In this document: positions 1 through 64,000 of the stretch, piece after piece
Layout: each line of letters opens with the position of its first letter
How positions within the stretch are numbered: the first letter of the stretch is position 1
Virus record (IMG/VR): IMGVR_UViG_3300028592_000004
Coordinates: 62,001 to 126,000 of that record
Reading direction: 5' to 3' (one strand)
DNA: 64,000 nucleotides
Position numbers and translations under genes: made by a program
Notes under the pieces: model-generated
What the model saw: only the letters and a program-made list of their open reading frames with translations
Told to the model about the DNA's origin: nothing
The model's database searches: none

Positions 1-348
1 CTTGCGGCCGAAGATCGCGAACTCCAGACGCGGATCAACAGCGATCAGTTCGCCATCGACTGGAATCGCTGCACCAGACTTCGGCGCGCCGTACAGAGAC
101 TTGACCATGCGAGCCAGGAAGATCGGCGTCATGCCGAAGTTGATCGCCGTTGCGATTGCATTCGCCGCGGCCTGAACCAGCTGCAGGTCAGCTTCATCGT
201 CATTTGGCCCGTAGGTGGCAACGACAGCTTCCCTGCCGACTTCACCCTTCTCGTTCGTGTGGACCAGAAGTAGCGTCCGGTAGCCTTCGGCCTCCGGTCG
301 AATCAGGCTCGACCACCCCACCAGGTGCAGATTGGGCTGCTGCCGCAT
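1..348 (-). CDS. hypothetical protein, runs off the window edge
   Basis: Manually translated open frame from ATG 348 (MRQQPNLHLVGWSSLIRPEAEGYRTLLLVH...), AAGGAAG upstream, no stop before base 1. Confidence 0.6.
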   Translation of the reverse strand, partial: MRQQPNLHLVGWSSLIRPEAEGYRTLLLVHTNEKGEVGREAVVATYGPNDDEADLQLVQAAANAIATAINFGMTPIFLARMVKSLYGAPKSGAAIPVDGELIAVDPRLEFAIFGRK

Positions 349-646
349 CGATCGCTTCCTTAAAGGCCTGACGCATGTCTGCTGCGGTAGACTCAACGAG
401 TTCGATTGCCGCGTCGACATCCGCCAAGCATTTCTCTTGAATTCTCACGACGAGATCCTGAGTGGCCGCGTCACTCAGATTTGTAATGCGAATCGAAGTG
501 CCGCCAACGTCGATATCGGCGTACCGACCACTCGCCAGCTTCTTGAGCAAGTCCGGCAAGCGCATGCCGGTTGTGATCGCGACCTCCAGGCGCCGTGCGG
601 CAGAACACACGCTCTCCTGATGGACTTTGATGGATCGAATGTTCAT
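242..646 (-). CDS. hypothetical protein
   Basis: 134-aa ORF, start overlaps upstream stop (ATGA-type coupling). Confidence 0.6.
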   Translation of the reverse strand: MNIRSIKVHQESVCSAARRLEVAITTGMRLPDLLKKLASGRYADIDVGGTSIRITNLSDAATQDLVVRIQEKCLADVDAAIELVESTAADMRQAFKEAIDAAAAQSAPGGVVEPDSTGGRRLPDATSGPHEREG

Positions 647-1023
647 TTCTTAAACGCGAACCCCAGGTAGAACCGGAAACGACCATCGCTGGTCTCTTCG
701 ATGTCTCCAGAAAGGAAGATGTGGATGTGGTTCGGCTGAACACCAGCCGCCGCAACTTCGAAGGCGAGCTGCAGCGCCAAGGAAGCCGCGTACGCGATCG
801 CGTGCGTCGGCTTGTTCACCGACAGGTACTCGAACATCTGTGCAACCGCCATCGCTTCCGTGCGACAGTGGGTGATCGACGTCTGGGCATCAGCTTTGAT
901 CGGCGAAGCGGCGATATACCACGTGTCACCGGGTTTCTTTCGAATGAACCCAGCAGGTGTCTCGCGACGACCAATGGTCGCCACAATGTCCTCAAGCGGA
1001 ATCTCAGAGTGTGTGACTCTCAT
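643..1023 (-). CDS. hypothetical protein
   Basis: Likely start ATG 1023 (MRVTHSEIPL), tightly packed with neighbours. Confidence 0.6.
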   Translation of the reverse strand: MRVTHSEIPLEDIVATIGRRETPAGFIRKKPGDTWYIAASPIKADAQTSITHCRTEAMAVAQMFEYLSVNKPTHAIAYAASLALQLAFEVAAAGVQPNHIHIFLSGDIEETSDGRFRFYLGFAFKK

Positions 1024-1798
1024 GGTCTCGGAACGGGATGATGGAAGTGACAGGCTGCGGATCGACATGATCCGGGTAAAGACCCAGCGGCCTCTGACTG
1101 GTGCCGCGGCGACTGGCCGAGCTCTCCTTCTCAGGAGCCTCCAATGATGCGTTAAAACCAACGAGGTCGCGATTGATGCCGATCACCGCCGCACAGAGCT
1201 CTCCAACGGCGATGGAAAAAGCAATGTCGCCACCGCAGTGATCCAACTCCTTCCAGGGAAAGCCGAGCCGACGAACGATGTCCATTCGAGCGGCCCAGAA
1301 GGCACCTGGCATGAATCGAATCTTCGGACGTGCCAGGTCTCGACCGTTGTACCACGGCTGGGCGCGAATCCACGCAATCTGCTCTGGACGCAGCTGACGA
1401 TACAGGTACTCCCGACCAAGCAAGCCCACGTGCTCCATCTTGAACAGCGAGTTCAGATGTCGGATCAGAGGTCCAGCCTGGCGAACGAACGAGTCGTCAT
1501 CTGCCCAGATTACGAAGGGTGTGTCGATCGGATGATCGCCGTCAAACATGTACCGCATCAGTGGGTACTTGTGAGCATTTCGTCCGGAGTCGTAGATCTC
1601 TTCCGGCGTGAGTTGCTCAGCTCGGATCAACCCAGACAGGTAAGATCGTGTCGCGCCGCACGCTTCGTTGAGCCCGATACGCAGCTGAGCCCCGAGGAGT
1701 CGCAGCTTCAACAAAGAAGAAACGCACCGTACTGCATAGAGGGTGTTGTCCCCGTACAGTACGGTGCATGCAGTGTAGGCCTGGGCGTTGGGCTCCAT
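1004..1798 (-). CDS. GT-A fold glycosyltransferase-like protein
   Basis: IWADDDSF DxD-type motif; clearly paralogous to the C-terminal domain of 52389..54224. Confidence 0.65.
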   Translation of the reverse strand: MEPNAQAYTACTVLYGDNTLYAVRCVSSLLKLRLLGAQLRIGLNEACGATRSYLSGLIRAEQLTPEEIYDSGRNAHKYPLMRYMFDGDHPIDTPFVIWADDDSFVRQAGPLIRHLNSLFKMEHVGLLGREYLYRQLRPEQIAWIRAQPWYNGRDLARPKIRFMPGAFWAARMDIVRRLGFPWKELDHCGGDIAFSIAVGELCAAVIGINRDLVGFNASLEAPEKESSASRRGTSQRPLGLYPDHVDPQPVTSIIPFRDHESHTL

Positions 1799-2802
1799 TA
1801 CCGACGCCGCGCCACTTCCCGACGACCGGCCTTGGTCGCCTTTGCCGGCGCTTCGGCCTTCTCGCCTTCTTCGGCTTCCGCGGCGGGAGCCTCCGCCGGC
1901 TGCTCTTCGGCCTTCTCGTCGACGATCTTGCGACCGGCGTTGATCGCGTCAACGACACGCTCGCGGTCCGCGTCGATCTGCTCGGCCATCTTGTCGAGGT
2001 TCGTCTTCAGCTCTTCGAGCTGAGGCAGGGCCGCTTCGACGACTTCCGCTTCGACTTCTCCTTCACCGATCGAGGCGAGCGTCGGGAACAAGCTCGCTTC
2101 CCATACGTTCTGCCGCGAGGTGAGCCACTTCCCGGAGATCGTCGCCATGTTGCCGATGGCGTTGGCGAGGATCTTCGGCGACCGGCCGGCGTTCTGCGTC
2201 CGGTTGCTCCGGTTCCCGAGCGACTTCTGGATCGCCTTGGTCAGCTCGCGCCAGCCCCAGTTCTGCTGGATCGCCCGAGCTTCCAGGTCCTTCCGCATCT
2301 TCTCGTCCGGCACACCGGCGAGGAGACGGAAGTGCGACCAGGTCAGACCACCCTTGATCGCCAGTTCGACGTCCTTCTTCGCGTACAGGGCGTGGAACGC
2401 GACCGCCTTGCGGCAGGTGTCGGCGTTGAGCGCGAGGGCGGTCGCCATATCGGCCAGTCCGTTCCGCTCGTACCGCTTGAACATCGTCGACAGCTTGGCG
2501 CCGAGCTCGTACATCGCGAGCAGCTGGCTGCCCTCCTGCTCGCGAGTGATGTCGATGATCTCCTTGTACAGCGAGAAGGCGTCGAAGTCCTCCGTCTTGT
2601 ACTTGGCGAGCAGGATCCGCGCCGATTCGTCCTGGGCCTGCCGAGACTTGCTCTGCTTTTCGACCGCGGACTTGATGTCGGCCACCTTGCCATTCGACGC
2701 GGCCTTGGCCGGCAGTTTCTTCCCGGCAGCCTTGGACGGCGCTGCCTTCCCGGAAGCGGCCTTCTTGGCGGAGGCCTTCTTGTTGGGAGCTTTCGTAACC
2801 AT
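1798..2802 (-). CDS. DUF1016 N-terminal (YhcG-N)-like DNA-binding protein with Lys/Ala-rich histone-like N-tail
   Basis: LTWSHFRLLAGV...AIQQNWGWRELTKAI resembles the DUF1016_N signature LSWSHY..L...W..REL; N-terminus KAPNKKASAKKAASGKAAPSK. Confidence 0.6.
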   Translation of the reverse strand: MVTKAPNKKASAKKAASGKAAPSKAAGKKLPAKAASNGKVADIKSAVEKQSKSRQAQDESARILLAKYKTEDFDAFSLYKEIIDITREQEGSQLLAMYELGAKLSTMFKRYERNGLADMATALALNADTCRKAVAFHALYAKKDVELAIKGGLTWSHFRLLAGVPDEKMRKDLEARAIQQNWGWRELTKAIQKSLGNRSNRTQNAGRSPKILANAIGNMATISGKWLTSRQNVWEASLFPTLASIGEGEVEAEVVEAALPQLEELKTNLDKMAEQIDADRERVVDAINAGRKIVDEKAEEQPAEAPAAEAEEGEKAEAPAKATKAGRREVARRR

Positions 2803-2807
2803 GAGAG

Positions 2808-3974
2808 TCAGCTTTCTACTACGAGGGAGGGTGGAACGAAGATGCGGCCGGTCAGAAGCCTGTAGGCGACCTGCTCAACATCCTCTCTTAGCTGGACGGG
2901 CAGCTCCACAGCAACGTGCATTGCTGCGGTGTATAGGTCAAACACAGTCCTGGATGCAACAGATCCCTTGCCAACATACGTCGGCAGCCGGGTCTGGTAG
3001 TTGTAGCTTCCGAAGTGCATGGCGGTCGCCACGATCTGATCACTGATCTCTTTCGTGATGCGACCAGTCTTGTAGAGCAGGCGAGAAATGGACTCCGCGC
3101 GCTCGGCCCTCTGATCGTCTTTTGCCGACAAGCCGAGGTTCTGCCCACGAAGGCGGTTGAGCCAGTCACCGGCCTTCGCCAGCCGCTCATAGTGCATGAA
3201 CGCTCGCTTGAACATGTTCGTCACGTTCCGGCGGAAGTCCTTCGACGTGTGCCGGACCTTTCCAGCGGAGCGGAGGGCTCCACAGGCTGAGGACGAATCG
3301 TAGAGACGATACAGCATGACACCGCCACGGACAGACTCACCAGCGCTGGAGCTATTCGAAAAGTAGAACCCGGGCTGGAAGACGTCAACGATCCGGGATG
3401 GCGCGGGGACTTCGCCAACAACCTCGTCGGCAACGTACTTGAGGGCCATACGGCGCCCAGCCAGCTCAGCCTCCAGAAGGCGAACAGGCGGACGAGCCGT
3501 CGAAAGGGAGCTACGAGCCCAGTCGAACAGGTCGCCGTTCTCGACGTAGACAGTCCGGGGTCCGAGGATTCCGTCAATGACCTTGGCTTTGACATCCCGG
3601 ATCGCAGAAAGCCGGTTGAGGACTCGGTTGCGAGCTCGAAGCCCGATCACCTCGTTGAACATCCGGATCGCGAGCGAGTACGAGAAGTCAGATATCGGCT
3701 GATCGGGCGTACGGAACACGCCGGAAAGATCCAGGAGCGTATTCTGCAGGCCGCGACAGGCAAAGGCACACAGCTGTCGAAACGCAAGCTGCGAGAAGCG
3801 GTAGCCGTGTGGCAGGAAGCCCTGGTTGTCGAGGGTGACCAGGGACAGGGAGTGGATCGGTTCGACCCGTGTCTTGGCCTTGGACTCTGCCAAGGCCTCG
3901 ATCAGTTCCTTCTCCTGTCCGGTCCCGAATCGTCGGAATTCCGGCTGCACGAACAGTGTCGGCTTGCCCATCAA
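2808..3974 (-). CDS. DUF932-like protein
   Basis: AFRQLC, IDGILG..YVENGDL and GFYFSNS..GESVRGGVMLYRL resemble DUF932 family motifs. Confidence 0.5.
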   Translation of the reverse strand: MMGKPTLFVQPEFRRFGTGQEKELIEALAESKAKTRVEPIHSLSLVTLDNQGFLPHGYRFSQLAFRQLCAFACRGLQNTLLDLSGVFRTPDQPISDFSYSLAIRMFNEVIGLRARNRVLNRLSAIRDVKAKVIDGILGPRTVYVENGDLFDWARSSLSTARPPVRLLEAELAGRRMALKYVADEVVGEVPAPSRIVDVFQPGFYFSNSSSAGESVRGGVMLYRLYDSSSACGALRSAGKVRHTSKDFRRNVTNMFKRAFMHYERLAKAGDWLNRLRGQNLGLSAKDDQRAERAESISRLLYKTGRITKEISDQIVATAMHFGSYNYQTRLPTYVGKGSVASRTVFDLYTAAMHVAVELPVQLREDVEQVAYRLLTGRIFVPPSLVVES

Positions 3975-3975
3975 T

Positions 3976-3993
3976 TCAATTCCCGCGTTTTGA
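3976..3993. promoter_or_regulatory. 18-bp palindromic operator-like motif
   Basis: TCAATTCCCGCGTTTTGA (16/18), immediately before the DUF932-like gene. Confidence 0.65.
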
Positions 3994-4578
3994 TTAGCAG
4001 TGTGCCTCCACGAAGGATTCTAGAGTCTCGATCGTGTAAATCGAGGTGAGATTGCCGACTTTGAGGGGCCGCACGAACATCGGCGCGCGGACCGAGAAGT
4101 CGACGTGCGAGTCGTGCAGGACGACAAACTTCGAAATCCGCGGCCAGTTGAAGACCATCGCCATCGACCCGTCCGGCTGCAGATTCCGCTGCAGTTCAGC
4201 ATAGGCCCTGAAGATCTTCGTCTTCGTAAACCGCTTGAAGAGGTCGCTCAGGTCGAGATCCGACAGGTGCCAGAGTTTGGCAATCCCCAGCGTCACCGGA
4301 AATTCGAAGTACTGGTGGAACCAAGCACAGGAGAGCTTCGGCTTCCGCTGCCCGGTCGCTTCCTGCAAAGCCTCAAACAGAGGCTTCAGATCACCCTGCC
4401 GGCCGAGCTTCGCGATGACCGATCTGACGACAGCATCTTCGTAGGTGTTCGACCGCTCGACGATCGTGTCCTGCCAGACGGTGTCTAAACGATCGAAGGC
4501 GTGCCGGGCGGGATCCGCTTTACGCGGTTCCATGTCCGGACGCCTTCGTTGGATGAGCCGACGTCGTGCGTCAGTCAC
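3994..4578 (-). CDS. hypothetical protein
   Basis: 194-aa ORF coupled to recA stop. Confidence 0.65.
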   Translation of the reverse strand: MTDARRRLIQRRRPDMEPRKADPARHAFDRLDTVWQDTIVERSNTYEDAVVRSVIAKLGRQGDLKPLFEALQEATGQRKPKLSCAWFHQYFEFPVTLGIAKLWHLSDLDLSDLFKRFTKTKIFRAYAELQRNLQPDGSMAMVFNWPRISKFVVLHDSHVDFSVRAPMFVRPLKVGNLTSIYTIETLESFVEAHC

Positions 4579-6097
4579 TGTAGTCCTTCAGTTCTGCTTC
4601 GGAGACTTGACGGTTCGGAACGGCGTCCATCGCAGCGTCAACGTCGCCCTCGAAGTTGTCCGCCACGCTAGAATTGCCGACCAGAGCGCGATCCGTCTCA
4701 GCCATGTAGTAAGGCTTGTTGCGACCCTTCTCCAATCGCTTCAGCATCTTGTCGAAGTCGACTCCGGGTTCGTACGGACAGTACCGCGAGATCATGAACA
4801 GAGGATAGAGCTGATCCAGAAGATCAGGCCGATTCTCCAGCATGTTTCCCGCCACCGAGTACTTCACCGGGTGCGTCTTCGGAATGCCCAGCGCCTTGGA
4901 CCAGATCGTCTTCTGATTCGCGGGGTGCAGGTCGACAACGTCCTGAATCTGTTTCCACAGCGTCTTGTTAAACGTCTGCGTATGGAGCAGGATATCGATC
5001 GTCGCCTGATCCCAGTCCCAGTACGTCTGCTGACGGAACACCCCAGGCGAGTACTCGTAGGACCGCCACTTCATCTCAGCCTCGATCGACCGCTTGGACG
5101 GCGCGAGGCTGTTTTTGATGATCTGGAACTTGATGCGAACACCGCCGAACTGGTTCGTGTCGACGTCTTTCACGCGGACCATCTTCACCCGCAGTGACGC
5201 CATAAACTTCATGGCCTTGCCGCCCGGAACATTGTCCTGCGGCCGGCCGGCCGCGTCTGTGCCAGGCTTGAGGTGGTTCGTTGCAATGAACGACCAGGGC
5301 TTCTGCCGCATCCGGTCAGGCAACGTCTTGCAGTACTTTGAAATCTTGTAGGCCTCGATCGCGAACCCGCGATCGGCGTTTCCAGTGCTGTTGATCTTGT
5401 CGATGGTTTCTTCGTCAGCGGTGGCGGTGAGGCTGTCCAGCCCGAGACAGTACGGAAACAGCTTTCCGTGCTTGGCTTGAACGTCGGTGATCTGGTTCGT
5501 CCAGAACGTAATCGCCTTCTGCCAGTCCTGCAGCGAGTTAGTCGGATGCGACTTGACCCGCTTCGCAAATCGCGGATTTGCCAGCAGCGACTTCATCAGG
5601 ATCGCTGCATCCTTGTTCTCATTCTCAACGAGCGTGATCAGGGCTTCCTGGGCAGCATGCCACCGCATGATCTCGAACAGGAAGCTCGACTTGCAGGAGC
5701 CTTCCTGACCGAACAGTTCGGTGATGCGGCCCAACACCCACACGGTCATGCCGAAGAGGTACGACAGAGCGAACGACGGGAACGGGATCCCGACGATCCG
5801 CTTATCCATGTCGTCAGCACTGACGATGTCATCGCTGCCGGTCTCCTGGGCAACCTTCGCAACGATGGCGTCGATCAGGGTGTCAGAGAGAAACGCCTTC
5901 GGATCACTTCCCTTTTTCGTCCGGGCCTTGCCCTTCGCCGGCTTGGCATCTGCGTCGTCATCAGAAGCGGACGGATTGATCGGCCGGCGCTGCCTTTTCG
6001 GCGGTTGCCGAACAGGTGCTGCAACGTCTTCTTCGTCTTCGTCATCATCCTCGATGGCTGCGACAATTCGGTTGCGGTTTGTGCTTCGTGCAGTCAT
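4571..6097 (-). CDS. recA: RecA/UvsX-like recombinase
   Basis: GRITELFGQEGSCKS (Walker A), LGLDSLTA (Walker B), FIATNHLK, PGGKAMKFMASLRV; acidic N-terminal extension; start ATG 6097 or GTG 6109. Confidence 0.9.
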   Translation of the reverse strand: MTARSTNRNRIVAAIEDDDEDEEDVAAPVRQPPKRQRRPINPSASDDDADAKPAKGKARTKKGSDPKAFLSDTLIDAIVAKVAQETGSDDIVSADDMDKRIVGIPFPSFALSYLFGMTVWVLGRITELFGQEGSCKSSFLFEIMRWHAAQEALITLVENENKDAAILMKSLLANPRFAKRVKSHPTNSLQDWQKAITFWTNQITDVQAKHGKLFPYCLGLDSLTATADEETIDKINSTGNADRGFAIEAYKISKYCKTLPDRMRQKPWSFIATNHLKPGTDAAGRPQDNVPGGKAMKFMASLRVKMVRVKDVDTNQFGGVRIKFQIIKNSLAPSKRSIEAEMKWRSYEYSPGVFRQQTYWDWDQATIDILLHTQTFNKTLWKQIQDVVDLHPANQKTIWSKALGIPKTHPVKYSVAGNMLENRPDLLDQLYPLFMISRYCPYEPGVDFDKMLKRLEKGRNKPYYMAETDRALVGNSSVADNFEGDVDAAMDAVPNRQVSEAELKDYSD

Positions 6098-6111
6098 GCG
6101 CGTGCTCACAG

Positions 6112-6144
6112 AAAAGAAGCCCGGACCACAAGGATCCGGGCTTC
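6112..6144 (-). terminator. intrinsic terminator-like hairpin after the SSB-like gene
   Basis: Minus strand GAAGCCCGGA-9nt-TCCGGGCTTC followed by TTTT. Confidence 0.75.
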
Positions 6145-6168
6145 GGGTTCAGAACAGTATCGGACCGG

Positions 6169-7758
6169 CTACTTCTTCTTCTTGCCGGCCGCGGAACGGA
6201 GACTGCGGAGCTTGTCGAGGGTCGACGACTTCTTCGGTTCGTCGTCCTCTTCATCGTCCGGAACGGTCAGGTCCTTGCGGTTGCGCGGACTCTTCGGATT
6301 GCGTGGCCCCTTGGGCTTCGCCGCTTCACCGTCCTCTTCCTCCTCATCATCCTCCTGGTCGTCTTCTTCGTCACGAGCCTTCGAGCGAGACGAATTGGAA
6401 GACTTGCGGCCCTTGGGAGCCTCGTCTTCCTCATCGTCTTCTTCGTCCTCCTCGTACTTCTCGACGCTCAGGTCCTTCTTGCTACGGCTGCGAGTCCGGT
6501 CGTCGTCTTCGTCGCCGTCCTCGTCCTCACGATCCTCCTGATCTTCGTCGTCCTCGTCATCCTTCTGACCTTTCCGCCAGCCAGAGGAGACGGCACCGCG
6601 ACCTTCCCGTGCGTCGTCCGAGTCGTGCTCAGGGATCCACTCGGGGTGGTCCCGCCAGCAGTACTCCATCAGATTGAACGGAATGCCGCGGCCTTGGAGC
6701 AGCTTGGCCTGCTCTTCCAGGGTCGGGAAGAGGAAGACCTGATCCCAGGGAACGACCTTCTTCTGCAGCTTCTCGCGGATCTCGCCCTTCGGGATCACCG
6801 CCGACATGTCGTTGAACTCGCGCTCAGCGAACAGGTCGAAGCCCTTCCGATCGTTCCCGCCCTTGTCGGCGCCGGCCTGTCGCGAACCACCGCTCATCGA
6901 GCGGGACCGCTGACGTTCACGGCCGCGTTCCGCCAGCACACGGGGATCGTGTCCGACCGGGAAGAACCGCAGGAACAACCCGCGAGCCCAGCTGATCGGG
7001 TCACGACCGATCTTGTGCCAGTTGATCGGATCGTCCGGGTCCAGCTTGTGCTTGACCATCTCCTCCTCGGTCCAACGCTCTTCGAACAGATTCATCATCT
7101 GCACGCCAGCGTCGGCACCCAGGTCGATCAGCGGAATCCGCTTGTCCTCGTCCGCGAGGCCCTTGGGGACCTCCATCGTCTTCGAGCCGTGCTCGAACAC
7201 GAGGGCCTGGATGAAGCTGATCTTCTTCGGCGGAATGATGATCGCACCGGACTGATCGCCACGTTCGAGGAGTCCGGCCCAGCCGCGCTTCTCCTTCTTG
7301 TTCTTGATGGCGTTCTTCAGTCCGGCGTACAACAGGCCACCGGGCGACTCGGCGTAGGCGAAGTCCTTGCCCTTGTTCTCGTTCCCGTCTTCGAGCGGAT
7401 CGAAGATCAGGTACGTGATTCCGTTCTTGCCACCAATCCCGCGCATCGCCCAGTACGAGCGAATGAAGTCACCGAAGTCTTCTTCGTCAGGGAGGAGGAA
7501 CGGATCCCACTTCGGGAGATCGCTGCCCTCTTCGTAGTCGACGTTGTAGTTCGGCAGAACGCGGAGCGTGGTGGTAGACGCTTCTCCTTCCTTGAAGGTG
7601 AACGAGAGCTTGCTCGGTTCAACGAGCTTCTCGTCACAGAAATGGTTGCCCCGATAGGATCCGTATCCTTCGGTTTGGCCGTGCTCACCGTGACGGTAGC
7701 GACGACCCTTCTTTTGTTGACCGGACTTGGGTTGAGACCGGCCAGAAAGCCTACTCAT
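6169..7758 (-). CDS. probable single-stranded DNA-binding protein (gp32-like) with very long acidic tail
   Basis: TLRVLP motif, position next to recA, D/E-rich C-terminus. Confidence 0.5.
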   Translation of the reverse strand: MSRLSGRSQPKSGQQKKGRRYRHGEHGQTEGYGSYRGNHFCDEKLVEPSKLSFTFKEGEASTTTLRVLPNYNVDYEEGSDLPKWDPFLLPDEEDFGDFIRSYWAMRGIGGKNGITYLIFDPLEDGNENKGKDFAYAESPGGLLYAGLKNAIKNKKEKRGWAGLLERGDQSGAIIIPPKKISFIQALVFEHGSKTMEVPKGLADEDKRIPLIDLGADAGVQMMNLFEERWTEEEMVKHKLDPDDPINWHKIGRDPISWARGLFLRFFPVGHDPRVLAERGRERQRSRSMSGGSRQAGADKGGNDRKGFDLFAEREFNDMSAVIPKGEIREKLQKKVVPWDQVFLFPTLEEQAKLLQGRGIPFNLMEYCWRDHPEWIPEHDSDDAREGRGAVSSGWRKGQKDDEDDEDQEDREDEDGDEDDDRTRSRSKKDLSVEKYEEDEEDDEEDEAPKGRKSSNSSRSKARDEEDDQEDDEEEEDGEAAKPKGPRNPKSPRNRKDLTVPDDEEDDEPKKSSTLDKLRSLRSAAGKKKK

Positions 7759-7839
7759 TTAGAGGGTCCTTCTGAGTGGTGCCAGCAAAGAAATGCCAGC
7801 AGGAAAGGTACTGGATTGAGGGTATTTTCTCAACGCCAG

Positions 7840-8361
7840 TTAGAGGCCGTTCTGAGCCACAAACACACCCAAACGACGCTCAAAATCGTCGGTGGAGGTG
7901 TGGTTCAGAATGACGTCCAAGACGATCTCTTTCTGGCTCCGCGCAATCGCATAGGCGCAGAAGTTGAGATCGAACTTGAGGGTTGGATCGTTGGGAACAT
8001 CCCGCTCAATCCAGACGATCCGATCGACAAGGTGATTATCGCAAGCAGCGACAATCTCCTGAGCATCGCGCAGGCCGGCGACCAGATTTCCATTCGCCAA
8101 CGCTTCGCGGAGGAGGACTCCAGGGTCGTGAGCACGTAACTCATTACCCGTCTCGTACCAGAGCATCTTGTACTCGTGACGGACGCGATACGCCTCTTCG
8201 GTCGTAAGGCCCTGGCGCCTCGCTACGTGGGGACACAGATAGAGACTGGTTGTCCCTCCGTACTTCAGCCGCCCGGCAGTCAGCCGGGGCAGAATCTCAC
8301 CAGCGGTATCCTTACCGCACCGACTGGGTCCGACCAGCAGGATCTTCTGAGACATGATCAC
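7840..8361 (-). CDS. deoxynucleoside monophosphate kinase-like P-loop protein
   Basis: ILLVGPSRCGKDTA P-loop, VAGLRDAQE. Confidence 0.7.
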   Translation of the reverse strand: MIMSQKILLVGPSRCGKDTAGEILPRLTAGRLKYGGTTSLYLCPHVARRQGLTTEEAYRVRHEYKMLWYETGNELRAHDPGVLLREALANGNLVAGLRDAQEIVAACDNHLVDRIVWIERDVPNDPTLKFDLNFCAYAIARSQKEIVLDVILNHTSTDDFERRLGVFVAQNGL

Positions 8362-9056
8362 TCCACGTCGAGGCTTCGAGCCCCGACAACGACTTCTTGA
8401 TTGAGTTGGTTTTCGAGATAGCGGACTTGGGCAGTTGTCGTCCTGAGTTCGTCCAGCAGGGCGCTGGAGAGACGACCCGGGTTCTCCTTGGTATAGGTCA
8501 TCCCGCCAGAGAAGAGCTCACGTTGGACGTAGAGCATAGCCTCTGCCGGATTTGGGAACTTCAACTGCCTCGTCTCAGGGCGAAAGTCATTCGAGTCGGC
8601 TGGTATGCACAGACCTACCCCAAAGGCTTTCGACCCGGGCTCTCCCTGGTAGTTCGGGATCGCCCAGACGATCACCCGCACACTGACCGGCTCCGAACCT
8701 TCAGCACTGAGGTAGCCAGTCAGCATCCGGTTACCCGACTTCGTCGGACCCCACCGAATGAGCCATCCCAGCTCTTCATCGGTGGGTCGACGATGCAGGA
8801 CCTCACCCCAGTACCGCCTGGGCGAACTCACTGGAGCACTGAGAACGCGCACCGTGAACTCGTCCATCTCATCATCAAAATTGCTCATCTCCTTTCGACG
8901 TGCGAGAGCAGCTGCGCTGTCATCGCGGGACAGAATGTCACTGAGACGGTATCGCTTCTTCTTCTTGCCATCCGGCTCAGGTTTCGGCCGACGCGACTCT
9001 TCTACGCGCCGTCTCAATTCGCGTAGTTCTTTCACTTTGTCACTTCGACTGGCCAT
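8358..9056 (-). CDS. hypothetical protein
   Basis: Start MASRSDK at 9056, immediately after polymerase stop. Confidence 0.65.
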   Translation of the reverse strand: MASRSDKVKELRELRRRVEESRRPKPEPDGKKKKRYRLSDILSRDDSAAALARRKEMSNFDDEMDEFTVRVLSAPVSSPRRYWGEVLHRRPTDEELGWLIRWGPTKSGNRMLTGYLSAEGSEPVSVRVIVWAIPNYQGEPGSKAFGVGLCIPADSNDFRPETRQLKFPNPAEAMLYVQRELFSGGMTYTKENPGRLSSALLDELRTTTAQVRYLENQLNQEVVVGARSLDVE

Positions 9057-9057
9057 C

Positions 9058-12000
9058 TCACTTCGCTTTCGGACAGAACTTATCCGGAATGCCCAGAGAC
9101 CGGACCTGGTCCTGGGTGAGCTCCTCACCCCAGTGCGTCATAATCTCGGCATCAAAGCCGAAATGGTAGGGCTTGGCGATCTCAATGTCGTCTCCGTGCA
9201 GCGTCTTCGGCCACACGTCAACGCCATAGACCAAGCAGGCCGGCAGAACCTCCTCAATCAACCACGGCAACGCCTTCGGGCTCAACTCGAACATCAGGGC
9301 GTCGTGGATCTGCAGCACCAGATGGAACCACTTCTTCGGACGCGACCCGTACTTTTCCCGGTACGCCAGCAAGTTATGGATGCCGATCGAAATCGCGTCC
9401 GCCACCGTCGACTGAATCGGGAAGTTGCAAGCCTGACGCTCCTGCTCAGCCAACTTTGCGCGATCGTCTGTGATCGCGAACCGCCGGTGTCGCATGAACG
9501 GATTGCAGATCCATCCCGGCTCGCTCACGCTGAACTTGCATTCCTCCAGGTACGGATAGGTCTCGGGGTAGAGGGTGAAGTAACCGTCGATCAGGCCCTG
9601 GGCCTCCTCGACTGTCAGCTCCGTCCCTTCTTCCTTCGACTTCCGCGCAATGGCGTCCGGACCAGACTGGTACGGAACACCGAAGTTCACGGTCTTCGCC
9701 CCGGTTCGCAGGTGGAGCTTGTTGATGCTCTTCAGTCCGCTCTTGTTCGGTGGGCAGTTCAGTTTGAACGCGGCCACAGCCGTTTGGGAGTGAAGATCGA
9801 GGTAGTCCTTGTGGTCCTCTGGCAGCAAGTTCCGCGACACGTCCGAGATCATCCGCGGATCCTGCGAAAGCCATGCCATCACGCACAGCTCCGCCGACTT
9901 CAAGTCGACTTCGACCAGGATCTTTCCGGGCGACGCACAGAGCATGCTCCGAATCGGGAAGGTGTACTTCGGGCCGACGATACGGGCATAGTCGCCCTCT
10001 CGCCGTTTTGAATTCCCGCAGATTGAAATCTTCCCCTCGCGGCGAACCACCAAATACGACGTCGGCACCTCCACGCAGTACACCGGACCCGAAAACGATT
10101 CGACAGTCTTCCTGATCGTCGACGTGAGCGTTGTGTTGCTCTTCATCGCCCGAACCCGATCGCTGTCGGCGTTGACGACGGCCTGCAGATTGTTCAGCGC
10201 GAAGATCGTCTGGACCCAGACCACCTGATCCTCATCAGCGGTGGTAAAGTCCCAATGGCGTCCCTTCCGAAACCAACGCTGGATCAGCTTCGGCAGAGCT
10301 GCAAATACCTCAGCCCGAAGCTGGAACACCCAGGAGCCGAATTCCAAGCCGGTCTTCGCCGCAAGATCACAGAGCCCCGGACTGTCCTCAAACTCGAAGA
10401 TCACCTGACGGTTCTCGCGAGTGAAGCGGTGTCGGAAGCCACTGAGGAAGGACAGGGCGGTGACGAGAGGTGTGATCAGATTGGACGCACAGGGAAGCGA
10501 AATTTTTCCGTTTCCCTTGGCGTCAAACTCCCCATAGCGCAGGAACGCCAGGAGAACGGTCAGAGATTCCGGCGAAAGCTCGACAGCCTCGGCTGGATCG
10601 ACCCCCTTGTACTGACCGCTGTGGAGATGAAGAAACCGCCAGTCTGTAGGGAAGTCCTTTGCTTCCACCTCACGAACACCGCCCTCATCGGTCCGGACAA
10701 GGCACCGGTGATTCGGCGTCACCCGAAGCGAGGTCGATCGAGACTCCAGTCGAACCAGATCGCCACGGTGGCTGAACTTCAGCAGATTCGTCTTGGCGAA
10801 GGAGATCTCACCCGTCTCGGAATCGTACTGAGCCACATGGAACGGTTTGCTCTTCGGCAGGTCGCAGACACGGCGCCAGCCGTCAGGCGTCAGAAACTCC
10901 GTGAAGTCGTCATAGCAGAGGTTCTGTAGATTCGGCCGGCTGGACGACACCCGTCCCGTTTCCACGGGATAGAAGTGCGTTCGCACACGACCGTCTGAGG
11001 CCACCGCAGCGAGCAGACCACCGGGGAAGACTTCGAAGTCGTCTTCGACGATGACCTGGCCCATGTCGTCCGTCTTTGGCGGGCGGAGCACACCCTTGAG
11101 CACCTGCGACACGAATCGGACGTCACGGAGCAAGCCGACCGTACCAGAGGTGTCCTGGTACGAGAGGATCCCCAGAACTTCCTTGTCGGTGCTGGGTGCG
11201 TACTCATGGGTCTTCTTCTGCTTGACAATCTTCTCCCAAGGCTGGGGACGCTTCCCCGCGGCCTTGATCGGAGTGAACTTCAGCGATTTGACCGTGAGCG
11301 GCAGGAACCGTTTTGCACCCTGAGTGCCGTTGTACTCCTCACCAAACAGCAGCTCGCGACACTGTGGCGCCGAGTTCGCATTGAACTCGTCGTATCTCAC
11401 CTTGTTCCGAAGCTCCTGCAGTTTGATGTCCTTCGCCTCCATGAAGATCTTCGTCAGGTAGCTGCCTCGCTCGCGGTCGACGTTCAGCCCACGCATCTCC
11501 ATCTCCAGGTAACCCGGGGAGGACATCATCGTGTGCAGGAACGCCTGACGAGAGCTACGACCGTACCGATCCTTGTCGAGCATGCCGGGCTTCTTGCCGC
11601 GGCCGTTGTACGCGCTGAACAGCCGACGTGTCCCGTCAGCGTCGTACATGCCGTAGGGATGAAGAATCCAGTTCGGACACTCGCCATATCCCTCCATGTT
11701 CTTCGCGGTCAGGTTATGCTTCTTGCAGAACCACTCCTTCCACTTCTGCAGAGCGTGGTCATACCGCGGCGTACCGACGTGCCGGACACACAGCGTCTCC
11801 AGCTTGAACTCGGCCGTCTCGCAGTGCGCATGCGCTGCAGCTCCTGTGTCGAAACCGCCGGACCACTTCGTCTGCTCTCCGCGCTCTTCGTCCGTGGCAT
11901 CATCATCAATCAGGTCGACCGCGAACTCGTCGCGAATGTCGATCCCGATGCTGAGGAGCCACGGAATGTCGGCACGGAGGAAGTGGCCGATGATCCGGAC

Positions 12001-13146
12001 CTTCCGCTTCTTCGTCGATTTCAGCAGACGATTGAGGTGATAGACAGCACGCGACAGCCCAGGCCGAAACGCGGGAACGCCACCCTGACTATGCAGGACC
12101 ACACAGACCGCCGACTTCGGCTTGTGGGAGAACTGGATGGTACGCAGGTAGGCTCCGGCGTCCTGGGGTCTCTCTCCGTGCCACTCGGCGTCGATTGCGA
12201 TGTTGAGCGACTCAGGATCCGGGTCGTTGATGATCTCGTCGACGATTGCTTCCAGATGGCGCTCCTTGAAGCACACAACGTGGCGAATGTCGTCTTCGAC
12301 GCGACCAGCGTACTTGCCGTTGACCAGGCCCCAGAACTGAGCCAAACCGTCGCGATGGTTTTCGTACTGCTCCGGTTGATGGAACACCGCAGACGGATGC
12401 GTAACGACCATCACCTTGGCCGTGTGGTATTTCGGCTCTTCGCCTTCCTGGTGCAGCGGGATGTTGTAGTCGGCGGTCATGCCGAACATCGTCCCAACGG
12501 CACCCGTCTTCCCGAGGAGCAGCTTGCCGGCCTCCGAACCGAAGCACAGGATGAACTTCGGCAGGATCAGCCGCATCTCCATTTCCAGGAGAGGCCGACA
12601 GTTCTTGACCCAATCCGTGGCCAAACCATCCGACGCCGGGTCGAGCTTCATGTGGTGGCAGATGTTGGTGACGTACCAGTTCTGCCAGTCCTCCGGCGGG
12701 ATCTGCACTTCGTCCAGAGCCCGATAGAGGTCAGACGCAGCCTGCCCAACGAAGTTCCGAAACTTGTCCACCTCGTCGATGCCGGGATGCTTGCCGATCA
12801 CCATCACGTCCGCCGGCCGCGGGCCATCCGGGTTTTCTTGTCCCCAGATATGGCCCGCGACGAACGGGACGTCTTTCACTGTCCGGGTCTTCTTGACCAC
12901 GATGTCCAGACAGAACTCGGGGTCGTACAAAGCTCGCCGGTACAGGTACTCCAGCCACTTGCCGTTTTCAACGACACGCTTCTTGTCGGACTTCCCATCC
13001 ACCTTGAGGGGAGCATCCCCGAGCAACTCTGCCGCACGAACAAAGTCCGGACCAGGCAGAGGCATCCCAGGCGCCGTGAACGGCACAATGGGGAACTCCT
13101 CCTCATCCATGAAGGGGAGGTCATTCTTGTCTGCTTTGGCAATCAT
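9058..13146 (-). CDS. polA: family A DNA polymerase with N-terminal UDG-like domain, 3'-5' exonuclease and an intein (SPO1-type architecture)
   Basis: UDG-like VMVIGKHPG..E...FVG and HPSAV; Exo IDAEW and YGMYDA; GRVSSSRPNLQN; motif A VDLKSAEL, motif B RTGAKTVNFGVPY, motif C LQIHDAL. Confidence 0.92.
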   Translation of the reverse strand: MIAKADKNDLPFMDEEEFPIVPFTAPGMPLPGPDFVRAAELLGDAPLKVDGKSDKKRVVENGKWLEYLYRRALYDPEFCLDIVVKKTRTVKDVPFVAGHIWGQENPDGPRPADVMVIGKHPGIDEVDKFRNFVGQAASDLYRALDEVQIPPEDWQNWYVTNICHHMKLDPASDGLATDWVKNCRPLLEMEMRLILPKFILCFGSEAGKLLLGKTGAVGTMFGMTADYNIPLHQEGEEPKYHTAKVMVVTHPSAVFHQPEQYENHRDGLAQFWGLVNGKYAGRVEDDIRHVVCFKERHLEAIVDEIINDPDPESLNIAIDAEWHGERPQDAGAYLRTIQFSHKPKSAVCVVLHSQGGVPAFRPGLSRAVYHLNRLLKSTKKRKVRIIGHFLRADIPWLLSIGIDIRDEFAVDLIDDDATDEERGEQTKWSGGFDTGAAAHAHCETAEFKLETLCVRHVGTPRYDHALQKWKEWFCKKHNLTAKNMEGYGECPNWILHPYGMYDADGTRRLFSAYNGRGKKPGMLDKDRYGRSSRQAFLHTMMSSPGYLEMEMRGLNVDRERGSYLTKIFMEAKDIKLQELRNKVRYDEFNANSAPQCRELLFGEEYNGTQGAKRFLPLTVKSLKFTPIKAAGKRPQPWEKIVKQKKTHEYAPSTDKEVLGILSYQDTSGTVGLLRDVRFVSQVLKGVLRPPKTDDMGQVIVEDDFEVFPGGLLAAVASDGRVRTHFYPVETGRVSSSRPNLQNLCYDDFTEFLTPDGWRRVCDLPKSKPFHVAQYDSETGEISFAKTNLLKFSHRGDLVRLESRSTSLRVTPNHRCLVRTDEGGVREVEAKDFPTDWRFLHLHSGQYKGVDPAEAVELSPESLTVLLAFLRYGEFDAKGNGKISLPCASNLITPLVTALSFLSGFRHRFTRENRQVIFEFEDSPGLCDLAAKTGLEFGSWVFQLRAEVFAALPKLIQRWFRKGRHWDFTTADEDQVVWVQTIFALNNLQAVVNADSDRVRAMKSNTTLTSTIRKTVESFSGPVYCVEVPTSYLVVRREGKISICGNSKRREGDYARIVGPKYTFPIRSMLCASPGKILVEVDLKSAELCVMAWLSQDPRMISDVSRNLLPEDHKDYLDLHSQTAVAAFKLNCPPNKSGLKSINKLHLRTGAKTVNFGVPYQSGPDAIARKSKEEGTELTVEEAQGLIDGYFTLYPETYPYLEECKFSVSEPGWICNPFMRHRRFAITDDRAKLAEQERQACNFPIQSTVADAISIGIHNLLAYREKYGSRPKKWFHLVLQIHDALMFELSPKALPWLIEEVLPACLVYGVDVWPKTLHGDDIEIAKPYHFGFDAEIMTHWGEELTQDQVRSLGIPDKFCPKAK
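10012..10917 (-). mobile_element. intein (~302 aa) in DNA polymerase with probably degenerate LAGLIDADG core
   Basis: Starts CYDDFTEFLTPDGW directly after PNLQNL; ends VYCVEVPTSYLVVRREGKISICGN followed by Ser. Confidence 0.9.
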
Positions 13147-14258
13147 GCAGCGCGATACCTTTCAAGGTCGAAGCCAGCCCGACTGGCGCTCGTTTCCGCC
13201 AACTCCCAGAAGAAGTCGCGGTCGATATCGCCAGGGTCGTGGTTGTCGGGAAGGGAGACATTGCAGATGCGATCATGCACGTGAGGACGCAGCTCCCGAA
13301 GCGTCCCCTCTACGTTGTCCTGAGCATCAGGGTCCAGAGCTACGACGATCGCACACTCGCCATCGAGTTGACCAGCCCACTGCCGGATGAGCGACAGGTG
13401 CTGAGCGGACAGCTTCTTGCCGAGGAGAGCAATCCCGTGCTCGGGACTAGCGTTCCACACGCCCGGCGCCCCTTCAACGATAACGAGCAGGGGCGTCCGA
13501 GAAGCGTGGTCCCAGTTGTAGAGCATCTTGCCCTTGGGCATACCCGGCATCCCGTAGTACTTCGGAATGACGGACCAGTTCTTCTCGCCCACGAACCGTC
13601 CCTGCCAGCCGACCCGCATCCCGTTCATATAGATGGGAATGATCAGCCGGCTGTCGCACGGAGCCCAACGATCGTCAGCCTCAGTGCAGAAACCGAGCAT
13701 GAACCGTCGCGAGACGTTCCACACATCGAATCCGCGGCTGGCCATGTACTTGAAGGCTTCGTGGTCTCGATCGAGTTTGTGGAGCGGGGTCACCGCACCA
13801 GGCAGGTCGACATAGGAGAGCTTCCGGCGATCCGTATCCGGCTTCTCCCCCTCTTCAACGCGGATCTTGCTTCGCACATTGCGGTTGACGTGCGCGAAGA
13901 CCGCCTCATTGAGCAGAGTCCGATTCTTCGTCTCCAGCATGCACTCTTCGTTGTAGCACCAGGCGACCCACCAGAGTGTCCGCCGCTCCCCGTTGTCCTG
14001 CCAGGGCTCCTCCAGTCCGTACCGATGGTTCACCCACAACCGCTTGCGGGTATCGTTACAGAATGGGCAGTTGACGCGGTAGTACTCGCCACTGGAGACG
14101 ATTTCCAACCGCATCTCATTCAACACTGGATCTCGCTTCCGAACGGCGACCATCGCCTGCCGTTCGTTTGCGACGATGATCTCCCCGAACCTGCGTTTCA
14201 GCCTTCCGTAGAGGAAGGAGTTCAGGGGCTTCGCAGTCTCCATCAGATCCCACTCCAC
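13143..14258 (-). CDS. DNA primase (Zn finger + TOPRIM)
   Basis: CPFCND, WC..EEC, LIIPIY..G..VGWQGR, VIVEGAPG, VVALDPDA. Confidence 0.85.
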   Translation of the reverse strand: MEWDLMETAKPLNSFLYGRLKRRFGEIIVANERQAMVAVRKRDPVLNEMRLEIVSSGEYYRVNCPFCNDTRKRLWVNHRYGLEEPWQDNGERRTLWWVAWCYNEECMLETKNRTLLNEAVFAHVNRNVRSKIRVEEGEKPDTDRRKLSYVDLPGAVTPLHKLDRDHEAFKYMASRGFDVWNVSRRFMLGFCTEADDRWAPCDSRLIIPIYMNGMRVGWQGRFVGEKNWSVIPKYYGMPGMPKGKMLYNWDHASRTPLLVIVEGAPGVWNASPEHGIALLGKKLSAQHLSLIRQWAGQLDGECAIVVALDPDAQDNVEGTLRELRPHVHDRICNVSLPDNHDPGDIDRDFFWELAETSASRAGFDLERYRAA

Positions 14259-15982
14259 GGTGTGCTGTCGTCAGTCGAACTTTCGGTGCGGCGCCGCCGG
14301 GTTCGCCCAGCTCGCCGGTGCCGTTCGCTCGGCCCGGAGTCCTCGTCATCGTCGATCACGCCGTGGATCGACTCAAAGGAGGTCCGCGGCACAATCTGGT
14401 TCGCTTCGTGGTCCAGAACGTACGCGTTCCGAACATCAAGCACGCGAGCGAACGCCCCGTCGAGGAGCATAAGAGTCTCTTGGCCGTCCGTTCCGGCACG
14501 GCGCGCCTTCGTACACTGCACCCGAGCTACACGGGTCTGCGGGTCCTTTTGCCCGATGCAGATACAGAAGTCGCAGTTTTCGCCGAAGGCTTTCGCGCCG
14601 CCGGCATCAGTGTGGTGCATGTCCCGGGTGGGGCCACGCTTGTTAGCCTCCCCGGTGTACTGGTGCAGCAACCAGAGCGGGGAGTTGAAGCGACGAGCAA
14701 CAGCCTTGCACTGCAAGGGCAGGCGGTTGATCGCCGCGTACATGTCAGAGGTCGTGTGCTGCTTGTTGGAGGCTTCGAGATGCCGGCGGGCCAGGGTGCC
14801 TGCGTAGTCAACGATGATGATCCCTGGTTCGACGCCGAGTTGATGGATGTCGCGCTCAATGATGCCTGCGATCTCATCCACGCCGCCAAAGCCGCGGCCA
14901 TCTGCACCCATGTCCCGAATCTGACAATTCTGGTTCAGTTCAGTCATGGCCTGTTGAGCACGTTCGTACTCACCGAGCATCAGGCTTTCATCGGCGTCGT
15001 CGATTCCGGCGAGCGCCATCTGCCAGTATTCCTGCTCGTACGGCTCCAGCTCGCTGCCGGTCCGTGTCAGGGTCTCCCAATCCGTATCTGCCTCCAGCCG
15101 ATCACGAAGGATGTGAGCGGCATTGGACAGGAGCCGAACGCGATACGCGTCGAGTCCGTCCTCATATCCGAAGTAGTAGGCATGCTTCAGCGGAGCTCCC
15201 GTCTCAAGATGCTCCTGCAGAAACGCCCGCGCCGATGCCACAGCCAACGCCAAGGCAATCGTCGTCTTTCCACCACCGTACGGTCCCAGGAGTCCGAAGA
15301 CTTCGCCAGGAATCTGTCCTCCGTTCAGGAACGCGTCCAGGAACGTGAGGTAGGTTGGCAGCCCGATCAGTCGCTTGGGCGACCAGTTCTTCGGGAAGAG
15401 CTCCTTGTTACTGCCCCGTACATCCAGCGATTCCACCAGCTGAGCCGAGATCTGTGCGGTCGCCAGGAACTGGCTGAGGTTCCGCGGAGTACTCTCGTGC
15501 AGCTGATCGTCGGTCAAAACCCGCCGCAGCGGATCCATCACGGCGTGTTTGGTCATGAACCGCTTCAACAGTTGCGCACCGTAGTCGTACTGAACATCCT
15601 CAGCGGCAATCCGCTTGAAGGCGTGAAACAGCAGACCAGGCTTCTTCTTGTTGGACGAGCGAGGGTCGTCCAGCAGCTTCGCAATCAGACGGCTGTCGAT
15701 CGCCGAATCCGAGTCATTCAGCAGGGACTCCACTTCATCGCGAACTGCGAGGTAGCGGATCCCGGGCTCCCCATACTCCTCCATCAGATCGCCGAGAGCG
15801 GTCCACAGGACGGCATACTCCGGGTGACCGGCGTCGTCCCAGTGGTGCGACTCGACCGTTCCGAGTGCTTGCCGCAGAAGCGACGGCATTCGAACCAGAT
15901 GGATGATCAGGGTCTGGAGCTCGCGATCGGTGATGTTGCGAGTGAGCCGCAGTTCCCTCTTTGCGTCCTCAATTCCCGCCAT
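14243..15982 (-). CDS. dnaB: DnaB-like replicative helicase (SF4)
   Basis: GPYGGGKTT Walker A, IIVDYAG Walker B, WLLHQ, KARR arginine finger; adjacent to primase. Confidence 0.85.
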   Translation of the reverse strand: MAGIEDAKRELRLTRNITDRELQTLIIHLVRMPSLLRQALGTVESHHWDDAGHPEYAVLWTALGDLMEEYGEPGIRYLAVRDEVESLLNDSDSAIDSRLIAKLLDDPRSSNKKKPGLLFHAFKRIAAEDVQYDYGAQLLKRFMTKHAVMDPLRRVLTDDQLHESTPRNLSQFLATAQISAQLVESLDVRGSNKELFPKNWSPKRLIGLPTYLTFLDAFLNGGQIPGEVFGLLGPYGGGKTTIALALAVASARAFLQEHLETGAPLKHAYYFGYEDGLDAYRVRLLSNAAHILRDRLEADTDWETLTRTGSELEPYEQEYWQMALAGIDDADESLMLGEYERAQQAMTELNQNCQIRDMGADGRGFGGVDEIAGIIERDIHQLGVEPGIIIVDYAGTLARRHLEASNKQHTTSDMYAAINRLPLQCKAVARRFNSPLWLLHQYTGEANKRGPTRDMHHTDAGGAKAFGENCDFCICIGQKDPQTRVARVQCTKARRAGTDGQETLMLLDGAFARVLDVRNAYVLDHEANQIVPRTSFESIHGVIDDDEDSGPSERHRRAGRTRRRRTESSTDDSTPWSGI

Positions 15983-16754
15983 AGCGCTTAGCTCCTTGCT
16001 GCAAGTTGCGTCGTGCAGCGTCGCGAAGGACCTTCGGAATCAAGTCGCCCCAGATCTGGTCGTACTGATCCCGCAGTGGTGTGTATTCGAGCAGAGCCGC
16101 GTTCTGAAACTGGGCCGCGATCTTGGCGTAGTTGCCAGCGTAGGCCATGCAGTATCGGAACAGCGGAGACAGCTCAATGCGGATGTCGAGCAGGGCGCGG
16201 ATCGCAGCCTGTTCTTCATCCATGTGATGATGCAGCGTGTTGAGCGAGAACCGCTGCCGAAGCAAGCGGTCGCACATCTCCAGCTTGCGCTGAAGCTCGT
16301 CCGGCACCCGACGCATCTCGTCTTCGTAGAGACCGAGCGCCTGAGCCGACATCAGATGGTTGACCTGAGGCGGCGTCGGTGAACGCCACTTCCGGAAAAT
16401 GCACTGCATGTATGGCAGCGGCTCGATCTGCCGATCCAGGAAAAAGTCCGCCAGCCGCAACATGGGCGACGGGACGTGGACCCTTCGATCAGAGATGTAG
16501 CCACCGTAGAGTTGAAGCTCCGTCCCCTTCTGGCCGTACGTGGATTCCTTGCCCGTCCGCGCGTAGTAAAACTCCCGGACCATCGAAGCGTACAGCCTCT
16601 GGAGCTGGACCACGAACGGATGCGACGTTCCGTCATCGTATTCATCGGACGAAGAGGAGTTTTTGACGGCCCGTGAGGTTCGGCCACCGCTGCTCGTATC
16701 CCTTCTTCCGGTAGATCCTCTTCCGCGTTTCGCCGGCACGTTTGAACCCCTCAT
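15969..16754 (-). CDS. hypothetical protein (start uncertain)
   Basis: Open frame between the two helicase genes; helicase-loader role possible from position only. Confidence 0.55.
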   Translation of the reverse strand: MRGSNVPAKRGRGSTGRRDTSSGGRTSRAVKNSSSSDEYDDGTSHPFVVQLQRLYASMVREFYYARTGKESTYGQKGTELQLYGGYISDRRVHVPSPMLRLADFFLDRQIEPLPYMQCIFRKWRSPTPPQVNHLMSAQALGLYEDEMRRVPDELQRKLEMCDRLLRQRFSLNTLHHHMDEEQAAIRALLDIRIELSPLFRYCMAYAGNYAKIAAQFQNAALLEYTPLRDQYDQIWGDLIPKVLRDAARRNLQQGAKRYGGN

Positions 16755-18189
16755 CCCAGAGATCGACAAAGTCGTCCAGTTCCCCAATCTGCTTTCCACT
16801 GTCCGGGTCGAGTCGATCGACACGGCCAGGCAACTGTTCGTCGTAGATCTCGCTTCCATTTCGAGCGTCAGCTCGACTGATCCTTGCCAGCTGCTCAAAG
16901 CTCACACCCTGAGACCAGCAGTTGGTCGAGATAACCTTCTTGAGCGTCCCGCGACGGAAGTCCTTGTACATCTCCTCGCGGTCGACTTCGGTCAGCTTGA
17001 CGTAGTCCTCCGGCAGGAGGCCCATCTTGTAGAACTTCTCCTGCTTCTTCCGATCGAGCGTGGAGTACATCAAGCTGTAGTGCGGCAGCATCTCGTGCAG
17101 GTGCAGGACATGCTCCAGAGCGTCGCACATGATGAGATGTTGCGACTTGGCCGGGATGCTTCGGGCGACGTTTGCAATCGCCTGATTGCGGAACTCATTC
17201 CGCCAGATCCCGAACCGTTTGGCCTCAATGCCCATCATCCGAGACCCGTCGCTGCCAACGATCGGGTTGTACCTCGAATGGACGTTGTGCCAGTTGACGA
17301 CAATCGGCAAGACGAGGCCCATGTCGCGGGCCTCAGCGTAGCGGATCGAGAAGATCTGCCGGCCGAATATCGCTTCGATGCGGATGTCCGTGCCGTCCTT
17401 ACGGCCCTCCGGAGTGGCCGTGAAGCCGAAGCATCGAGCCGAGCCTGTAATCTGAGCAAGGGACTCCGCGTGCTTGTCAGACACCAGAGCATGCACCTCG
17501 TCCACGATCAGGATGTCGATCTCCTCCTCATCCAGATGGTGCATCGAGTCTGCGCTGCAGACTGTGACGCGTCCCCGGCTCTTCTCGGTGCCGGTGATCA
17601 TCCCGACCGATGGCAGATACTCACACAGGTGGGAGTACGTCTTTCGAACGTTCGCCAGCCCGGGAATAACGATCGCGATCTTGGCCCAGCGGTACGCCAG
17701 GCAGAACGCCGCGAAACCATAGCTCTTACCGAAACCAGCCGCAGCGACAAGCACGCCGCACTCGTTGTCGATCATCGCCGCCAGCATCTCATCCTGGCGT
17801 TCCTTGAATTCGAAGTTCGCGACACAGTGCTCCAGATCCACCTCGAACGCACGCTTCCGCGGTGAGGGTGGAGTCGAGTCCTGGTAGTCGAGTTCGAAGC
17901 CGTGCCGCTCAATCTCTTCGAAGATGCGGAAGCGGAAGCCAGCAGGACAAAGGAGCCGATCGTTCCGCCCGAAGCGGTACATGTCGACCGCCTCAGTTCG
18001 AACCGGAACGTAGTCCCCTGCCTCTGTGTAGGCCTCTTTCCCATGCAGCGTCTGCACGTAGGTGTAGACGAGCTGGCGCCGCAGCGAAGCGTTCAGATCG
18101 GCCGGCAGGACGCCGCCGTTGTACGACACGTCGAGAGCGTTTTTGCGCCGGCGGACACAAATGGTCTTTGGCAAATTTCCGGTCTCCAT
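16642..18189 (-). CDS. superfamily 2 helicase (UvsW/Rad25-like)
   Basis: AAAGFGKS, IVDEVH, FTATPEGR, STNCWSQGV, QLPGRVDR. Confidence 0.85.
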   Translation of the reverse strand: METGNLPKTICVRRRKNALDVSYNGGVLPADLNASLRRQLVYTYVQTLHGKEAYTEAGDYVPVRTEAVDMYRFGRNDRLLCPAGFRFRIFEEIERHGFELDYQDSTPPSPRKRAFEVDLEHCVANFEFKERQDEMLAAMIDNECGVLVAAAGFGKSYGFAAFCLAYRWAKIAIVIPGLANVRKTYSHLCEYLPSVGMITGTEKSRGRVTVCSADSMHHLDEEEIDILIVDEVHALVSDKHAESLAQITGSARCFGFTATPEGRKDGTDIRIEAIFGRQIFSIRYAEARDMGLVLPIVVNWHNVHSRYNPIVGSDGSRMMGIEAKRFGIWRNEFRNQAIANVARSIPAKSQHLIMCDALEHVLHLHEMLPHYSLMYSTLDRKKQEKFYKMGLLPEDYVKLTEVDREEMYKDFRRGTLKKVISTNCWSQGVSFEQLARISRADARNGSEIYDEQLPGRVDRLDPDSGKQIGELDDFVDLWDEGFKRAGETRKRIYRKKGYEQRWPNLTGRQKLLFVR

Positions 18190-18268
18190 AGATGGAGACG
18201 CGCTTGCCTACGCCCGGTACAGAGTCTAAAGTACCCGCGCACACAGCACGTCCCCACGTCGCTGAAAC

Positions 18269-18299
18269 AGGCCCGGCAAGTTGGTCGCTTGCCGGGCCT
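18269..18299. terminator. perfect 12-bp hairpin downstream of the RAMP gene (terminator or processing site)
   Basis: AGGCCCGGCAAG-ttggtcg-CTTGCCGGGCCT; only short T-tracts on either side. Confidence 0.6.
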
Positions 18300-18302
18300 T
18301 CT

Positions 18303-18794
18303 TTATTGCTCTGCTTGTTCTTCAGCCACTGCTGACAGGTCTATCACCTCGAAGTTTCCGAACTGGCCAGGCTTGTAGGGGCTGATCCCCCTGTACTTGC
18401 CCGCCGTGTTGAGCAGGTCTCGGAGCTGAGCATCCGAGAGTTCCCGCGGTGCCATCAGCCCTATCTCGATCACTGCATCAATCGCGAAAGCCTCGTGGAT
18501 CGCGTACCGCTTCCTCCTCCCGGGTTCGGGGGCCTCTCGCAGGTAACGCCGTAGCTCGCTGACTGGCCCAGATACGACAGGGTCCCAGGACACGTTGCGA
18601 ACGACCGCCTGCGGCAGATTCAATCCTTTGGCTGCGAACAGTGTGATGGCACGCCACCAGGTAGGTGCGAAGAGCACCCGACCCTTGGAATCCCTGGGCA
18701 TACGGAAGACCACTTGCGTACCCTGTTCGGAGCGCACGTCTCCGTAACATGGCTGCAAAAATCGCAGTCTAGCCTTCAACTCCCGCATGACCAT
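18303..18794 (-). CDS. stand-alone RAMP (Cas7/Csm3-like) RNA-binding protein
   Basis: Beta1 RLRFLQPCYG, RDSKGRVLFAPTWW (cf. RD..G.P.IPGSS), HEAF..DAVIEI, and C-terminal G-rich loop AGKYRGISPYKPGQFGNFEV. Confidence 0.65.
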   Translation of the reverse strand: MVMRELKARLRFLQPCYGDVRSEQGTQVVFRMPRDSKGRVLFAPTWWRAITLFAAKGLNLPQAVVRNVSWDPVVSGPVSELRRYLREAPEPGRRKRYAIHEAFAIDAVIEIGLMAPRELSDAQLRDLLNTAGKYRGISPYKPGQFGNFEVIDLSAVAEEQAEQ

Positions 18795-18806
18795 CCATCC
18801 GTGGAT
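18793..18806 (-). promoter_or_regulatory. CsrA-type binding hairpin at RAMP gene start
   Basis: AUCCA-CGGA-UGGAU overlapping the start at 18794; another ACGGA 9 nt upstream. Confidence 0.6.
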
Positions 18807-18878
18807 TCCGTCGAGGAGCCGATGTTAAGCGCCGGCTCGATTCTGGTCAAACACACCTTCACCAACCGTCGCAGCGGC

Positions 18879-19820
18879 CTATGAATGGTGGGTTTCCGGC
18901 TTCCAGGACTCAACATGCTGTGTGAACGCTTTACACACCAGCGGATCGTGGAAGAAGTAGTCCGGCACAAACAGCCGATCCCCCTTCCGTTCCACAACCG
19001 CGTCAGTCCACGTCCGGCACAGGAAGCTCATGAGGAGCTTGCAGACCCGCAGCTCGGCATGCGTCTTGTTCAGCCGGCACTGCCGCCAGAGGAAGTTCCG
19101 GGGATCCTCCAGCTGCGCGGCGGTCGGACCCGGCTGCCACTGCCAGGAGTTCAACACCAGCTTGGCTCGATCATTCGGCCCGTACGGTCGCTTCGCTCTC
19201 CCTAGCACCCACGCCATCGTCTGAGGGTTCATCCCCATGTACTGCATGACGCAGGACAGACTGTCAGGCTTGTCCCGCTTCACGTACCACCGGGGATCCC
19301 GGATCGCAGCCACGATACGAGCCAGAGCCGCTGTATCGTGATACCGGAAGAAGCTCCACATCTTCGCCGCCGGATGCGTCCAGAGCATGTTCCGGAGCTC
19401 ACTCTCCGGACGCTTCTGGGCGATCGCATCGGCGAGCGCGTAGGGGACATATTCGACAGCGGACATGACGTGCCACCCTCCCATCGAAGAGGGGAGGCCT
19501 TCGAGCTCACGAGCACGAAGAATAGCAATCCGCGGGTCGTCCATCTCAGCCGCGGTCAAAGACAGTCGTGGCGTGCACAGCTCAATAGGAGCCTGCGTCG
19601 CCACGAACAGTCTGGCAATCAGGACCGAGTTCGATGCAGAGGCAATCACCCGAAACCGCTTGCCACGGCTAATCGTGGGCGTCTCCATGAGAGCGTCCAC
19701 ATTCTCAGCGGCAAGGACCGGCGGGTGTTCGCCGTTCGCGCACCAAACTTGGCCCGTGGGGCACACATGCAGCTTCACGCTCGCGACGTCCGTCACTGCA
19801 CGGCTCGACTTAATCGACAT
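18879..19820 (-). CDS. IS110/Nop-domain-derived protein (Tas-like) with eroded RuvC-like N-domain
   Basis: ARIVAAIRDPRWY...CVMQYMGMNP (cf. AA.I.AEIGD..RF...L.SY.GL.P) and HAELRVCKLLMSFLCRTW (cf. HA..R..K.FL..LW); no DEDD acids and no catalytic SG. Confidence 0.55.
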   Translation of the reverse strand: MSIKSSRAVTDVASVKLHVCPTGQVWCANGEHPPVLAAENVDALMETPTISRGKRFRVIASASNSVLIARLFVATQAPIELCTPRLSLTAAEMDDPRIAILRARELEGLPSSMGGWHVMSAVEYVPYALADAIAQKRPESELRNMLWTHPAAKMWSFFRYHDTAALARIVAAIRDPRWYVKRDKPDSLSCVMQYMGMNPQTMAWVLGRAKRPYGPNDRAKLVLNSWQWQPGPTAAQLEDPRNFLWRQCRLNKTHAELRVCKLLMSFLCRTWTDAVVERKGDRLFVPDYFFHDPLVCKAFTQHVESWKPETHHS

Positions 19821-22062
19821 CAACTTTCCTTCTCCGACGACGTTCTTCTTTGATTCGTGCGACGGGGTGCAGGTCAATCATGTGGTCGAACATAGCCGAA
19901 AGACGCGGTTCGTGCGTCACGATCAAGCACTGAAGGCCTGTGGAAGCGGAAAGCTCCCTCAGACGCTCCACTGTCGGTGCCAGAGCCAGCACGTTCTCCT
20001 CGTCGAGGAACTGCGTGGGCTCATCCAGCGTCAACAGACCCAGGTCCTGGGTGAACAACGTGATGCGGGCTACACGAACCAGAATTCCGAGCAGGACTTT
20101 CTGGCCACCTGAGATTCGATCTGCAACTTGCTCCCGGCCGTCAAGGAACCGAGCAGCAAAGGTGAGTCCATCCGCTTGCCCGATCCTGAAATTCGCATCG
20201 ATCCGATGCAGAAGGTCGTTCGTGTCCTCCGCAATCATCGACAAGTAATCGGCAGCCACGATCTTCGGCAGTTCGAGCATCACCTCCCTCACGGAAGAGA
20301 TGTCCCGCTTCAACCGGATCAGGGCATTGCCGTTCTCCGCCCGAACCTTTGCAGATTCCAGGCGGGCCGTCAGAGTCTTCCGCGTCTTGTCCAGGGACGT
20401 GATCTCCCCTTCCAGACCAGATCGCTCCAGCAGTCGCTTCTTCTTTTCTTCGATCTTCTCCCGAGCTTCAGTCAGCTTCTTGGGATCGACCGCCTTTGGC
20501 TGACCGGCCAGCAACTTGTGCCTCCGGTCCTTCAAGGACTTGAGCGTCGCCTTTGCAGCGGTCACGTCCTTGTCGTGAGTCTGAACGTCCTTCTCGGCCT
20601 CCTGAATTTCGAGGAACACGTCCGAGTGATCCTCCTTCTTCTGAGCGAGAGTCTCTGTCAGCTCTTCATAGGTTGAGACCAGCTCTTCGAGCGTCTCCTT
20701 GTCGCCCTTCGGCGCGGCGGGGACGACAGTCTCTTCCAGTTGATCCTTCGTTCGATGGAAGTCCCTCTGGAGCTCCGCCAGCGCACGGTGCCGCTCAGCG
20801 AAGGCCTGATCGTGCTTACGAGATTTGGCCAGGACCTGCTCCGCAGTGCCGAGCTTGAAAACGAGTTCCTCAACACGATCGTCAGCAGAGTCTGCAATCT
20901 CATAGATTTTCGCCAGCAGCCCAGTCGGATTCCGGACCCGGACATACTGATTGACCAGATCCGAAATATACCTCGTGCTGGCGTATTCCCTGTCGAGCGT
21001 TTCTGTGTAGCTGTCGCGCTCTTCCTCAGGAACATAGTTTTTCGGGCGTTCGGGATCGCCAGCCTCTCGCAGAGTCTTGAGCTGCGCCTGCAACTCCTTG
21101 AGGCGCTTGGCAACCTTCTCTTTGGCCTCAGCAGCACGCTGGTAGGCGGAGAAGTTCTTGAGCACAGCCCGGGCGTCATCAACGTCCGCCTGCGACTCAG
21201 CGAGACCCTGCTCAGTGGCCGTGATCTCGTTATCGATGGCACGGATCTTAGTCCGAAGCTGATCCACCTCATCGGCTGCAGAGGTGTCCTCTTCCAGCTC
21301 CTGGACCTTCTTCTCCTGGGCTGCAATGTCGCGTAGCAGCTGGTCGGCATCGGCCTGAATCCGATCGTACGACTCCTGCTGCTTGATCAACGTCTGAAGC
21401 GGGTCCGCTTCGACGTCGTACCCTTCGACATCCCGATACCGCTTGAGGCTTGAGCCGGCCTTACGAGCGGACGCCTCGTTCTCCGCGAGGGAGCCCTCAA
21501 TCGTTCGGATCTCCACATCGGGATCTCCGATCTCAATTGAGGGGAGCCAGTCAGCAATCGCTTTTGCGACGAGCTCAGCCGCCTTAGTGCCGAACATCGA
21601 CTGGAAGGACTGAAGCCGAACCGCGGGCGTCTGATCGATGAAGTCGTACAGCCGACCCTGCCCGATAAAGCAGTTGTCGGAGATGAGCCGCATGTCGGCT
21701 CCGAGAATACGACCGATCTCAGCCGAGACTTCCGTCTCGCCGAACAGGGGCTTGCCGCCGTTGACCGTCATCTGGGTCTTGCACTTCTGCAAGCCCCGGA
21801 CAATCTCCAGGCGGTCGCCGGCGTGGGTCATGTTCAGAACACCGTAGGACTTCGCACCCTCGGGCGCGAGCGTACAGATGTTCGACTCCTTGACACCGGC
21901 GTTGGTGGTGAAGTCGCCAGTGATCAGCCACTGGACGATCTTCAGGATGCTGCTCTTCCCTGAGCCGTTTGGGCCGACGATTCCATTGATCCCCGGCTTG
22001 AAGTCCACCGACAGCTTGCGGTGGTAGCAGACTTCGAAAGCATCCAGGTGCTCAAGATTCAT
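19810..22062 (-). CDS. sbcC: SbcC/Rad50-like SMC ATPase
   Basis: GPNGSGKSS, long coiled coil, ISGGQK, LDEPTQFLD, IVTHE. Confidence 0.9.
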   Translation of the reverse strand: MNLEHLDAFEVCYHRKLSVDFKPGINGIVGPNGSGKSSILKIVQWLITGDFTTNAGVKESNICTLAPEGAKSYGVLNMTHAGDRLEIVRGLQKCKTQMTVNGGKPLFGETEVSAEIGRILGADMRLISDNCFIGQGRLYDFIDQTPAVRLQSFQSMFGTKAAELVAKAIADWLPSIEIGDPDVEIRTIEGSLAENEASARKAGSSLKRYRDVEGYDVEADPLQTLIKQQESYDRIQADADQLLRDIAAQEKKVQELEEDTSAADEVDQLRTKIRAIDNEITATEQGLAESQADVDDARAVLKNFSAYQRAAEAKEKVAKRLKELQAQLKTLREAGDPERPKNYVPEEERDSYTETLDREYASTRYISDLVNQYVRVRNPTGLLAKIYEIADSADDRVEELVFKLGTAEQVLAKSRKHDQAFAERHRALAELQRDFHRTKDQLEETVVPAAPKGDKETLEELVSTYEELTETLAQKKEDHSDVFLEIQEAEKDVQTHDKDVTAAKATLKSLKDRRHKLLAGQPKAVDPKKLTEAREKIEEKKKRLLERSGLEGEITSLDKTRKTLTARLESAKVRAENGNALIRLKRDISSVREVMLELPKIVAADYLSMIAEDTNDLLHRIDANFRIGQADGLTFAARFLDGREQVADRISGGQKVLLGILVRVARITLFTQDLGLLTLDEPTQFLDEENVLALAPTVERLRELSASTGLQCLIVTHEPRLSAMFDHMIDLHPVARIKEERRRRRKVDVD

Positions 22063-23206
22063 CGTCTTCCTCTTCCTCCTCATCGACCGTAGTGATCACC
22101 TCGGTCTGGATTTTCTTCAGCTCATCGAGCACGGCGTTCTTGCTTTCTGCAATCTCCAGCAAGCGCCGGCACAGCCTGTACTCATCGGATCCCTTCGGCG
22201 TCGCTCGCTCAAGGAACGAGAGCAGACTGGTGCGTTGACCGACGCGGTCCTTCGTCTTCTCGATCCGAACGACCTTTGAACCTGTCGGCCGCGGAGAGAG
22301 GAACACGTGGGCCTGATTGTCGAACGCCGTCATCAGGCGGTCGTACACGTCAGGCAGGTTATCGGGATAGTCCACGTGGATGATCGGCGTACGGACCACC
22401 TCCGGAATATCGTCGTCGTAGAAGTTGCCCTCCTTCGCGTCCTCGCACAGATCGTCCAGTCCACCGATGTCATCGAGGCTGAAGGTGTGGAAGGGGCGAG
22501 TGATGAGCTTCACCGACTTGTAGTCGACGAGCTTGTTCCTGTTGAACTCCAGCTCCCAGAAGGCCTTTTCGGGCGGCTCGTCGATCGACTGCATGCACGT
22601 CGATCCTGGAGAGAAGACACGCAACGTCGAGCCGTCCTCGCGCTTCAGCTTCACCGTCTTGTGCTGATGGAGATCCCCAGTCAGAACGACCGGAGCAGGG
22701 CAGTCTTCGAGTTGACCTTCGACGCCGGGCAGGGTGCCCATGAAGTCAGGTCCACCCCAAACCTGGTGACAGACGAACAGACCGATCTGGAGGTCAGCAG
22801 CCTCTTCAAGCTCGGTGAGAAGCTGGTGAGACGCCTGCCAGTCCAGGCCGTACATCTTCAGGCCACCGATAGTGACGAGCCTGCGATGAAAGTGACGCGG
22901 CCAGGGATGAGCATCGAACCGGGCGCGAACCGCGTTCCGCTCGTGCTGACCCTGAATGAAGTAGAACGGAATCCCAGCTTCCTGCAGCCTGTCGAACTGC
23001 TCGTGAGCCTGGACCTGAATGCTGGGAGTCGGATCCACCGTATCGATCAGGTCACCGGCGCCGATGACGGCGTCGACCTTCTCTTCAACGGCCCGATCCA
23101 CGATTTGCTTCAGAGAGAAAACTGCATCGCCAGCCAGATCCGGGTGACGACGCCAGGCACGCTCCTGAAGGTGCCAGTCTGAGGTGGACAGGAGACGAAT
23201 CGACAC
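22052..23206 (-). CDS. sbcD: SbcD/Mre11-like metallophosphoesterase nuclease
   Basis: SDWHL, GAGDLID, QGQHE, TGDLHQH; coupled to sbcC. Confidence 0.9.
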   Translation of the reverse strand: MSIRLLSTSDWHLQERAWRRHPDLAGDAVFSLKQIVDRAVEEKVDAVIGAGDLIDTVDPTPSIQVQAHEQFDRLQEAGIPFYFIQGQHERNAVRARFDAHPWPRHFHRRLVTIGGLKMYGLDWQASHQLLTELEEAADLQIGLFVCHQVWGGPDFMGTLPGVEGQLEDCPAPVVLTGDLHQHKTVKLKREDGSTLRVFSPGSTCMQSIDEPPEKAFWELEFNRNKLVDYKSVKLITRPFHTFSLDDIGGLDDLCEDAKEGNFYDDDIPEVVRTPIIHVDYPDNLPDVYDRLMTAFDNQAHVFLSPRPTGSKVVRIEKTKDRVGQRTSLLSFLERATPKGSDEYRLCRRLLEIAESKNAVLDELKKIQTEVITTVDEEEEEDDES

Positions 23207-23481
23207 TAGCTCCCTTTCAGAGTGATGACGGGACCAATAAGACCAAGATCGCGCTCGGCAATCTTCTGACCGATCGAGTTCTCGAACTCAACCGAGGCCG
23301 CAGCCAAAGACCTGGCGAGCCGAACACTGGCAAGCCCGCCCATCTTTTCAAGATACGACCGAACGCAGTGAAAGCGATCGCAGATCGGTCGTTCCTTCTC
23401 AACAACAGTCGTGTAGACCGTCAGAAACCTGCGAATGTCGGACTGCCTGGTAGTGCTCACGGATGGTGACCTCATCGACAC
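23206..23481 (-). CDS. hypothetical protein
   Basis: 91-aa ORF filling the gap, stop abuts sbcD start. Confidence 0.5.
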   Translation of the reverse strand: MSMRSPSVSTTRQSDIRRFLTVYTTVVEKERPICDRFHCVRSYLEKMGGLASVRLARSLAAASVEFENSIGQKIAERDLGLIGPVITLKGS

Positions 23482-24238
23482 CGGAACAACCGCGAATGGA
23501 GTGATAGATCTTGAAGTTCGGATGGAGGATCATCGGCGCGGGGGACCAACGCTGATGCTCCTTCGGATGATTCGCATAGACCGGAGCCTCGGGGTTCTCC
23601 ATCGATCCAGCGAACTGCGTCTGAAATCCAAGGGCCTGGCAAAGCCAGGAGATGTAGACATCAGGCCAGAGATCCCACGTCTCGTACTTCTCCGGCGCCA
23701 GGAAGCGTCGCTCAACAAGGCGGTCTACGAACTTCCGCGACATCCAGTGAGATGCGAAGAAGATCGTTTCTGCGGTCGGAGCAAAGTCCGCGGGCAGCTC
23801 GGTACAGAGGTCGCGAACGAACGCACCTCGGGACGGCCACCACATCTGATAGTTGACGCGATCCCGGACCCCGAGCAGATCGACATCGCACTTCTCCATC
23901 TCCAGGCGAGCCCAGATATCAAGATGCAGACCGATGGGCAGAGCATCATCGTCGAGGACGAGAACGCGATCGAAGGTGATGCCCTGATCGATCGCCCACT
24001 GGATGCCCTGGTAGGTGATGAAGCCAGACAGGTTCAGCTTCGGCATCAGCTTGTTGGGAATGACAGCGTACTCACGCGGGCCGGGCTCCGGCCCGAATGG
24101 CGAGTCGATGGCGCCGCCGCCGTCGACGATCACCATCAGGAATGACTCGCTGTGAGACCACTCGATCGCCTCGAACTGGTCTGTGGCGATGAACTGGCCC
24201 CGGTTCGTCGCCATCACGACCAAGGTTTTGACGTGCAT
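23399..24238 (-). CDS. GT-A fold glycosyltransferase-like protein
   Basis: LMVIVDGG, RVLVLDDDALP, WPDVYISW; TAATG coupling to upstream gene. Confidence 0.6.
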   Translation of the reverse strand: MHVKTLVVMATNRGQFIATDQFEAIEWSHSESFLMVIVDGGGAIDSPFGPEPGPREYAVIPNKLMPKLNLSGFITYQGIQWAIDQGITFDRVLVLDDDALPIGLHLDIWARLEMEKCDVDLLGVRDRVNYQMWWPSRGAFVRDLCTELPADFAPTAETIFFASHWMSRKFVDRLVERRFLAPEKYETWDLWPDVYISWLCQALGFQTQFAGSMENPEAPVYANHPKEHQRWSPAPMILHPNFKIYHSIRGCSGVDEVTIREHYQAVRHSQVSDGLHDCC

Positions 24239-25296
24239 TATCGGCTTTCGATCAGCCGGACCCACTGTTGAAGGTAAAGGCCCAGCTTAGGAACGTAGTT
24301 GCGGGTGTCTTCGTAGACAGAGTCGGCGGGTACGTCCTTGACCGCCACGGGATTCATGAGGAACTCACCGAGCTCCATCGCGCACGAAGAGAACGTGTTC
24401 GACGTCAGCTTCGCGTTGTCGATGATATCGACCAGGAACTCGTTGGCCAGGACACCCGGCGCCTCGCGGACCAGGTTGATCATGGGCTTGCTGGCGCGGG
24501 AGTGGTGGATGACCGGGTTACCCACGGCAATCGACCATCCAAGCTGGCGACAGATCCGTTGCAGAATCCAGCCGCCCCAGATGTCGTCGAATCGGAAGAA
24601 GGGCGTCCCGTTCCCCATCTTGGGGAAGTACGAGGCCGGCGCCGCTTCGGTGTTGATGGCAAAGTTCATCCCGCAGAGCGGAGTGAGCTGCCGCGGATTG
24701 AGCAGCTGGGTCATGACACGCGGGCAGCGATAGCCACCCGGCGTCTCCATACCGGACCGTTCTTTCGTCGGAGCCAGGGAGTGGATGGCGTCAAAGTCCG
24801 GGATCCCATCCCACAGGCCCACACTGGCTGCGACCTGATTCAAGTCTTTCTGCCGCTCATAAGGCAGGCCACGAACATGCAGGTGGCCAAGCGGAGACGA
24901 GAAGCGGGGGAAACCGCTGAGCTGGGCCAGGTGAGCCCGCGCCACGAAATCCGGATTCCGTTCGTCGACCGGGAAACAGTCGTCGTCCAGAATCAGGACC
25001 CGCTTCTCGTTGCTCCGCACAGCCTTCAGCAGGGCTGCCATTTTGATGCCGGGATCGCCGATCGAGATACACTCGGCGTCCGGTCCCCAGCTCTGAATCT
25101 CGTCGACCGTGATGATCTCGCAGTCGATGAAGGAGTAACGTTCGACCAACTCCCTCGCCTTGGGCAGCGTGGCGGTGTCCGCGTACACCAGATAGAAGGT
25201 GCCGAAAGGCCAACTTCGTTCTGAGCTGTCGCACCACTTCTCCAGAAACCACTCCAGATGCTTGATGCGGTTCGAGGCCATCGCCAGAGCAATCAT
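24238..25296 (-). CDS. reversibly glycosylated polypeptide / UDP-arabinopyranose mutase-like protein (GT75)
   Basis: ILDDDCFP, VRGLPY, VGLWDGIPDFDA, PLCGMNFA, RFDDIWGGW, HHSRAS, NLVREAPG follow the RGP/UAM motif series. Confidence 0.8.
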   Translation of the reverse strand: MIALAMASNRIKHLEWFLEKWCDSSERSWPFGTFYLVYADTATLPKARELVERYSFIDCEIITVDEIQSWGPDAECISIGDPGIKMAALLKAVRSNEKRVLILDDDCFPVDERNPDFVARAHLAQLSGFPRFSSPLGHLHVRGLPYERQKDLNQVAASVGLWDGIPDFDAIHSLAPTKERSGMETPGGYRCPRVMTQLLNPRQLTPLCGMNFAINTEAAPASYFPKMGNGTPFFRFDDIWGGWILQRICRQLGWSIAVGNPVIHHSRASKPMINLVREAPGVLANEFLVDIIDNAKLTSNTFSSCAMELGEFLMNPVAVKDVPADSVYEDTRNYVPKLGLYLQQWVRLIESR

Positions 25297-25305
25297 TGCT
25301 TCGCC

Positions 25306-26094
25306 TTACAGTACATCCCGTACTGACTGTGGGATCGGTTCGAGGGGCTGCATTGCCCCGATGTTGTCCACGTTTGTCCGGAACCACTTCTCGAACTCTT
25401 CGTCCGAACAGCGGTTCTGGAAGCCGGCACCTGCGGCAATGTCTGCCTTGCTCCACTTCCGATTCCGGAAGCGTTCCAGGCGACGACGGGCGACAGCATA
25501 ATCCAGCTTGTGCAGGTGGACAAGAAGGAGGTTCGGGTCGACCGAAATCGTCTTGTGCGGGACGAGGATCGACTCGTGGAAACCCTTGCACCACATCATC
25601 GGTACACGGCTCAAAAGCGGCTTGCTGTACTGCGTGGTCGGATACCACCAACCGCGGTGTTCCAGCATCCGACTCTGGATCAGAGCCTGATCCTCTTCAC
25701 CGATCTGATGCACAACCTCAAAGCCAGTGCATCGCACGACAGGCTGAACCATGTCGGCCGCGTACTCGACCAGATTCGTGTAGTGCGAGGCCGGATCAGT
25801 CAGGACGAACTCGTCGACCTCGACGAAGAGGACCGCCTCATAGCTGTTCAGCAGGAAGTGCTGGAAGTCCTGAACCGTCTTCAGCATCCAGTCGTGATCG
25901 ACCTCGTCGTTGAAGACCGACACGACACGGATATCGCGTGCAACCGCATCCTCCAGCGCCAGGTTGTCGTCCGAGTGGTTGTCCAGAATGAACAGGTCCG
26001 AACCATACCCATGATTGATGTAGTGGTCGCACCAGACCGGCAGAAACTCCGGCTCATCCTTGACGATCGTGAAGATGGCTAGGGGTTTTCGCAT
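25306..26094 (-). CDS. GT2-like glycosyltransferase (Glyco_tranf_2_4 type)
   Basis: IVKDEPEFLPVWCDHY, ILDNHSDD, VLFVEVDEF, LLLVHL. Confidence 0.75.
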   Translation of the reverse strand: MRKPLAIFTIVKDEPEFLPVWCDHYINHGYGSDLFILDNHSDDNLALEDAVARDIRVVSVFNDEVDHDWMLKTVQDFQHFLLNSYEAVLFVEVDEFVLTDPASHYTNLVEYAADMVQPVVRCTGFEVVHQIGEEDQALIQSRMLEHRGWWYPTTQYSKPLLSRVPMMWCKGFHESILVPHKTISVDPNLLLVHLHKLDYAVARRRLERFRNRKWSKADIAAGAGFQNRCSDEEFEKWFRTNVDNIGAMQPLEPIPQSVRDVL

Positions 26095-27515
26095 CCAAGG
26101 GCTTTCAGAATCTGCGTCGTGCTGTACTCTGGCAGACGCGGGACGTAGTAGGTCTCCTTGACCAGGTCACTGCCCACGGCTCCGCCGGGCAGGTCGATGT
26201 CATCCGCGACGCGGACAAGCACGTCAGGACGGATCAAGCGAATCAGCTCGCTCGGCGTCTGCTCGTTGAAGACGACGACGAGATCGACGCAGCCCAAGGC
26301 AGCGACCATCTCAGCGCGATCGCCCTGCTTTGTCTTCGGACGATTCGGCCCCTTGCTGGCCGACACGCTGCTGTCGGTGTTCACCGCGCCGATCAAACGG
26401 GTGCCGCGGCGGCGGGCCTCCACGAGAACGTGGACGTGCCCGGGATGCAGCATGTCAAAGCACCCGTTGCTGAAGACGACCTTCTCGCCGGCAGCCTGCC
26501 ACTGAGCACAGGCCAGGGCCGCAACCTCTGCACTGACGATCTTGAAGTACGGATGAATCGCGGCAGCCTTCGCCAGCCGCAGTTCGAGGGGATCGACGAC
26601 AGACGTCCCGGGCTTCGTCACAACCGTACCTGCCGCCAGGTTCGCAATCTGAATCGCCAGCGGAAGGTTGTCGTGAGAGATAAGCTCGACCGCCAGTGTT
26701 GCCGTAAACGTGTCGCCGGCACCGCAGACGTCATAGACATGCGAAACCCGCGTCGGAAATCGACTGACGCCAGCTTGATCGAACAGAATCGCTCCGTTCC
26801 GGCCGTTGGTGCAGACAACGTTGCTGACGATTCCGTCGAGCCCAAGGTCGACCAGGCTCTCGGAACCATTCTCAATCTCATCAACCTCCAGACCGGAAAT
26901 CTGAGCCAACTCAGTTTCATTCGGAGTGATGACGAACGCGCCACGGAGGTACGAAAAATGGACCGGCCGCGGATCGACGATGACCTTGGCGCCGGCAGCG
27001 TTCGCGTACTTGATCACTTCGGAGAGCAGGCTGTGCCTCGTACCGAGGGCACCTTTCGCGTAGTCGGAGATCAGGACGATCTTGTACGAATTCGCGTTCA
27101 GGACTGCCTTCAAGCGAGTCAGGTAGTCCGCGGCGCTGGCCGGTGCGTGCGGCTGATCGTTGTCCTCCCGGGTCAGCAGACGGGTGCCACTCCAGATCCG
27201 ACGCTTAACGGTCGGGCCAGCGAAGCGACGCTCGCTGCCCACCGAGTAGATGTCGATGGCGTGATGGCCGCACAGTGCGACGAGGTCCGAACGATGCGTC
27301 TCGTCGGACATCACAGTGAACAGGTCGCAACGGCCATGCAGGGCGGCGACATTGGCAGCGACGTTTGCAGCTCCGCCGAGGGAGCGAGTCACTGACTGGC
27401 GCTGGTAGACCGGAATCGGGGCCTCGGCCGCGATCCGAGTGGGCTCGACGAAGACTGCCTCGTCGATCATGACATCGCCGATCACGAGAATCTGCGATGG
27501 ATCCTGCTGGGGCAT
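26079..27515 (-). CDS. hldE: bifunctional heptose-7-phosphate kinase / heptose-1-phosphate adenylyltransferase
   Basis: VIGDVMID...EAPIPV, GGAANVA, VYDVCGAGDTF (PfkB) plus VFSNGCFDMLHPGH, NTDSSV..SKGPNRP. Confidence 0.9.
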   Translation of the reverse strand: MPQQDPSQILVIGDVMIDEAVFVEPTRIAAEAPIPVYQRQSVTRSLGGAANVAANVAALHGRCDLFTVMSDETHRSDLVALCGHHAIDIYSVGSERRFAGPTVKRRIWSGTRLLTREDNDQPHAPASAADYLTRLKAVLNANSYKIVLISDYAKGALGTRHSLLSEVIKYANAAGAKVIVDPRPVHFSYLRGAFVITPNETELAQISGLEVDEIENGSESLVDLGLDGIVSNVVCTNGRNGAILFDQAGVSRFPTRVSHVYDVCGAGDTFTATLAVELISHDNLPLAIQIANLAAGTVVTKPGTSVVDPLELRLAKAAAIHPYFKIVSAEVAALACAQWQAAGEKVVFSNGCFDMLHPGHVHVLVEARRRGTRLIGAVNTDSSVSASKGPNRPKTKQGDRAEMVAALGCVDLVVVFNEQTPSELIRLIRPDVLVRVADDIDLPGGAVGSDLVKETYYVPRLPEYSTTQILKALGCENP

Positions 27516-27516
27516 T

Positions 27517-27534
27517 TCAATTCCCGGGGATTAA
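27517..27534. promoter_or_regulatory. 18-bp palindromic operator-like motif
   Basis: TCAATTCCCGGGGATTAA (16/18), 1 nt before hldE ATG. Confidence 0.65.
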
Positions 27535-27737
27535 TTTCCATCGAAACCGCGAGAGGTATGCGGTGGAGCAATTTCGCCTGTGAGACCTCGGCCTCGATCG
27601 CGAACGCTGACGTCGCGATTGCTCTGGTTGCAAGGCGGGCAGATGAAGTTGAACCGGCCGATCTTTGGGAACGGCTTTCGACATTTCAAACACAGCCGGG
27701 TCTCACGACCCGGCTGCGATTCATTCTCTTTGGACAT
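27531..27737 (-). CDS. small C4 zinc-finger protein
   Basis: CLKCRKPF...FICPPC. Confidence 0.7.
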   Translation of the reverse strand: MSKENESQPGRETRLCLKCRKPFPKIGRFNFICPPCNQSNRDVSVRDRGRGLTGEIAPPHTSRGFDGN

Positions 27738-27744
27738 CCTTGTC
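27733..27744 (-). promoter_or_regulatory. CsrA-type binding hairpin on start codon
   Basis: GACA-AGGA-UGUC containing the AUG at 27737. Confidence 0.65.
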
Positions 27745-27768
27745 TAACCTGCGACCATCCGGGTCGGC

Positions 27769-28995
27769 TTATTCGGCGGCTTTCGTCAGCTCCACAACGA
27801 ACGTCGCCTTCTTGTATTCGATCAGGTGTTTCCCGATCAACTTCGTGGGCATTTCCTTGCCCTCGGCGACGACCTTGCCCTTCTCGTTCACGACGTAGAC
27901 GTCGATGTAGGGCGCTTCGTTGCCGTCTTCGGACGCGCCACCATTGGTGATGGCGACGACGACCTTGTCGGTCGTATCCGGGATCGTCTTCTGGATCGTC
28001 AGCAGCGCTTCACCGTCGCCGACGTCCTTGACCTTCTTCTTCATCGTGAGGAACTTCTGAGCCTGCGCGAGCTTCTCGGCCTTGACCTTGATGGTCATGT
28101 TGGCCTCGACGTCCTTCTCGGGCTCTTCTTCGTACTCCGCGTCCTGCTCCGGCGTCGTCCGGGACTTCTTGCCCTTGGACTTCGCCTTCGCCGGCTTCGG
28201 ATCTTCCTCTTCTTCGTCCTCGTCCTTGGACGCCTTCGAGGACTTGCTGGACTTCGACGACTTGTTGGACTTGGAGCTCTTGCCCTTGGGGGCTTCCTCC
28301 TCTTCATCCTCTTCGTCTTCCTGCTCCTCCTCGTCCTCCTCTTCTTCGGCAGGCTTCTTGGACGACTTGGAGCTCTTCGAGGACTTACCCTTTGCCGGCT
28401 TCGGATCCTCTTCTTCCTCTTCGTCGTCCTCTTCTTCGTCCTCGTCCTCTTCCTCATCCTCCTCTTCTTCGGCAGGCTTCTTGGACGACTTGGAGGACTT
28501 GCCCTTGGCGGGCTTCGGATCCTCTTCCTCTTCGTCTTCGGACTCGTCGTCCTCCTGCTCATCCTCTTCTTCGTCCTCTTCCTCCTTCGAGGCCTTAGAC
28601 GACTTGGAGGACTTGCCGGCCTTGGCTTTGCCCTTCGCTTCGGCCTCTTCGACCGCGGCGAGACGGAGCTCGACGAACTCACTGAACTTGAGGTCCGGCT
28701 TCTCCAGCAGGAAGTCGAGGTACTCGATGTACGCCGCGGCCTGGCCTTCGGCGTCGAGCCCTTCCTCTTCCGCGAGGTTGCCCATCAGGTACGAGGGCAG
28801 ATCGATCGTCGGCTCTCCGTCGACAACGGAGTCCTTGAAGAACTGCTCGAACGTCAGGTCTTCGTTGTACTGCGAGGCGATCACGAACGCCTCACAGAGC
28901 GCGATGTCGCCGCCGGCCTGGACAAGCTCCGCCGGGAGCGATTCGAGAAGCTCCTTCGGAGTGAGGACCTTCGTCGACTTCTTCTTCGGTGCCAT
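27769..28995 (-). CDS. protein with long disordered acidic / Lys-Ser block repeats
   Basis: Repeated EEEDPKPAKGKSSKSSK units between two folded-looking ends. Confidence 0.75.
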   Translation of the reverse strand: MAPKKKSTKVLTPKELLESLPAELVQAGGDIALCEAFVIASQYNEDLTFEQFFKDSVVDGEPTIDLPSYLMGNLAEEEGLDAEGQAAAYIEYLDFLLEKPDLKFSEFVELRLAAVEEAEAKGKAKAGKSSKSSKASKEEEDEEEDEQEDDESEDEEEEDPKPAKGKSSKSSKKPAEEEEDEEEDEDEEEDDEEEEEDPKPAKGKSSKSSKSSKKPAEEEEDEEEQEDEEDEEEEAPKGKSSKSNKSSKSSKSSKASKDEDEEEEDPKPAKAKSKGKKSRTTPEQDAEYEEEPEKDVEANMTIKVKAEKLAQAQKFLTMKKKVKDVGDGEALLTIQKTIPDTTDKVVVAITNGGASEDGNEAPYIDVYVVNEKGKVVAEGKEMPTKLIGKHLIEYKKATFVVELTKAAE

Positions 28996-29036
28996 GCTTC
29001 ATTCTTCCTTCGAGTGGGTGCTCAGAGCAGAGCGAA

Positions 29037-29228
29037 CTAGGACTGGATCTCGGCCGCGGGGCCGGCAATTTTCGGCTGAAGTTCATCACGCCAGATACGG
29101 CAGTTGCTCGGCGCGTTGACGCCGATCCGTGCCTTATCCTGGCGGCTGTCGCAGAGGACGATCTCAATCAGACCATCACTGGTCTCGATGACGATCTTTT
29201 CGTTTTTCTTACGGGACAGGACGAGCAT
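29037..29228 (-). CDS. csrA: carbon storage regulator CsrA/RsmA homologue
   Basis: MLVLSRKKNEKIVI...ARIGVNAP..CRIWRDEL; start ATG 29228. Confidence 0.92.
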   Translation of the reverse strand: MLVLSRKKNEKIVIETSDGLIEIVLCDSRQDKARIGVNAPSNCRIWRDELQPKIAGPAAEIQS

Positions 29229-29311
29229 TTTCGAATCCTTCTTTTGACGTGGTGATAGCCCTCCTGGGCGTAGGGTAACTGGTCCGGGAAACCGACTACA
29301 AGGGCCGGAAT

Positions 29312-30277
29312 CTACCGAAGAAATTCGCCAAACGCCGCGACGTTGCGTCGGCGGCACATGGCGTTGTAGAGGTCGACGACCTGATTCAGATCTCTCGATC
29401 GAAGAAGATACGTCGGGTAGCGCTGGACGCTGGCCAGGGCCTTGACTGCGTCCATCGGCGTGGGCTGCTCAATGCGCCGCACTTGGATTCGACCCAGACC
29501 GGACCGACTCGGATCACCGTAGACGGCTTCAGGAATCTGGGCACCAGCCGGATACAGCAACAACTGTCGGAACCGCATTGTCGGATGGGTTCCCTGTTTG
29601 TCGCCAGACAGGCTCATCACCTCAATCGCGCCGCTAGCCTCGAACTGGCGCATCATCTTCCGGGCTCGCCAGCGGTCGATCCGCGTGTCGATGAACTGTG
29701 TGAACGACATCTTCAGGCCGGCACGACGAATCGAGTAGAACTGCGGATCGTGCAGAACATGCTCATACACGGCATGTGAGTACGTTTCCGATCGAACAAC
29801 GAGGTCGTACTTCGTACAAGGCTGGGCAAGTCTCTGCCGGAACATCGACCAACCGTCGTCCTCTGGGTAGAGGTACGTGTCAGCCAGCTGCGGAAAGAGA
29901 ACTCGTTCGATCTGTTGCCAGCTGTTGCCAACGCGACGGGACCAACACCAGGGGCAGATGTTGGCGAGATTGCAATGTCGAAGGTTAAACGACTTGCCAC
30001 CCTCTTTGAGTCCGATGTCGCAACAGACGGGCATGCAGTTCAGAACATACGAGAGGTGATCTTCCCGATTGCCAGTGGTCTCCTCCCACCCGTTCTTCGT
30101 CAGCAACCCGACCCGAGCCCTCCAAATCGAAAGCACGGACGCCAGAGCCTCCTTAGTCGCCTGCTTGCCGGAAACAGGGTGACCGACGATCGTCGAAATG
30201 ACGGCGTAGATCTGAGAGAGGCTGAACGGACTCGCAATTTTCGGGTAGAGGATCTTGAGCGGCAGAATTTTCGGCAC
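29312..30277 (-). CDS. remote rolling-circle Rep (HUH family)-like protein with Zn knuckle, HUH motif lost
   Basis: CNLANICPWCWSRR (cf. Rep_1 C..RLCP.C.WRR), GAIEV, SVQRYP (cf. AKY), C-terminal AMCRRRNVAAFGEF. Confidence 0.45.
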   Translation of the reverse strand: MPKILPLKILYPKIASPFSLSQIYAVISTIVGHPVSGKQATKEALASVLSIWRARVGLLTKNGWEETTGNREDHLSYVLNCMPVCCDIGLKEGGKSFNLRHCNLANICPWCWSRRVGNSWQQIERVLFPQLADTYLYPEDDGWSMFRQRLAQPCTKYDLVVRSETYSHAVYEHVLHDPQFYSIRRAGLKMSFTQFIDTRIDRWRARKMMRQFEASGAIEVMSLSGDKQGTHPTMRFRQLLLYPAGAQIPEAVYGDPSRSGLGRIQVRRIEQPTPMDAVKALASVQRYPTYLLRSRDLNQVVDLYNAMCRRRNVAAFGEFLR

Positions 30278-30287
30278 GGTCTTCCTT

Positions 30288-30305
30288 TCAATTCCCGCGG
30301 ATTGA
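30288..30305. promoter_or_regulatory. 18-bp palindromic operator-like motif
   Basis: TCAATTCCCGCGGATTGA, 10 nt before the GTG at 30277; identical inverted copy at 36838. Confidence 0.7.
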
Positions 30306-30338
30306 ACCGGACGCAGAATAGCCAGTCGGAGGAGCCTG

Positions 30339-30412
30339 CACTACGTTATGTCGTCGAAAAACCCCCACTACGTTATGTCGACATAACCCAGTTACCTATT
30401 ACAAGGTAATAG
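30339..30412. repeat. direct repeat and palindrome cluster (iteron/origin-like)
   Basis: CACTACGTTATGTCG at 30339 and 30366; perfect palindrome GTTATGTCGACATAAC 30372-30387; CTATTAC-aag-GTAATAG 30396-30412. Confidence 0.75.
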
Positions 30413-30571
30413 TGCGCCTCCACGGACGGCCGCTCCGCTCGAAGAGCGGCGGAGCGTATGCCGTCGTGTCGGCGGAATGGGATCAAAATCACGCCACGAA
30501 TGAATAGTGGCCCGGTGTCACGATCCTTCGATCAACCGGGCCACGCTCCGCCACCGGGCGATTCGATTCCG

Positions 30572-30856
30572 TCATCCACGACGTCGACACGATGCCAGCG
30601 CAGGTCTGAGTGTCTCCTCATCCGCGATCACCAGTCGTGCTCTGTCAGCTTCGAGCCAGACCGTGGCCCCGCACTTCAGGGGATCATCCGGCTGATACTT
30701 CAGCGTAGCGATCACCTTTCCCTGATCATCCACGATCTGGATCTTCTGCGCCTTCTCAATGCTCCGGTAGGTGCGAAGAGAGAGCGGCGGGTTACGACTG
30801 CCGGTCTTGCGATTACCGCGAAGGATGTGCTGATCGACGTGAATGATCGCCTTCAC
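30572..30856 (-). CDS. conserved phage hypothetical protein
   Basis: IHVDQH..R.N.K.G...P and PLKCGATVWLE pattern, which I recognise from many phage genomes. Confidence 0.7.
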   Translation of the reverse strand: MKAIIHVDQHILRGNRKTGSRNPPLSLRTYRSIEKAQKIQIVDDQGKVIATLKYQPDDPLKCGATVWLEADRARLVIADEETLRPALASCRRRG

Positions 30857-31470
30857 GACTTCCCTTTCCGAAGTTTCGGGAGCACGAAGTTGCTCCCCTT
30901 CTTCTTCGAGACACGGTTGAACTTCTCAACGATCGACTGCGCAAGGTTGATGCCGCCGGCACTAGCAACCAAGACGGCGTAGATCACCGTATCGGCGAGT
31001 TCTTCGCCCAGACGCTCGAACGTGCCGCCCTTCGACTCCGTGACGATCTTCTTGGCGACATTCGAGGCTTCGCCGGACTCACCACAGAGCGCGCCAGTCC
31101 ATTCGAGCAGGCTCCATTCGGCGCTCTTGCTGAACGATTCCATGCTGCGGGCCGTGCAAATCGACTGGAGGGTGTCCAGATCGAGTACAGTAGGCGCCTG
31201 CTCTGCGAGCCGATCCAGCACCTTCTCCGCGACGGCCGTCATGAGCATGCCGTTTGACGAATTGGGGTTGAACTTGCGGGTGTCCTTCCGCGTCTCGTAC
31301 CCGAAGCTCGGGGCGAGCTTCTCGTACGTCTTGTGGAAGAACTCCGCCAGTCCGCGGCAGGCGAGTTCCTTCTCAGTCAGCGCGCTTGCCGAGCTTTCGC
31401 TGGAGTCTTTCGAGCTCGGCTTCGTCTTTGGCTCTTTGGACTTTTTCGGCTGCTTTCTTTCTTTTGGCAT
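30853..31470 (-). CDS. MazG-like NTP pyrophosphohydrolase
   Basis: LCGESGEASNVAKK, LGEELADTVIY, IVEKFN. Confidence 0.85.
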   Translation of the reverse strand: MPKERKQPKKSKEPKTKPSSKDSSESSASALTEKELACRGLAEFFHKTYEKLAPSFGYETRKDTRKFNPNSSNGMLMTAVAEKVLDRLAEQAPTVLDLDTLQSICTARSMESFSKSAEWSLLEWTGALCGESGEASNVAKKIVTESKGGTFERLGEELADTVIYAVLVASAGGINLAQSIVEKFNRVSKKKGSNFVLPKLRKGKS

Positions 31471-32122
31471 CTCGCTTTTCTTTCAGGGAAGTGAGGTTGA
31501 GGGACTTCCGTTGTGCGACTTCCAAGACCACGGCGTCTTCGATCCGACTCGTGCCAAATGCGAAGACTGTCTTGATGGCCGCATGCTGTGCGGAGTCCCA
31601 GTCTTTTGCTTTCAACGGGATAATTCGCTGGTTGCAGCCGATCGTGTGGTCGCAACCGTGGCCGCAGCCGAACAGCAGCAGCACGAATTTGGAGTTTCTC
31701 GCCGGATCCTGCGCCCGGCGGCGTTTGGCTGCCTTCGCATATTCCTTCTCCTGGGCCAGGTGCTGCTGTCGACGTTGCTCCGTGACCCAGGTCTTGAACT
31801 CGTCCCTGTATCCGGTCGGGGACAGGCCCTCGATCGGATAGTAGGCGACGATCGTCCAACCGGCGCCGCGCAGGACGACGTGGTTGGTTCCGAAAGTGAA
31901 CTTGACGCTTTTGTCGTCAGGTGCTTTCAGTCGGAAGATCGTCTCGTCGTCATCGCGGACGAAGGTCGGAATGCCGAAACCGTCGATCCCTGAGAACTCC
32001 GACACGAACTGCTTGGCATCGTTGTTCGGCAGCTCTCGCTGAAACCACTCGAAACAGATCAGGCGATCAAACTGCCCAGACCGCAGACACTCTGTGAGCT
32101 GGGCCTCTGTCTTTGGTTTCAC
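31373..32122 (-). CDS. hypothetical protein
   Basis: 249-aa ORF with GGAGG RBS and GTG start. Confidence 0.65.
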   Translation of the reverse strand: MKPKTEAQLTECLRSGQFDRLICFEWFQRELPNNDAKQFVSEFSGIDGFGIPTFVRDDDETIFRLKAPDDKSVKFTFGTNHVVLRGAGWTIVAYYPIEGLSPTGYRDEFKTWVTEQRRQQHLAQEKEYAKAAKRRRAQDPARNSKFVLLLFGCGHGCDHTIGCNQRIIPLKAKDWDSAQHAAIKTVFAFGTSRIEDAVVLEVAQRKSLNLTSLKEKRDAKRKKAAEKVQRAKDEAELERLQRKLGKRAD

Positions 32123-32135
32123 AGAGACCTCCTAG

Positions 32136-32531
32136 CTAGGGTTCGATATTCGCGGCGATGTTGGCAAATGCCGTAAGGATCTCAGTGAACGCTTCTCGCG
32201 TCTGCCGCAGATTGTGGACCAGCGTCGACGTTGACGCCGGATCCCCTGAGGCGGCGTTAAGACTGCCGCCTGCAGTCTTCTCGGCCTGAGGCGGTCGCTG
32301 ATATCGGGCTGTCGCCGTATTCAGCATCTCGACGATCTTCCATCCGTCGGAGATCAGTGATGCGGCCATACTGAACTCGACATCGACAGGTCTATCTGGT
32401 GGTGGAGCACCGCCGATACCGGCTGGAGGGGCCGCTCCCGGCGCGTCGGACTTGTCGGCGTATCCGCCAAGCCTCCCGCCCTCAGAAGGGCCGGTGGGAA
32501 TTCCGTGAAGTGAACGAAACACAGCGGACAT
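32136..32531 (-). CDS. hypothetical protein
   Basis: 131-aa ORF packed between thyX and the next gene. Confidence 0.55.
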   Translation of the reverse strand: MSAVFRSLHGIPTGPSEGGRLGGYADKSDAPGAAPPAGIGGAPPPDRPVDVEFSMAASLISDGWKIVEMLNTATARYQRPPQAEKTAGGSLNAASGDPASTSTLVHNLRQTREAFTEILTAFANIAANIEP

Positions 32532-32534
32532 GGT

Positions 32535-33656
32535 TCAAACTGCCTGTGTGGTGGAACGGGGACGGGTCTTGAGGTAGCGGGTCAGCTCTTCGTCGCTCAT
32601 CTCGTCGAGCGCCATCTGAGCCGACAGCTCGTACGGCTGCATCCGCATGCCGTACACCTCGGGGATGCCTTCGATCATGCGCGTCTTCGCGCCGTAGAAG
32701 GCCAGGGGATACTTCGCCTTGACCATCTCGAAGATCTTGGCGAAGACAAAGCGGATCTCCCACTCCGCGAACTTGGCGGTCCGCATCAGCACGGTGTGCC
32801 GAAGCGTCCGCAAGTTGCACGAGAACGCGATCTCATTCGACTGACCGTTGGGAGCGATCCGCCGAATGGCGCTGGTCATCTTCTTCCGGATGTCGAAGTT
32901 GAAGGAGTTGTCCGGCTCCCACTTCAGGTGATGGGCCAGCTCAGCGACAACTTCACCACTCCAGTCTCCCGCGGCATCCTTTGGCGTACTGAGCAGCGCC
33001 TTGATGACGTCGGGTACGTGATCCCGGTAAGACTTCTCGATCAGGAGACCGGCATTCCGCACGGCGTTGTAGTTGCCGAAGGTGAGGTCTTCGGCGAACA
33101 GGTGCTTCGACAGACCGCCAGGCGGCTTCCGAAGACCGAGCCGGCACTCAGCCAGGTAGACCGTCTTCTCGATCTGGGCGGCGCACGTCTCGAACAGGTC
33201 CCGCACCGGATTCAGGATCGGGTCCCACACGAGCTGCATGTTCTCGATCCGACAGTAACGGCCGGACGTCTGACTGAACGCCGTGCCGATCCGATGTCGA
33301 ACGAGCTCATGGGTGAAGACCCGACTGCAGTCCCGAATCAGGAAGTTGAACTGGACGTGCTCGAAGATCGACCCGTGGGCCGTATCGAAGCATCCGACCA
33401 GGTTGTCCCAGATATCCCGGGTCCGCGACACGTTCGAGTTCTTCCCAAGCGTGAGGCTCTTGTAGCAGAGCTTCGCGAACATCGAGCAGAGGATCTCCGC
33501 CCACGACAGACCCTGCTTGAGGGCCAGGTCCACTGACTCCAGGAACTGCTGATTCCCGGTGTCGATCAGGTAGCGGCTGACCTCGTTCTCGTCGACCTGG
33601 GTGAAGCCAACGAAGTAGACGCTGGGCTGCACGAAACGTTCAAACTCATCATCCAT
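32535..33656 (-). CDS. thyX: flavin-dependent thymidylate synthase
   Basis: AKLCYKS, HGSIFEH, SRVFTHELVRHR, SQTSGRY. Confidence 0.92.
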   Translation of the reverse strand: MDDEFERFVQPSVYFVGFTQVDENEVSRYLIDTGNQQFLESVDLALKQGLSWAEILCSMFAKLCYKSLTLGKNSNVSRTRDIWDNLVGCFDTAHGSIFEHVQFNFLIRDCSRVFTHELVRHRIGTAFSQTSGRYCRIENMQLVWDPILNPVRDLFETCAAQIEKTVYLAECRLGLRKPPGGLSKHLFAEDLTFGNYNAVRNAGLLIEKSYRDHVPDVIKALLSTPKDAAGDWSGEVVAELAHHLKWEPDNSFNFDIRKKMTSAIRRIAPNGQSNEIAFSCNLRTLRHTVLMRTAKFAEWEIRFVFAKIFEMVKAKYPLAFYGAKTRMIEGIPEVYGMRMQPYELSAQMALDEMSDEELTRYLKTRPRSTTQAV

Positions 33657-33669
33657 TGTGAGGGTCCTT

Positions 33670-33687
33670 TCAAAACCCGCGGATTGG
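33670..33687. promoter_or_regulatory. 18-bp palindromic operator-like motif
   Basis: TCAAAACCCGCGGATTGG (15/18), 13 nt before thyX ATG. Confidence 0.65.
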
Positions 33688-33688
33688 A

Positions 33689-34888
33689 TTACGCCTCTTC
33701 CCGGAAGCGGAGCGCGATCGGCATCCGCAGGGAGGGAGGTGTGGAAGTCGTCCGGCCGAAGTGCTTGACTGTCAGCAGGCGACCCTTGTACTGGTCACCC
33801 TCAATGAGGAACTTCCGTTTCTCGTTGTGGGTGCCAGGCGCCAGGATGTCGAACTCGCGTCCGCCGTCCGGCATCTTGCAGATGAAGACGCACATTCCCT
33901 TGTGCGTGCCACGGCCTTCCTTGAAGCCGGTAACGAGGAACTCCTCGTCCTTCCATGTCTTGACCTTCAGCAGCTCGCGGGACCGCTTGCCGGGCAGGTA
34001 CAGACCTGATCCAGCGCGGTACATCGCACCTTCGAAGCCCTGCTCGACCCACTCGCTTTGGACTTTCAGCAACTGGTCCTCATTAGAGACCGGCACGGTC
34101 TCGACGAGTTTGAAGAAGTCCGGAGACTTCCGCAGCAACTTCGCGAGCTTTTCGCTTCGCTCACGGAAGGGGGTATCTGGCATCGCAAGATCGTAGGCGT
34201 GGAAGTGGATCTTCTCGCTGTTGTCTTGCTTCCGCTTGATCGCGGAGGTGATCGCCTGGAACGAGAGCTCGTGGCTGTACAGCTCACCGTCGACGACCAG
34301 CTCTTCGCTCATGAAGCTGTGAGCCGAACTCTCGATGTGGGCCATCGTGAGGATGGCCTTTCCTTCGCGGCTCGTCAGGGTGATCTGGCCGTCAACCAGG
34401 CGCAGGTTGCAGCGGTGTCCGTCGAACTTCGGCTGAGCGAGCGCGTCGTCCCAGTCGATCTTCGCCTTGTGGTCTTCGTACTTCTCGGCCAGCATCGGAC
34501 CGGCCATGCGCTTCGCCGCGGACTCGTTGGCGTCCGGGTCGAGCCCGTAATGCTTGCGGTCCTTCTTCACGTTCCACTTCGACTGGGCCTCGTTGTAGGC
34601 CTGCTGCAGCGGAGTGGTGGCGTTCTTCCTGCCCTCGTTCTTGCCTTCCTTGATGACCTCCTCTTCGGTCCGCATCTTCCCGTTCACGAGGCCGTACTGA
34701 ACGATGATCCTGCCGTACCCTTCCTTTGTCTGCTCGACAGAGATCTTCCAGACCTGGACCTCCTGACTGGAAGTCCGCTTGAAGAGGGGAGGGAACTGGG
34801 GGAGAGAGTCTTTACCCACGGGAGGGTCCTTCTGGTTTGGGAGGGGAAAAATTTTCAGAAATCTTTCCCTGTTTGGATTCAAGAGCAT
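33689..34888 (-). CDS. ATP-dependent DNA ligase
   Basis: QPKFDGHR (KxDG), DGELY, FHAYD, EGAMYR, LLKVK. Confidence 0.9.
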   Translation of the reverse strand: MLLNPNRERFLKIFPLPNQKDPPVGKDSLPQFPPLFKRTSSQEVQVWKISVEQTKEGYGRIIVQYGLVNGKMRTEEEVIKEGKNEGRKNATTPLQQAYNEAQSKWNVKKDRKHYGLDPDANESAAKRMAGPMLAEKYEDHKAKIDWDDALAQPKFDGHRCNLRLVDGQITLTSREGKAILTMAHIESSAHSFMSEELVVDGELYSHELSFQAITSAIKRKQDNSEKIHFHAYDLAMPDTPFRERSEKLAKLLRKSPDFFKLVETVPVSNEDQLLKVQSEWVEQGFEGAMYRAGSGLYLPGKRSRELLKVKTWKDEEFLVTGFKEGRGTHKGMCVFICKMPDGGREFDILAPGTHNEKRKFLIEGDQYKGRLLTVKHFGRTTSTPPSLRMPIALRFREEA

Positions 34889-35153
34889 TCGCTCTCACGA
34901 TGAGCCGCAGTTTGTCGGTGCTGGAGAGTCGTTTCACTGCGATCTCCAGCTGAGCCGCCTCCCGGTGCGGCATGCCAGGAGAACAGCAGACCAACCGGAG
35001 CGGTCGACCCCAGCCGCGAACACACTTAGCGCCCTTACCACTTTGGTGCTGGGCCAGCCGACGTGGGACGTTGGTGGAGATGCCGGTGTACCGCAGAACG
35101 CCCAGCGAGTCGGTCAGGATGTAGACGTGCCACGTCTTTCGCTCTGGAGGCAC
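34812..35153 (-). CDS. small GIY-YIG nuclease (UPF0213-like)
   Basis: WHVYIL...YTGISTNVPRRLAQHQSGKGAK; GTG start with GGAGG. Confidence 0.85.
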   Translation of the reverse strand: MPPERKTWHVYILTDSLGVLRYTGISTNVPRRLAQHQSGKGAKCVRGWGRPLRLVCCSPGMPHREAAQLEIAVKRLSSTDKLRLIVRANALESKQGKISENFSPPKPEGPSRG

Positions 35154-35185
35154 CGGAACGGCCCTCCAGAGCCCCAGGACAGCGT

Positions 35186-35713
35186 CTAACGCAGAAAGTC
35201 CCGCCACAGGCCTGACTCCTTGGGCCGGGCTCCCTGGTTGGCGTACTTGCCCGCGTAGGGCTGACGCTCTCCCAGGAGAGTCGTATAAGCGATCTGACAT
35301 ATTTCGATCCCTGCATAGATCTTGATCGGTTTGACCGTGAAGATCTCCAGGGTCCAGTGCCCGGCGAATCCGTCGTCGCCGAAGCCGGCTGTGGCGTGCA
35401 CAGACAGGCCCAAACGCCCGACCGAGGACCTCCCCTCAAGGAAAGGGGCAAAGCCTTCAGTCCGCGTGTATTCGATTGTGGCGCCCAGGTAGAAATCTCC
35501 GGGATAAATCCAGAATCCCTCCTCAGGAATCTTGATTTCCTTCACCGGGTTCGACGTCGCCATGTCGAGGTGGGTCTGCTCATATCGGATCAGCGTGTCC
35601 GACAGGCAGAGGTTGTACGAGTTCGGGTTGAGGCGTTTCTCCTCAAAAGGGGCAATCTGAATCGTCCCCTTCCGAATCTCTTCGCGAATCTGGGGTCCTG
35701 TCAGGACGGACAT
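35186..35713 (-). CDS. dcd: dCTP deaminase
   Basis: LNPNSYNL, EGRSSVGRLGL, AGFGDDGFAGHWTLEI, EICQI. Confidence 0.92.
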   Translation of the reverse strand: MSVLTGPQIREEIRKGTIQIAPFEEKRLNPNSYNLCLSDTLIRYEQTHLDMATSNPVKEIKIPEEGFWIYPGDFYLGATIEYTRTEGFAPFLEGRSSVGRLGLSVHATAGFGDDGFAGHWTLEIFTVKPIKIYAGIEICQIAYTTLLGERQPYAGKYANQGARPKESGLWRDFLR

Positions 35714-36419
35714 GGGCCTGGGCTTTCTTTCTGGCCCCGCGGAGCTGGCGCCTTTCGCGAACGCCGCGCGGGTGGGGGTTAAGGTCAAAGACCGAGAGAG
35801 GTTCGTTGGTCGTCGGGTCGGAGGGAACCTGTACCTCCTGAATCCCAAGCCGCGATTGCCGAGACAGATGGTCGCAGTAGACGTTGAGGGCCAGGCTCTC
35901 CCGAGGGATCCAGTGCCACTCGATTCCGAACCCGCGACGGTCCAGTTCCATGACGCCGGCCCACAGTGCAGCGTTCTTCACGTCGCTGAGGGCGGTATGA
36001 CCCGAACGGAGCGCGGTGCCTGTGTCGGCAACGTACTCTGAGTCGGTGAGGACGTGGATCCGAAGAGGACGGCCGTACTGCTTGCGCAGTGCCCGGCCGT
36101 CGTTTTCCGAAAACCAAAGAAGGGCATGGATCGTCGGAATCAGCTCCCCGATTCCGATCGTGCCCGTGTTGAAAGCGCCGCTGAAGATCTTCCGGGTCCG
36201 GTTGTGGCGGTCGATCAGAACCGCGGCCCAACCGCACCCGAGCGTCCAGCCTGTCCCACTGCCGTCACTGACAATGATCACGTCCCAATTCGCAATGTTG
36301 AGACGAAGAGCGACGGCGTTGATGTCGCTCTCGTCAGTGACGACCTTGGGCTTCTTCGGCTTGACGGCCTTATCCGGGGTTTGACACCGGCGGCTGTTCT
36401 TTGGGTGGAAGTTTGTCAC
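35643..36419 (-). CDS. rnhA: ribonuclease HI
   Basis: VSDGSG, IGELIP, VLTDSEYV, WIPR...N..CDHLS; probable GTG start 36419. Confidence 0.85.
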   Translation of the reverse strand: MTNFHPKNSRRCQTPDKAVKPKKPKVVTDESDINAVALRLNIANWDVIIVSDGSGTGWTLGCGWAAVLIDRHNRTRKIFSGAFNTGTIGIGELIPTIHALLWFSENDGRALRKQYGRPLRIHVLTDSEYVADTGTALRSGHTALSDVKNAALWAGVMELDRRGFGIEWHWIPRESLALNVYCDHLSRQSRLGIQEVQVPSDPTTNEPLSVFDLNPHPRGVRERRQLRGARKKAQAHVRPDRTPDSRRDSEGDDSDCPF

Positions 36420-36813
36420 GAATGTCCTTTGCGAGGGACTCGAAAACGGACTCCATCTCGTCCATGCTGTTTCGGAGCATGCCGAGCTGGAATTCGAGAA
36501 GCGCGACCGTTTCACGTGCGAGTCGCAGGAGACGAGCCGGTTGAGTGATCGGGGTGCCGTTTCCGATCATGAGACTGGCGACAGGCCCGCCGGGGTTGGG
36601 GAACTTCCACGAGAGGACGAAGGCGACTCCGTCAATCTCGGGTATCTTCTCCATCACTGCTTTTGCTGCGGCTTGCAGCTCGCCGACCGCCTGCTGATCG
36701 ACTGGTAGTCTTTCCTCCATCGTCGTTTTCTTTCTCGTGCTGGTTCTGCAGCTCTTCGGTGAACTCCTGCTCTGTCCGTCGCTGTTGAACTTCAAGTTCG
36801 TAGTCGTGGCCAA
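36370..36813 (-). CDS. hypothetical protein
   Basis: ORF downstream of operator motif; alternative start ATG 36720. Confidence 0.6.
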   Translation of the reverse strand: MATTTNLKFNSDGQSRSSPKSCRTSTRKKTTMEERLPVDQQAVGELQAAAKAVMEKIPEIDGVAFVLSWKFPNPGGPVASLMIGNGTPITQPARLLRLARETVALLEFQLGMLRNSMDEMESVFESLAKDIRDKLPPKEQPPVSNPG

Positions 36814-37282
36814 TGCTGTCCAGACCGGAGAAGCCTTTCAATCCGCGGGAATTGACCAGGTCGTCGATAGCCAGGCACGTTCTCGCGGCTGCGAAAGCGC
36901 ATGTCAATGGCCAGAAGAACGAGCCAAAGAGGAACATCACCAGTCCCGGCAGGTAGAGGATCGTCATCACGAGCCAGACAGCAGCAGTCTGAGCTTGATA
37001 CGTCATGAGATTCCAGCCGGCGTGGTAGAACCAGCTGTCGACGACGATTCCGAGTCCGAGCAGAACGGGGACTGAGAAGGTCAGGCAGAACTTGCAGAGC
37101 AGTCCCTCGCCCAGAAGTGCGAGGGCACTTTCGCGGACCCGGGCAAACCCCTTGTCGGAGTCTTCCGGTCCTTGCCACGTTTCGACCCTCGCCCGCCAGG
37201 GAGCGAAGAGGGAGCCTTTGAGCCAAACAGTGATCAAGCCTGAGCTGGCCAGGACAACGATCAGGAATTCGAAAACCGTCAT
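36632..37282 (-). CDS. membrane protein, DUF1360-like
   Basis: N-terminal TM helix, LGEGLLCKFCL (cf. GELL.CPWC), further TM helices. Confidence 0.55.
   Translation of the reverse strand: MTVFEFLIVVLASSGLITVWLKGSLFAPWRARVETWQGPEDSDKGFARVRESALALLGEGLLCKFCLTFSVPVLLGLGIVVDSWFYHAGWNLMTYQAQTAAVWLVMTILYLPGLVMFLFGSFFWPLTCAFAAARTCLAIDDLVNSRGLKGFSGLDSIGHDYELEVQQRRTEQEFTEELQNQHEKENDDGGKTTSRSAGGRRAASRSKSSDGEDTRD
36838..36855. promoter_or_regulatory. 18-bp palindromic operator-like motif
   Basis: TCAATCCGCGGGAATTGA, exact reverse complement of the 30288 site, inside a CDS 24 nt before the next gene. Confidence 0.65.
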
Positions 37283-37473
37283 TGCTTTCGCTTTCGATTT
37301 GCCGGCGGTGTGTGGCCGGTCAGGTTGTTGATGAAGACGATGCAGAGGTACGTTCCGTAACCCACAACGAGCAGCAAGCCGAGCACAGGATAGCCCAGTC
37401 CCGGCAGAATTGAGAGCAACAGGAACGCAACCAGCATCAGGCCAACGGCGAAATTCAGTTGGCTTTTACCCAT
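37279..37473 (-). CDS. small two-helix membrane protein
   Basis: Hydrophobic 64 aa, GGAGG RBS. Confidence 0.65.
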   Translation of the reverse strand: MGKSQLNFAVGLMLVAFLLLSILPGLGYPVLGLLLVVGYGTYLCIVFINNLTGHTPPANRKRKQ

Positions 37474-37750
37474 GCGGCCACACCTCCGATTGCACGCGGT
37501 CAGGCGGCGGATTGCCGTTCGTGTCCTGCAGCAAGTACGGCAGGGGATACGGCGCCGTGAGAGACAAAAAGTGGGCCGGGTGGAGAGTAATGGAGAGTTT
37601 CGGGATTGGACCGCGACGCGTCGGCGTAATGCCTGCTCGCTCCAAGAAGTAAGAAGAGGCTTTGGAGATGATCATCCTATCGTCCCGAGAGAAGGCGTGC
37701 GGGCTCTGACCGCACGCGAATTCATTGACACGACTCATTCTGTCCGACAT
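37466..37750 (-). CDS. hypothetical protein
   Basis: 94-aa ORF, start lies in an ACAAGGATGT hairpin. Confidence 0.55.
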   Translation of the reverse strand: MSDRMSRVNEFACGQSPHAFSRDDRMIISKASSYFLERAGITPTRRGPIPKLSITLHPAHFLSLTAPYPLPYLLQDTNGNPPPDRVQSEVWPHG

Positions 37751-37923
37751 CCTTGTTCATCGCGACTGTCTTTGAAGACGGCTTTGACGATCAGAGCGCA
37801 AGCACTGAAAAACAACCCGCCGGCCACCTCGAAGGCGAACTGCAGGAAGCCCAACTCAGTGCCGTGTGTCGGCGGACACGCTCGCAAACGAATGACTCGC
37901 TCGCGACGGAATTGATTACGCAT
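37735..37923 (-). CDS. possible small membrane protein
   Basis: MRNQFRR...FLQFAFEVAGGLFFSACALIVKAVF, one hydrophobic helix. Confidence 0.4.
   Translation of the reverse strand: MRNQFRRERVIRLRACPPTHGTELGFLQFAFEVAGGLFFSACALIVKAVFKDSRDEQGCRTE
37747..37756 (-). promoter_or_regulatory. CsrA-type binding hairpin on start codon
   Basis: ACA-AGGA-UGU containing the AUG at 37750. Confidence 0.55.
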
Positions 37924-39856
37924 GGAAGCGTTGACCCTTTCGGAACGTGCTGCACGTGCTCCCGCACGAGAGTGCAACCGCTATGACCGGCTGAAAGCCG
38001 ATTTGGATCGCCTGTTCGCCGACAGCCGGCGGGACAAGCGTGAAGTTGTCCGGATCGTCCGGGAGTACGTCGAGGAAGAGGAGCTTCCAACTCTTGAGCC
38101 CATTCTCCCTCTCCTACTGAATCTCAAGGGCAAGCCGTTCACGCTGTTTGAACACTTGCCCTTCTCACCGCTGTTCTTTACTCACTGCGCGCGGTCAGTG
38201 ATTTTCAAAACAGGGCGTCAGTGCGGTAAGTCAACCTCCATTTCTGCGTCGGGGATCCTGCAGGCGAACACGATCCCGAACTTCACAAATCTGTTCGTCA
38301 CGCCTCTGTACGAGCAGGCGCGTCGTCTGTCGAACAACTCGGTGCGGCCGTTCATCGACGAATCGCCGATGCGGCACCTGATGACGGGTGTGGGGATCGA
38401 GCAGAGCGTTCTGCAGCGATCGTTCCTGAACAAGTCGAAGCTCATGTTCTCGTTCGCGCTGATGGACGCGGACCGGACCCGCGGTATCTCCGCGGACCGG
38501 CTGTCCATCGACGAACTGCAGGACATGGATGCGGCGCATATCCCGATCATGATTGAAACCATGTCCCACTCCGATTGGGGCTGGCTGCAAATGACGGGTA
38601 CGCCGAAGACATTGGACAACACGCTTGAAGAAAAGTGGATCCGATCGTCCCAGGCAGAGTGGTTCATTCCCTGCACGCATTGCACGACCGGCGGGCAGCC
38701 GACGCTGAATATCCCGGCCCGTGAGCACCACCTGCTCGACATGATCGGGCCGTACCACGACTTCATCTCGGAACAGAATCCGGCGATCATTTGCCACAAG
38801 TGCCGCAAACCGATCAACGCACTGTACGGCCGGTGGGTACACCGCTATCCGGAGCGTCGCTGGACCAGTGCTGGATACCACATCCCGCAGCTGATCCTTC
38901 CGCTGCACTACGCCCGTCCGGACAAATGGCAGGTCTTCCTGTCGAAGATGCAGGGCGGAACCACCAGCCCCGCCACGTTCTTCAACGAAGTGCTCGGGGA
39001 ATCGTACGACAAGGGCACCAAGCTCATCAGCTTGACTGAGCTGCAGTCTGCGGCCTGCCTCGACTACGAGAACAGTGGTCGAATGCCGAGTGCCAAGGTG
39101 ATCGAAGCAGCCAACGACAGCCGGTACGTCTGCCGTGTTCTAGCAATCGACTGGGGTGGTGGCGGTGAGGACGAAATCAGCTTCACGACGATGGCCTTCC
39201 TGGGCATGCGGCACAACGGCCAGATCGAGGTGATCTGGGGTCGCCGTCTGCTCACGCCGAACGATCACCTTCGGGAAGCCGAGCAGGTCTTCGCGGTCTG
39301 GCAGATGCTCCGGCCGGACGTTGTCGCGCACGACTTCACCGGTGCCGGCGCCTTCCGAGAAGACTTCATGGTCTCCGCCGGGGTGCCGCTGGAGACCATC
39401 ATGCCCGTCGCATATGTGCGGGCTGCCAGCTCCCGGATCATCCAGCACGTCCCAGCCACCATCCACCTGCCGCGGGACCACTACCGCGTCGACAAGACGC
39501 ACACGCTGCTGTTGACCAGCCAGTGCATCCGTCGCCAGATGGTCCGCTTCTTCAAGTGGGACAACAAGGGCGAAGAGGATCGCGGTCTGCTGTTCGACTT
39601 CATGTCCCTCATCGAAGAGAAGATCCACGGTCGGACGGCCGGCGACGTCTACCTCATCAAGCGCGGAACCGGCCCGGACGACTTCGCCCAGGCCGTCAAC
39701 ATCGGTTGTTTGGCGATCTGGCACACCCAGGACGCCTGGCCGAACTTCGTCAGCGGCGCTAAGTGGCACGTCAAGAAGGAGCAGGAGTGGGCCACGGGCA
39801 GCCGCGACCACGGCTGGGAGAACGACCGAGGCGACAGCTACTTCCAGACGCCCTAG
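37922..39856 (+). CDS. terL: terminase large subunit (lambda GpA-type with Zn finger)
   Basis: KTGRQCGKST, SIDELQD, TGTPK, CTHC/CHKC, GYHIPQL, nuclease LAIDWG and DDFAQA. Confidence 0.9.
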   Translation: MEALTLSERAARAPARECNRYDRLKADLDRLFADSRRDKREVVRIVREYVEEEELPTLEPILPLLLNLKGKPFTLFEHLPFSPLFFTHCARSVIFKTGRQCGKSTSISASGILQANTIPNFTNLFVTPLYEQARRLSNNSVRPFIDESPMRHLMTGVGIEQSVLQRSFLNKSKLMFSFALMDADRTRGISADRLSIDELQDMDAAHIPIMIETMSHSDWGWLQMTGTPKTLDNTLEEKWIRSSQAEWFIPCTHCTTGGQPTLNIPAREHHLLDMIGPYHDFISEQNPAIICHKCRKPINALYGRWVHRYPERRWTSAGYHIPQLILPLHYARPDKWQVFLSKMQGGTTSPATFFNEVLGESYDKGTKLISLTELQSAACLDYENSGRMPSAKVIEAANDSRYVCRVLAIDWGGGGEDEISFTTMAFLGMRHNGQIEVIWGRRLLTPNDHLREAEQVFAVWQMLRPDVVAHDFTGAGAFREDFMVSAGVPLETIMPVAYVRAASSRIIQHVPATIHLPRDHYRVDKTHTLLLTSQCIRRQMVRFFKWDNKGEEDRGLLFDFMSLIEEKIHGRTAGDVYLIKRGTGPDDFAQAVNIGCLAIWHTQDAWPNFVSGAKWHVKKEQEWATGSRDHGWENDRGDSYFQTP

Positions 39857-40242
39857 TCGCCTTTGGCGATTCGAATCGAGTCATCGTCCATGTGGTGGGT
39901 CGAGATCTCGATCAGCTCGTTGTAGAAGTCCATACCCCGGAAGCGGTGGCGGAGCCCGGTTGGGATCCGCACGCACTCTCCGGGGCTGAGGACTCGCGTC
40001 ACCAGGTCTGGGGAGCTCAGATCGAGCCCGCCGTCCGGACCCAGGCAGTCTTTCGGCGACGTGAACAACAGAACGTGACCCGCGCGGACGAAGAAGCACT
40101 CGTCCTTGAGCCGGTGGTAGTGGAAGCTGCATTGCTTCCCCTGTTCAATCACCAGGCTCTTGCCGCAATAGCCGGGCTGGTTGCACATGATCAGCTCATG
40201 GCCCCAGCCCTTCTCCACACGTTCCGTTTCGATGGCTTCCAT
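39853..40242 (-). CDS. cupin-fold sugar isomerase-like protein
   Basis: KGWGHE...YCGK.L....G..CSFHYH..KDECF, PTGLRHRF. Confidence 0.8.
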   Translation of the reverse strand: MEAIETERVEKGWGHELIMCNQPGYCGKSLVIEQGKQCSFHYHRLKDECFFVRAGHVLLFTSPKDCLGPDGGLDLSSPDLVTRVLSPGECVRIPTGLRHRFRGMDFYNELIEISTHHMDDDSIRIAKGD

Positions 40243-40261
40243 GCCGCACCGTCCTTAGGGC

Positions 40262-40651
40262 CTAATCGTCCTCGTCGTCGAGGAACTCCTCGTTCTCGTC
40301 GTCCTCGTCGTCGAAATCTTCGTCGTCGAGCTCTTCGTCATCGAACTCTTCGTCGTCGAGTTCCTCATCATCGAACTCTTCGTCGTCCTCTTCGTCGTCG
40401 AACTCTTCGTCCTCAAATTCCTCTTCGTCGTCGAACTCTTCGTCGTCGAGCTCTCCTTCGAAGTCATCCGCCAGCGCGGCAGGAGAAGGGATCCCAAGCC
40501 GAGCGTAGAGATCTTCCTCACGGTCAAACGCGACTCCGGTTGTATGAAGCACTGGTCCGATCCTTTTGGCTTTGTTCGGGCTCAAGTTGATATTTGCGTC
40601 GCTGGGATACCCACCACTCGGCTGACACGGCCCAGTGTGGCGAATCACCAT
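40262..40651 (-). CDS. small protein with extremely acidic C-terminus
   Basis: DDEEFDDEEL-type repeats over ~60 aa. Confidence 0.6.
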   Translation of the reverse strand: MVIRHTGPCQPSGGYPSDANINLSPNKAKRIGPVLHTTGVAFDREEDLYARLGIPSPAALADDFEGELDDEEFDDEEEFEDEEFDDEEDDEEFDDEELDDEEFDDEELDDEDFDDEDDENEEFLDDEDD

Positions 40652-43172
40652 CTTCGTTGATAGAGGCGAACGACGACTGCAGAAGCTCTGCGATCGTCTT
40701 CGAAGGGATGGAGACTCCGCATCGCTGCATGAGGCTCCGGTTGAGGGCCGTCTTCGAAATGAAGGTCGAGCCCTCGACGCTCTTCCGACCTCGCGTCTGA
40801 GGGATGATGGCCTCTCCGTCCCGGTGCAGACACACCAGGAGTTGAGCCAGTCGGTCTTCGGGCCGAATCGAATCTGGCGAAGTCAGCCGTGCAGCGCCCT
40901 CATCGAACGCAACAGGGCTGCCGCCCAACCTTGTCCACCAGCGACGGATGTCGAGCGACACCCGCTCCTGAACCGATCCTTCCCCGATCAGCATAAAACG
41001 TCGGCGACAGACGTCCTGCAGGTAGCCGGCGAGAACGGCCGGAATGTGATCAATCAGGGCGGAGCAGTCAACGGTGGATGGAAGCCGAGCGATCGACCAG
41101 GGCGACAGGATCGCCAACGCCCTGGCCTGAAGAAGCTGAACCGACGCTGCCAGCGTTGCCTTCGGCTGCTGCAGGAGTTGGCCTTGGTCTTTCAACATGC
41201 CATCTAGCTGCAGGTGAACCGGCCAGGTGTTGCCGTCCGCGTATTCCTTCAGGTCGCGGCTCTTGAGAGAAGCCACGCCCATGAGCTTCAGGAGGCCAGC
41301 TCCCATCGTACCGGCGCCGCGGCCGACCATCGCCAGACTGGACCGTGTCGAACCTGTCGCAGTCAGGACGGCGTCTGACAACACGTACGTCGCGAGACTC
41401 CAGAACGCGCGGACGTCTTCACGCTCGCACGAGAGCTCACGGAGGCACGCGTCTGTCATGACGCTGTACGGAAGGTCGCTGGCTTGAAACTCGGCTGGAA
41501 TCGCCCGATGGACGAACTCCACCTCACCAGCACTGCTGATGATGAACCTCGGGAAGGCAAAGGCAGCCTTCTTGGGATGCCACCCGACACCAGCTACGCC
41601 AGTTTCGAATGCAGGCTCGTGGAACTGTTTGGCGAGCGCCATGAGGGACGGCTTGGGGATCCCGTTTAGGATCAGCGGCCCGTGTCCGGCTTCTGCCATC
41701 AGCTCCCGCATCCATTCGAAGGTGTTGCGGGTGTCCGCTTCCGGTACTTGAAATGGAATCTGCTTTCCGCGGAATCCAATGAAGCCGGCATAGACGTAGG
41801 ACTTCCGCTGTGGATCGAAGATCTCCCGCTCGATGACCAGTCGCGCGGTCAGAACCGGCGACGAGGTCTCTTCGTGGATCCACATATCGTCACGCTCGAT
41901 CAGCGTCTTGCCGGCGTTGATCCGGATACGCGGACAGAGCGGGGTTTTGCCAAAGCACCCATCCAGGATCTCCATGACTGTCCCTCCGGCAGCAGTGGCC
42001 ATAGCGGACAGATCAGCTTCCGGGAGAGCGGAGGAGTACATGGCTGTTTCAGCCTGACTTCGACTGAGCCCACTCAAGTACTCGGTCAGGCAGACTTGCC
42101 ACGGACGAGCAGACCGGCCGACTCCGGCCAGTGCTACCCGAGCAGGCAAACCACGATCGGGACGTCCGGTGCAGACGAAGCCCTGGGCCTTGAACCCACG
42201 GGCGATCGCCAGCATGTCGAGACGGTCGCTGATCACGGTGAATTCGCGAGCTTCGTCCAGGCGATGCACGTCGAGCGACTGCATCGTGGACGTGTTGTAC
42301 GCCATCAGGATCGGCAGCATGTTCGGATTGCTGGCGATGTGGCGGATCTGCAGGTCCAGCGCTAGCAACGGATCGCTGACGATGAACATGCGGTTGTCGG
42401 CGGCGTCATCGAACGACGACACCATGCCGAAGCCGGCTTCGCTAAACAGCATTGACCGGCCGCGGCGATCGACGGTGGAGAGGAGGGCAAAGGTCGGCGT
42501 CTCGTCTCGCTCCAACGTGATGCAAAGGAACGAGCGGATCCGGCCCGGGACATCCTCGAATGGAAGGACGAGATGGTGGTTCCAGATGGCTCTTGCGAGC
42601 TCAGGAATGAGCGGTTTGCTGCTGGTCGCAAAGCACGGCTCGACGGCGAGCGAGGTCTCCCGGCCAGTGGACAGACCAACGAACCGGCCGAAGCGATTCT
42701 GCCAGTTCACCAGTTGTCGCGGGAAGCCGCATTTCGTGAGGAGCTTCTCCCAGGGGATCCTGTCGTCCACGGACGGCAGTTGCCGAACCTTGTTCCAGAA
42801 CGCATTCGTACGAGCGCGATCGGCGACCGGCCCTTGTACGAACTTCTGGATGGCATCAGCACTGGTTTCCTCACCTTTTGGCAAGGCCTCCAGCGCCAGC
42901 AACTTACGGACCGCCGTGAAAACGTCCGTCTTCCAGGTAGTTGCCGCAAGTGTTATCGTGTCCTCAGCGACACGGCACCGGCGACAGTAGAACCAGAACC
43001 CAGCGGGACGGTCCCGGTACACCGACAACGCCTTCTGCGTCAGGCATACCGGACACTGAACTCGCGCTGGAAACTGCTGATTCGGATCCGTTTCAACTGA
43101 CACCCCAAGTGCCCGAAGAACAGTTGCCCAATCGGCGACGTGGTTGGGCGCTTCCAAGCTGAGAATTGACAC
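40524..43172 (-). CDS. DnaG-like Zn finger + degenerate TOPRIM + DUF927-like multidomain protein
   Basis: CPVC...FYCRRC, LVLPFEDVPGRIRSF (cf. DnaG FPI.D..GRVIGF), FIVSDPLLAL (catalytic Glu absent), VGWHPKKAAFAFP; probable GTG start 43172. Confidence 0.5.
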   Translation of the reverse strand: MSILSLEAPNHVADWATVLRALGVSVETDPNQQFPARVQCPVCLTQKALSVYRDRPAGFWFYCRRCRVAEDTITLAATTWKTDVFTAVRKLLALEALPKGEETSADAIQKFVQGPVADRARTNAFWNKVRQLPSVDDRIPWEKLLTKCGFPRQLVNWQNRFGRFVGLSTGRETSLAVEPCFATSSKPLIPELARAIWNHHLVLPFEDVPGRIRSFLCITLERDETPTFALLSTVDRRGRSMLFSEAGFGMVSSFDDAADNRMFIVSDPLLALDLQIRHIASNPNMLPILMAYNTSTMQSLDVHRLDEAREFTVISDRLDMLAIARGFKAQGFVCTGRPDRGLPARVALAGVGRSARPWQVCLTEYLSGLSRSQAETAMYSSALPEADLSAMATAAGGTVMEILDGCFGKTPLCPRIRINAGKTLIERDDMWIHEETSSPVLTARLVIEREIFDPQRKSYVYAGFIGFRGKQIPFQVPEADTRNTFEWMRELMAEAGHGPLILNGIPKPSLMALAKQFHEPAFETGVAGVGWHPKKAAFAFPRFIISSAGEVEFVHRAIPAEFQASDLPYSVMTDACLRELSCEREDVRAFWSLATYVLSDAVLTATGSTRSSLAMVGRGAGTMGAGLLKLMGVASLKSRDLKEYADGNTWPVHLQLDGMLKDQGQLLQQPKATLAASVQLLQARALAILSPWSIARLPSTVDCSALIDHIPAVLAGYLQDVCRRRFMLIGEGSVQERVSLDIRRWWTRLGGSPVAFDEGAARLTSPDSIRPEDRLAQLLVCLHRDGEAIIPQTRGRKSVEGSTFISKTALNRSLMQRCGVSIPSKTIAELLQSSFASINEDGDSPHWAVSAEWWVSQRRKYQLEPEQSQKDRTSASYNRSRV

Positions 43173-44345
43173 ATGACCATCCTTGATCAGACCTCGGATC
43201 TCTCCGGCATCGAGACTGCGCGTGTGATGCAGGCCTACAGGGCTCCGGGTTACGTGAAGCAGGCATCTGTCTCCACGGCTCCCGAGAACGCTGCAGACTC
43301 GCGCCTCTACGCCGACTCCGTGCAGCGGAAGTTTCCGGTGCACACCAAGGCAGCGACGTGGCTGTCGAACGCATTCTGGTGCGAGAAGCGGGCGAATGTC
43401 CAGCCCGCCGATCGGCAACGCATCCAGACCGCTCTTCTCAAGGCCGCAGACTTCTACGGCATCCGTGCCGAAGTCGACTCGCTATACAAGCAGGCCGAAG
43501 TCGACAACGATGAGAACAAGCTGCCGGATGACGCCTTCGCCTTCCTTGGGGAAGACGCCAGTGGTAATCGTACGCGGCACATGCCGATGCGTACGGCCCT
43601 GGAAACGAAAACCGCTGCAGCTTTCTTCGTCGAGCACCGTGACCGTTTCACCTTTCCACAGCAGCAGAAGGTCGCAGTCCGGATCCTCGACAAGGCCGCA
43701 TCCCAGGGAGCAGGCCTGACGAACGAGGTCGATCAGATCCTTTCCCGGTGTGCAGGCTTCGGGATGTGCGCTGCCTCCCGAACGGCGGAATTCGTAGAGA
43801 AGCGGGCCGCGATGATCAAGTACTCGGATGGGAAGCTCTCGCAGCAGCTCATCGACACCGCGCAGGCCATCCGGAATAACCCGGAGCACGCCCGCCAGCC
43901 GGCCATCCTGGTCAAGCTCGCTGAGCAGCTCGACGTTCTCGATCGCCGCTTCCAGTTCAACAAGCGGTATCACCAGGACATTGAGCGTCCGGCGGATGTG
44001 CTGTTCGAGGTCAACGAGTTTTCGGTCAAGCAGGCCGCGGCCGATCACATCCAGATGACGAGCGGCTCGGTCTACCGGATCTCCGACCTGAACCACGTCA
44101 AGCTGGCGGACGTTCGCGACTACCTCGGCACCGACCTGGCTGACGCCCTCACGGACGACGGCATGACTGTCAGCCTGGAGAAGGCTGCCACGATCCTCCC
44201 GACGTTGCCCCGCGGTGACGCGGAGACGTTCGATCGGGTGGTCGAGTCGGTCATCCGGCCGGTGACGAAGATGGCAGCTGCCCGTGCCGGTCTCAGCCGG
44301 ACGGAGATGTGGGACCTGGCGATGCAGGCGTCTGGCAACCGCTAG
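43173..44345 (+). CDS. hypothetical protein, probably virion-associated
   Basis: 390-aa ORF with strong codon bias, YADSVQRKFPVHTKAATWLS and repeated KxAA/KQAS motifs. Confidence 0.75.
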   Translation: MTILDQTSDLSGIETARVMQAYRAPGYVKQASVSTAPENAADSRLYADSVQRKFPVHTKAATWLSNAFWCEKRANVQPADRQRIQTALLKAADFYGIRAEVDSLYKQAEVDNDENKLPDDAFAFLGEDASGNRTRHMPMRTALETKTAAAFFVEHRDRFTFPQQQKVAVRILDKAASQGAGLTNEVDQILSRCAGFGMCAASRTAEFVEKRAAMIKYSDGKLSQQLIDTAQAIRNNPEHARQPAILVKLAEQLDVLDRRFQFNKRYHQDIERPADVLFEVNEFSVKQAAADHIQMTSGSVYRISDLNHVKLADVRDYLGTDLADALTDDGMTVSLEKAATILPTLPRGDAETFDRVVESVIRPVTKMAAARAGLSRTEMWDLAMQASGNR

Positions 44346-45077
44346 TCACTTACGCCAGCAGATGCCGCAACGGGCGCAGGTCATCTTGGTCTTGAAGTTG
44401 ATCCCAGCTTCGACCGGACAGACCTGCACCCCGTTCATCTTCTTCAGGACCGACTTCGGCGAATCGCGGAAGACCAGGTCCACGTCAGATGGGGCCACCA
44501 GCTCATCCAGCGGGTCGATGCACATGTAAGCGCGTCGCGTGCTGGGGCTCTTTGGCGCCGGACCTGTCTCTCGGTCCTCGCTGAGCCACATGCGCCAGTT
44601 CGGCAAGAGGGCCAGCTTTTCGATTTCTGTCAGGATCTCAGGATCTCGCCAGGACCGTGTGTAGCTAAAGAACCGCACATTGCGTAGCCGTGTGGCGATC
44701 TGGCCCCAGGCGGCGGTATAGGAAGCGCTAAAGAAGTCTCCAGAGACATGGACCCGAAGGACCGATATCCCTTTGAGACGAATGGCCTGAACCATCAATT
44801 CGGCAAACCTGGGATCCTGTACGGCCTCCCAGTTCTTCATGTAGCGCTCTTGGATGCTCGGCATGTGGAACAGGCCGGAGCGGGCATAACAGTGACGACG
44901 GCAGTGAGCCGTCGACCCGGGGCAGGTGTCAACCGCTGGCAGGCTGAAGGAGAAGATGGCTTCCCCCAGCTTCGTGTTTCCCACGCACAGCGATCGAAGA
45001 AGATCCTCCCCGACATTTCGATTCTCAAGGACAACCACGTCTGCTCCTTCCAGGAGTGGGTGTCCGCAGTGGCTCAA
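44346..45077 (-). CDS. GP88-like (radical-SAM-related Fe-S) protein
   Basis: GNTKL..FSFSLP..TCPG...C...CYA, LRVHVSGDF, YTRSW, C-terminal CP...CARCGICW. Confidence 0.75.
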   Translation of the reverse strand: MSHCGHPLLEGADVVVLENRNVGEDLLRSLCVGNTKLGEAIFSFSLPAVDTCPGSTAHCRRHCYARSGLFHMPSIQERYMKNWEAVQDPRFAELMVQAIRLKGISVLRVHVSGDFFSASYTAAWGQIATRLRNVRFFSYTRSWRDPEILTEIEKLALLPNWRMWLSEDRETGPAPKSPSTRRAYMCIDPLDELVAPSDVDLVFRDSPKSVLKKMNGVQVCPVEAGINFKTKMTCARCGICWRK

Positions 45078-45496
45078 TCGATGTCGAGCTTCCTCGCGTG
45101 ATCCTGCGGCTTCGGCGCCGCCGGCAGCGAGTTCGAGCCGGTCTGCGGCTGATTGATGAGTGAGTCCTGACTCATCGTCAGGACCTTTCTGGAGTGCTTG
45201 CACTCCTTGCGATTCGACCATCCCGGACAGTTACAGCTCGCTGTATTGTCCGGCCACTTGATGGCGGTGTAGATCGTCGTGCCATTGGAGCTGTACTCCT
45301 GCAGCGTGACGGAGGCCGATGCAGGTCGGCCGTTGATGAGCTTGCGGCCGTTCTGGAACGACCAGGAGGCAGTTGGCACGTGCATTATCTCCGGCTGGCG
45401 TAAAAATGGACCCGTCCGCTGCGGCTTTACCCACCACAGGACGTTGAGCAGCACCAGGACGGTCCACCCTATGACGATGACGAGACTGTAGTCCAT
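45074..45496 (-). CDS. SWIM zinc-finger protein with N-terminal TM helix
   Basis: SCNCPGW...CKH. Confidence 0.7.
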   Translation of the reverse strand: MDYSLVIVIGWTVLVLLNVLWWVKPQRTGPFLRQPEIMHVPTASWSFQNGRKLINGRPASASVTLQEYSSNGTTIYTAIKWPDNTASCNCPGWSNRKECKHSRKVLTMSQDSLINQPQTGSNSLPAAPKPQDHARKLDID

Positions 45497-46560
45497 CAGT
45501 CGAGATCCAGGCTGCGAGCCTCCAGACCCATACTGTCACGGACGACTTGCATCGCCGCTGTGTCGAGACAGTGGTCCTTCAGAGCGTTGGCCACGGTCGC
45601 CAGCTGCTTGGCGTACGGCGCGATCGAAGCCGAGAACCCGACACCTCGGTCCTGTCCGGCTCGACCCGTCTCCACGACGTGCTCGACTTCCGTGCGGAGC
45701 TTGGCTGCCTTCTGCAGGAGCTCCTTATCGCCGATGTCAGCGAACGCTTCGACGCGACGGATCGCATCGCGGACTTCGTTGAAGGTGGCGTCCTTCACGA
45801 ACTTGGCGTCCGTCAGCTTCTTGACCATGTTGTCGAGCGAAGCCGCCAGCAGTCGCCGCGGCTCCTCCAGCATCGACGCCATCGCCGTGTTGATCTCGGT
45901 CCGGGCCGATGCACGGGCCGCTTCGATCTCCGCCCGCATCGTGGAGTCGGTCACGGAGCCGATTGACGCTTCGCCGATCTTGAAGATCCCCCACGACACG
46001 CGAAAGCGGTTCGTGATGTTCTTCTTCTCCGGCAGCCGGCCGAGGATCTTGATCTTGCAGTCCTGCTCGCCGAGCAGGGGCTCCCAGATGTCCTTGTTGT
46101 ACTGGACGACGTCGTACTCCCAGGCCGCGTAGAGTTCCGCGGCCAGCCGATTGACGGCGCCCTGGATCTGTCGCAGTTCCTTGAACACGTCGGTCGAGGC
46201 TCGCACCGGCAGCACCCGCATGTTGAGGATGCTGGGACCTGCCTGGAGCGGATCAGCTTCGTCTTCGGTTTGCTCCGTCATGCGAAGCGCAGCCGTATAG
46301 ACGTCCAGGATCTTGGCGACCTTGCCGAACTCTGCCTGGAACTTGTCGTGCCACTTGTCCGGGATGAGGTTCACCCGACCCTTGCTCACGGCCTGTTTCG
46401 GGACGTTCTGTCCGTCGACCGTGATCTGCAGGTTGGGCAGCGTGTGAATGCCGCGGTACTGGCTCCGCCGGACCGACAGCATGTAGAACTTCTTGTCGAG
46501 ATCACTACTCGGCGCCGGCGGGAGTTCCACCTTCGGCTTGGTCTTGGTCATTGTGGGCAT
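45496..46560 (-). CDS. DUF3150-like helical protein
   Basis: FRVSWGIF, KFVKDATFNEV and C-terminal ARSLDL follow the family pattern; context with DUF1257/DUF2997. Confidence 0.5.
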   Translation of the reverse strand: MPTMTKTKPKVELPPAPSSDLDKKFYMLSVRRSQYRGIHTLPNLQITVDGQNVPKQAVSKGRVNLIPDKWHDKFQAEFGKVAKILDVYTAALRMTEQTEDEADPLQAGPSILNMRVLPVRASTDVFKELRQIQGAVNRLAAELYAAWEYDVVQYNKDIWEPLLGEQDCKIKILGRLPEKKNITNRFRVSWGIFKIGEASIGSVTDSTMRAEIEAARASARTEINTAMASMLEEPRRLLAASLDNMVKKLTDAKFVKDATFNEVRDAIRRVEAFADIGDKELLQKAAKLRTEVEHVVETGRAGQDRGVGFSASIAPYAKQLATVANALKDHCLDTAAMQVVRDSMGLEARSLDLD

Positions 46561-46915
46561 CTTTCCGCTCGCAGAACACGTTGTCATGCAACCACCGCAG
46601 TTCAGCTTCGATGGCTTGCTGATGGAGATCGAACGGACCGAGAACCGGTCCAGCGCTAGGAGTCATGTCGGCCCACCAGGCGGCGGGAAAGTGAAAGAGG
46701 AGAAACGCAAGACCCAGGTCGAGACCGGTCTCGGGCATGACCTTCTGCGTCATGAGGCTGTGTATCGCCTCATCCGACAGCTCCTCGGTTGGCTCGACGC
46801 GGCTGGCTCGGGACCGCGTCATAGAACCCATCTTGTTGAAAAACGGCACGAGCGAATCAGCGTGAACCGACTCGATCGTACCGTCCGGACGAATCACAAG
46901 GTCGACAGTCTTCAC
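46505..46915 (-). CDS. small conserved protein of the DUF1257/DUF2997 module
   Basis: LVIRPDGTIESVH...RASRVEP and LGPF...QAIEAELRWL. Confidence 0.65.
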   Translation of the reverse strand: MKTVDLVIRPDGTIESVHADSLVPFFNKMGSMTRSRASRVEPTEELSDEAIHSLMTQKVMPETGLDLGLAFLLFHFPAAWWADMTPSAGPVLGPFDLHQQAIEAELRWLHDNVFCERKDAHNDQDQAEGGTPAGAE

Positions 46916-47091
46916 TGCGACACACGCTCCCGTTCCGTCTCCGTGGGCGTCTTGTCTTCCCGGTTCTCGACCAGGCCCAGCTTCTCTTCGAGAGGCCGGG
47001 TGGCGATCTTACAGGCATCGCCGCTGAAGCCCACAGCGTTGATGTTGGTCTTCCCCTGCGGGCTGATCGTGATCTCGATGTACTTTTCCAT
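46912..47091 (-). CDS. DUF2997 protein
   Basis: Manually translated MEKYIEITISPQGKTNINAVGFSGDACKIATRPLEEKLG... (59 aa). Confidence 0.8.
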   Translation of the reverse strand: MEKYIEITISPQGKTNINAVGFSGDACKIATRPLEEKLGLVENREDKTPTETERERVSQ

Positions 47092-47127
47092 CCGAGTTCG
47101 CGCTTTCTGTTGAGGGTGAGGAATGGA

Positions 47128-47490
47128 TCAGAGGACGGGTACACGCATCCGGATTGAGCCGTCCGTGAGGACTTCTCGCTCCGAAATGAAGTAGCCCTGC
47201 TCCTGGACGTAGGCGAGGGCGCCTTCTTCCGCGTACCGGCAGACGACCTCATCAAAGGCCTTCTGCCCAGCACGCCGGGCGTCTGCGTCCGTCGACACCT
47301 GACCGGTGGTCAGATCGACGACGCACGGATAGTGCCAGCCGCGAGGCCAGAATCCCAGACCGTCGACGGTCTGGCTACCCCACAGCTTGTGCTTGCCCTG
47401 AACCGGGGCCTTGAGACCGAGAGCCGCACAAGCCTTCTCCAAAAGGACGCGGTCCTTGAACTCGGTCTGGACGTTCACACGATGCGACAT
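47128..47490 (-). CDS. DUF1257 (Ycf35-like) protein
   Basis: MSH...TEFKD...LEKAC..LG, GWHYP.V.D..TG, DGSI.M. Confidence 0.8.
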   Translation of the reverse strand: MSHRVNVQTEFKDRVLLEKACAALGLKAPVQGKHKLWGSQTVDGLGFWPRGWHYPCVVDLTTGQVSTDADARRAGQKAFDEVVCRYAEEGALAYVQEQGYFISEREVLTDGSIRMRVPVL

Positions 47491-47500
47491 GACGAACCTT

Positions 47501-49189
47501 TCAGTTGGTGTCGAGGTTACGAGCCCGGCTGGGCCGTCTCGTGCTCCTCGACTCTTTGGTGGCGGGACGGGCGAACGAGCTGCAGAACTTGCGGATTTCA
47601 TCCAGCATGTCCTTCTGGCTCTTGAAGATCGTACTCTCGCCGCGCTTGGCGGCGGCTTCTTCGATCATCTCCAGGGTGGGCACGTGACGGCCATGCTCGA
47701 AGGCCGTCAGCCGCGAGTTGATGACGACGTCCTCCAGTTCCGATCCGACGAAGTTTTCCGTCATATCGAGAACAGAGCGCCACTTGTCGCTGCCGAGCTC
47801 TTTTTCGAGCCGCTCGATGCTGACTCCGCGCTTGGCGAAGTGAACTTCCAGGATCTCCCTGCGAACGTTGGGCGAGGGGACATCCGTGAAGTACGTCTCA
47901 TCGAACCGCCGGAAGAACTCTGGCGCCACGCCGGCGACGGAGTTCATCGTGACGACGATGAACGTGTCGTTCCGCTCCTCCTGCATCCAGTTCAGGAGCC
48001 GGCCGCGGACGCGGTTGGCGACTTCGTGTCCGCCGTCCGCGCTCTGCCCCATCGTCTTTTCGAACTCGTCGAAAACGGCGACGCAGCCGCGGTGCGCAGA
48101 CAGCTTGGTCAGCACGTTCTCCAGCCGATTCTCTGACTGACCGACGTACTGTCCGAAGATCTCACCGACGTTCACCCAGTAGCTGGGGAACGCCTGGCCG
48201 CAGACCTCCTGGAAGATGCCTGCGATGATCTTCGCGAACTGCGACTTCCCGGAGCCCGGGACGCCGATCAGCGCGATGCCGCGAGGCGTGTCGAGCTTCG
48301 CTTCCTTGCCGCCGTCCGTGTAGGCGAGGGCTCGACGACGAATATCCGGGATGCAGTTGTCGAAGCCGCACACCTCGTCGAGGTTCGGGATTTGATTCGG
48401 CGAGATGTACTTGAGCACACCGCCGGAACCGACCAGCCGCGCCTTCTGATCCCGGATCGTGAGCATCATCTCGGGGCAGAACCCCTTCTGCTCGATGATG
48501 GCCAGCGACAGGGCGTCGGATGCCTGCTGTCGGGAGAGGCCCCGCAGCGACGCGGAGATGCTGTTCCGCATCCCCGGTTCGAGTTCCTTCGTCTTATCGC
48601 CCCGACCGTGCTGGAACGACGCATGGACGTAGTCCACGATCGATCCGAGCTCTTCCTGATTCGGATGCGGAAGCGGCAAGGGCTGCAGCAGGTGCTGCAG
48701 CTCCGGATGGAGCGTCGGCACCGACTGGATGAAGAAGATCGGCCGCGAGAACGTCGCGTTCGACAGTTGCTGCTCGACGATCAGGTTCTGGAGCAGCTGT
48801 CTGGCTGTGACCGACTGGTCCAGCACGGCATGCAGGTTGTGCATGACGACGATCGCCGACTGGATCATCGACGGGAGCGCTGTCAGGACGCTCAGTGCCT
48901 GGATTGGATCCCGGTACTTCGCTTCGCCCAGAAGATCCTTCTGCTGAGTCGCGGCGGCGCCCTTTACGATGAAGCCGCGGTGGACGTCCCACTGAATGAA
49001 GCTGTAGGTCGCCAGGTCCTTCTTCGTTTGCCGGCGAGCGTCCATCTCAGTGGCGACGCTCTCAAGAATCATGGCCGCGTTTCGCGGCTCTTCGGTCTGC
49101 ACGACGACGGCCTGAAAGCCGGCACGAACCAGATTCGTGGCCTGTCGCGTGAACTCAGTTTGATGCTGCTTGATCTTCAGATCGGCCAT
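47501..49189 (-). CDS. Ycf46-like AAA+ ATPase
   Basis: GVPGSGKS, VFDEFEK, TMN...PEFFRRFDE; inactive N-terminal AAA-like module. Confidence 0.85.
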   Translation of the reverse strand: MADLKIKQHQTEFTRQATNLVRAGFQAVVVQTEEPRNAAMILESVATEMDARRQTKKDLATYSFIQWDVHRGFIVKGAAATQQKDLLGEAKYRDPIQALSVLTALPSMIQSAIVVMHNLHAVLDQSVTARQLLQNLIVEQQLSNATFSRPIFFIQSVPTLHPELQHLLQPLPLPHPNQEELGSIVDYVHASFQHGRGDKTKELEPGMRNSISASLRGLSRQQASDALSLAIIEQKGFCPEMMLTIRDQKARLVGSGGVLKYISPNQIPNLDEVCGFDNCIPDIRRRALAYTDGGKEAKLDTPRGIALIGVPGSGKSQFAKIIAGIFQEVCGQAFPSYWVNVGEIFGQYVGQSENRLENVLTKLSAHRGCVAVFDEFEKTMGQSADGGHEVANRVRGRLLNWMQEERNDTFIVVTMNSVAGVAPEFFRRFDETYFTDVPSPNVRREILEVHFAKRGVSIERLEKELGSDKWRSVLDMTENFVGSELEDVVINSRLTAFEHGRHVPTLEMIEEAAAKRGESTIFKSQKDMLDEIRKFCSSFARPATKESRSTRRPSRARNLDTN

Positions 49190-49859
49190 TCGAACTTCCG
49201 TTGGCAGTGATGGATTGAATCAGCTGCTCGGTGGTTCCGTTCTCCAGAACCAGCGAGCTCAGTTGTCGGAGCAGGGCCTGAACCCCCTCACGGATGATGG
49301 CGTTGATCTCGTCGGTTTTCGACCGCTCCATGTCGAAAATTGCGTTGAACATGACGGGATCGTCGGCGAAGTCGCCTTGCACGTTGGCAGCCTCTGGCCG
49401 CACGGCAATCTTGAGCACATCCGGAGGGACCATGATGCCCTCCTGATCGAGCACGACCCCGATGTACCGGCAGATCTCCGGCGAGAAGGGGTCGTCTTCT
49501 TCCGGCGGATTGAGGAGCATGGCCTCGCTGATTCCCCAGGCACACTCCTCGGCATCCGCCGGGTCGAATGTGGTTGGGTCGAACGTGCTGCCGGAAAGCA
49601 CGTTGCACAGCATGATGAAGTCGGGGGTCAGCTTGAAGAAGCGGTCCGACGTCAGAATGGCGATCCCTGCCATCAGACGGTCGAGGATCCCGCGAGCTAG
49701 CTGGAGATTGAAATCCGACTGCAGCTCCATCCGGATCGTCTCAGCGTCCCACTGAAGACTCTCAGGACCGTACGTGTCCATCAGGATCACGACGAGCGGC
49801 GTCGCGTACGTGTCACGACTCTGGAGGAGTTTGCGCTTGCTGTCCTTGCTGCGACTCAT
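49155..49859 (-). CDS. conserved jumbo-phage hypothetical protein
   Basis: 234-aa ORF, YGPESLQWD and FIMLCNVLSG...ECAWGISEA. Confidence 0.7.
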   Translation of the reverse strand: MSRSKDSKRKLLQSRDTYATPLVVILMDTYGPESLQWDAETIRMELQSDFNLQLARGILDRLMAGIAILTSDRFFKLTPDFIMLCNVLSGSTFDPTTFDPADAEECAWGISEAMLLNPPEEDDPFSPEICRYIGVVLDQEGIMVPPDVLKIAVRPEAANVQGDFADDPVMFNAIFDMERSKTDEINAIIREGVQALLRQLSSLVLENGTTEQLIQSITANGSSNGRSEDQAASN

Positions 49860-50334
49860 TGACCGTTGCCCCTTGTTGGACGCGCCGGCACTCAGCCAGA
49901 CGTCGGATGAACAGGACGGTCACATTGTAGGCGATCGTTTCCAGCGGTTCATGCGGCAGCTCGTCTACAGTCGTCAGTGTCGTGTAGTCGAAGTACGCCT
50001 TGCTTCGGGTGCTTCGGACGAACCGACGATCCGCGAACCCGAGGTGCATCGCCTCGGTAGCTTTGCCTTCTCGGCTGGCCGCAAACAGCGTCAGCGCGTG
50101 CGTAACCAGCTCGCGGTGAAAGCGCTTCAGGATCATCAGACGCGCTTCGGGTGTGGACATGTTCAGCCGGGACAGCAGATCCGCTGTCCAGAGCATCATC
50201 CACTCCCCGGGCATCAACTCCTGGGTGTCCGGCGGCACGTGCTCGTAGCGGAGCACGAGAGTGAAGACCGACGCTATCTGACTGGGAGACAGCGCCGGGC
50301 AGGTTGGTCGAATCGATTCGAGAGTGACCATCAC
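49813..50334 (-). CDS. hypothetical protein
   Basis: 173-aa ORF coupled to neighbours. Confidence 0.65.
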   Translation of the reverse strand: MMVTLESIRPTCPALSPSQIASVFTLVLRYEHVPPDTQELMPGEWMMLWTADLLSRLNMSTPEARLMILKRFHRELVTHALTLFAASREGKATEAMHLGFADRRFVRSTRSKAYFDYTTLTTVDELPHEPLETIAYNVTVLFIRRLAECRRVQQGATVNESQQGQQAQTPPES

Positions 50335-50630
50335 TTGCAGTTGACGACGAAGTCCTGACGGTAAGCGGCCGGCGTCACTTCGCGGGACTGGAACTTTTCG
50401 AAGTCGATTTCCTTCCCCGCGGCGTCGACCGGGTACGAGCCCGACTGGTTGGTCGGGTCGAGGCTGATCTGGCCGGGCAGCTTGCTGTTCTTCATCGCGA
50501 AGTTGCGAGCGTCGGTCGTGGTGACTTCGGTGGGGTTGTCTCCCTCCACGCTGACGAGGGCGGAGTTCGGTCCGCGCTCTTCGATCTTTCCAATTCGCAG
50601 TGCCATCTTGGGTCTCCGGGATTCAGCCAA
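50331..50630 (-). CDS. hypothetical protein
   Basis: 99-aa ORF (start may be ATG 50606). Confidence 0.65.
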   Translation of the reverse strand: MAESRRPKMALRIGKIEERGPNSALVSVEGDNPTEVTTTDARNFAMKNSKLPGQISLDPTNQSGSYPVDAAGKEIDFEKFQSREVTPAAYRQDFVVNCK

Positions 50631-50673
50631 TAGCTAAAAGAAAGGCTGATGGTTAAGGGGCAGGGCATAGTAG

Positions 50674-50762
50674 GCACCTCACGCAGAATGCTCAATTCGG
50701 AATTCGCGGCCCGCCGGAACGGGCCTATTCGAAATTCGATATTGAGCACCCTGCGGAGGTGC
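50674..50762. other. long intergenic imperfect hairpin (~89 nt)
   Basis: GCACCTC/GAGGTGC, CGCAG/CTGCG, TGCTCAAT/ATTGAGCA and GGCCCG/CGGGCC nested arms. Confidence 0.75.
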
Positions 50763-50775
50763 GCGAGGACGTGCC

Positions 50776-50991
50776 TCAGACAGTGACCAGCAGACGCTGA
50801 TCGACCGTGTACGTGGGGTTCTCGGGGAACCGGAGTTCGGCTCGCTCAGCAGCAGCCGAATAGATTTCATGGGCCGCGGCGGTCAAAGGCACTTCAGCGA
50901 TCCGATCGCTGAGGCCGCGAAGGTGAAGGAGATTCAGTCCAGTTGATGCCAGCATGGCGTCAACGACGGGGTGCCAGGTGTGGGTGGCCAT
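50776..50991 (-). CDS. small hypothetical protein
   Basis: 71 aa from ATG 50991, downstream of operator motif. Confidence 0.55.
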   Translation of the reverse strand: MATHTWHPVVDAMLASTGLNLLHLRGLSDRIAEVPLTAAAHEIYSAAAERAELRFPENPTYTVDQRLLVTV

Positions 50992-51042
50992 TGCAGAAGT
51001 CCTCAAGTTGCCGGCTTCTCCGAGGTGCCGACGAGCCTCATT

Positions 51043-51060
51043 TCAATGCACGGGTATTAA
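51043..51060. promoter_or_regulatory. 18-bp palindromic operator-like motif (degenerate)
   Basis: TCAATGCACGGGTATTAA (14/18 on the reverse strand), directly after a strong terminator. Confidence 0.5.
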
Positions 51061-51062
51061 AC

Positions 51063-51096
51063 AAAAAAAAACCCGGTCAGGGGGTGCCTGACCGGG
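51063..51096 (-). terminator. strong intrinsic terminator
   Basis: Minus strand CCCGGTCAGG-5nt-CCTGACCGGG followed by 9 T. Confidence 0.9.
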
Positions 51097-51290
51097 CTCG
51101 CGCTCATGTGATTGGGATTACTTCATTGGAGCACCTGTACGAGTGGTTGTGTCGGATGGGTGAGGGAAAGTCTCAATCTTGTCGACCACTAACTGGTGGC
51201 CAACCACGGTCTCCGTCAGTCAGTGGTCAGTGCTAGAGCATGATACACCTCATTGTTCCTGGTCTTTCGCCAACGGCTAAGCTGACATCG
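51097..51290 (-). ncRNA. candidate structured non-coding RNA
   Basis: ORF-free ~200 nt ending in a strong terminator; three-way junction closed by GACCACTGACT/AGTTAGTGGTC (51183-51228). Confidence 0.35.
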
Positions 51291-51315
51291 AGCAAGTATA
51301 ATGACACAAAACCGC

Positions 51316-51630
51316 TCAAGATTTAGCGCGGCGGATTGTGATTTCCTTACGACGACTTCCGCGACGAACAACGACCCGGATCTGCCTCGCGTTCAGGGCC
51401 TCGAACACCGCCTCTTTTGCAGTCCCCGAAAGCGAGACGAGGCATTCCTTGGCATTCGAGTAGAGGTTGTCGAGCTGAGCTCTGACGGCACCACGCTTGC
51501 AGGGTCTGCAGCCAGACATCGAGGGCCGATTCTTGTGAGCCTGAAGTAGACATGGGACCGCCTCCCTGACAGTCGTGTTGGCGATGAGCGCGTCGATCGT
51601 CGCATCTTCGATGTAGACCAGGTTCTTCAT
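51316..51630 (-). CDS. hypothetical protein (Cys motif)
   Basis: 104 aa, GGAG RBS, GCRPC. Confidence 0.65.
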   Translation of the reverse strand: MKNLVYIEDATIDALIANTTVREAVPCLLQAHKNRPSMSGCRPCKRGAVRAQLDNLYSNAKECLVSLSGTAKEAVFEALNARQIRVVVRRGSRRKEITIRRAKS

Positions 51631-52058
51631 GCCGCATCTCCGATTCGAACTTCATCCTCCTCGCTGAGGTCTTCCATCAGCTTGATCGTGTCTCGCAGCG
51701 CAGACACTTCATCGACCAGAGTGCGGTAGGCCTCCTCCAGCTCGTGACGCGATCGGAAGACGAGGTCGACGTAGGCCAGACGGAACCAAGGCGGATCAGC
51801 CGTTGTGTACGGTTCGTTGATCGGAAATTCTTCCAGGTCGGCCGGCGAGCAGACGCCGTCGAAGACACCCCACTGCTCGCTCTCGACTTCCTCTTCTTCG
51901 TCATTGAGGGAGTTTGGCTGCAGAGGGATCGCCCGATATCGAAAGACCTCGTTGGGCATGTTGAGCCCATCCGAGGCTGTCACACGCATGCGGAACCCGT
52001 CAATGTTGCCGGCCTGGTAGGTCTGGAACTCTGGGGTCAGCGTGATGCCGTAGTTCAT
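51627..52058 (-). CDS. hypothetical protein, probably structural
   Basis: 143 aa, start lies in AGTTCATGGATGAACT hairpin. Confidence 0.7.
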   Translation of the reverse strand: MNYGITLTPEFQTYQAGNIDGFRMRVTASDGLNMPNEVFRYRAIPLQPNSLNDEEEEVESEQWGVFDGVCSPADLEEFPINEPYTTADPPWFRLAYVDLVFRSRHELEEAYRTLVDEVSALRDTIKLMEDLSEEDEVRIGDAA

Positions 52059-52067
52059 CCATGAACT
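52052..52067 (-). promoter_or_regulatory. CsrA-type binding hairpin on start codon
   Basis: AGUUCA-UGGA-UGAACU containing the AUG at 52058. Confidence 0.65.
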
Positions 52068-52068
52068 C

Positions 52069-52446
52069 CTAGAAGGTCACTTTGAGGTGCTTTCCATTCT
52101 TGCGGTAGAGGATGGCACAACCATCTACAGGGTATCCGATCTTGCCCTGGATGAAGAGACGCACTCGCTCTCGTACTTCAGGGCTCGCGTTGCTGATGAC
52201 TTCCACGAAGGAGTTCCGATAGCCGTCGATCGTCTTGCTGCCCGGCCCGCAGCACTGATTCGTGCTCAGCTCCGAGAGCATGACCTGATACGCCGGCACG
52301 GTGTAGACGCCGAACCCGCGGAACTCCGGGCAGGCCGCGAAAAAGGTGGGATCACCGAGTAGTTGCCGGAGCAGCTCCTTGGTGACGATCAGGAAGTTAG
52401 GCCCGGATGCTTCTCGCTCAGTCCGCGGCGGGGAACTGCCGACCAT
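52069..52446 (-). CDS. hypothetical protein, apparent paralogue of 51316..51630
   Basis: Start MVGSSPP at 52446; similar helix/Cys layout. Confidence 0.55.
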   Translation of the reverse strand: MVGSSPPRTEREASGPNFLIVTKELLRQLLGDPTFFAACPEFRGFGVYTVPAYQVMLSELSTNQCCGPGSKTIDGYRNSFVEVISNASPEVRERVRLFIQGKIGYPVDGCAILYRKNGKHLKVTF

Positions 52447-54224
52447 TCGATGACGTCCTTCCGCAGGGAGAACTGCTGAATCTTGAGGCCTTGCTGATAC
52501 ACCGCGGCGCCATTCATGACGTCTCCGCCGTTGTGACCGAGACGCAGGTCTGGGATGTTTGCTTGCCGCATTGCCGATGTCCGGATCGCCCAGAAGGCAC
52601 CAACAGGAAAGTGGACACGGTCGCCGCTCGCCTGGGTTCGTCCAAAGCTGTCCTGCCAGGGCCGGCCCGTGTACCACGAACCACCCGCGGCCCACGCTTT
52701 CTGCCCTGGCGTCAGCCGATAGTGCTTCACTGGACCGAGCATGTCCGCGTTAGTAGCGACGATCTTCTGCGCCAGGATCTGCATCCAGCGGGCATCCCGA
52801 TCGCAGAACGTGTCGTCGTCCATCCAGATCAGGTAAGGCGTCTCGATCGGCAGCTCCGGGTCGTAGAACATCTCCCGCATCACCGGGTACTTCTTGGCGT
52901 TCTCGACGTGCTGGTAGTGCTTGCGGATCAGGTTCTGGCTGACGAGTTCTTCCACCAGCTTCAACGACTCGGGTCCGAGTTCGTTGCTGCCGATCCGCAG
53001 ATCCATCCGATCGCGAGGCACGGTGCTGGTGATGGCGTGTAGGAACCGCCGGTGCATTTCGGGGTAGTCGCCATACAGCAGGCCGAAGATCGTAAAGCGT
53101 CCACCAATCTTGGGGTGATCGAAGATGGAGTGATCCACAGGCTGTCCGATGACTCTCAGCTGGAACTGGCTTGCCGGCGCCGGCTTCTTTGTCAGGCTGC
53201 GGCGGACCGTTCCATCGTTCTTGTGATCCAGGCTGGTCCGGTCAATCTGGAAGAGCGGCTCGGCCTTGTCGATCGCCTGAAGCGTGCCATCCGTGTAGTA
53301 CGACATGACAGCGTCTACGACCATCTCCGGCGAGATCATGTCGAGGCACTTCGGCACGGTCTCTTCGCCTTGCCGAATCGGATAGACGCAGTTCTGGCTC
53401 GGGTCGTCGCCGACGACTTTGCTTCGCCAGCAGCCGTGATGCTCGCAGCAGTCGAGCTGGCCGATCGTGTGCAGGAATCGGTGTGGGACCTGGATCTTCT
53501 CGGGACAGACCAGGCCGGAGTTCTCTCGGATGTAAGCCTCCCACCACCACGCCTCACGTCCGCCGGCCAGACAGACGCACGGCTTCTGCAGAGCTGCGGC
53601 GGCGTGCATCAGCATCGTCACACCGCAGATGGCGCCATCAGCGCCGTGGAGCAATCGCAGGACATCTCGAAGGGTCGTCTTGTTGACGAGGTTGATGACT
53701 CCCCTGAGTTCCGGGTGCCAGTTGTTCTTCGCGTCGGTTCCGATATGGACGACGTTGATGCCACGCTCCGCCAGCATGTCGACAACACGCTGAAAGCGAT
53801 CGATCCGCCACACCTTCGCAGGCATGTCGGCCTTCCCGCCCGAGATCATGATCCAGTACCGACCGCTGAAGATGCGCGTCTTTTCATACGCGCTCAGGTG
53901 GAGATCCGGATAGGGCTGTGTCACCGGAGCGACGAGGCCCGTCCGCTTCTGCAGGTCTCGGTGAAACCACGGCATGAAGTGGACGACTTCGTTCCGCTGG
54001 GCCTTGATCCCCTCGCCGTACTCCAGCTGGACAACTCGGCTCTCTTTCGGAAAGCCCGATCCCGTGTTGTGGAGGCGGATATGCGGGTTGTTCTCCCACA
54101 AGGCACTGTAGGTCGTCATCACGCCGATCTCGACATCCGGTCGAGCCAGGGCAAGATCCCGGACCACACCCGTCATGGCGATGATATCGCCGGGCGCCCG
54201 CCTATGCTTCAGCACCAGCTTCAC
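52389..54224 (-). CDS. GT9 (ADP-heptose heptosyltransferase-like) fused to a GT-A domain
   Basis: GDIIAM, PAKVW...F, NKTTLRDV, LMHAAAALQKP (GT9); C-terminal IWMDDDTF. Confidence 0.85.
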   Translation of the reverse strand: MKLVLKHRRAPGDIIAMTGVVRDLALARPDVEIGVMTTYSALWENNPHIRLHNTGSGFPKESRVVQLEYGEGIKAQRNEVVHFMPWFHRDLQKRTGLVAPVTQPYPDLHLSAYEKTRIFSGRYWIMISGGKADMPAKVWRIDRFQRVVDMLAERGINVVHIGTDAKNNWHPELRGVINLVNKTTLRDVLRLLHGADGAICGVTMLMHAAAALQKPCVCLAGGREAWWWEAYIRENSGLVCPEKIQVPHRFLHTIGQLDCCEHHGCWRSKVVGDDPSQNCVYPIRQGEETVPKCLDMISPEMVVDAVMSYYTDGTLQAIDKAEPLFQIDRTSLDHKNDGTVRRSLTKKPAPASQFQLRVIGQPVDHSIFDHPKIGGRFTIFGLLYGDYPEMHRRFLHAITSTVPRDRMDLRIGSNELGPESLKLVEELVSQNLIRKHYQHVENAKKYPVMREMFYDPELPIETPYLIWMDDDTFCDRDARWMQILAQKIVATNADMLGPVKHYRLTPGQKAWAAGGSWYTGRPWQDSFGRTQASGDRVHFPVGAFWAIRTSAMRQANIPDLRLGHNGGDVMNGAAVYQQGLKIQQFSLRKDVIEWSAVPRRGLSEKHPGLTS

Positions 54225-54236
54225 GATGAATCCTTT

Positions 54237-55166
54237 CTACTCGGCCAGCATGGTCTGGACCGTCTTGTCCGCCCACTCGTTCAAGGCCTCGGCGCCGTAC
54301 GCGAGATCGAACCAGGCTTTGCCCGTTTCAGCGACGTACTGGTAGGCCCCTGCCGAAAGCAGCGTCACAATCTGGTCGAAGGCTTCCTGGGGCGTCTCTG
54401 TCCACTCGACTCCGATCGGGCTCGCCCAGTCGAGGACCTTCTGCATGGGCTGTGCAATGCAGCAGCAGCCGGAGGCCAGCCCCTCGAACAGCCGAAAGCT
54501 GTAGTCGGCACATCCGCGGAGGCACAGCAGGATCTTCGACTGCTGGAGGAGGTTGGCGAATCCACCCTGCTGCCCGAGATGCTTCTCGTTCCGGAGGAAG
54601 CTGAACGGTTGGCCCGCCGCCTTCCAGATGGACTCAAACTCGTCGAGCCACGTCACCCGATAGACCATCGAGCTGCCCATGAACACGTTCTCGTTCCCGG
54701 ACCACACGACGTCATACGTGCGATCCTGGGACAGGGCCTCACGGATCTGCTGCAGCGGAATGGCCGGCACCCCGTACGGCATCTGCACGTCAACGATCCG
54801 CTCGTTTCGAAAGTGATCCATCGAGTAGTGCGGCTTCCAGAGACAGTTCTGGATCGAGCGGCAGGAATAGATCGCCGGGCAGTCGTCCTGTCGATAGGCC
54901 CATGCCTTCTTTGCCTGGAGCGGCACGTCGAAGGTGGGTGCCTGGTAGACCTGGCACAGCAGATGAAGGTCGAAGGGCAGATCGCGACCCGCTTCCGTCA
55001 GCAGTGCGGAGAGCTCGGCTTTGCCCCGGAGAGTGGCCTTCAGGAGAGCGAAGTCCACCGTGTGTCCGAGACGCTCGAAAGCCGCCTGCAGGAGCTTGTA
55101 GTGCTCGAAGTCGACGAGATGATTGTCGCGAACCGCGGTGATGCCGATGTGCATGGTCACTTCCAT
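54237..55166 (-). CDS. GT-B glycosyltransferase (Glyco_trans_1_2/CgeB-like)
   Basis: LLQQSKILLCLRG...SFRLFEGLASGCCCI. Confidence 0.7.
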   Translation of the reverse strand: MEVTMHIGITAVRDNHLVDFEHYKLLQAAFERLGHTVDFALLKATLRGKAELSALLTEAGRDLPFDLHLLCQVYQAPTFDVPLQAKKAWAYRQDDCPAIYSCRSIQNCLWKPHYSMDHFRNERIVDVQMPYGVPAIPLQQIREALSQDRTYDVVWSGNENVFMGSSMVYRVTWLDEFESIWKAAGQPFSFLRNEKHLGQQGGFANLLQQSKILLCLRGCADYSFRLFEGLASGCCCIAQPMQKVLDWASPIGVEWTETPQEAFDQIVTLLSAGAYQYVAETGKAWFDLAYGAEALNEWADKTVQTMLAE

Positions 55167-55534
55167 TTCGGCCCGTCAGGGTGCGGGCAAATCTCGGTCT
55201 TGAGGTAGATCTTGTTCAGAAAGGTCTGCTTTGAGTTGCAGTTGCAGCCGCAGGCCGTACACACGCCTGTGTTCAGCAGCTCGCAGCCCTCGCAGATCTG
55301 CAAGATGGCGTCGATCTCCTCCTGAGTTCGGTGCTCACCGCCACCCCAGCCCCATCGCAATAGCGCTCTCGTGAAGTTGTACCCTCGGACGAAGAGGTTG
55401 GGGATGGGGTGGTCGGGTTCGCCGTCGACGTTGTAGCCGTACTTCCGGAGAATTTCCACTTCTCGTTCAGAGAGCTTGCCGGCCCGTAGCTTGGCCTCTG
55501 CCAGTGGCGGTAGCTTCTTCTTGTGCTGAGGCAT
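55157..55534 (-). CDS. Cys-rich zinc-binding protein (DUF6171-like)
   Basis: ICEGC...CTACGC...K....CP...KW. Confidence 0.65.
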   Translation of the reverse strand: MPQHKKKLPPLAEAKLRAGKLSEREVEILRKYGYNVDGEPDHPIPNLFVRGYNFTRALLRWGWGGGEHRTQEEIDAILQICEGCELLNTGVCTACGCNCNSKQTFLNKIYLKTEICPHPDGPKWK

Positions 55535-55980
55535 CAGAAAGTTACTTTCCAGGTTGCACTAGCCGGACAGCAGGGACACGGCGTGGGTGTCACGAAGTTC
55601 GAATCCCACAGGCCGACGCCGGCCTGCCATAGGAATCCGTCAGGATGGTCACAGTTCTGGAGGATCGTTCCAGCGTAAGGACCGCCTGCGGCATAACAGG
55701 CGCCACCCTCCAACACAATGTTGCCAACGAATGCACTCAACGTTCCACAGAAGAATGAAACGGTAATCTTGCCACAGTCTGAGTCGTACTCTCCTTCCCA
55801 GCCGCCGAGATCGGGATCCCAGATCAGGGCGCAGCCACCGACAAGGCAGTCGTTCGTCTCCGGCAGGCTAATTGAGAACTCAGCATTCAGAACGAATGGG
55901 AGTTCGCAGTCCTCGTAACCCGGGCAGCGAACACCGTCCGGGCAGCAAGGGCAATCAGCAAAGAACGTTGTCGTGGGCAT
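55534..55980 (-). CDS. Cys-rich hypothetical virion-associated protein
   Basis: Start MPTTT at 55980; ~14 Cys; in structural cluster. Confidence 0.6.
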   Translation of the reverse strand: MPTTTFFADCPCCPDGVRCPGYEDCELPFVLNAEFSISLPETNDCLVGGCALIWDPDLGGWEGEYDSDCGKITVSFFCGTLSAFVGNIVLEGGACYAAGGPYAGTILQNCDHPDGFLWQAGVGLWDSNFVTPTPCPCCPASATWKVTF

Positions 55981-55982
55981 CG

Positions 55983-56660
55983 CTACGGGACTGTGGCCAT
56001 GATGGTAGTTTTCGTGACCTGCAGGCCTTGAGGACCGCAAGACACGTCGGTGACGACTTCGAGTTCTTCCCCACCACCGCCACCCTGACTGCCCTCACCG
56101 GGAGGTCCTTGCGGTCCTTGCGGGCCGGCAGGACCTTGCGTGCCTTCGCCTTGAGGGCCAGGAGGTCCCTGCGGGCCGTCCCCGCCCTGGGGACCCGGAG
56201 GCCCCTGCGGTCCACCGTAAGGCCCCTGCGGGCCGGCCGGACCGGGCGGACCTTGGGCGCCATCACCGCCGGCAGGACCGATCGGTCCCTGTGCACCGGT
56301 GAAGCCGATCGGACCGATCGGTCCGGGCTGCCCGGGTACGCCGATTGGCCCCTGGACGCCTTGCGGTCCTTGAGGACCCTGCGGTCCTTGTGGTCCTTGA
56401 GGCCCCTGCGGTCCTTGTGGTCCCTGAGGTCCCTGTGGACCTTGTGGTCCTTGAGGACCTTGAAGTCCCTGCGGACCTTGAGGGCCGTCGATCCCCTGCG
56501 GACCCTGCAGACCGGCTGCGCCGGAGGGCGGGATCTCCAGAGGCGGCGTAGTGCATCCGCGGATCGGATCCGGAATGTCAGGCTGTTCGCACGTGTCGAA
56601 CAGGTTGAAGTCCGTGACGCGTGCGAGATCGCATCCGGTACAGGGCTGGTCGGTGGACAC
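55983..56660 (-). CDS. collagen-like protein
   Basis: ~50 contiguous G-X-Y triplets dominated by GPQ. Confidence 0.9.
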
Positions 56661-57580
56661 TATTCACCTCCCAGCGAGAACTGTTCAACCTCTTGGCAGT
56701 AGTCGAGGTCACTGAGTCCGAAGTCGATAATCAGCTTCGACGGGTTGTCTTCGGCAACTGAGATCGAGACACCGCGGGCCGACAACAGCTGTATGTACCG
56801 GGCTGTGACGCCATTGAGCGAGGTAATCCGGTCATTGCACGCCGGACCGCCGGTCAGAAGGCTCGACAGGGACTCTTCATCATCGGAGATCGGGATCTCT
56901 TCGCAAGGGGCGCCGGCGCCGGCGCCGACACTCGCCGAGAACAGGAGGGAGTTCTCTGTCGTGTTCGTGCGGATCGCGCAGTTGTAGCCCTCCATGAAAC
57001 GGAGGCTTCCAGACAAGCATTGGCTGTCGACGAAGATCGGCGGTGAGTCGTCCAGGGAGAGGGACTCCTCAACACAGTCATCCGGCAGCGTTGCGCGGAC
57101 GCGGTCCTCGTTGCCGAGGCTGACCGATCGCAGAAAGGTGCCGTGCAGCGTCTGGATCCGGGAAGGCTCGATACGCACGCCCGTTTCGAACGTGAGGGCC
57201 TCGCTGATCTCCAGGTTGAGCTTCGACAGCCGGCCGACCTGCAGGTAGCCCTCCCAGAGAGGCGGCTCGTCGCAGGCGTTCTCCCCAGCAGCCGACTCAG
57301 CACTGTAGATGGTGAACTCGCCCGCGGCGACCGGTACTTCGAACGTCAGCCGCTCCGACAGGACCGAGCAGCCAAATTCGAACTCGAACGTGTCTGCGTC
57401 GACACGCCGGATCTCAACTAGCCAGACGTAATCATCGGCAGTGAAATCGACCTCGGGACCGAGCAGGCACCCGAAGTCAACGATGACAGCTTCCGGCGGG
57501 AACTCAATGCCGAGATCCTCCCGGTCAACGAGAGGATAGCTGCGGAACTCATTGTCATTGAGCCATCCTGGCTGCGACAT
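56660..57580 (-). CDS. putative baseplate/tail structural protein
   Basis: [24 protein letters not shown]; paralogous motifs shared with the next three genes. Confidence 0.65.
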
Positions 57581-57586
57581 CCTGTC
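57576..57586 (-). promoter_or_regulatory. CsrB-repeat-like CAGGAUG hairpin on start codon
   Basis: GAC-AGGAU-GUC containing the AUG at 57580. Confidence 0.5.
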
Positions 57587-58352
57587 AGGCTCCTGAGAGC
57601 GGCCGTCCAACAGCCGCGATGGTCAAACTGGATTCCCCGGACGGAGTGATTCGCAGAATCGTGTCGCCCTTCTGGGCGTCCACGACCAGCAGATTGAGAA
57701 TGCCGTACTCGTCCGGACCGATCCCGTTGATTGTCTGCAAAAACCGAGGCGCCTGGAAGAGCTCCAGGGGTCGACACAGCCGGCGCTTGAACAGCGGGTC
57801 ACCTACCACGTCGACGCGGATAACGCCGTCATCAACTTGGCGGAGCACGACACCGTCCGCCCCGACGAGCCAGACGTCTCCCGTGTGAAGCACGCCATCG
57901 TCAGTCAGAAACCCGCGGATCCCGACTTCGGGCGTCGGAATGATGCAGCTCGCGACGAAAGCTGCAGCGCCAAAGGCGAAGGCGTGATCACCAGTGGCCC
58001 AGGTCTGCAACTCCAGCGCTCGACTCGTATCCAGCACCAGCACACCGCCGGCCCGGCCGCGTGAGTCGGTCAGGTTGAGTACTTCCGGCGGATCCGCTGT
58101 GTCGATGGTGGCCGTCAGGACCGCTAGCGCGTTCGCCTGTCCGATGCTGATCGTGGCCGACTGCGGAGTGATTGCAATCTTCGTGATCTGGAGGTTGTCG
58201 TAGGACCCGATTGGGAACAACGAGGCGTCGAGGATCAGATCGTCCGGGATGGCGACTCCGCCGCTATCCAGCAGAGAGGCGTCATCTCGGAAGGGATACC
58301 GCCCGGGTCGGAGCTCTTCGCGATAGTCGGAGGTGCGGATTCGATTGCTCAT
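57585..58352 (-). CDS. putative baseplate/tail structural protein
   Basis: RYPFRDDASL, LQTINGIGPDEYG. Confidence 0.65.
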   Translation of the reverse strand: MSNRIRTSDYREELRPGRYPFRDDASLLDSGGVAIPDDLILDASLFPIGSYDNLQITKIAITPQSATISIGQANALAVLTATIDTADPPEVLNLTDSRGRAGGVLVLDTSRALELQTWATGDHAFAFGAAAFVASCIIPTPEVGIRGFLTDDGVLHTGDVWLVGADGVVLRQVDDGVIRVDVVGDPLFKRRLCRPLELFQAPRFLQTINGIGPDEYGILNLLVVDAQKGDTILRITPSGESSLTIAAVGRPLSGA

Positions 58353-60157
58353 ACGTCCTCCTCAAGGTGGAAGTAGCTGAACCGGGCTTCGGCCTTGATC
58401 GAGCCGATGCCGAACTTGCCGTTGGCGGGAAGATAACTGGCAGTGGTCAGCGTCACTTCCGCGGAGGGCAGTGATGGATTTGTGACCGATTCCAGCGTAG
58501 CGAAGATATCGACACTGCCAGAGACGTTCGAGAGGGTCGTCTGAACCGTAAGCCGATAGCAGTGGCCCACGATAACGCCCAGCGGCCCGGCCTGAACCAG
58601 CGGAGCACTCATGATCGTTCCGTTGAAGAACCGGATCTCCAATGCGTCGCTGTTCTTGTTCAGGCTGACGTAGTAGTACTGCTCGATCTGGCTCGTGCCC
58701 ACCAGGTGCCAGTTGACGATGATCCCGCCGTTCCGCTCGATTCCCTCGACAAGCTGGAAGACCGTCTCGCACCGCTTGTCGAGCGAGGACGTGTAAGCGC
58801 AGTTGTTCCAGATTGCGACGTTGCGGCGGCTGAGGTTGACGGCCGAGTAGGAGCGATTGATCGGGACCGGGAAGAGTCCGGACGCTGCCTCGTCGATTCC
58901 GTCGACACAGACCAGGAAGCGCCGGGTCAGCGCAAACAGCTCAAAGTGGGTCTCCCAGACAAGGATCGGCGGATCCTCTTCGTCGACCCCAGGCAGGGAG
59001 CTGACCAGCGACGAGACAAGACTGCTGACGCTGTCGATCGAGCTGTCGCTGTAGCAGGACTCCGAGGTGAAGACGGACGAGACGGAGTCGTACCCCGCGC
59101 CGAGCTCCTGCGGGCAGTCTGTGTTCCGGATCGCGAACGTACCAAACTTGACTTCCCAGTCCGGGTCCACCGCGTGATCGAAAGAGTCGGTGAACGGCAA
59201 GTTCCCGCAATCTTCCGCGCTGCTGGATTCGCTCGGATCTGGATCAGGCCCAGGTCCGCCGCCGTCCGAGGAGTCCTCAGAGATGGAGAAGGAATTCAGA
59301 CTGTCGCAAAGGTCATTGAAGTCGCCGTCGACCTGCGGCCTGCCGGCACAGACCTCCTCGATCCCGATCGGTAGGTTGAGCCCGATCCCGCCAACGTCAC
59401 CTTCGATCGGCAGCACTTCGATTCCGGTGAACTCGATCTCAATGTTGCCGTCGCAGTCCGGGATTGCCGGCCCGAGACGTTCAATCCCGGGACGCAGGCA
59501 AGTCTTTGACTCTGGCCGGTCACCGCACGGACCGCGGTAAAGGTCGAAGACGTTCCGGTTCAGCTGGTTTCGGAGGCGGAAGACAATCGCGTCGACTTCG
59601 TTGCCTTCGACTTCCAGCGTCTCGCTGACGATCTGCAGGTCCTGCCCGCCGCGGAGTCGCACAATCCCGGTCATGGCGGGATCGACATTCAGCTTGCCGA
59701 CTTCCGTTACGGGAATCGGGTTGTACGGGCGGGCACACCGCGGCAGCAGCATCGACTGGTTGGGCGACGAAAAGCGGCCGGAGTAGAGCGTGTGGAGAGC
59801 CTCTCCGAAGACAAGCCAGCCACCCACTCCGGGCACCTGACCCGTGATCGCATACGGTTTGCCAGCTACGAATGCAGACTTCAGAATCGTGACAGCCCCG
59901 AGTGGGGCGAGCGTTGGCGTGGATCCACCGGCCGGCTGGTCCGAGGCCACCAGGGCGACGGTCAGAAGCCGCTCGGTGGACGCGATGCCGCTGATGCAGA
60001 CGTACCGGCCAAGAGTCAGCGGAAATCGCAGCGCGCAGTCGACAATCAGACGACTCGGCAGGATCTGGCCGGCGTCGTCTCGACAGGTGGCATTGTCGTC
60101 AAGCGGGTAGGCGCGATTCGCATTCCGATTGAAGAACTGGTGTCCGCTCGTTCCCAT
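58349..60157 (-). CDS. putative baseplate/tail structural protein with C-terminal beta-sandwich (lectin-like) region
   Basis: FFNRNANRAYPLDD, IERLGPAIPDCDG; TGATG coupling at 60157. Confidence 0.65.
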   Translation of the reverse strand: MGTSGHQFFNRNANRAYPLDDNATCRDDAGQILPSRLIVDCALRFPLTLGRYVCISGIASTERLLTVALVASDQPAGGSTPTLAPLGAVTILKSAFVAGKPYAITGQVPGVGGWLVFGEALHTLYSGRFSSPNQSMLLPRCARPYNPIPVTEVGKLNVDPAMTGIVRLRGGQDLQIVSETLEVEGNEVDAIVFRLRNQLNRNVFDLYRGPCGDRPESKTCLRPGIERLGPAIPDCDGNIEIEFTGIEVLPIEGDVGGIGLNLPIGIEEVCAGRPQVDGDFNDLCDSLNSFSISEDSSDGGGPGPDPDPSESSSAEDCGNLPFTDSFDHAVDPDWEVKFGTFAIRNTDCPQELGAGYDSVSSVFTSESCYSDSSIDSVSSLVSSLVSSLPGVDEEDPPILVWETHFELFALTRRFLVCVDGIDEAASGLFPVPINRSYSAVNLSRRNVAIWNNCAYTSSLDKRCETVFQLVEGIERNGGIIVNWHLVGTSQIEQYYYVSLNKNSDALEIRFFNGTIMSAPLVQAGPLGVIVGHCYRLTVQTTLSNVSGSVDIFATLESVTNPSLPSAEVTLTTASYLPANGKFGIGSIKAEARFSYFHLEEDV

Positions 60158-61629
60158 CAGCATCCACTACCAACGGCCACAGTGATCGTCCTGACCTGTG
60201 GGGCTTCTGCGGACGGCTGTGGCACGCCGTTGACATAAGCCGTGGCGGTGATTGTCAGGCTTGTGCTCTCCTGAGTGCAAGGCACGATAGCCCGGAATCG
60301 GACCGTCGCCGGACGTCCCGGACTAAGATAGTCCCAGAACACCGAGTAGCCGCCGGTGGGGTTACCGTCGTCGTCCAGGATCGGTGCGACGTTCCCCAGG
60401 GTGCTGCCGCCCGTATCCGAGGACAAGACGACTGAGCAACTCGGGAAGGAAACCTCCTCATCGCAACCCTCTGCCGGGTTGTTGATGGTGAAGCCGAAGC
60501 GGATCTCGACGTTGCGATTGCAGCCGCTCTGCATGTTGCAGAAGGACGCCAGCACCTCAACATTGAAGCCGCCGCTCGCCCGAGCGACGAGATCGAGCAC
60601 ATCCAGTCGACGGCAATCCGCGACGGTCGTGAACCGCTGGATCTGATCCACAAGGCTGTCACGTGTCGACATGTAGTTGCTGCCGACGCCGACCCAACGG
60701 TTGTAGACCTGGCGGAAGTTCTCGTAGGTCGCAATGAAGTCTTCCTTCTTACAGCACGGCGAGCAGTCGTTTCCGATCTTGAGGGTCGCTGCGGTCGGTC
60801 GCACCTTGCCGTCGACGATTTCAGTCGGTTGCCGGACGTAGTGGCAGAGATCTGTCTCCAGCTTGAACTCCCCGTACGCATTCGGGCTCACACCGTTGAT
60901 ACGGCGGACAAGGATGTCCGGCTCCTGGCACGCCTCGAACCGGCCCAGCCCGCCGCCTGGCGCTGACGTGACCGTAATTCGCGTGATGTTGCGAAGCCCC
61001 TCTGTGCGCTGCGCAACGTCGAGCACTGTGTTGAAGCCGGCCTCCAGCACGATGTCGTTCGTTGCCGTGACCAATCCGGTGCGAACGGATGTGACCCGCT
61101 TCGGCCGCTTGTCCGCACAGCGGGCGTCAATGACAGCCGACTCCGGCTCAATGTAGAGCTCGTACTCGGTCGCGTCGTCGACGTTCATGACGGCCGTCCA
61201 CTGGACGACCCTCAATACCATCTCACCCAGGGACCACTCGTGAACCCGCAGCCGATCGCCGAAGTCCGCGGCGCTGTAGTAGGTCGCCTCCGTTGTGTCG
61301 AAGACCGTAACACCGTTGGCGTCCACGATTTTGATGTCGCAGTCGTGGGTTGGAGTAATCGGGAGATCCTCCGGTTCCTCGACCAGTGACTCTTCTTCAG
61401 CGATGTATTTTGCGAAGCCGTAAACCCACTCCACCCGGAGCGGCTCAGCAGCCGGATCCGGGTGGTTCAGGTACATGTCCGAGAGGAGACCCTTGATGTC
61501 CGAACTCGGTCGAATGAGCGGATAGTCCCGACCTTCGATGTTGACCGTGTACGACAGTCCGGACCGCTGGGCGGCGCCGTCAGGCGTGTCGAACTCGAAG
61601 TTGAACTCTTCGTTGAATTCGCCGGGCAT
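60157..61629 (-). CDS. putative baseplate/tail structural protein
   Basis: RDYPL, VRRINGVSPNAYGEF, DCSPCC. Confidence 0.65.
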   Translation of the reverse strand: MPGEFNEEFNFEFDTPDGAAQRSGLSYTVNIEGRDYPLIRPSSDIKGLLSDMYLNHPDPAAEPLRVEWVYGFAKYIAEEESLVEEPEDLPITPTHDCDIKIVDANGVTVFDTTEATYYSAADFGDRLRVHEWSLGEMVLRVVQWTAVMNVDDATEYELYIEPESAVIDARCADKRPKRVTSVRTGLVTATNDIVLEAGFNTVLDVAQRTEGLRNITRITVTSAPGGGLGRFEACQEPDILVRRINGVSPNAYGEFKLETDLCHYVRQPTEIVDGKVRPTAATLKIGNDCSPCCKKEDFIATYENFRQVYNRWVGVGSNYMSTRDSLVDQIQRFTTVADCRRLDVLDLVARASGGFNVEVLASFCNMQSGCNRNVEIRFGFTINNPAEGCDEEVSFPSCSVVLSSDTGGSTLGNVAPILDDDGNPTGGYSVFWDYLSPGRPATVRFRAIVPCTQESTSLTITATAYVNGVPQPSAEAPQVRTITVAVGSGC

Positions 61630-61631
61630 CG

Positions 61632-62102
61632 TTAGACCGGGTTGGAGGTGGACAGAGTGAGGGCTTCGCGGAACAGGTCGTCTACGTCGTTCTCGTCCTT
61701 CCCGAGGAACTGCTTGAACAGAAGCACCGAGGGATGATCGCGACGGACGTACGGGGCGTACTGTACGTCGTCCATGAGGTCCTCGTTGCCTGGAGCCAGA
61801 ATGTACTGATCAATCAGGTCTAGAGCAGTGACAATCTCCGGATCATCGTAAATGACCAGCCGCCGCAGAGCTTTCCGGAGGCCGTGCATGGCGACGGTGT
61901 CCGGCACAGGCGATGCGTTCCAGTCCCAGCCTGCAAGAACAGCGTTGGCGGCGGTCTGCTGTTCCTCCGTCGCTTCCGGAAGGAATGAGATCGATGACTG
62001 TGACACGCCTTCGATGGGAAGTCCCAGATCCAGGAGGTGCCGGTGAAGGTCCTGAAGGCGTCCACCCAGTTTTTCCAACTCAGCTGAGATGCTCACACCC
62101 AC
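61632..62102 (-). CDS. tail-fibre-associated small protein (chaperone-like)
   Basis: Directly downstream of fibre gene; LRKAL and DVDDLFREA resemble fibre-assembly proteins. Confidence 0.5.
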
Positions 62103-63967
62103 ACCAGTCCTTTGACATCGTAGTAGTAGAAGGTCGAGTTATTCGTTCCGGTCGCAGACTCGCTGACGTAGTAGATTACATAACCCGTGCTGGGTGCGAG
62201 TGGCAGCGCAAAGCCGTCTCCAACAGCGGCGGCAGCGCTATGGTCAATGACCAGGGCCGGCGTAGTCGACGTCGAGGTTCCGAGACCCAGACGAGCGCCC
62301 TGAGTACCAGCACCGGACGGCAACATCGCGCCGACGAGCGACAACATTGGAGCTCGGGACGGGAAAGTGGATACCCACTCCAAAGTCGCTCCGCTGCCGT
62401 TATTCCATCCGCGAATGGTCGTGGAGCTGTATGTGTGACTGTTCACATAGTCCGATCGAGCCAGCAACTTCGGCACAGGATTCAGCGCGTTCGACACGAA
62501 CCGCTTTGTCACAGAGTCTTCGGTCGTGGTCGTGCTGGTCGTACGAATCGTACCGAGCAGGATGGCTTGATTCGCACTAACGACGTTTCCGCTGATCACG
62601 CCGGTGATCTGGGACGCGTTGGTCTGTATACCGTGGAGCCATTCGATTGAAATGGCCCGGTCGGTATCGTTGGTCCACGCAACGTAGTCCAGGGTGAAGC
62701 TACCGCTGTTCACGTAGCCGTAGACGTCGTAGTTCTTGCCGCTCGTCAGGCCGGTCAGCGTTCGGCCGATCTGCGAAAAGACGTATGGCACCCACATGGT
62801 GCCGTTCCAGATGGTGACAAGGTTGCCGTTGTAGGGCGTGAAGAAGACGCTCGATGAGCCGGTGACGTCGCTCGTTGTGACGGGCACGCCGGTGGTCAGC
62901 GTCAGCCGTCCGGACATCGGAACGTTGGCCGCGTATCCCGCCACGGTCGAGTTGTTGGCGAACAGCCAGCCGGTGAGATTCGTCGTTGTCGATGACGTCA
63001 CCTGGTTCGGACCAACGGCGCCCTGAGCACCCTGGTTTCCCTGGGTGCCTTGCGGACCTTGAGTTCCTTGCGGACCGGCAGCGCCTTGGGCTCCCTGGTT
63101 TCCCTGGGGACCCTGTGCTCCGGCTGCTCCCTGGTTGCCTTGCGGACCTTGTGCTCCAGCCGCACCCTGATTCCCCTGGGGACCCTGCGCCCCAGCGGCA
63201 CCCTGATTGCCCTGATTGCCTTGGGTGCCCTGATTCCCCTGCGGTCCCTGCGGGCCAGCGGGTCCCTGGGGACCGGTCGCACCTACGGCCCCGGGTTCAC
63301 CCTGTGGGCCAATATCGCCCTGGGGTCCGACATCACCCTGCGGGCCGGTGTTGCCGGTCGCACCGGTAGCACCTTGCGGTCCCTGCGGGCCGGCAGGTCC
63401 CTGTGGACCAACCATCGACACAACGACGGCGTCGTTCCAGTTGTAGTCGACCAGCTTGGGGCCGAACATTACGTTGAGGTCGGTCCGGATGTAGAAGTCG
63501 CCGGTCTTGCCGTACAACGCGTCGGGATCGCCTACGCCACTGAGAACCGTGTTGCCGTCAGCGCCGGCTGCCCCGTTGGATCCTGCAGCCCCCTGGGGTC
63601 CGGTCGCACCCTGCGGACCCTGAGCGCCCGTTCCGCCGGCCGCGCCGGCAGCTCCCTGAGGTCCCTGCGGACCCGTGGCCCCTTGCGGACCCGTGTCCCC
63701 ATCATCCCCGTCGTTGCCGGCCGGACCTTCCGGACCTTGTGCACCAGTGGCGCCCTGAGGACCCGCCCCGCCAGTAGCACCGGCGGCACCCTGGGCGCCT
63801 TGGGCTCCCTGCGCTCCCTGTGGCCCGGAGAGGCCTTCTGCGATCTTGGCTTCGATCGTGACCACCAGGTCACGCATCGACTGCGCCTTGATCCACTTTC
63901 GGGTGCCATCCTTGAAGATCCCGTCCGGACCCAGGAAGTCATCCCATTCGCGAATTGTGTCAGGCAT
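62093..63967 (-). CDS. collagen-like tail fibre protein
   Basis: Two long G-X-Y tracts split by [17 protein letters not shown]; C-terminal [11 protein letters not shown]...FTPYNGN fibre domain. Confidence 0.85.
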
Positions 63968-63975
63968 CCTTGCCT
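63962..63975 (-). promoter_or_regulatory. CsrA-type binding hairpin on start codon
   Basis: AGGCA-AGGA-UGCCU containing the AUG at 63967. Confidence 0.65.
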
Positions 63976-64000
63976 CTCAACAGGAAACGCACCCCCGATC

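Follow-up and report, generated by a model that had tools for sequence, protein, structure and literature searches.

A compact TasR-like protein, predicted to be nuclease-dead, in the replication-recombination module of large uncultured phages

TIGR-Tas and the IS110 bridge recombinases, both guided by RNA, were described only recently (for TIGR-Tas, see Faure et al. 2025, PMC12045711). A phage gene whose product resembles both raises the question of whether it moves DNA, reads DNA through a guide RNA or does neither. We analyzed such a gene in a stretch of 64,000 nucleotides (hereafter the window), which corresponds to bases 62001-126000 of a 229,210-bp IMG/VR record with a CheckV completeness of 100%. 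An initial annotation, made from the letters of the window, had described the product as an IS110/Nop-derived protein without catalytic residues and without a visible guide array, and considered it a domesticated RNA-guided DNA-binding protein rather than a transposase. The open reading frame list gives the gene with two in-frame starts.

18879..19820, minus strand, TasR-like coding sequence (P0001), 313 aa from ATG, stop codon included
18879..19877, minus strand, the same TasR-like reading frame from an alternative TTG start, 332 aa

The ATG is the likely start of the gene, rather than the TTG at 19877. The Shine-Dalgarno-like sequence GGAGAAGGA lies upstream of this ATG, and a gene that starts here has an 11-nt overlap with the end of the preceding 757-aa SbcC-like gene, whose stop codon is TAA. 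All peptides quoted by the initial annotation were found in the translation of the open reading frame. The gene is present in a single copy in the 229,210-bp genome, which by a crude call is ~92% coding with a widest gap of 564 bp. Sequence of the phage is present in several soil metagenome DNA runs, and none of the RNA-seq runs searched contains it.

The gene belongs to a large protein family. When 1.84 billion cluster representatives were scanned in full with HMMER, 683 homologues were obtained at E<=1e-3, of which 469 reached E<=1e-10, all of ~300 aa and with ~30% identity across the full length; a set of this size shows that the gene is no chance open reading frame. We aligned 128 of these homologues (alignment A1). 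Family motifs in A1 are SLGGWH, HPAW, DPRWYVD..PDR..RL..YLGL.P, FLWR, LRASQ.F and LF.PE.FF.

Sequence comparison to other families gave next to nothing. Neither Pfam (no match at E<=1, including DEDD_Tnp_IS110, PF01548, and Transposase_20, PF02371) nor PHROGs, NCBIfam or PADLOC matched the protein, a word-indexed protein search returned the self-match alone and tblastn against 50,697 GenBank phage records gave zero matches. The family profile found chance matches only among PDB sequences. A six-frame search of the genome with PF02371 was negative while control genomes were positive, and when the members were scanned one by one against Pfam, a single homologue out of 128 touched PF02371 (E 0.028). 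Using hhalign, we compared the family with an alignment of 35 TasH sequences built from the Salicola phage protein. The match is weak (P 0.012, 65 columns) and sets the DPRWY... motif against the PGVG...YvGl motif of TasH, the equivalent helix-hairpin-helix (HhH) motif; with SpTasH alone the right motif was aligned as well, without significance. Similarity to TasH is therefore not significant at the level of sequence profiles, and the profile search proposed with the initial annotation fails to recover the kinship that it had claimed. Since sequence-profile similarity is not significant, the relationship to Tas and IS110 proteins rests on structure.

An AlphaFold2 model calculated with A1 reached a pLDDT of 93.5 and a pTM of 0.91. 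In a Foldseek search of the PDB, TIGR-TasR (9mty) was the top match with a probability of 0.99, followed by ISCro4 and IS621. AlphaFold DB clusters annotated as IS110 matched the model at a probability of 1.0, and an ESM Atlas cluster from candidate-phyla-radiation (CPR) bacteria, carrying PF02371, superimposed with a TM-score of 0.68 over 270 residues. The viral structure library BFVD held no meaningful match, and Nop5 is absent from the top 50 structural matches. As judged from this model, the fold is of the IS110/Nop type, in agreement with the initial annotation, and TIGR-TasR is its closest solved relative. The predicted structure contains the two domains of IS110, RuvC-like and Tnp, and has the Nop-type C-terminal domain and the N-terminal RuvC domain, here inactive, of a TasR protein. 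Its parts are as follows.

19470..19784, minus strand, RuvC/RNase H-like domain without catalytic acids, residues ~13-117, matching RuvC/YqgF folds and the TasR N-terminal domain
19377..19469, minus strand, two-helix linker of 14 + 8 residues, residues ~118-148, from AlphaFold2 secondary structure
18909..19376, minus strand, Nop/Transposase_20-like C-terminal domain, residues ~149-304
19224..19298, minus strand, DPRWY...Y(L/M)G(L/M).P helix-hairpin-helix-like motif, residues 175-199, the most conserved stretch of the family

The linker opens with the near-invariant SLGGWH motif. It appears to stand at the place where TasR and Nop5 have a coiled-coil dimerisation hairpin of ~60 residues; the methods of Xu et al. 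(2026, bioRxiv 10.64898/2026.09.09.750476) set the coiled-coil boundaries of TaTasR at K109-H168. Where TaTasR has a ~60-residue hairpin, the phage protein has two helices of 14 and 8 residues. Within the HhH-like motif D175, P176, R177 and G196 show little or no variation across the family.

The residues that make relatives of this fold into enzymes are missing. Strand 4 ends with a Gly (G60) in 91% of the family and with an Ala in P0001, in place of the Glu of IS110 and TasR proteins, and an acid at any of positions 59-62 occurs in only 3 of the 128 members. The end of strand 1 (position 20) is Asp in 44% of the family and Cys in P0001, and positions 20, 92 and 95 are acidic together in 13/128. 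No Ser is conserved within the 18 residues past Y.GL.P among the 128 members; an SG dipeptide does occur in 21 of them, at unaligned positions, and is not found in P0001. These residue counts indicate a family without the DEDD tetrad and without the IS110 serine, hence predicted to be nuclease-dead. Both observations on catalysis in the initial annotation, that the DEDD acids are absent and that the SG after the GL.P motif is missing, hold true, the second in the sense that no Ser is conserved there in the family. Eleven basic positions are conserved, eight in the C-terminal and three in the N-terminal domain, and together with the HhH-like motif they make binding of nucleic acids plausible. 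P0001 itself has lost three of the eight in the C-terminal domain (S187, C190, C268).

What surrounds the gene is equally constant. In the window it lies in a block of genes with the same direction, which starts with a Mre11-like and a Rad50-like gene and continues with a helicase and a replisome block (9058..15982).

22052..23206, minus strand, SbcD/Mre11-like phosphoesterase (Pfam Metallophos, PHROG 100), first gene of the same-direction block
19810..22083, minus strand, SbcC/Rad50-like ATPase (Pfam SMC_N and AAA_23, PHROG 77), its stop overlapping the TasR-like start
16642..18189, minus strand, SF2 (ResIII/DEAD-type) helicase (Pfam ResIII, PHROG 16), conserved downstream neighbour
14243-15982, minus strand, DnaB-like helicase, replisome block
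13143-14258, minus strand, DnaG-type primase, replisome block
9058-13146, minus strand, UDG-exonuclease-PolA fusion, replisome block

A 204-aa protein is encoded between the SF2 helicase and the DnaB-like gene. Retrieval from IMG/VR with the TasR-like family gave 31 viral loci with a GC content of 0.37-0.65, and in 31/31 the TasR-like gene comes directly after SbcC and ahead of the SF2 helicase; most of the loci have an SbcD-like gene upstream of SbcC. Six further long metagenomic loci, fetched via single homologues, likewise carry the TasR-like gene directly after SbcC and before the SF2 helicase. Their order is that of the window: SbcD, SbcC, TasR-like, in some cases a small gene, SF2 helicase, a further protein, DnaB-like, primase and UDG-exonuclease-PolA. 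As in the window, the TasR-like start overlaps or abuts the SbcC stop in 4 of the 6. The carriers have no cultured relatives: the helicase has no tblastn match at 1e-10 in 50,697 GenBank phage records, and the best-ranked GenBank phage match of the PolA-fusion polymerase is 24% identical. Overall, the TasR-like gene belongs to the core of the replication-recombination module shared by large uncultured phages of a broad lineage. Its invariant placement in 31 + 6 loci means that it is a core module gene and no mobile element.

This bears directly on the possibility that the gene is an active IS110 transposase or bridge recombinase, in other words an insertion sequence residing in the phage. Its size and two-domain architecture are like those of IS621 and ISCro4. 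Compared with these enzymes, it has no DEDD acids, no catalytic Ser and no match to the DEDD_Tnp_IS110 or Transposase_20 families of Pfam, and neither a bridge RNA nor IS ends. Mobile IS110 elements differ further, as this gene is single-copy, syntenic in all relatives and in the same position in 37 other loci, where neither a bridge RNA nor IS ends would fit; only 84 unstructured nucleotides follow it. An active IS110 element is refuted by the missing catalytic residues, the lack of a Pfam match, the single copy and the fixed synteny, and we assign this explanation practically no probability. The view of the initial annotation that the protein is no transposase is thus supported by its single copy and its constant position after SbcC.

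The gene immediately downstream encodes a small protein with the fold of a Cas7 subunit, and a hairpin follows its stop codon.

18795..18878, minus strand, spacer between the TasR-like and Cas7-like genes, 84 nt, RNA fold z-score +0.89 vs shuffles, no guide-like structure
18303..18794, minus strand, Cas7/Csm3-like RAMP protein, 163 aa, immediately downstream of the TasR-like gene
18269..18299, no strand assigned, 13-bp GC-rich hairpin right after the Cas7-like stop, terminator-like

The AlphaFold2 model of the 163-aa protein (pLDDT 83.9) had 119 Foldseek matches in the PDB at E<=1e-3; among the matches listed all are type III/VII RAMP proteins, mostly Cas7/Csm3. RAMP clusters of AlphaFold DB matched at a probability of 1.0 and an ESM Atlas cluster with PF03787 at a TM-score of 0.68. 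The predicted structure thereby shows the RAMP/RRM core fold of type III/VII Cas7. Pfam, NCBIfam and PADLOC gave no match to the protein. Its invariant motifs, taken from 13 distinct sequences, are HEAF, G.Y.GISP and YGTF.V. The protein does not belong to a CRISPR-Cas locus with an array and genes such as Cas5, Cas10 or Cas8: the period scan found no array, and the neighbours are replication genes. In the window and in 15/31 loci the Cas7-like gene stands between the TasR-like and the helicase gene, as it does in all 13 loci retrieved via the Cas7-like protein itself; in the remaining loci this slot is empty or holds unrelated genes. Relatives of the Cas7-like protein were absent from 185,579 prokaryotic species genomes, and the family was found only in viral contigs. 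Hairpins equivalent to that in the window follow the Cas7-like gene in L012, L015, L017/L018 and L022. Because a terminator-like hairpin follows the Cas7-like gene where a gap exists, SbcD, SbcC, TasR-like and Cas7-like genes look like one transcription unit, of which the hairpin at 18269..18299 is the probable end. The 84-nt spacer also contains TTGACC-17-TAACAT at 18850-18822, which is sigma-70-like as a consensus match only. It is this context, the link to Rad50/Mre11-like and replisome genes and the adjacent Cas7-like gene, that says most about function, and the initial annotation had missed it.

Such a pair could serve as an anti-defence decoy, with inert Cas7-like and Tas-like copies that poison or sequester CRISPR or TIGR complexes or RNAs of the host. 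Both proteins are indeed stripped-down RNA-binding subunits of the defence type that appear catalytically reduced, and the Cas7-like family is confined to viral contigs (0/185,579 prokaryotic species genomes). Anti-defence genes, however, usually lie in variable regions, whereas every locus has the TasR-like gene at its fixed place among the replisome genes, in translational linkage with SbcC and over a host GC range of 0.37-0.65. We therefore regard a decoy as highly improbable.

Tas proteins are defined by a Nop domain and a TIGR array (Faure et al. 2025, PMC12045711). We searched the whole genome on both strands for CCA-N8-12-TG double units, i.e., box C - spacer - box D - loop - box C - spacer - box D, and found them at chance level (78 and 39 vs ~62 in shuffles). 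The same double units with flanking stems were also at chance (27 and 13 vs 18-20 expected), as were stem-flanked double units in the five related loci L006-L010. Since TIGR boxes vary between clades, a motif-free periodicity scan was added. Salicola phage CGphi29 served as positive control, and there the scan picked up the known SpTIGR array immediately behind the TasH gene, with a period of 36 and a match fraction of 0.62. Across the whole 229,210-bp genome studied here it detected just repeats inside open reading frames (acidic and collagen-like coding repeats) and no non-coding array, and in 13 further loci no array. In the window, TRF found no non-coding array and Rfam no family. Enrichment of intergenic 9-mers revealed nothing array-like, and blastn of 66 intergenic gaps from 15 loci found no shared element. 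These array scans would miss a single unit with divergent boxes. The absence of a CCA-N9-TG array next to the gene, noted in the initial annotation, extends to the window and the whole 229,210-bp genome, and the full-genome array scan suggested there has now been run, with motif, stem and period searches finding nothing non-coding.

Two candidate sequences in related loci were rejected. A 383-nt gap before the TasR-like gene in L006 is the remnant of an HNH/Endo VII-like open reading frame rather than an RNA, and tandem repeats ~6 kb upstream in L006 and L009 consist of near-identical iteron-like or palindromic units without variable spacers that differ between the two loci. The spacers adjacent to the TasR-like gene in L006 and L009 fold no better than shuffles.

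An ordinary TIGR-Tas system might still hide behind a divergent dual-repeat or stem-loop array that was overlooked, perhaps within coding sequence. TIGR arrays are flexible in position, even inside tas genes, and their box motifs vary between clades. Against this, the genome is complete by CheckV and densely coding with no gap wider than 564 bp, and the period scan, which detects SpTIGR at 0.62, gave only open reading frame repeats here and nothing in 13 related loci; TRF agrees for the window. An overlooked array is thus a very improbable explanation.

A more serious alternative is an arrayless RNA-guided or RNA-dependent system, in which the TasR-like protein, with the Cas7-like protein where there is one, would bind a non-array RNA and with its help target the Rad50/Mre11-like nuclease or the helicase to particular DNA. 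The RNA could be a transcript fragment, a primer, the RNA of an R-loop or a single scattered stem-loop guide. According to Faure et al. (PMC12045711), every characterised protein with this C-terminal domain binds guide-type RNA. The Tas-type and the Cas7-type fold, unrelated to each other and both of the guide-RNA-binding kind, are encoded side by side in the window and in 15/31 loci, and an inactive RuvC domain is kept as in the dead TasR repressors. Xu et al. (bioRxiv 10.64898/2026.09.09.750476) name an 'alternative guide RNA source' as a possibility for an arrayless branch of TasR. Yet no candidate RNA emerged in support of the RNA-guided role given in the initial annotation, box C/D-spacer units occur at chance with or without stems, the adjacent 84-nt spacer is unstructured and no non-coding sequence is conserved between loci. 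The Cas7-like gene is absent from about half of the loci, with the slot empty or filled by unrelated genes, the TasR-like protein lacks the coiled coil through which dimers of Tas read a pair of spacers and the phage is present in no RNA-seq run among those searched. Taken together, we consider a system of this kind possible and rather unlikely.

How does the protein compare with known systems? Dead TasR and TasA are RNA-guided repressors, as shown by Xu et al. (2026, bioRxiv 10.64898/2026.09.09.750476), who also report a long branch of compact TasR proteins that have no coiled coil and no array, occur in dense viral genomes and whose guide source is left open there. The TasR-like protein fits this arrayless compact branch, matched by description only. 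It shares the Nop-type C-terminal and RuvC domains with TIGR-TasR and differs in that no TIGR array or tigRNA-like unit was found in its genome. It differs as well by its fixed position after Rad50 in the replisome module and by the Cas7-like neighbour in half of the loci. Neither the fixed Rad50/Mre11-replisome context nor the Cas7-like partner was found in the searchable literature or in the accessible parts of Faure et al. and Xu et al., the searchable literature gave no paper linking Tas proteins with Cas7-like proteins, and the contigs found here are absent from the supplements of Faure et al.

Archaeal Nop5 and eukaryotic Nop56/58 of box C/D RNPs join a dead RuvC-like N-terminal domain to a Nop domain; without catalysing a reaction themselves, they serve as a scaffold by which an enzyme is placed on a nucleic acid (Faure et al., PMC12045711). 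This scaffold may be the closest analogy for the working mode of the TasR-like protein. In contrast to Nop5 and Nop56/58, the phage protein has no coiled coil and no fibrillarin- or L7Ae-like partner nearby, and in place of RNA modification its context is DNA replication and repair, with SbcC, the Cas7-like protein and the helicase as neighbours. In gene arrangement, and in this respect only, it is analogous to Nbs1/Xrs2 and archaeal NurA-HerA, where an extra protein is encoded, and probably made, with the Mre11-Rad50 pair; here a helicase follows.

NurA likewise has an RNase H-like fold, and its gene accompanies that of the HerA helicase next to Mre11-Rad50. Unlike NurA, which is an active nuclease, the TasR-like protein has no catalytic acids.

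We consider it somewhat probable that the compact, dead TasR-type protein, fixed in the replication-recombination module of these phages, acts there as a non-enzymatic nucleic-acid-binding subunit. The TasR-like protein would be made together with SbcC and SbcD. Without enzymatic activity of its own, it would have as its target a structure in DNA or a hybrid of RNA and DNA, such as ends, hairpins, branches or R-loops, and during recombination-dependent replication it would place the Mre11/Rad50-like nuclease and the helicase or regulate them. It would neither move DNA in the manner of IS110 nor serve as an array-guided effector. The frequent Cas7-like neighbour hints that RNA might still be held by the TasR-like protein.

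Several observations weigh against this explanation. Within a single phage lineage, shared gene order is in part a matter of descent and is no proof of joint function. All characterised relatives (IS110, Tas, Nop5/56/58 and Prp31) use a bound RNA, so that a role free of RNA would be a departure. This copy has lost conserved basic residues at the three positions given above, and homology to Tas and IS110 is not significant at the sequence-profile level.

A bolder reading is that of an RNA-aimed phage Mre11/Rad50 machine, in which the TasR-like protein, together with the Cas7-like RAMP protein where present, would use a non-array RNA to direct the SbcCD-like nuclease and a UvsW-like helicase to DNA sites. 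A transcript, a primer or the RNA strand of an R-loop are candidates for such an RNA. We judge this decidedly unlikely. If true, it would tie an RNA-guided module to origin firing or recombination-dependent replication instead of defence or transposition, and would also account for the 'arrayless TasR' branch.

For the family, the locus provides a concrete and testable context that fits the arrayless compact TasR branch. If the TasR-like protein acts free of RNA, it would clearly exemplify how a scaffold that binds guide RNA was recruited as an accessory factor of DNA repair. If it uses RNA, the phages would have an Mre11/Rad50 system that is directed by RNA and draws its guides from a novel kind of source.

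The slot that separates the TasR-like gene from the helicase gene is a variable insertion point in the 31 IMG/VR loci retrieved via the TasR-like protein family (L025-L055). A Cas7-like gene occupies it in 15 of the 31; in the remaining loci the slot is vacant or holds small unrelated genes. L043 encodes a ClpS-like protein at this position and L028 three paralogous proteins of about 115 aa. In the window the slot contains:

18303-18794, minus strand: Cas7/Csm3-like RAMP protein of 163 aa, recognized by structure, with no match in the profile libraries
18269-18299: GC-rich 13-bp hairpin, immediately 3' of the Cas7-like stop codon

By structure, the 163-aa product is a minimal Cas7/Csm3-like RAMP. 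The motifs HEAF, G.Y.GISP and YGTF.V are invariant across its family, which is found only in viruses, and comparable terminator-like hairpins follow the Cas7-like stop at the equivalent position in the related loci L012, L015, L017/L018 and L022. A lone Cas7-like gene in a phage replisome module is by itself unusual.

The replisome block also encodes a large polymerase fusion, which is kept in all related loci and whose top-ranked match among GenBank phages is 24% identical.

9058-13146, minus strand: 1362-aa protein in which a domain of the uracil-DNA-glycosylase superfamily is fused to a 3'-5' exonuclease and a family A DNA polymerase

Period-36 signals were confined, across the whole genome, to two sites; both are coding rather than arrays and look like collagen-like Gly-X-Y repeats within ORFs. 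Other long repeats in ORFs are of low complexity and encode Asp/Glu-rich acidic tracts on the minus strand.

56295-56539, plus strand: period 9/27/36/72 repeats within long ORFs
63001-63860, minus strand: period 9/27/36/72 repeats within long ORFs
28205-28617 and 40286-40454: long TCC/TCG-type repeats within ORFs

Further features were noted in two related loci, L006 and L009.

L006, 9619-10000: ORF remnant, Endo VII/HNH-type homing endonuclease (CxxC ... DHNH-like), lying in the 383 nt that separate SbcC from the TasR-like gene
L006, 3837-4063: intergenic tandem repeats, built from a 27-bp palindrome present 7-8 times
L009, 3755-3853: intergenic tandem repeats, 2.8 copies of a 35-bp unit, alongside an AT-rich stretch

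Both sets of tandem repeats precede the TasR-like gene by about 6 kb and resemble origin iterons or operators. They are not alike between the two loci and contain no variable spacers.

In the complete genome (G000, contig C1), the 9-mer TGCTGACAG occurs nine times and is present in six intergenic gaps, which makes it a possible promoter or regulatory element of the phage. The tRNA genes lie outside the window; ARAGORN assigns the one with anticodon TCA to SeC.

195999-197470 and 227545-227619 of C1: seven clustered tRNA genes (Gln, Glu, Ser, Leu, Tyr, Trp, Phe) and an anticodon-TCA tRNA

Finally, the SbcD-like gene is adjoined on its upstream side by a group of sugar-related genes:

24238-27515, minus strand: PfkB kinase/cytidylyltransferase fusion (HldE-like), family 2 glycosyltransferase and 'reversibly glycosylated polypeptide' family protein

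The kinase/cytidylyltransferase fusion is also carried by the related loci L007 and L010. Together these genes could form a sugar-nucleotide pathway, perhaps used for DNA or surface modification.

What the first reader, a model, noticed from the sequence alone, without database searches (positions are those of the whole stretch)
23399..26094. RGP/UDP-arabinopyranose mutase-like gene in a three-glycosyltransferase block fused to the SbcCD operon
Seen: a GT75/RGP motif series (DDDCF, RGLPY, GLW.GIPDFDA, CGMN, RFDDIW.GW) flanked by two GT-A genes, translationally coupled to hldE upstream and to sbcD downstream through one small ORF. Established: plant RGPs interconvert UDP-Arap and UDP-Araf, and phage DNA arabinosylation is known in other phages. 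Inference: furanose-sugar supply for DNA or protein glycosylation. Early/middle placement among DNA genes makes DNA modification a real alternative, although no hydroxylase or hydroxymethylase is visible here.
Basis: partly seen in the sequence, partly recalled or inferred. Interest (0 to 1): 0.6.

Follow-up and report, generated by a model that had tools for sequence, protein, structure and literature searches.

The report
Phage GT75 sugar mutase glycosylation cassette
A soil jumbo phage carries a real, apparently active relative of the plant UDP-arabinopyranose mutase inside a compact sugar-transfer gene cassette next to its SbcCD nuclease genes, but the genome lacks the enzymes that all known phage DNA-sugar systems need, so the sugar probably goes onto something other than DNA.

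Summary
Window 24238-25296 (-) encodes a 352-aa GT75/RGP protein (Pfam RGP, E 1e-23). It keeps every catalytic residue defined in the MtdL crystal structures. It lies in a gap-free run: HldE-like, GT-A gene 'GT1', RGP, GT-A gene 'GT2', a small ORF, SbcD, SbcC.

The window is part of a 229-kb uncultured soil jumbo phage. The same cassette, with optional parts, sits upstream of SbcCD in at least eight other phage contigs. GT1 is present wherever its position is covered. RGP, GT2, HldE, a sulfotransferase and CsrA come and go. In bacteria GT1-RGP-SDR epimerase is a unit inside polysaccharide loci.

HldE tracks an HldD-like epimerase and a GT9 heptosyltransferase (window 52389-54224) across six phage genomes. 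It does not track RGP.

The genome has no ThyA-type hydroxymethylase or hydroxylase, no TET/JBP, no C5-methylase and no TAGT. It has ThyX, and a complete relative has a canonical ThyA. DNA glycosylation by any known route is therefore not supported here.

GT75 genes occur in at least 109 IMG/VR contigs. Some sit beside a dCMP-hydroxymethylase-like gene, others beside capsid genes.

Best reading: a furanose-supplying glycan cassette with a non-DNA acceptor. The acceptor is unresolved.

The parts
24238..25296 (-). GT75/RGP-family NDP-sugar pyranose-furanose mutase homologue, 352 aa (P0001)
   Evidence: Pfam RGP 84.4 bits. PDB MtdL E 2e-14, or E 5e-35 with a family profile. Family-invariant residues D104-D106, R142, D167, R235, D238, H265 map onto MtdL D109-111, R159, D195, R257, D260, H287 (PMC9937993).
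25306..26094 (-). GT1: soluble GT-A glycosyltransferase, 262 aa (P0002). Conserved partner of GT75 in bacteria and in this phage clade.
   Evidence: Weak Pfam Glyco_tranf_2_4 match. AF2 pLDDT 93.7, best folds GalS1 (GT92) and SunS/ThuS. 42-43% identical to the gene directly upstream of RGP in two bacterial contigs. Present in every cassette variant, including those without RGP.
23399..24238 (-). GT2: soluble GT-A glycosyltransferase, 279 aa from the ATG at 24238 (P0125). Belongs to a rare family seen here only in phage-like contigs.
   Evidence: No Pfam, PHROG or NCBIfam hit. AF2 pLDDT 84.3, generic GT-A fold with Z up to 15. The N-terminal 115 residues are homologous to the GT75 nucleotide-binding half (hhalign 92%, E 7e-7). 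Only 101 representatives among 1.84 billion proteins.
26079..27515 (-). HldE-like bifunctional sugar-phosphate kinase and nucleotidyltransferase, 478 aa (P0004)
   Evidence: Pfam PfkB plus CTP_transf_like. NCBIfam HldE 325 bits, best hit but under the 521 cut-off. phrog_7878.
23206..23481 (-). Uncertain small ORF between GT2 and SbcD (91 aa from a GTG, or about 45 aa from an ATG near 23343)
   Evidence: Direct reading. No family hit and no tblastn match in relatives. Relatives carry an unrelated small ORF, and usually an opposite-strand CsrA, at this spot.
22052..23206 (-). SbcD-like nuclease subunit
   Evidence: Pfam Metallophos, phrog_100.
19810..22083 (-). SbcC-like ATPase subunit
   Evidence: Pfam SMC_N and AAA_23, phrog_77.
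29037..29357 (-). CsrA homologue (domain at residues 44-97 of this ORF), about 1.5 kb upstream of HldE
   Evidence: Pfam CsrA 54.9 bits. tblastn with a relative's CsrA gives E 2e-7. CsrA lies inside the cassette in six relatives.
27531..27737 (-). 68-aa ORF with two CxxC pairs (zinc-ribbon-like) between orf408 and HldE
   Evidence: Direct reading. No Pfam hit.
52389..54224 (-). 611-aa glycosyltransferase with an N-terminal GT9 (heptosyltransferase) domain and a weak C-terminal GT2 signal, in the late region. Likely main user of ADP-heptose.
   Evidence: Pfam Glyco_transf_9 53 bits at residues 57-221. GT2 signal in the same frame. Co-occurs with HldE and HldD in 4 of 4 genomes and is absent from the 2 genomes without them.
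32535..33656 (-). ThyX (flavin-dependent thymidylate synthase) with an insertion of about 80 residues. The only thymidylate-synthase-type gene in the genome.
   Evidence: No PF00303 hit anywhere in the 229 kb.

Best explanation
The ORF is a genuine and probably active GT75 enzyme, a metal-dependent, flavin-independent NDP-sugar pyranose-furanose mutase of the RGP/UAM/MtdL family. It is one part of a modular accessory glycan cassette placed in the replication and recombination module just upstream of SbcDC.

Proposed mechanism:
1. A host-made NDP-pyranose is converted to the rare NDP-furanose by the mutase. The donor is most likely a UDP-sugar, because the pocket resembles plant UAM and carries Asp where MtdL's guanine-permitting Ser86 sits. 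Catalysis would use the DDD motif, Mn2+-binding His265 and catalytic Arg142.
2. GT1, the GT-A enzyme that is the mutase's fixed neighbour in bacteria and phages, uses the furanose donor.
3. GT2, a second GT-A whose nucleotide-binding half derives from the same stock as GT75, adds or extends another sugar.
4. HldE, together with an HldD-like epimerase 113 kb away, raises ADP-heptose. That chiefly feeds the GT9-type heptosyltransferase in the late region and possibly the same glycan.

The acceptor is most likely not DNA. My leading candidate is a phage protein (virion glycosylation), with a host envelope glycan second.

Shown: family membership, conservation of catalytic residues, GT-A folds, gene order and its conservation, and absence of the known DNA-acceptor enzymes. 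Inferred: mutase activity, donor identity, the division of labour between GT1 and GT2, and the acceptor.
For: - GT75 membership and intact active site: mapped onto the MtdL mutagenesis data.
- GT1-RGP adjacency in two bacterial polysaccharide loci, each with an SDR epimerase.
- The cassette lies upstream of SbcCD in L007, L008, L011, L012, L020, L023 and L105; L104 carries HldE-GT1-GT2 but ends before that position. Optional parts vary.
- The RGPs of this clade group together and sit beside the bacterial clade in the tree.
- GT2's N-terminal half is homologous to GT75.
- Both transferases are soluble, acidic (pI 5.2) GT-A proteins.
- HldE, HldD and GT9 co-occur in 4 of 4 genomes and are absent from the other 2.
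- The genome holds further GT genes.
- No ThyA-type, TET, C5-MTase or TAGT gene. ThyX is present. Relative G002 has a canonical ThyA.
- In other phages GT75 lies beside the major capsid gene with a GT4 and a 4,6-dehydratase-like SDR.
Against: - No enzyme activity, donor or acceptor has been measured.
- The block sits in the DNA replication and recombination module in all relatives, not next to structural genes.
- In other phage lineages GT75 lies beside a dCMP-hydroxymethylase-like ThyA homologue (Asp at the N177 position), a dNMP kinase and a dCMP deaminase, or beside a phrog_842 DNA-glucosyltransferase-like gene. A DNA role for phage GT75 in general is therefore plausible.
- HldE is adjacent to GT1 in four independent contigs (window, L012, L104, L105), which suggests a more direct link than I assign it.
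- CsrA and a sulfotransferase in the same island point to host glycan metabolism rather than to virions.
- Nucleotide specificity cannot be read from the sequence.
Confidence: 0.45

Rival explanations
1. DNA hypermodification. The cassette furanosylates, and perhaps heptosylates, phage DNA to evade restriction.
For: - Placement among replication and recombination genes is conserved across relatives that are only about 30-45% identical.
- In other phage lineages GT75 is in the same module as a dCMP-hydroxymethylase-like ThyA homologue, DnaE, a dNMP kinase and a dCMP deaminase, or next to a phrog_842/TAGT-family GT.
- Phage DNA carrying Araf, Galf or heptose is documented (PMC13326640; bioRxiv 2023.12.21.572611).
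Against: - Every documented route needs a hydroxylated pyrimidine made by a ThyA homologue or by a methyltransferase plus TET. This complete 229-kb genome has none of these and no known DNA-GT family.
- It has ThyX. Relative G002 has a ThyA with L143, H147, D169 and N177 retained.
- GT1 is 42-45% identical to bacterial enzymes that sit in polysaccharide loci.
- Both GTs are acidic. This is weak evidence.
Confidence: 0.15
2. Host envelope remodelling. The island (CsrA, HldE, GT1, RGP, GT2, plus a sulfotransferase in relatives) rewires host LPS or exopolysaccharide synthesis during infection, for example to exclude superinfection or to stop progeny adsorbing to debris.
For: - CsrA is in or next to the cassette in this phage and in six relatives.
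- Five relatives carry a Sulfotransfer_3 gene on the opposite strand, moron-like.
- HldE and HldD are LPS-core pathway enzymes.
- GT1's nearest cellular relatives lie among GT2, GT4 and membrane glycosyltransferase genes.
Against: - None of the four proteins has a membrane segment or a signal sequence.
- No flippase, polymerase or lipid-carrier transferase was seen nearby.
- This sort of seroconversion is typical of temperate phages, and no lysogeny genes were seen in the window.
- GT2 is a family seen here only in phage-like contigs.
Confidence: 0.22
3. The GT75 protein acts on ADP-heptose from the adjacent HldE and makes ADP-heptofuranose, which GT1 or GT2 then transfer.
For: - HldE is immediately upstream of GT1 in four independent contigs (window; L012; L104 and L105).
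- The L012 HldE passes the curated adenylyltransferase-domain cut-off.
- The GT75 base-contacting positions differ from both GDP-type MtdL and the bacterial or plant P-type.
Against: - L104 and L105 have HldE-GT1-GT2 with no RGP.
- G002 has GT1-RGP-GT2 with no HldE or HldD anywhere in a complete genome. The two parts are therefore separable.
- HldE co-varies with a GT9 heptosyltransferase.
- I know of no ADP-sugar GT75 substrate and no ADP-heptofuranose.
Confidence: 0.1
4. The protein is not a mutase. It is a self-glycosylating RGP-type protein or a plain transferase, like plant class-2 RGPs, serving as a primer or scaffold.
For: GT75 members autoglycosylate a conserved Arg, and some plant members lack mutase activity (PMC9937993). 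The Arg (R142) is conserved.
Against: Inactive AtRGP5 lacks the residues equivalent to R257 and H287. The class-2-like PDB entry 8cid also lacks them in the profile alignment. The phage protein keeps both, as R235 and H265, along with every residue whose mutation abolished MtdL mutase activity except the position equivalent to D87.
Confidence: 0.08

Closest known systems
MtdL / Hyg20 (bacterial GT75 GDP-L-galactose and GDP-L-fucose pyranose-furanose mutases; PDB 7xpr, 7yua)
   Same: Same family and fold by sequence (E 2e-14 for the single sequence, 5e-35 for the family profile). Shared features: the DxD motif, the catalytic or autoglycosylated Arg, the sugar-binding Asp and Arg residues, and the Mn2+-binding His.
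   Different: Only about 25-30% similar, mostly over the core. The phage protein has CGMN where MtdL has the S228-Q229 motif. It has Asp where MtdL has Ser86, and the S86D change abolished GDP binding in MtdL. It has Pro at the D87 position. It lacks the loop of about 12 residues after the RG(F/L)P motif. The context is a phage cassette, not an antibiotic gene cluster.
Plant class-1 RGP / UDP-L-arabinopyranose mutase (UAM)
   Same: Pfam RGP match over residues 33-320. Active-site motifs are closer to plant UAM than to MtdL: DDDCF, RG-x-P-(Y/F), GLW-x-x-PD-(F/Y)-DA, CGMN, R-(F/Y)-DD-(I/M)-W, H-S-(R/K)-A-S. The plant motifs are recalled from my own knowledge and partly visible.
   Different: The phage encodes no UDP-xylose synthase or UDP-xylose 4-epimerase. 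The only SDR in the genome is HldD-like. The nucleotide-contacting N-terminal positions differ: Ala where plants and bacteria have Pro. The substrate is untested.
Rhizobium phage RL38J1 (Pootjesviridae): UGM plus DNA glycosyltransferases that put Gal on 5-hydroxycytosine
   Same: A phage-encoded NDP-sugar pyranose-furanose mutase placed with glycosyltransferases among DNA-metabolism genes (PMC13326640).
   Different: RL38J1 uses a flavin-dependent UGM, not GT75. It also has a ThyA-type 5hodCMP synthase that supplies the acceptor. This genome has neither.
RB69/DLP3/HY126 arabinosyl-5-hydroxycytosine pathway (AfhE/AfhF-type)
   Same: A bifunctional kinase and nucleotidyltransferase next to glycosyltransferases, following the logic of the ADP-heptose pathway, with a furanose as final sugar.
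   Different: That pathway builds Araf-1-P directly and needs no mutase. Its bifunctional enzyme has a MurU-like domain and a different kinase fold, so it is not an HldE. It needs an isomerase, a HAD phosphatase and a ThyA homologue, none of which were found here.
Bacterial GT1-like / GT75 / SDR-epimerase trios in polysaccharide loci (uncharacterised; e.g. L002, L010)
   Same: GT1 is 42-43% and RGP 35-36% identical, in the same order and orientation. The phage clade is sister to this bacterial clade in the RGP tree.
   Different: The bacterial loci have an adjacent SDR epimerase and membrane GTs. The phage cassette has instead GT2, HldE, CsrA or a sulfotransferase, and it abuts SbcCD.

Membership tests
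GT75 (RGP/UAM/MtdL NDP-sugar mutases) | Significant match to the family model over most of its length | tested here: met
   Pfam PF03214: 84.4 bits against a cut-off of 23.8, residues 33-320 aligned to model positions 30-319 of 342. A profile of 31 homologues hits MtdL at E 5e-35 and PDB 8cid at E 2e-29.
GT75 (RGP/UAM/MtdL NDP-sugar mutases) | DxD motif whose third Asp binds Mn2+ (MtdL D109-D111) | tested here: met
   D104-D105-D106-C107 is invariant in 31 homologues and aligns to the MtdL DDD motif.
GT75 (RGP/UAM/MtdL NDP-sugar mutases) | Conserved autoglycosylated and catalytic Arg (MtdL R159, OsUAM1 R158) | tested here: met
   R142 in RGLPY is invariant. The profile alignment places it on MtdL R159 in R-G-F-P-F. 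The single-sequence phmmer alignment mis-registered this segment onto an upstream GFP tripeptide.
GT75 (RGP/UAM/MtdL NDP-sugar mutases) | Sugar and phosphate ligands D195, R257, D260 and Mn2+ ligand H287 (with R289); loss of the R257 and H287 equivalents marks inactive AtRGP5 | tested here: met
   D167, R235, D238 and H265 are invariant and R267 is nearly invariant.
GT75 (RGP/UAM/MtdL NDP-sugar mutases) | Reversible NDP-pyranose to NDP-furanose conversion, dependent on a divalent cation | not testable with these tools
   Needs purified protein and HPLC or NMR.
UDP-L-arabinopyranose mutase specifically | UDP-L-Arap as substrate, with a UDP-Xyl or UDP-Ara supply available | tested here: inconclusive
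   The pocket motifs are plant-like (CGMN; Asp at the MtdL Ser86 position). However, the genome has no UXS- or UXE-type SDR, only one HldD-like SDR. The host is unknown (soil metagenome).
HldE (ADP-heptose synthesis) | Fused RfaE kinase and adenylyltransferase domains scoring above the curated cut-offs, with the pathway partners GmhA, GmhB and HldD | tested here: inconclusive
   The architecture and best hit are HldE, but 325 bits is under the 521 cut-off, and both domain models are also under their cut-offs. An HldD-like SDR is present (176 bits against 275). GmhA and GmhB are absent and would have to come from the host.
Known phage DNA glycosylation systems (T4 hmC, RB69 5hoC, MT+TET+TAGT) | An enzyme that makes a hydroxylated pyrimidine acceptor (a ThyA-family hydroxymethylase or hydroxylase, or a C5-MTase plus TET/JBP) | tested here: not met
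   No hit for PF00303, PF12851 or PF00145 in the complete 229-kb record. tblastn with three phage ThyA-type proteins found nothing. Caveat: the PF12851 control search barely rang.
Known phage DNA glycosylation systems (T4 hmC, RB69 5hoC, MT+TET+TAGT) | A member of a known DNA glycosyltransferase family | tested here: not met
   No TAGT (PF20691) hit. tblastn with the phrog_842-type GT found nothing. GT1 and GT2 compared with the TAGT cluster by hhalign give probabilities of 0.2% and 24%.
Phage virion-glycosylation cassettes | Glycosyltransferases placed among structural genes | tested here: not met
   This block lies in the replication module. The separate GT9 gene at 52389-54224 does lie in the late region. 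Other phage GT75 genes are next to capsid genes.

The most novel reading that the evidence does not exclude
This jumbo-phage clade puts a furanose, and in some members a heptose, onto its DNA through an acceptor chemistry that needs no ThyA-type or TET-type hydroxylated pyrimidine. The GT75 mutase would supply the donor, GT1 and GT2 would act as a new class of DNA glycosyltransferase, and this would explain why the cassette is locked to SbcCD and the replication genes.
Probability: 0.08. Interest if true: 0.9.

Novelty: new variant of a known kind. Interest (0 to 1): 0.55.

Why it matters
GT75 is known from plants and from two antibiotic pathways. My full-text searches found no paper linking it to phages.

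Here it appears in at least 109 viral contigs, in four recurrent settings:
- next to SbcCD;
- next to a dCMP-hydroxymethylase-like gene, DnaE and a dNMP kinase;
- next to a phrog_842-type DNA glucosyltransferase;
- next to the major capsid gene.

Phages may therefore use a flavin-independent mutase as a general way to obtain furanose donors. Furanoses are absent from most host glycans and are poorly recognised by host enzymes. For this window, the cassette offers a small set of soluble proteins that can be expressed to look for a new furanosyltransferase pair and its acceptor. The other lineages offer candidate new DNA hypermodifications.

Tried and rejected
- Megablast of the block against 50,697 phage records found no match. 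The terminase has only 23-30% identical relatives, so there is no cultured relative to lean on.
- The search for related loci with the single protein found nothing. The alignment-based scan worked.
- The promoter and terminator scan of 19000-30500 found no more sites than shuffled sequence. The single-operon reading therefore rests on gene packing alone.
- hhalign among the GT families that accompany GT75 in different phages gave only weak links: GT2 to unk267 66%, GT2 to TAGT 24%, GT1 to everything below 1%. I do not claim that they are one family.
- Fold searches for GT1 and GT2 gave broad GT-A matches that do not identify an acceptor. An ESM Atlas search for GT2 gave GT2-like bacterial neighbours only.
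- Complex prediction for RGP with GT1 returned no verdict, with a score of 0.00. This is not evidence either way.
- I considered the idea that HldE makes the mutase's substrate and down-weighted it, because the parts occur independently.
- The look-up of sequencing runs showed only soil metagenome DNA holders and no RNA.
- My first crude ORF caller picked wrong-strand ORFs in this 60% GC genome, so I did not use it for annotation.

Full report
WHAT IS THERE

The window is bases 62001-126000 of a 229,210-bp IMG/VR virus record that CheckV rates as complete. GC content is about 0.60. Near-identical DNA occurs only in soil metagenomes.

It is a phage. The window holds a large terminase subunit, collagen-like tail fibres, a DnaE-type polymerase, DnaB, helicases, a RecA-like protein, a ligase, RNase H and ThyX. 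No cultured phage is close: megablast found nothing, and the terminase is at most 30% identical to any cultured phage's.

The minus strand carries a gap-free run of genes:
- a CsrA homologue (within 29037-29357);
- an unknown 408-aa protein;
- a 68-aa CxxC...CxxC ORF (27531-27737);
- an HldE-like kinase and nucleotidyltransferase (26079-27515);
- GT1 (25306-26094);
- the GT75/RGP gene (24238-25296);
- GT2 (23399-24238);
- an uncertain small ORF;
- SbcD (22052-23206) and SbcC (19810-22083).

The junctions are a 16-nt overlap, a 9-nt spacer, a TAATG overlap, and a stop-start overlap with a good Shine-Dalgarno site before SbcD. The promoter and terminator scan found nothing above chance.

THE GT75 GENE

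Pfam RGP scores 84.4 bits, E 1e-23. The closest solved structures are the bacterial GT75 mutase MtdL (deposited as 'Transglycosylse', 7xpr/7yua) and a UDP-arabinopyranose mutase entry, 8cid.

I took the defining residues from the MtdL structure paper (PMC9937993). I then checked them on an alignment of 31 homologues and on the profile-to-MtdL alignment:
- The DxD motif (D104-D106) is invariant.
- The autoglycosylated and catalytic Arg is R142 in RGLPY, equivalent to MtdL R159.
- D167 corresponds to D195, R235 to R257 and D238 to D260.
- The Mn2+ ligand H265 corresponds to H287, and R267 to R289.

The residues whose absence marks inactive AtRGP5 (the R257 and H287 equivalents) are both present. 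The protein therefore looks like an active mutase.

Three positions bear on specificity:
- The SQ pair of MtdL is GM here (CGMN), as I recall for plant UAMs.
- The position of MtdL Ser86 is Asp. The S86D change abolished GDP binding in MtdL, which argues against a GDP-sugar.
- The position of MtdL Asp87 (Ser in plants and in most bacterial homologues) is Pro in this protein and in its nearest relative P0006.

The substrate cannot be named from sequence.

THE TWO NEIGHBOURS

GT1 gives a confident AlphaFold model (pLDDT 93.7). It has a GT-A fold closest to plant GalS1 (GT92) and to the glycocin S-glycosyltransferases SunS and ThuS. Its only family signal is a sub-threshold Glyco_tranf_2_4 match.

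GT2 has no family hit at all. It also folds as GT-A, with pLDDT 84.3 and Z 13-15 to dozens of GT-A enzymes. Its first 115 residues, up to the DDD motif, are homologous to the nucleotide-binding half of GT75 (hhalign 92%, E 7e-7).

GT2's family is rare. An exhaustive HMM search of 1.84 billion representatives found 101 proteins. The four homologues whose contigs I fetched and that had neighbouring genes sit in this same kind of phage cassette.

All four proteins of the block are acidic and have no membrane segments.

THE CASSETTE IS MODULAR AND CONSERVED

Database homologues led to large phage contigs with the same layout:
- L007 (246 kb), L008 (231 kb), L011 (111 kb) and L020 (161 kb): sulfotransferase (opposite strand), GT1, RGP, GT2, CsrA (opposite strand), a small ORF, SbcD, SbcC, then helicase and DnaB.
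- L023 (226 kb, complete): the contig ends inside RGP, so only RGP, GT2, CsrA, SbcD, SbcC and onwards are visible.
- L012: HldE, sulfotransferase, GT1, RGP, CsrA, SbcD, SbcC. It has no GT2.
- L105 and L104: HldE, GT1, GT2 (then CsrA, SbcD and SbcC in L105). They have no RGP.
- This window: HldE, GT1, RGP, GT2, with CsrA 1.5 kb upstream.

GT1 is the constant part wherever its position is covered. The other parts are optional. Protein identities among these phages are about 27-47%, so the arrangement is old.

In bacteria the pair GT1-like plus RGP, followed by an SDR epimerase, lies among GT2, GT4 and membrane glycosyltransferase genes (L002 and L010). A maximum-likelihood tree (quick search) puts the SbcCD-linked phage RGPs together, next to that bacterial clade.

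WHERE HldE BELONGS

The genome also encodes an SDR whose best match is ADP-glyceromanno-heptose 6-epimerase, HldD. It lies at genome 200434-201327 (176 bits, below the cut-off).

There is also a 611-aa protein with a GT9 heptosyltransferase domain in the late region, at window 52389-54224. No GmhA or GmhB was found.

Across six phage genomes that carry GT75, the genes for HldE, HldD-like and GT9-like proteins are all present in four (this one, G003, G004 and LR756511). In LR756511 the GT9 signal is weak (E 2e-3, below the family cut-off). All three are absent in two (G001 and the complete G002).

HldE therefore looks like part of an ADP-heptose module whose obvious consumer is the GT9 enzyme. 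Against that, HldE is adjacent to GT1 in four independent contigs. I therefore keep open that heptose enters the same glycan.

IS DNA THE ACCEPTOR?

Every documented phage DNA glycosylation starts from a hydroxylated pyrimidine:
- 5hmC or 5hmU from ThyA-family hydroxymethylases;
- 5-hydroxycytosine from ThyA homologues carrying D169N (RB69, DLP3, RL38J1; PMC13326640);
- 5hmC from a C5-methyltransferase plus TET (bioRxiv 2023.12.21.572611).

This complete genome has no PF00303, PF12851 or PF00145 match. tblastn with three phage ThyA-type proteins, a phrog_842-type GT, a dNMP kinase and a dCMP deaminase also found nothing. There is no TAGT. It does have ThyX.

The complete relative G002 has a ThyA that keeps the residues tied to dUMP specificity and a methyl product (G-L-A-P-C-H and R-S-I-D...P-F-N). 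The numbering follows the residue list.

The RB69-type arabinose pathway needs no mutase. It is therefore not a precedent for a GT75 role.

I rate DNA modification in this clade at about 0.15.

GT75 ELSEWHERE IN PHAGES

An alignment-based scan of IMG/VR found 109 contigs that encode a GT75 relative. Clustering their neighbours and annotating representatives gives recurrent settings that follow the GT75 phylogeny:
- Setting a: major capsid, a GT4-like GT, a dTDP-glucose-4,6-dehydratase-like SDR, then RGP.
- Setting b: a ParB-like protein, a TAGT/phrog_842 GT (annotated 'beta-glucosyl-HMC-alpha-glucosyltransferase', E 2e-72), RGP, then large terminase.
- Setting c: DnaE, RGP, a dNMP-kinase-like protein, an unknown 403-aa protein, then dCMP deaminase. 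All four searchable contigs of this type carry a divergent ThyA homologue. In the two I read, the active-site sequence is P-C-T...R-S-N-D...G-L-T-N-D, so Asp replaces N177 as in dCMP hydroxymethylases.

Settings b and c are good candidates for furanosylated hmC DNA. Setting a is a candidate for virion glycosylation. These are leads about other phages. They raise the prior for a DNA role of phage GT75 in general, but they do not supply the missing acceptor enzyme here.

VERDICT

The most likely function is a mutase that supplies an NDP-furanose to its conserved partner GT1, with GT2 as a second transferase. The whole is a modular accessory glycan cassette.

The acceptor is unresolved. I put a phage protein first and a host envelope glycan second, on the basis of CsrA, the sulfotransferase and the bacterial kinship of GT1. 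DNA comes third.

The complex prediction for RGP with GT1 gave no verdict and is not used as evidence.

Noticed in passing
window 52389-54224 (-): A 611-aa protein with an N-terminal GT9 (ADP-heptose heptosyltransferase family) domain and a weak C-terminal GT2 signal, among late genes. It co-occurs with HldE and HldD across phage genomes. It is a possible protein or glycan heptosyltransferase.
   Followed up: partly
L004:12115-13740 (-) = genome 202115-203740, outside the window: A Ro60/TROVE plus vWA orthologue (Pfam E 1e-56 and 8e-38) next to a NUDIX hydrolase (L004:11586-12062), the HldD-like SDR (L004:10434-11327) and a PAS-domain protein (L004:9704-10354). I did not look for a Y-RNA-like partner RNA.
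   Followed up: no
window 32535-33656 (-): ThyX of 373 aa. The Thy1 domain spans 264 residues for 181 model positions, so it carries an insertion of about 80 residues. Relatives of this phage use ThyA instead.
   Followed up: no
L077, L044, L068, L071 (IMG/VR contigs); ThyA homologues at L109:1273-2226 (-) and L107:1282-2211 (-): A different phage lineage has GT75 between DnaE and a dNMP-kinase-like gene, an unknown 403-aa gene and a dCMP deaminase. It also has a ThyA homologue with Asp at the N177 position and a changed L143 and H147 region, like a dCMP hydroxymethylase. This is a candidate furanosyl-hmC DNA system.
   Followed up: partly
L082, L086, L087, L091, L072, L076, L081 (IMG/VR contigs): The gene order is ParB-like protein, TAGT/phrog_842 'beta-glucosyl-HMC-alpha-glucosyltransferase'-like GT, then GT75, with large terminase next in L082, L086 and L087. 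No ThyA or TET gene was found on these short fragments.
   Followed up: partly
L030, L037, L040, L047, L051, L054, L058 (IMG/VR contigs): GT75 lies next to the major capsid gene with a GT4-like glycosyltransferase and a dTDP-glucose-4,6-dehydratase-like SDR. This looks like a cassette for 6-deoxyhexofuranose decoration of virions.
   Followed up: partly
window 29037-29357 (-), and opposite-strand genes in L007, L008, L011, L012, L020, L023, L105: A phage-encoded CsrA (carbon-storage regulator) is a near-constant companion of the cassette. A Sulfotransfer_3 gene accompanies it in five relatives but is absent from this genome (tblastn).
   Followed up: partly
window 9058-13146 (-): A DnaE-type polymerase of 1362 aa. 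A short PHROG match to a ribonucleotide-reductase family at residues 1012-1050 may mark an intein or another insertion.
   Followed up: no
G001 genome 129189-130709 and G003 genome 77628-79568 (loci L100-L103): ThyA homologues are split into two matched halves within single open frames of 555 and 662 aa, which suggests an intein-like insertion. In G003 and G004 the ThyA gene lies within about 1 kb of an HldE-like gene.
   Followed up: no
window 62093-63967 (-): A 624-aa collagen-repeat tail-fibre protein with many PHROG tail-fibre hits. Collagen-like repeats are glycosylation substrates in giant viruses (my own recollection), so it is a candidate acceptor.
   Followed up: no

Follow-up and report, generated by a model that had tools for sequence, protein, structure and literature searches.

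The complete 229,210-bp genome of an uncultured soil myophage (IMGVR_UViG_3300028592_000004) encodes predicted enzymes of ADP-heptose synthesis together with a fused GT9-GT2 glycosyltransferase whose most likely target is the virion, not the host cell. We analyzed positions 62001-126000 of this genome, a stretch of 64,000 nucleotides referred to below as the window, in which hldE, the GT9-GT2 fusion, a GT-B glycosyltransferase, a cupin and both collagen-like genes are all intact and all located on the minus strand. The relevant features are as follows (window positions unless stated otherwise):

23399..24265, minus strand: cassette gene 4, 288-aa protein with an LDDD motif (sequence read directly)
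24238..25296, minus strand: cassette gene 3, RGP/GT75-like protein of 352 aa with a DDDC motif (PF03214 RGP, 84 bits)
25306..26094, minus strand: GT-A type glycosyltransferase of 262 aa, Glyco_tranf_2_4-like (Pfam E 1.2e-5)
26079..27515, minus strand: hldE, 478 aa (Pfam PfkB, 110 bits, and CTP_transf_like, 51 bits)
39853..40242, minus strand: small metal-site cupin, 129 aa (Pfam Cupin_2 and Lyx_isomer)
51069..51099, minus strand: strong intrinsic terminator, 13-bp stem and T-run, closing the fibre/glycosyltransferase operon
51627..52058, minus strand: 143-aa acidic protein
52389..54224, minus strand: GT9-GT2 bifunctional glycosyltransferase, 611 aa (Glyco_transf_9, 53 bits)
54237..55166, minus strand: CgeB/YkvP-like GT-B, 309 aa (weak Pfam match, E 0.003)
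55983..56660, minus strand: collagen-like protein of GPQ type, 225 aa (PF01391, 60 bits)
56660..61629, minus strand: four tail-module genes of 316, 255, 604 and 490 aa (clade synteny)
62093..63967, minus strand: collagen-like fibre protein, 624 aa (PF01391, 116 bits)
genome 200434-201327, outside the window: HldD epimerase gene (TIGR02197 top match)

The hldE gene was described as intact and bifunctional in the initial annotation, and both domains, ribokinase-like and cytidylyltransferase-like, are indeed present with their catalytic motifs. The top NCBIfam matches of the protein, by a wide margin, are NF008454, TIGR02198, and TIGR02199, its score against NF008454 being 325 bits, under the equivalog cut-off of 521. 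The protein is divergent, sharing 37% identity with Escherichia coli HldE and about 40% with the best-matching cellular homologues. It retains the kinase motif GAGD (anion hole and Asp, read as DVCGAGDT), the adenylyltransferase HxGH (FDMLHPGH), and the C-terminal STT (YSTT), which is preceded by Tyr rather than Arg (motif as in PMC11573728). Outside the window, the hldD product scores 176 bits against TIGR02197 (cut-off 274.6), shows 30% full-length identity to E. coli HldD, and keeps both the SDR YxxxK motif and the HldD-type HKG segment; HldD proteins scoring over the curated cut-off are encoded by three relatives (G001, G002, and G005). HldE occurs in 8 of 13 relatives bearing GT9-GT2 and in four of the five complete ones. 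Thus, the original premise that HldE provides the donor used by the GT9 enzyme is supported; HldD and the co-occurrence of these genes across the clade strengthen it further.

A profile search of the window agrees with the earlier statement that it contains neither gmhA nor gmhB, and the proposed search of the remaining genome for these genes and hldD recovered hldD only. GmhA (SIS_2 domain) was not found by profile search in the whole genome (G000), 13 relatives and four cyanophages, a search in which control genomes did give matches. For GmhB, there was no match to TIGR01656 (histidinol-phosphatase-type HAD) in the whole genome; the sole DxDG-motif HAD found is NT5C-like (genome 194736-195404). 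The cupin at 39853, already singled out as isomerase-like, is a candidate substitute for GmhA, converting sedoheptulose-7-phosphate to heptose-7-phosphate. Its Lyx_isomer match reaches 22.4 bits (cut-off 20.8) but spans 38 residues only, and its metal site HxH..E..H is invariant in the alignment. The protein is 44% identical to gp312 of P-SSM2, which is located within cyanophage heptose clusters; its highest-identity fold matches are D-lyxose/mannose isomerases (23-26%), with generic cupins scoring about equally and a model pLDDT of 65.

The second enzyme in the argument, recognized from the outset as a GT9-GT-A fusion, is borne out by the Glyco_transf_9 score (PF01075, cut-off 22) and by a two-domain AlphaFold model (pLDDT 90) in which a disordered linker joins a full GT-B fold (residues 1-325) to a GT-A fold (362-611). 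In fold searches, the GT9 half matches four solved GT9 enzymes at Z 20-24, the top match being an uncharacterised Veillonella GT9, and the GT-A half reaches Z 15-17.6 to many GT-A enzymes. The GT-A half matches Glycos_transf_2 with a score beneath the Pfam cut-off (E 0.002), and its DxD motif (DDD469-471) is invariant. In the GT9 half, G12-D13 (the Gly-Asp base) are nearly invariant and the phosphate-binding K137 is invariant. At least 579 full-length homologues were identified at about 40-50% identity, many of them on contigs of 170-229 kb, and the synteny of GT9-GT2 is fixed in 16 loci; the fusion thus belongs to the core genes of a clade of uncultured phages with genomes of 170-230 kb.

The GT9 half resembles the protein O-heptosyltransferases of the BAHT type (TibC, AAH, and BimC; PDB 4RAP/4RB4) in having a GT-B catalytic domain with a reduced N-lobe, a long inter-lobe loop, and a four-cysteine finger before the last helix. 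The model aligns with residues 97-391 of the TibC catalytic domain (Z 21.1, rmsd 3.0), and with WaaC and WaaF at lower coverage. A profile-profile match to the BAHT alignment (94.4%, E 8.5e-8, 210 columns) extends through the Cys finger, whereas the WaaF and WaaC alignments end before this insert. In this alignment, the phage cysteines C259-260/C265/C279/C293 pair with the BAHT iron ligands C339/C342/C358/C370, both sets being invariant; the first cysteine is offset from its counterpart by a short gap, and GCW is common to both families. The C-lobe of the phage GT9 is thus predicted to carry a Cys4 metal finger, as in BAHTs. The position of WaaC Asp261 is occupied by Val in the phage enzyme and is likewise non-acidic in BAHTs, which have Pro or Ser there and yet use ADP-heptose (PMC4358343). 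Further likenesses are that the gene adjoins that of its presumed protein substrate and that the donor is presumably ADP-heptose. On the other hand, identity to BAHTs is only about 23%, and the phage enzyme is not recovered by BAHT-type naming in NCBIfam or by a plain HMM search of the PDB. By Pfam, it has no N-terminal flattened beta-barrel (PF21129), which is present in BAHT homologues and is required for TibC activity, and it carries a fused C-terminal GT-A domain. It is also phage-borne, with a collagen-like fibre as its presumed substrate, as opposed to an autotransporter beta-helix. Among the heptose contacts, BAHT R286 falls two columns off the invariant phage Arg186 and W305 faces His207, in an alignment that is not clean here.

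With WaaC, WaaF, and WaaQ the phage enzyme shares the CAZy/Pfam family, the Gly-Asp catalytic base, and the phosphate-binding Lys; over the nucleotide-binding core WaaF is its best sequence-profile match (97%, E 6e-11), scoring better than TibC. It differs from these LPS heptosyltransferases in an N-lobe shorter by about 57 residues, a Cys-rich insert of 50-60 residues, V-T-x in place of the heptose-binding D(S/T)G motif, the GT-A domain, and scores that all lie well below curated cut-offs.

The GT9-GT2 gene forms the 3' end of a late tail/fibre operon. Both this gene and the GT-B gene were initially placed between structural and collagen genes; they are in fact downstream of both collagen-like genes. 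Going downstream from 64000, the first minus-strand terminator-like site in the terminator scan is that at 51099-51069, and the sole other one (49088-49074) lies past it. Since no such site precedes 51099-51069, the GT9-GT2 gene is predicted to be co-transcribed with the fibre genes. The four tail-module genes lie downstream of gp6-like baseplate wedge and sheath genes, and the 604-aa product may end in a lectin-like jelly-roll, as suggested by a low-confidence model. The genes flanking the glycosyltransferases are unnamed by Pfam or PHROGs and are structural by position and clade synteny only. The 143-aa gene follows GT9-GT2 in 16 out of 16 related loci (tblastn), and its product gave no match in family searches including Pfam and PHROGs.

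The collagen-like proteins of the window contain Gly-X-Y runs of up to 45 triplets, and the 624-aa fibre combines two collagen segments with a Ser/Thr-rich C-terminal globular domain. According to a triplet census, Ser/Thr-bearing triplets make up 4% in the 225-aa protein and 19% in the 624-aa fibre. A collagen-like ORF is found 0.4-4.4 kb upstream of GT9-GT2 in 10 out of 15 relatives and is often GPT-rich, four of the ten being of GPT type with Ser/Thr in at least 81% of triplets; the remaining five have no adjacent collagen gene, and the complete relative G009 lacks both HldE and any collagen gene. Because the 225-aa protein is of GPQ type, five relatives are without an adjacent collagen gene, and G009 is without any, collagen as the target in this phage is not secure. 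Nevertheless, of the two roles initially proposed, virion or LPS modification, the former is favoured because of the reduced N-lobe and Cys4 finger, the predicted co-transcription with fibre genes, and the recurrent upstream collagen. Lys is absent from the collagen triplets of the window's two proteins and nearly absent from those of the relatives, so that the analogy once drawn with giant-virus collagen, which is glycosylated on hydroxylysine, is a misfit.

Several other glycosyltransferase genes accompany this system. The 262-aa GT-A gene (26.2 bits in Pfam, slightly below the 27.5 cut-off) shares 16 nt at its start with the end of hldE; G001, G002, and G005 keep it at a distance of 1.2-2.3 kb downstream from hldE. 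No counterpart of the RGP/GT75-like gene was found among 13 relatives; the 288-aa protein had no match in Pfam and is possibly a GT-A enzyme, given its LDDD motif. The GT-B gene, as described before, is present next to GT9-GT2; its Atlas structure neighbours are CgeB-like Glyco_trans_1_2 clusters (TM 0.73), and it was not found at the relatives' loci, being specific to this phage. The genome also encodes a sulfotransferase and methyltransferases. In three genomes, a GT2-methyltransferase gene is found at a distance of 1-2.3 kb from that of the major capsid protein, a fusion reminiscent of A064R of PBCV-1. HldD, two GT-A-type genes behind hldE, at least four other glycosyltransferases, and two PhyH dioxygenases extend the inventory first described.

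Alternatively, the phage might raise ADP-heptose levels and its GT9-GT2 enzyme extend the inner core of the host, or a different lipid-linked glycan, with heptose and one further sugar, altering the receptor and thereby blocking superinfection or keeping progeny off debris. By name GT9 is the LPS heptosyltransferase family, all NCBIfam matches are LPS heptosyltransferases (though far under cut-offs), WaaF is the best profile match, Asp13 and Lys137 are retained, and such phage genes have been annotated as LPS auxiliary metabolic genes (PMC10747093). We consider this role unlikely, however: the lobe shortened in the phage is the one with which WaaC/WaaF bind Kdo2-lipid A, the finger insert is of the protein-heptosyltransferase kind, the Asp261 equivalent is lost, and the gene belongs to the late fibre operon rather than to the early genes and is core to a clade that varies in fibre cassettes and presumably also in hosts. 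It is rather unlikely that the enzyme modifies a phage protein outside the fibres (for example, the 143-aa protein or the capsid) or a protein of the host, or that it builds a polysaccharide, whether free or lipid-linked. The invariable position of the 143-aa gene, the five relatives without adjacent collagen, and the wealth of other glycosyltransferases, sulfotransferase and methyltransferases would fit such roles, but the 143-aa protein is unremarkable in Ser/Thr content (10%) and free of repeats, and collagen adjacency recurs with GPT-rich sequences.

A lack of connection between the heptose genes and GT9-GT2, with the latter using another nucleotide sugar and HldE/HldD supplying, for example, the GT-A enzymes encoded behind hldE, appears quite improbable. 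To our knowledge, no GT-A enzyme uses ADP-heptose, and most GT9-GT2 phages have HldE. This reading draws on the translational coupling of hldE to the GT2_4-like gene and their proximity in the three relatives named above, on G009, and on the Val replacing the heptose-contacting Asp; nevertheless, an ADP-heptose-making host would account for G009, and BAHTs without that Asp still use this donor (PMC4358343). Heptosylation of hydroxymethylated DNA bases as a means of evading restriction would account for the position of hldE among Mre11/Rad50-like, ThyX, DNA ligase, and MazG-like genes. It is very improbable, as no ThyA-type pyrimidine hydroxymethylase was found in the whole genome, fold searches show no resemblance of the glycosyltransferase to known DNA glycosyltransferases, and its gene sits in the fibre operon.

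The phage system has partial parallels elsewhere. The heptose clusters of T4-like cyanophages (P-SSM2, S-CAM1/3, Bellamy, Sf-FS3, and P-TIM68) likewise encode a PfkB kinase, an adenylyltransferase, an SDR epimerase, and a small cupin of the same kind (41-44% identity), have no SIS-type GmhA, and adjoin tail-fibre/virion genes and 2OG/prolyl-hydroxylase-type oxygenases. However, their kinase and transferase are separate genes as opposed to the bifunctional HldE, they additionally contain a small HAD phosphatase (annotated as phosphoheptose isomerase) and a carbamoyltransferase, and their GT9-like gene gives a weak match only, with the Cys finger not aligning; moreover, the heptose genes are clustered there and scattered in the present genome. 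Mycobacteriophages (Freeman et al., 2023, as cited in PMC12619734), chloroviruses and mimiviruses also have virus glycosyltransferases near structural genes that decorate capsid, tail or fibre proteins. The mimivirus collagen route proceeds via hydroxylysine, in contrast to the Lys-free triplets of the window. We know of no report that any of these three systems uses heptose, an ADP-sugar made by the virus, or a GT9 enzyme. In Clostridioides difficile, the GPT-type collagen of BclA3 is O-glycosylated on Thr by the GT-A enzyme SgtA encoded next door (PMC7157674). This pair and BclA of Bacillus anthracis share with the phage clade a GPT-type collagen-like surface fibre and a neighbouring glycosyltransferase gene, but belong to spores rather than virions, have UDP-GlcNAc or rhamnose-based donors, and lack a GT9 partner.

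We give about even probability to the proposal that phage-made ADP-heptose serves the O-glycosylation of virion fibre proteins. The cupin would isomerise sedoheptulose-7-phosphate to D-glycero-D-manno-heptose-7-phosphate; HldE, by family assignment and motifs, would phosphorylate C1 and later adenylylate the sugar, the phosphatase acting on the intervening 1,7-bisphosphate being, as a guess, either host-derived or the NT5C-like HAD enzyme of the phage; and HldD, on similar grounds, would epimerise C6. Late in infection, the clade-core GT9-GT2 enzyme would consume this donor, its TibC/AAH-like GT9 half attaching heptose to Ser/Thr of a fibre protein, most plausibly the upstream-encoded collagen-like proteins or the Ser/Thr-rich head of the 624-aa fibre, and its GT-A half either starting the glycan or adding a second sugar. 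The resulting virion glycan may be elaborated by accessory glycosyltransferases (CgeB-like, GT2_4, RGP-like, and the capsid-side GT2-methyltransferase), a set that differs from phage to phage.

The window spans positions 62001-126000 of a phage record of 229,210 bp. This record is rated complete by CheckV, has a GC content of ~60% and carries nearly all of its genes on the minus strand. It matches PHROGs families for a baseplate wedge, a tail sheath and a major head protein, and is therefore a contractile-tailed jumbo phage. Its terminase is 25-30% identical to that of the best cultured relative, none being close. The GT/collagen stretch is covered at 99-100% in three soil metagenome runs, and no RNA run was among the sequencing runs listed for it. 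The soil origin and the ~40% identity of HldE to alphaproteobacterial homologues are the only hints to the host. The 'moraphage' jumbo lineage (PMC12619734) was considered as a home for the clade, and no link was found; its predicted hosts are Bacteroidota, and the paper mentions core glycosyltransferases (GTs) and no heptose. The large terminase gene (gpA-like ATPase; window 37922-39856, plus strand) is by far the longest plus-strand gene and converges on the cupin gene. The profile match of a 373-aa ThyX (Thy1) homologue (window 32535-33656, minus strand) is spread across residues 54-317, which for a 191-position model implies a large insertion. A cluster of seven tRNAs (Gln, Glu, Ser, Leu, Tyr, Trp, Phe) and a further tRNA with anticodon TCA, called SeC by ARAGORN, are located outside the window (L042:17999-19470 and L044:13545-13619).

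The hldE gene, the GT9 fusion, the GT-B gene, the cupin gene and the two collagen-like genes named in the initial annotation are all real and intact. They are listed here with other sugar-related and structural genes (L numbers denote stretches of this genome or of other phages).

Genome 43117-51434 (L037:7117-15434): third sugar cluster, encoding GT8/TOD1-like (738 aa), GT1 (364 aa) and GT2 (402 aa) proteins, a 662-aa protein without a name and two PhyH-type 2OG dioxygenases (267 and 284 aa)
Genome 130820-132469: gp6-like baseplate wedge (PHROGs)
Genome 145421-148207: tail sheath (PHROGs)
Genome 152278-153531 (L040:10278-11531): GT2-methyltransferase fusion, ~0.9 kb downstream of the major head gene
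Genome 154400-155338: major head protein (PHROGs)
Genome 200434-201327, outside the window: hldD (best match TIGR02197)
Window 24238-25296: RGP/GT75-like protein of the hldE cassette
Window 25306-26094: GT2_4-like GT-A of the same cassette, its start overlapping the hldE stop
Window 26079-27515: hldE, heading this cassette of four tight genes, which also includes a 288-aa protein with an LDDD motif
Window 39853-40242: cupin, 129 aa
Window 52389-54224, minus strand: GT9-GT2 fusion, 611 aa
Window 54237-55166: CgeB-like GT-B, 309 aa (by structure, TM 0.73)
Window 55983-56660: collagen-like protein, 225 aa
Window 62093-63967: collagen-like fibre, 624 aa

The 611-aa fusion scores above the Glyco_transf_9 cut-off. 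At least 579 full-length GT9-GT2 homologues with ~40-50% identity were retrieved from a database, many of them on contigs of 170-229 kb, and Pfam searches of ten family members detected no alternative C-terminal domains. GT9-GT2 belongs to the core genes of a clade of phages that share a major head protein with 43-71% identity. The gene order is fixed in 16 related loci, where four conserved tail-module genes (490, 604, 255 and 316 aa) are followed by a variable cassette, GT9-GT2, a 143-aa and usually a 104-aa protein and, further along, a 234-aa protein and an AAA ATPase. The first minus-strand terminator-like site past the fibre genes is a strong one located right after the 104-aa gene (window 51099-51069), which leads us to infer that the enzyme is expressed along with the late fibre genes. 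Neither PHROGs nor Pfam matched the genes on either side of the GT genes; a structural role for them is suggested by position, synteny and one Atlas lead of low confidence. In a marine metagenome relative, a reverse transcriptase (RVT_1) and a DUF7694 protein adjoin each other a few kb downstream of GT9-GT2 (L005:17307-18662) and may represent a diversity-generating retroelement.

The AlphaFold model of the enzyme, built on 40 homologues (mean pLDDT 90), comprises a GT-B domain (residues 1-325), a disordered linker (333-361) and a GT-A domain (362-611) with invariant D469-D471. The GT-B half aligns with four solved GT9 enzymes at Z 20-24. The alignment with TibC, a bacterial autotransporter O-heptosyltransferase (BAHT), covers residues 97-391, which is nearly the entire catalytic domain, with rmsd 3.0, whereas less of the chain aligns with the LPS heptosyltransferases WaaC and WaaF. 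The modelled N-lobe, of ~100 residues, consists of three strands and continues into a long coil; a reduced N-lobe and a long coil are features that set TibC apart from WaaC (PMC4358343). The nearly invariant G12-D13 and the invariant K137 occupy the positions of the catalytic base and the phosphate-binding lysine, respectively. An insert of 50-60 residues, the cysteine finger, between the last C-lobe strand and the final helix contains the invariant C259, C265, C279 and C293, as well as the nearly invariant C260.

Profile-profile comparison of the phage GT9 half with an alignment of 20 BAHTs, including TibC from the ETEC H10407 chromosome, gave a match of 94.4% probability (E 8.5e-8) over 210 columns that spans this insert. 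The iron ligands of BAHTs, C339, C342, C358 and C370, all four of which are invariant (PMC4358343), face the cysteines of the phage insert, the first one being displaced by a short gap, and a Gly-Cys-Trp and a Cys-x-x-(L/M)-I-T segment are common to both families. In contrast, the matches to E. coli WaaF (97%, E 6e-11) and WaaC (67%) are restricted to columns 97-228 and end before the insert; thus, the nucleotide-binding core of the enzyme most resembles WaaF, and its accessory architecture is protein-heptosyltransferase-like. Where WaaC has Asp261, in its D(S/T)G motif, the phage enzyme has Val202, TibC has Pro300 and AAH has Ser, a comparison that is based in part on PMC4358343. The BAHT N-terminal barrel (PF21129) is absent from the phage protein, and R286 and W305 are not cleanly aligned, so the enzyme is not filed as a BAHT; its GT9 half probably works like one. 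The finger segment alone gave no phmmer match in PDB, and a 370-aa cyanophage protein encoded upstream of the heptose clusters has a weak GT9 match and no alignment to the finger.

The hldE product contains both domains, for which HldE models outscore any other kinase or transferase by far, and is 37% identical to E. coli HldE with the GAGD, HxGH and C-terminal STT motifs kept. Its score is under the curated equivalog cut-off, which makes it a divergent member of the family, and it is not a recent capture, since its nearest cellular homologues, those named being from Alphaproteobacteria, are only ~40% identical. The RGP-like gene of the hldE cassette is not conserved in relatives. The initial annotation had left gmhA, gmhB and hldD to be sought in the rest of the genome, and this search recovered hldD, the product of which shares 30% identity with E. 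coli HldD along the entire protein and has YxxxK and an HKG segment; neither a SIS-type GmhA nor a GmhB-type HAD protein was found in the whole genome. No SIS-type GmhA was found in 14 genomes of the clade or in four cyanophages. The neighbours of hldD encode a NUDIX hydrolase, a 541-aa Ro60/TROVE and vWA protein and a PAS-domain protein (genome 201586-203740, L043:5586-7740; L003:558-1208). The missing GmhB step has a single candidate, an NT5C-like HAD phosphatase that adjoins a Sulfotransfer_4 protein (E 1.8e-38; genome 194736-195996, L042:16736-17996); the sulfotransferase, unusual in a phage, might sulfate a glycan.

Homologues of HldE are present in eight of the 13 IMG/VR relatives that carry GT9-GT2, and in four of the five with a completeness of at least 90%; one relative has the gene split in two. 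HldD scores above the curated cut-off in three of them (G001, G002 and G005). The complete genome of G009 has the transferase and neither HldE nor a collagen gene, and the enzyme can thus presumably run on host ADP-heptose. Co-occurrence of HldE with GT9-GT2 and the chemistry of the family point to ADP-heptose as the donor, short of proof.

The cupin, initially the weakest item of the finding, now ranks among the strongest. It shares 44% identity with gp312 of P-SSM2 (E 8e-35), and its homologues (E <= 1e-8) occur in 35 of the 50,697 records of a phage collection, all from cyanophages or marine single-virus genomes. Thirty-one of these are exactly the 31 cyanophage and marine-virus records with an HldE-like match, and the remaining annotated ones have a kinase and a nucleotidyltransferase on either side of the cupin, the gap to the kinase/transferase being 38 bp to 2.9 kb in all phages but one. 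The cyanophage clusters encode, in order, a carbamoyltransferase, an adenylyltransferase, a PfkB kinase, a 114-aa protein, the cupin, an SDR epimerase and 2OG/prolyl-hydroxylase-type oxygenases, followed by tail-fibre/virion genes. The 114-aa gp311 of P-SSM2 (L055:7101-7445) is annotated as 'phosphoheptose isomerase'; it carries the HAD motif Asp-x-Asp-Gly-Thr and is thus more likely a phosphatase, so that the annotation looks wrong, and such ~110-aa cyanophage proteins have no Pfam match. The isomerase is then the sole pathway step without a gene, and the cupin the sole gene without a step. Its His-x-His...Glu...His metal site is invariant, and the PDB fold matches with the highest sequence identity to it (23-26%) are crystal structures of D-lyxose/D-mannose isomerases with fructose or mannose. 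These enzymes carry out the same manno-type aldose-ketose isomerisation on unphosphorylated sugars. The cupin model has a pLDDT of only 65, and other cupins score about equally. We tentatively regard the cupin as a candidate for the missing sedoheptulose-7-P isomerase that may replace GmhA. Beside the cupin gene, a 90-aa ORF (window 40255-40527, minus strand) with 49% Ser/Thr, Lys-Ser-Ser-Thr-Thr-Lys repeats and high GC3 may encode a mucin-like glycosylation substrate or be an artefact, given its overlap with a 129-aa ORF in a different frame.

The BAHT-like features of the enzyme suggest that its acceptor would be a protein. Collagen genes were located by a Gly-X-Y scan and PF01391; 10 of the 15 relatives that have upstream flanking sequence carry a same-strand collagen-like ORF upstream of the enzyme gene, with its end 0.4-4.4 kb away, and in the window phage this distance is 1.8 kb. 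None lies downstream of the enzyme in these loci. BAHT genes likewise adjoin their substrate genes, as does the gene for the C. difficile collagen glycosyltransferase SgtA (PMC7157674). At least 81% of the collagen triplets in four loci (L004, L007, L008 and L013) contain Thr or Ser, mostly as Gly-Pro-Thr, the O-glycosylated motif of BclA-type fibres (PMC7157674). The 225-aa collagen of the window is of the Gly-Pro-Gln type with 4% Ser/Thr triplets, and the 624-aa fibre has 19% of such triplets and a Ser/Thr-rich C-terminal domain. Because the collagen evidence is weaker in the phage itself and five relatives have the enzyme and lack an adjacent collagen gene, the most apt description of the acceptor is a protein from the variable fibre cassette, often a collagen-like one. 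The analogy with giant viruses, as initially suggested, does not fit: lysine is absent from the collagen triplets of the window and nearly absent from those of relatives, so the hydroxylysine route of mimivirus is not applicable. Two small Cys-rich proteins of 168 aa (14 Cys) and 125 aa (7 Cys; weak DUF6171 match), which are not conserved in relatives, are encoded between the 225-aa collagen and GT-B genes (window 55157-56040, minus strand).

The adjacency of hydroxylases and GTs in the third sugar cluster suggests hydroxylation and then glycosylation of a protein. The GT2-methyltransferase gene occurs in only three genomes of the clade (this phage, G008 and G013), each time about 1-2.3 kb from the major head gene, a position that hints at capsid glycosylation.

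The main alternative is that the enzyme remodels host LPS, in favour of which are the name of the GT9 family, the core resembling WaaF and the common practice in publications of labelling such genes as LPS auxiliary metabolic genes (PMC10747093); its shortened acceptor lobe, the finger, the late operon and its core-gene status in a clade with variable fibres argue against this role, which we consider rather unlikely. Glycosylation of phage DNA was considered on account of the neighbours of hldE and is unlikely because the genome has no ThyA-type hydroxymethylase. HldE may also supply the GT-A genes to which it is coupled and not the GT9 enzyme. Our own proposal, which as a whole is possible and still rather doubtful, is that at least two unrelated tailed-phage lineages have a self-contained heptose pathway with a D-lyxose-isomerase-like cupin in place of GmhA, and that in the jumbo clade its product would be used by a fusion of a BAHT-finger GT9 with a GT-A to give heptose-containing O-glycans on collagen-like tail fibres.

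Heptose genes are annotated in cyanophage records such as P-SSM2, a phage 'heptosyltransferase I' is on a list of auxiliary metabolic genes (PMC10747093), and viral heptose-nucleotide enzymes were found in 2024 to be active in vitro, their viral role being left open (PMC11573728, PMC11461863). Virion glycosylation is established in mycobacteriophages, according to work cited in PMC12619734. In the literature searched, we found no account of a GT9-GT2 family that is specific to phages and has a BAHT-type finger, of the constant position of its gene behind those for collagen-like fibres, of its pairing with HldE/HldD of phage origin or of a cupin as the missing isomerase. The locus offers a concrete answer on what viruses do with NDP-heptose that can be tested, since all pieces are expressible in E. 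coli, which makes ADP-heptose, and it calls for caution with automatic LPS auxiliary-metabolic-gene labels for phage GT9 genes. If correct, the proposal would define a large phage-specific enzyme family of at least 579 members and a candidate non-orthologous replacement of GmhA. Protein O-heptosylation, so far a trait of a few bacterial adhesins, would then extend to virus particles and be described for the first time in a virus, and glycan coats of tail fibres would seem to be a common and variable layer in the recognition between phages and hosts of soil and water.
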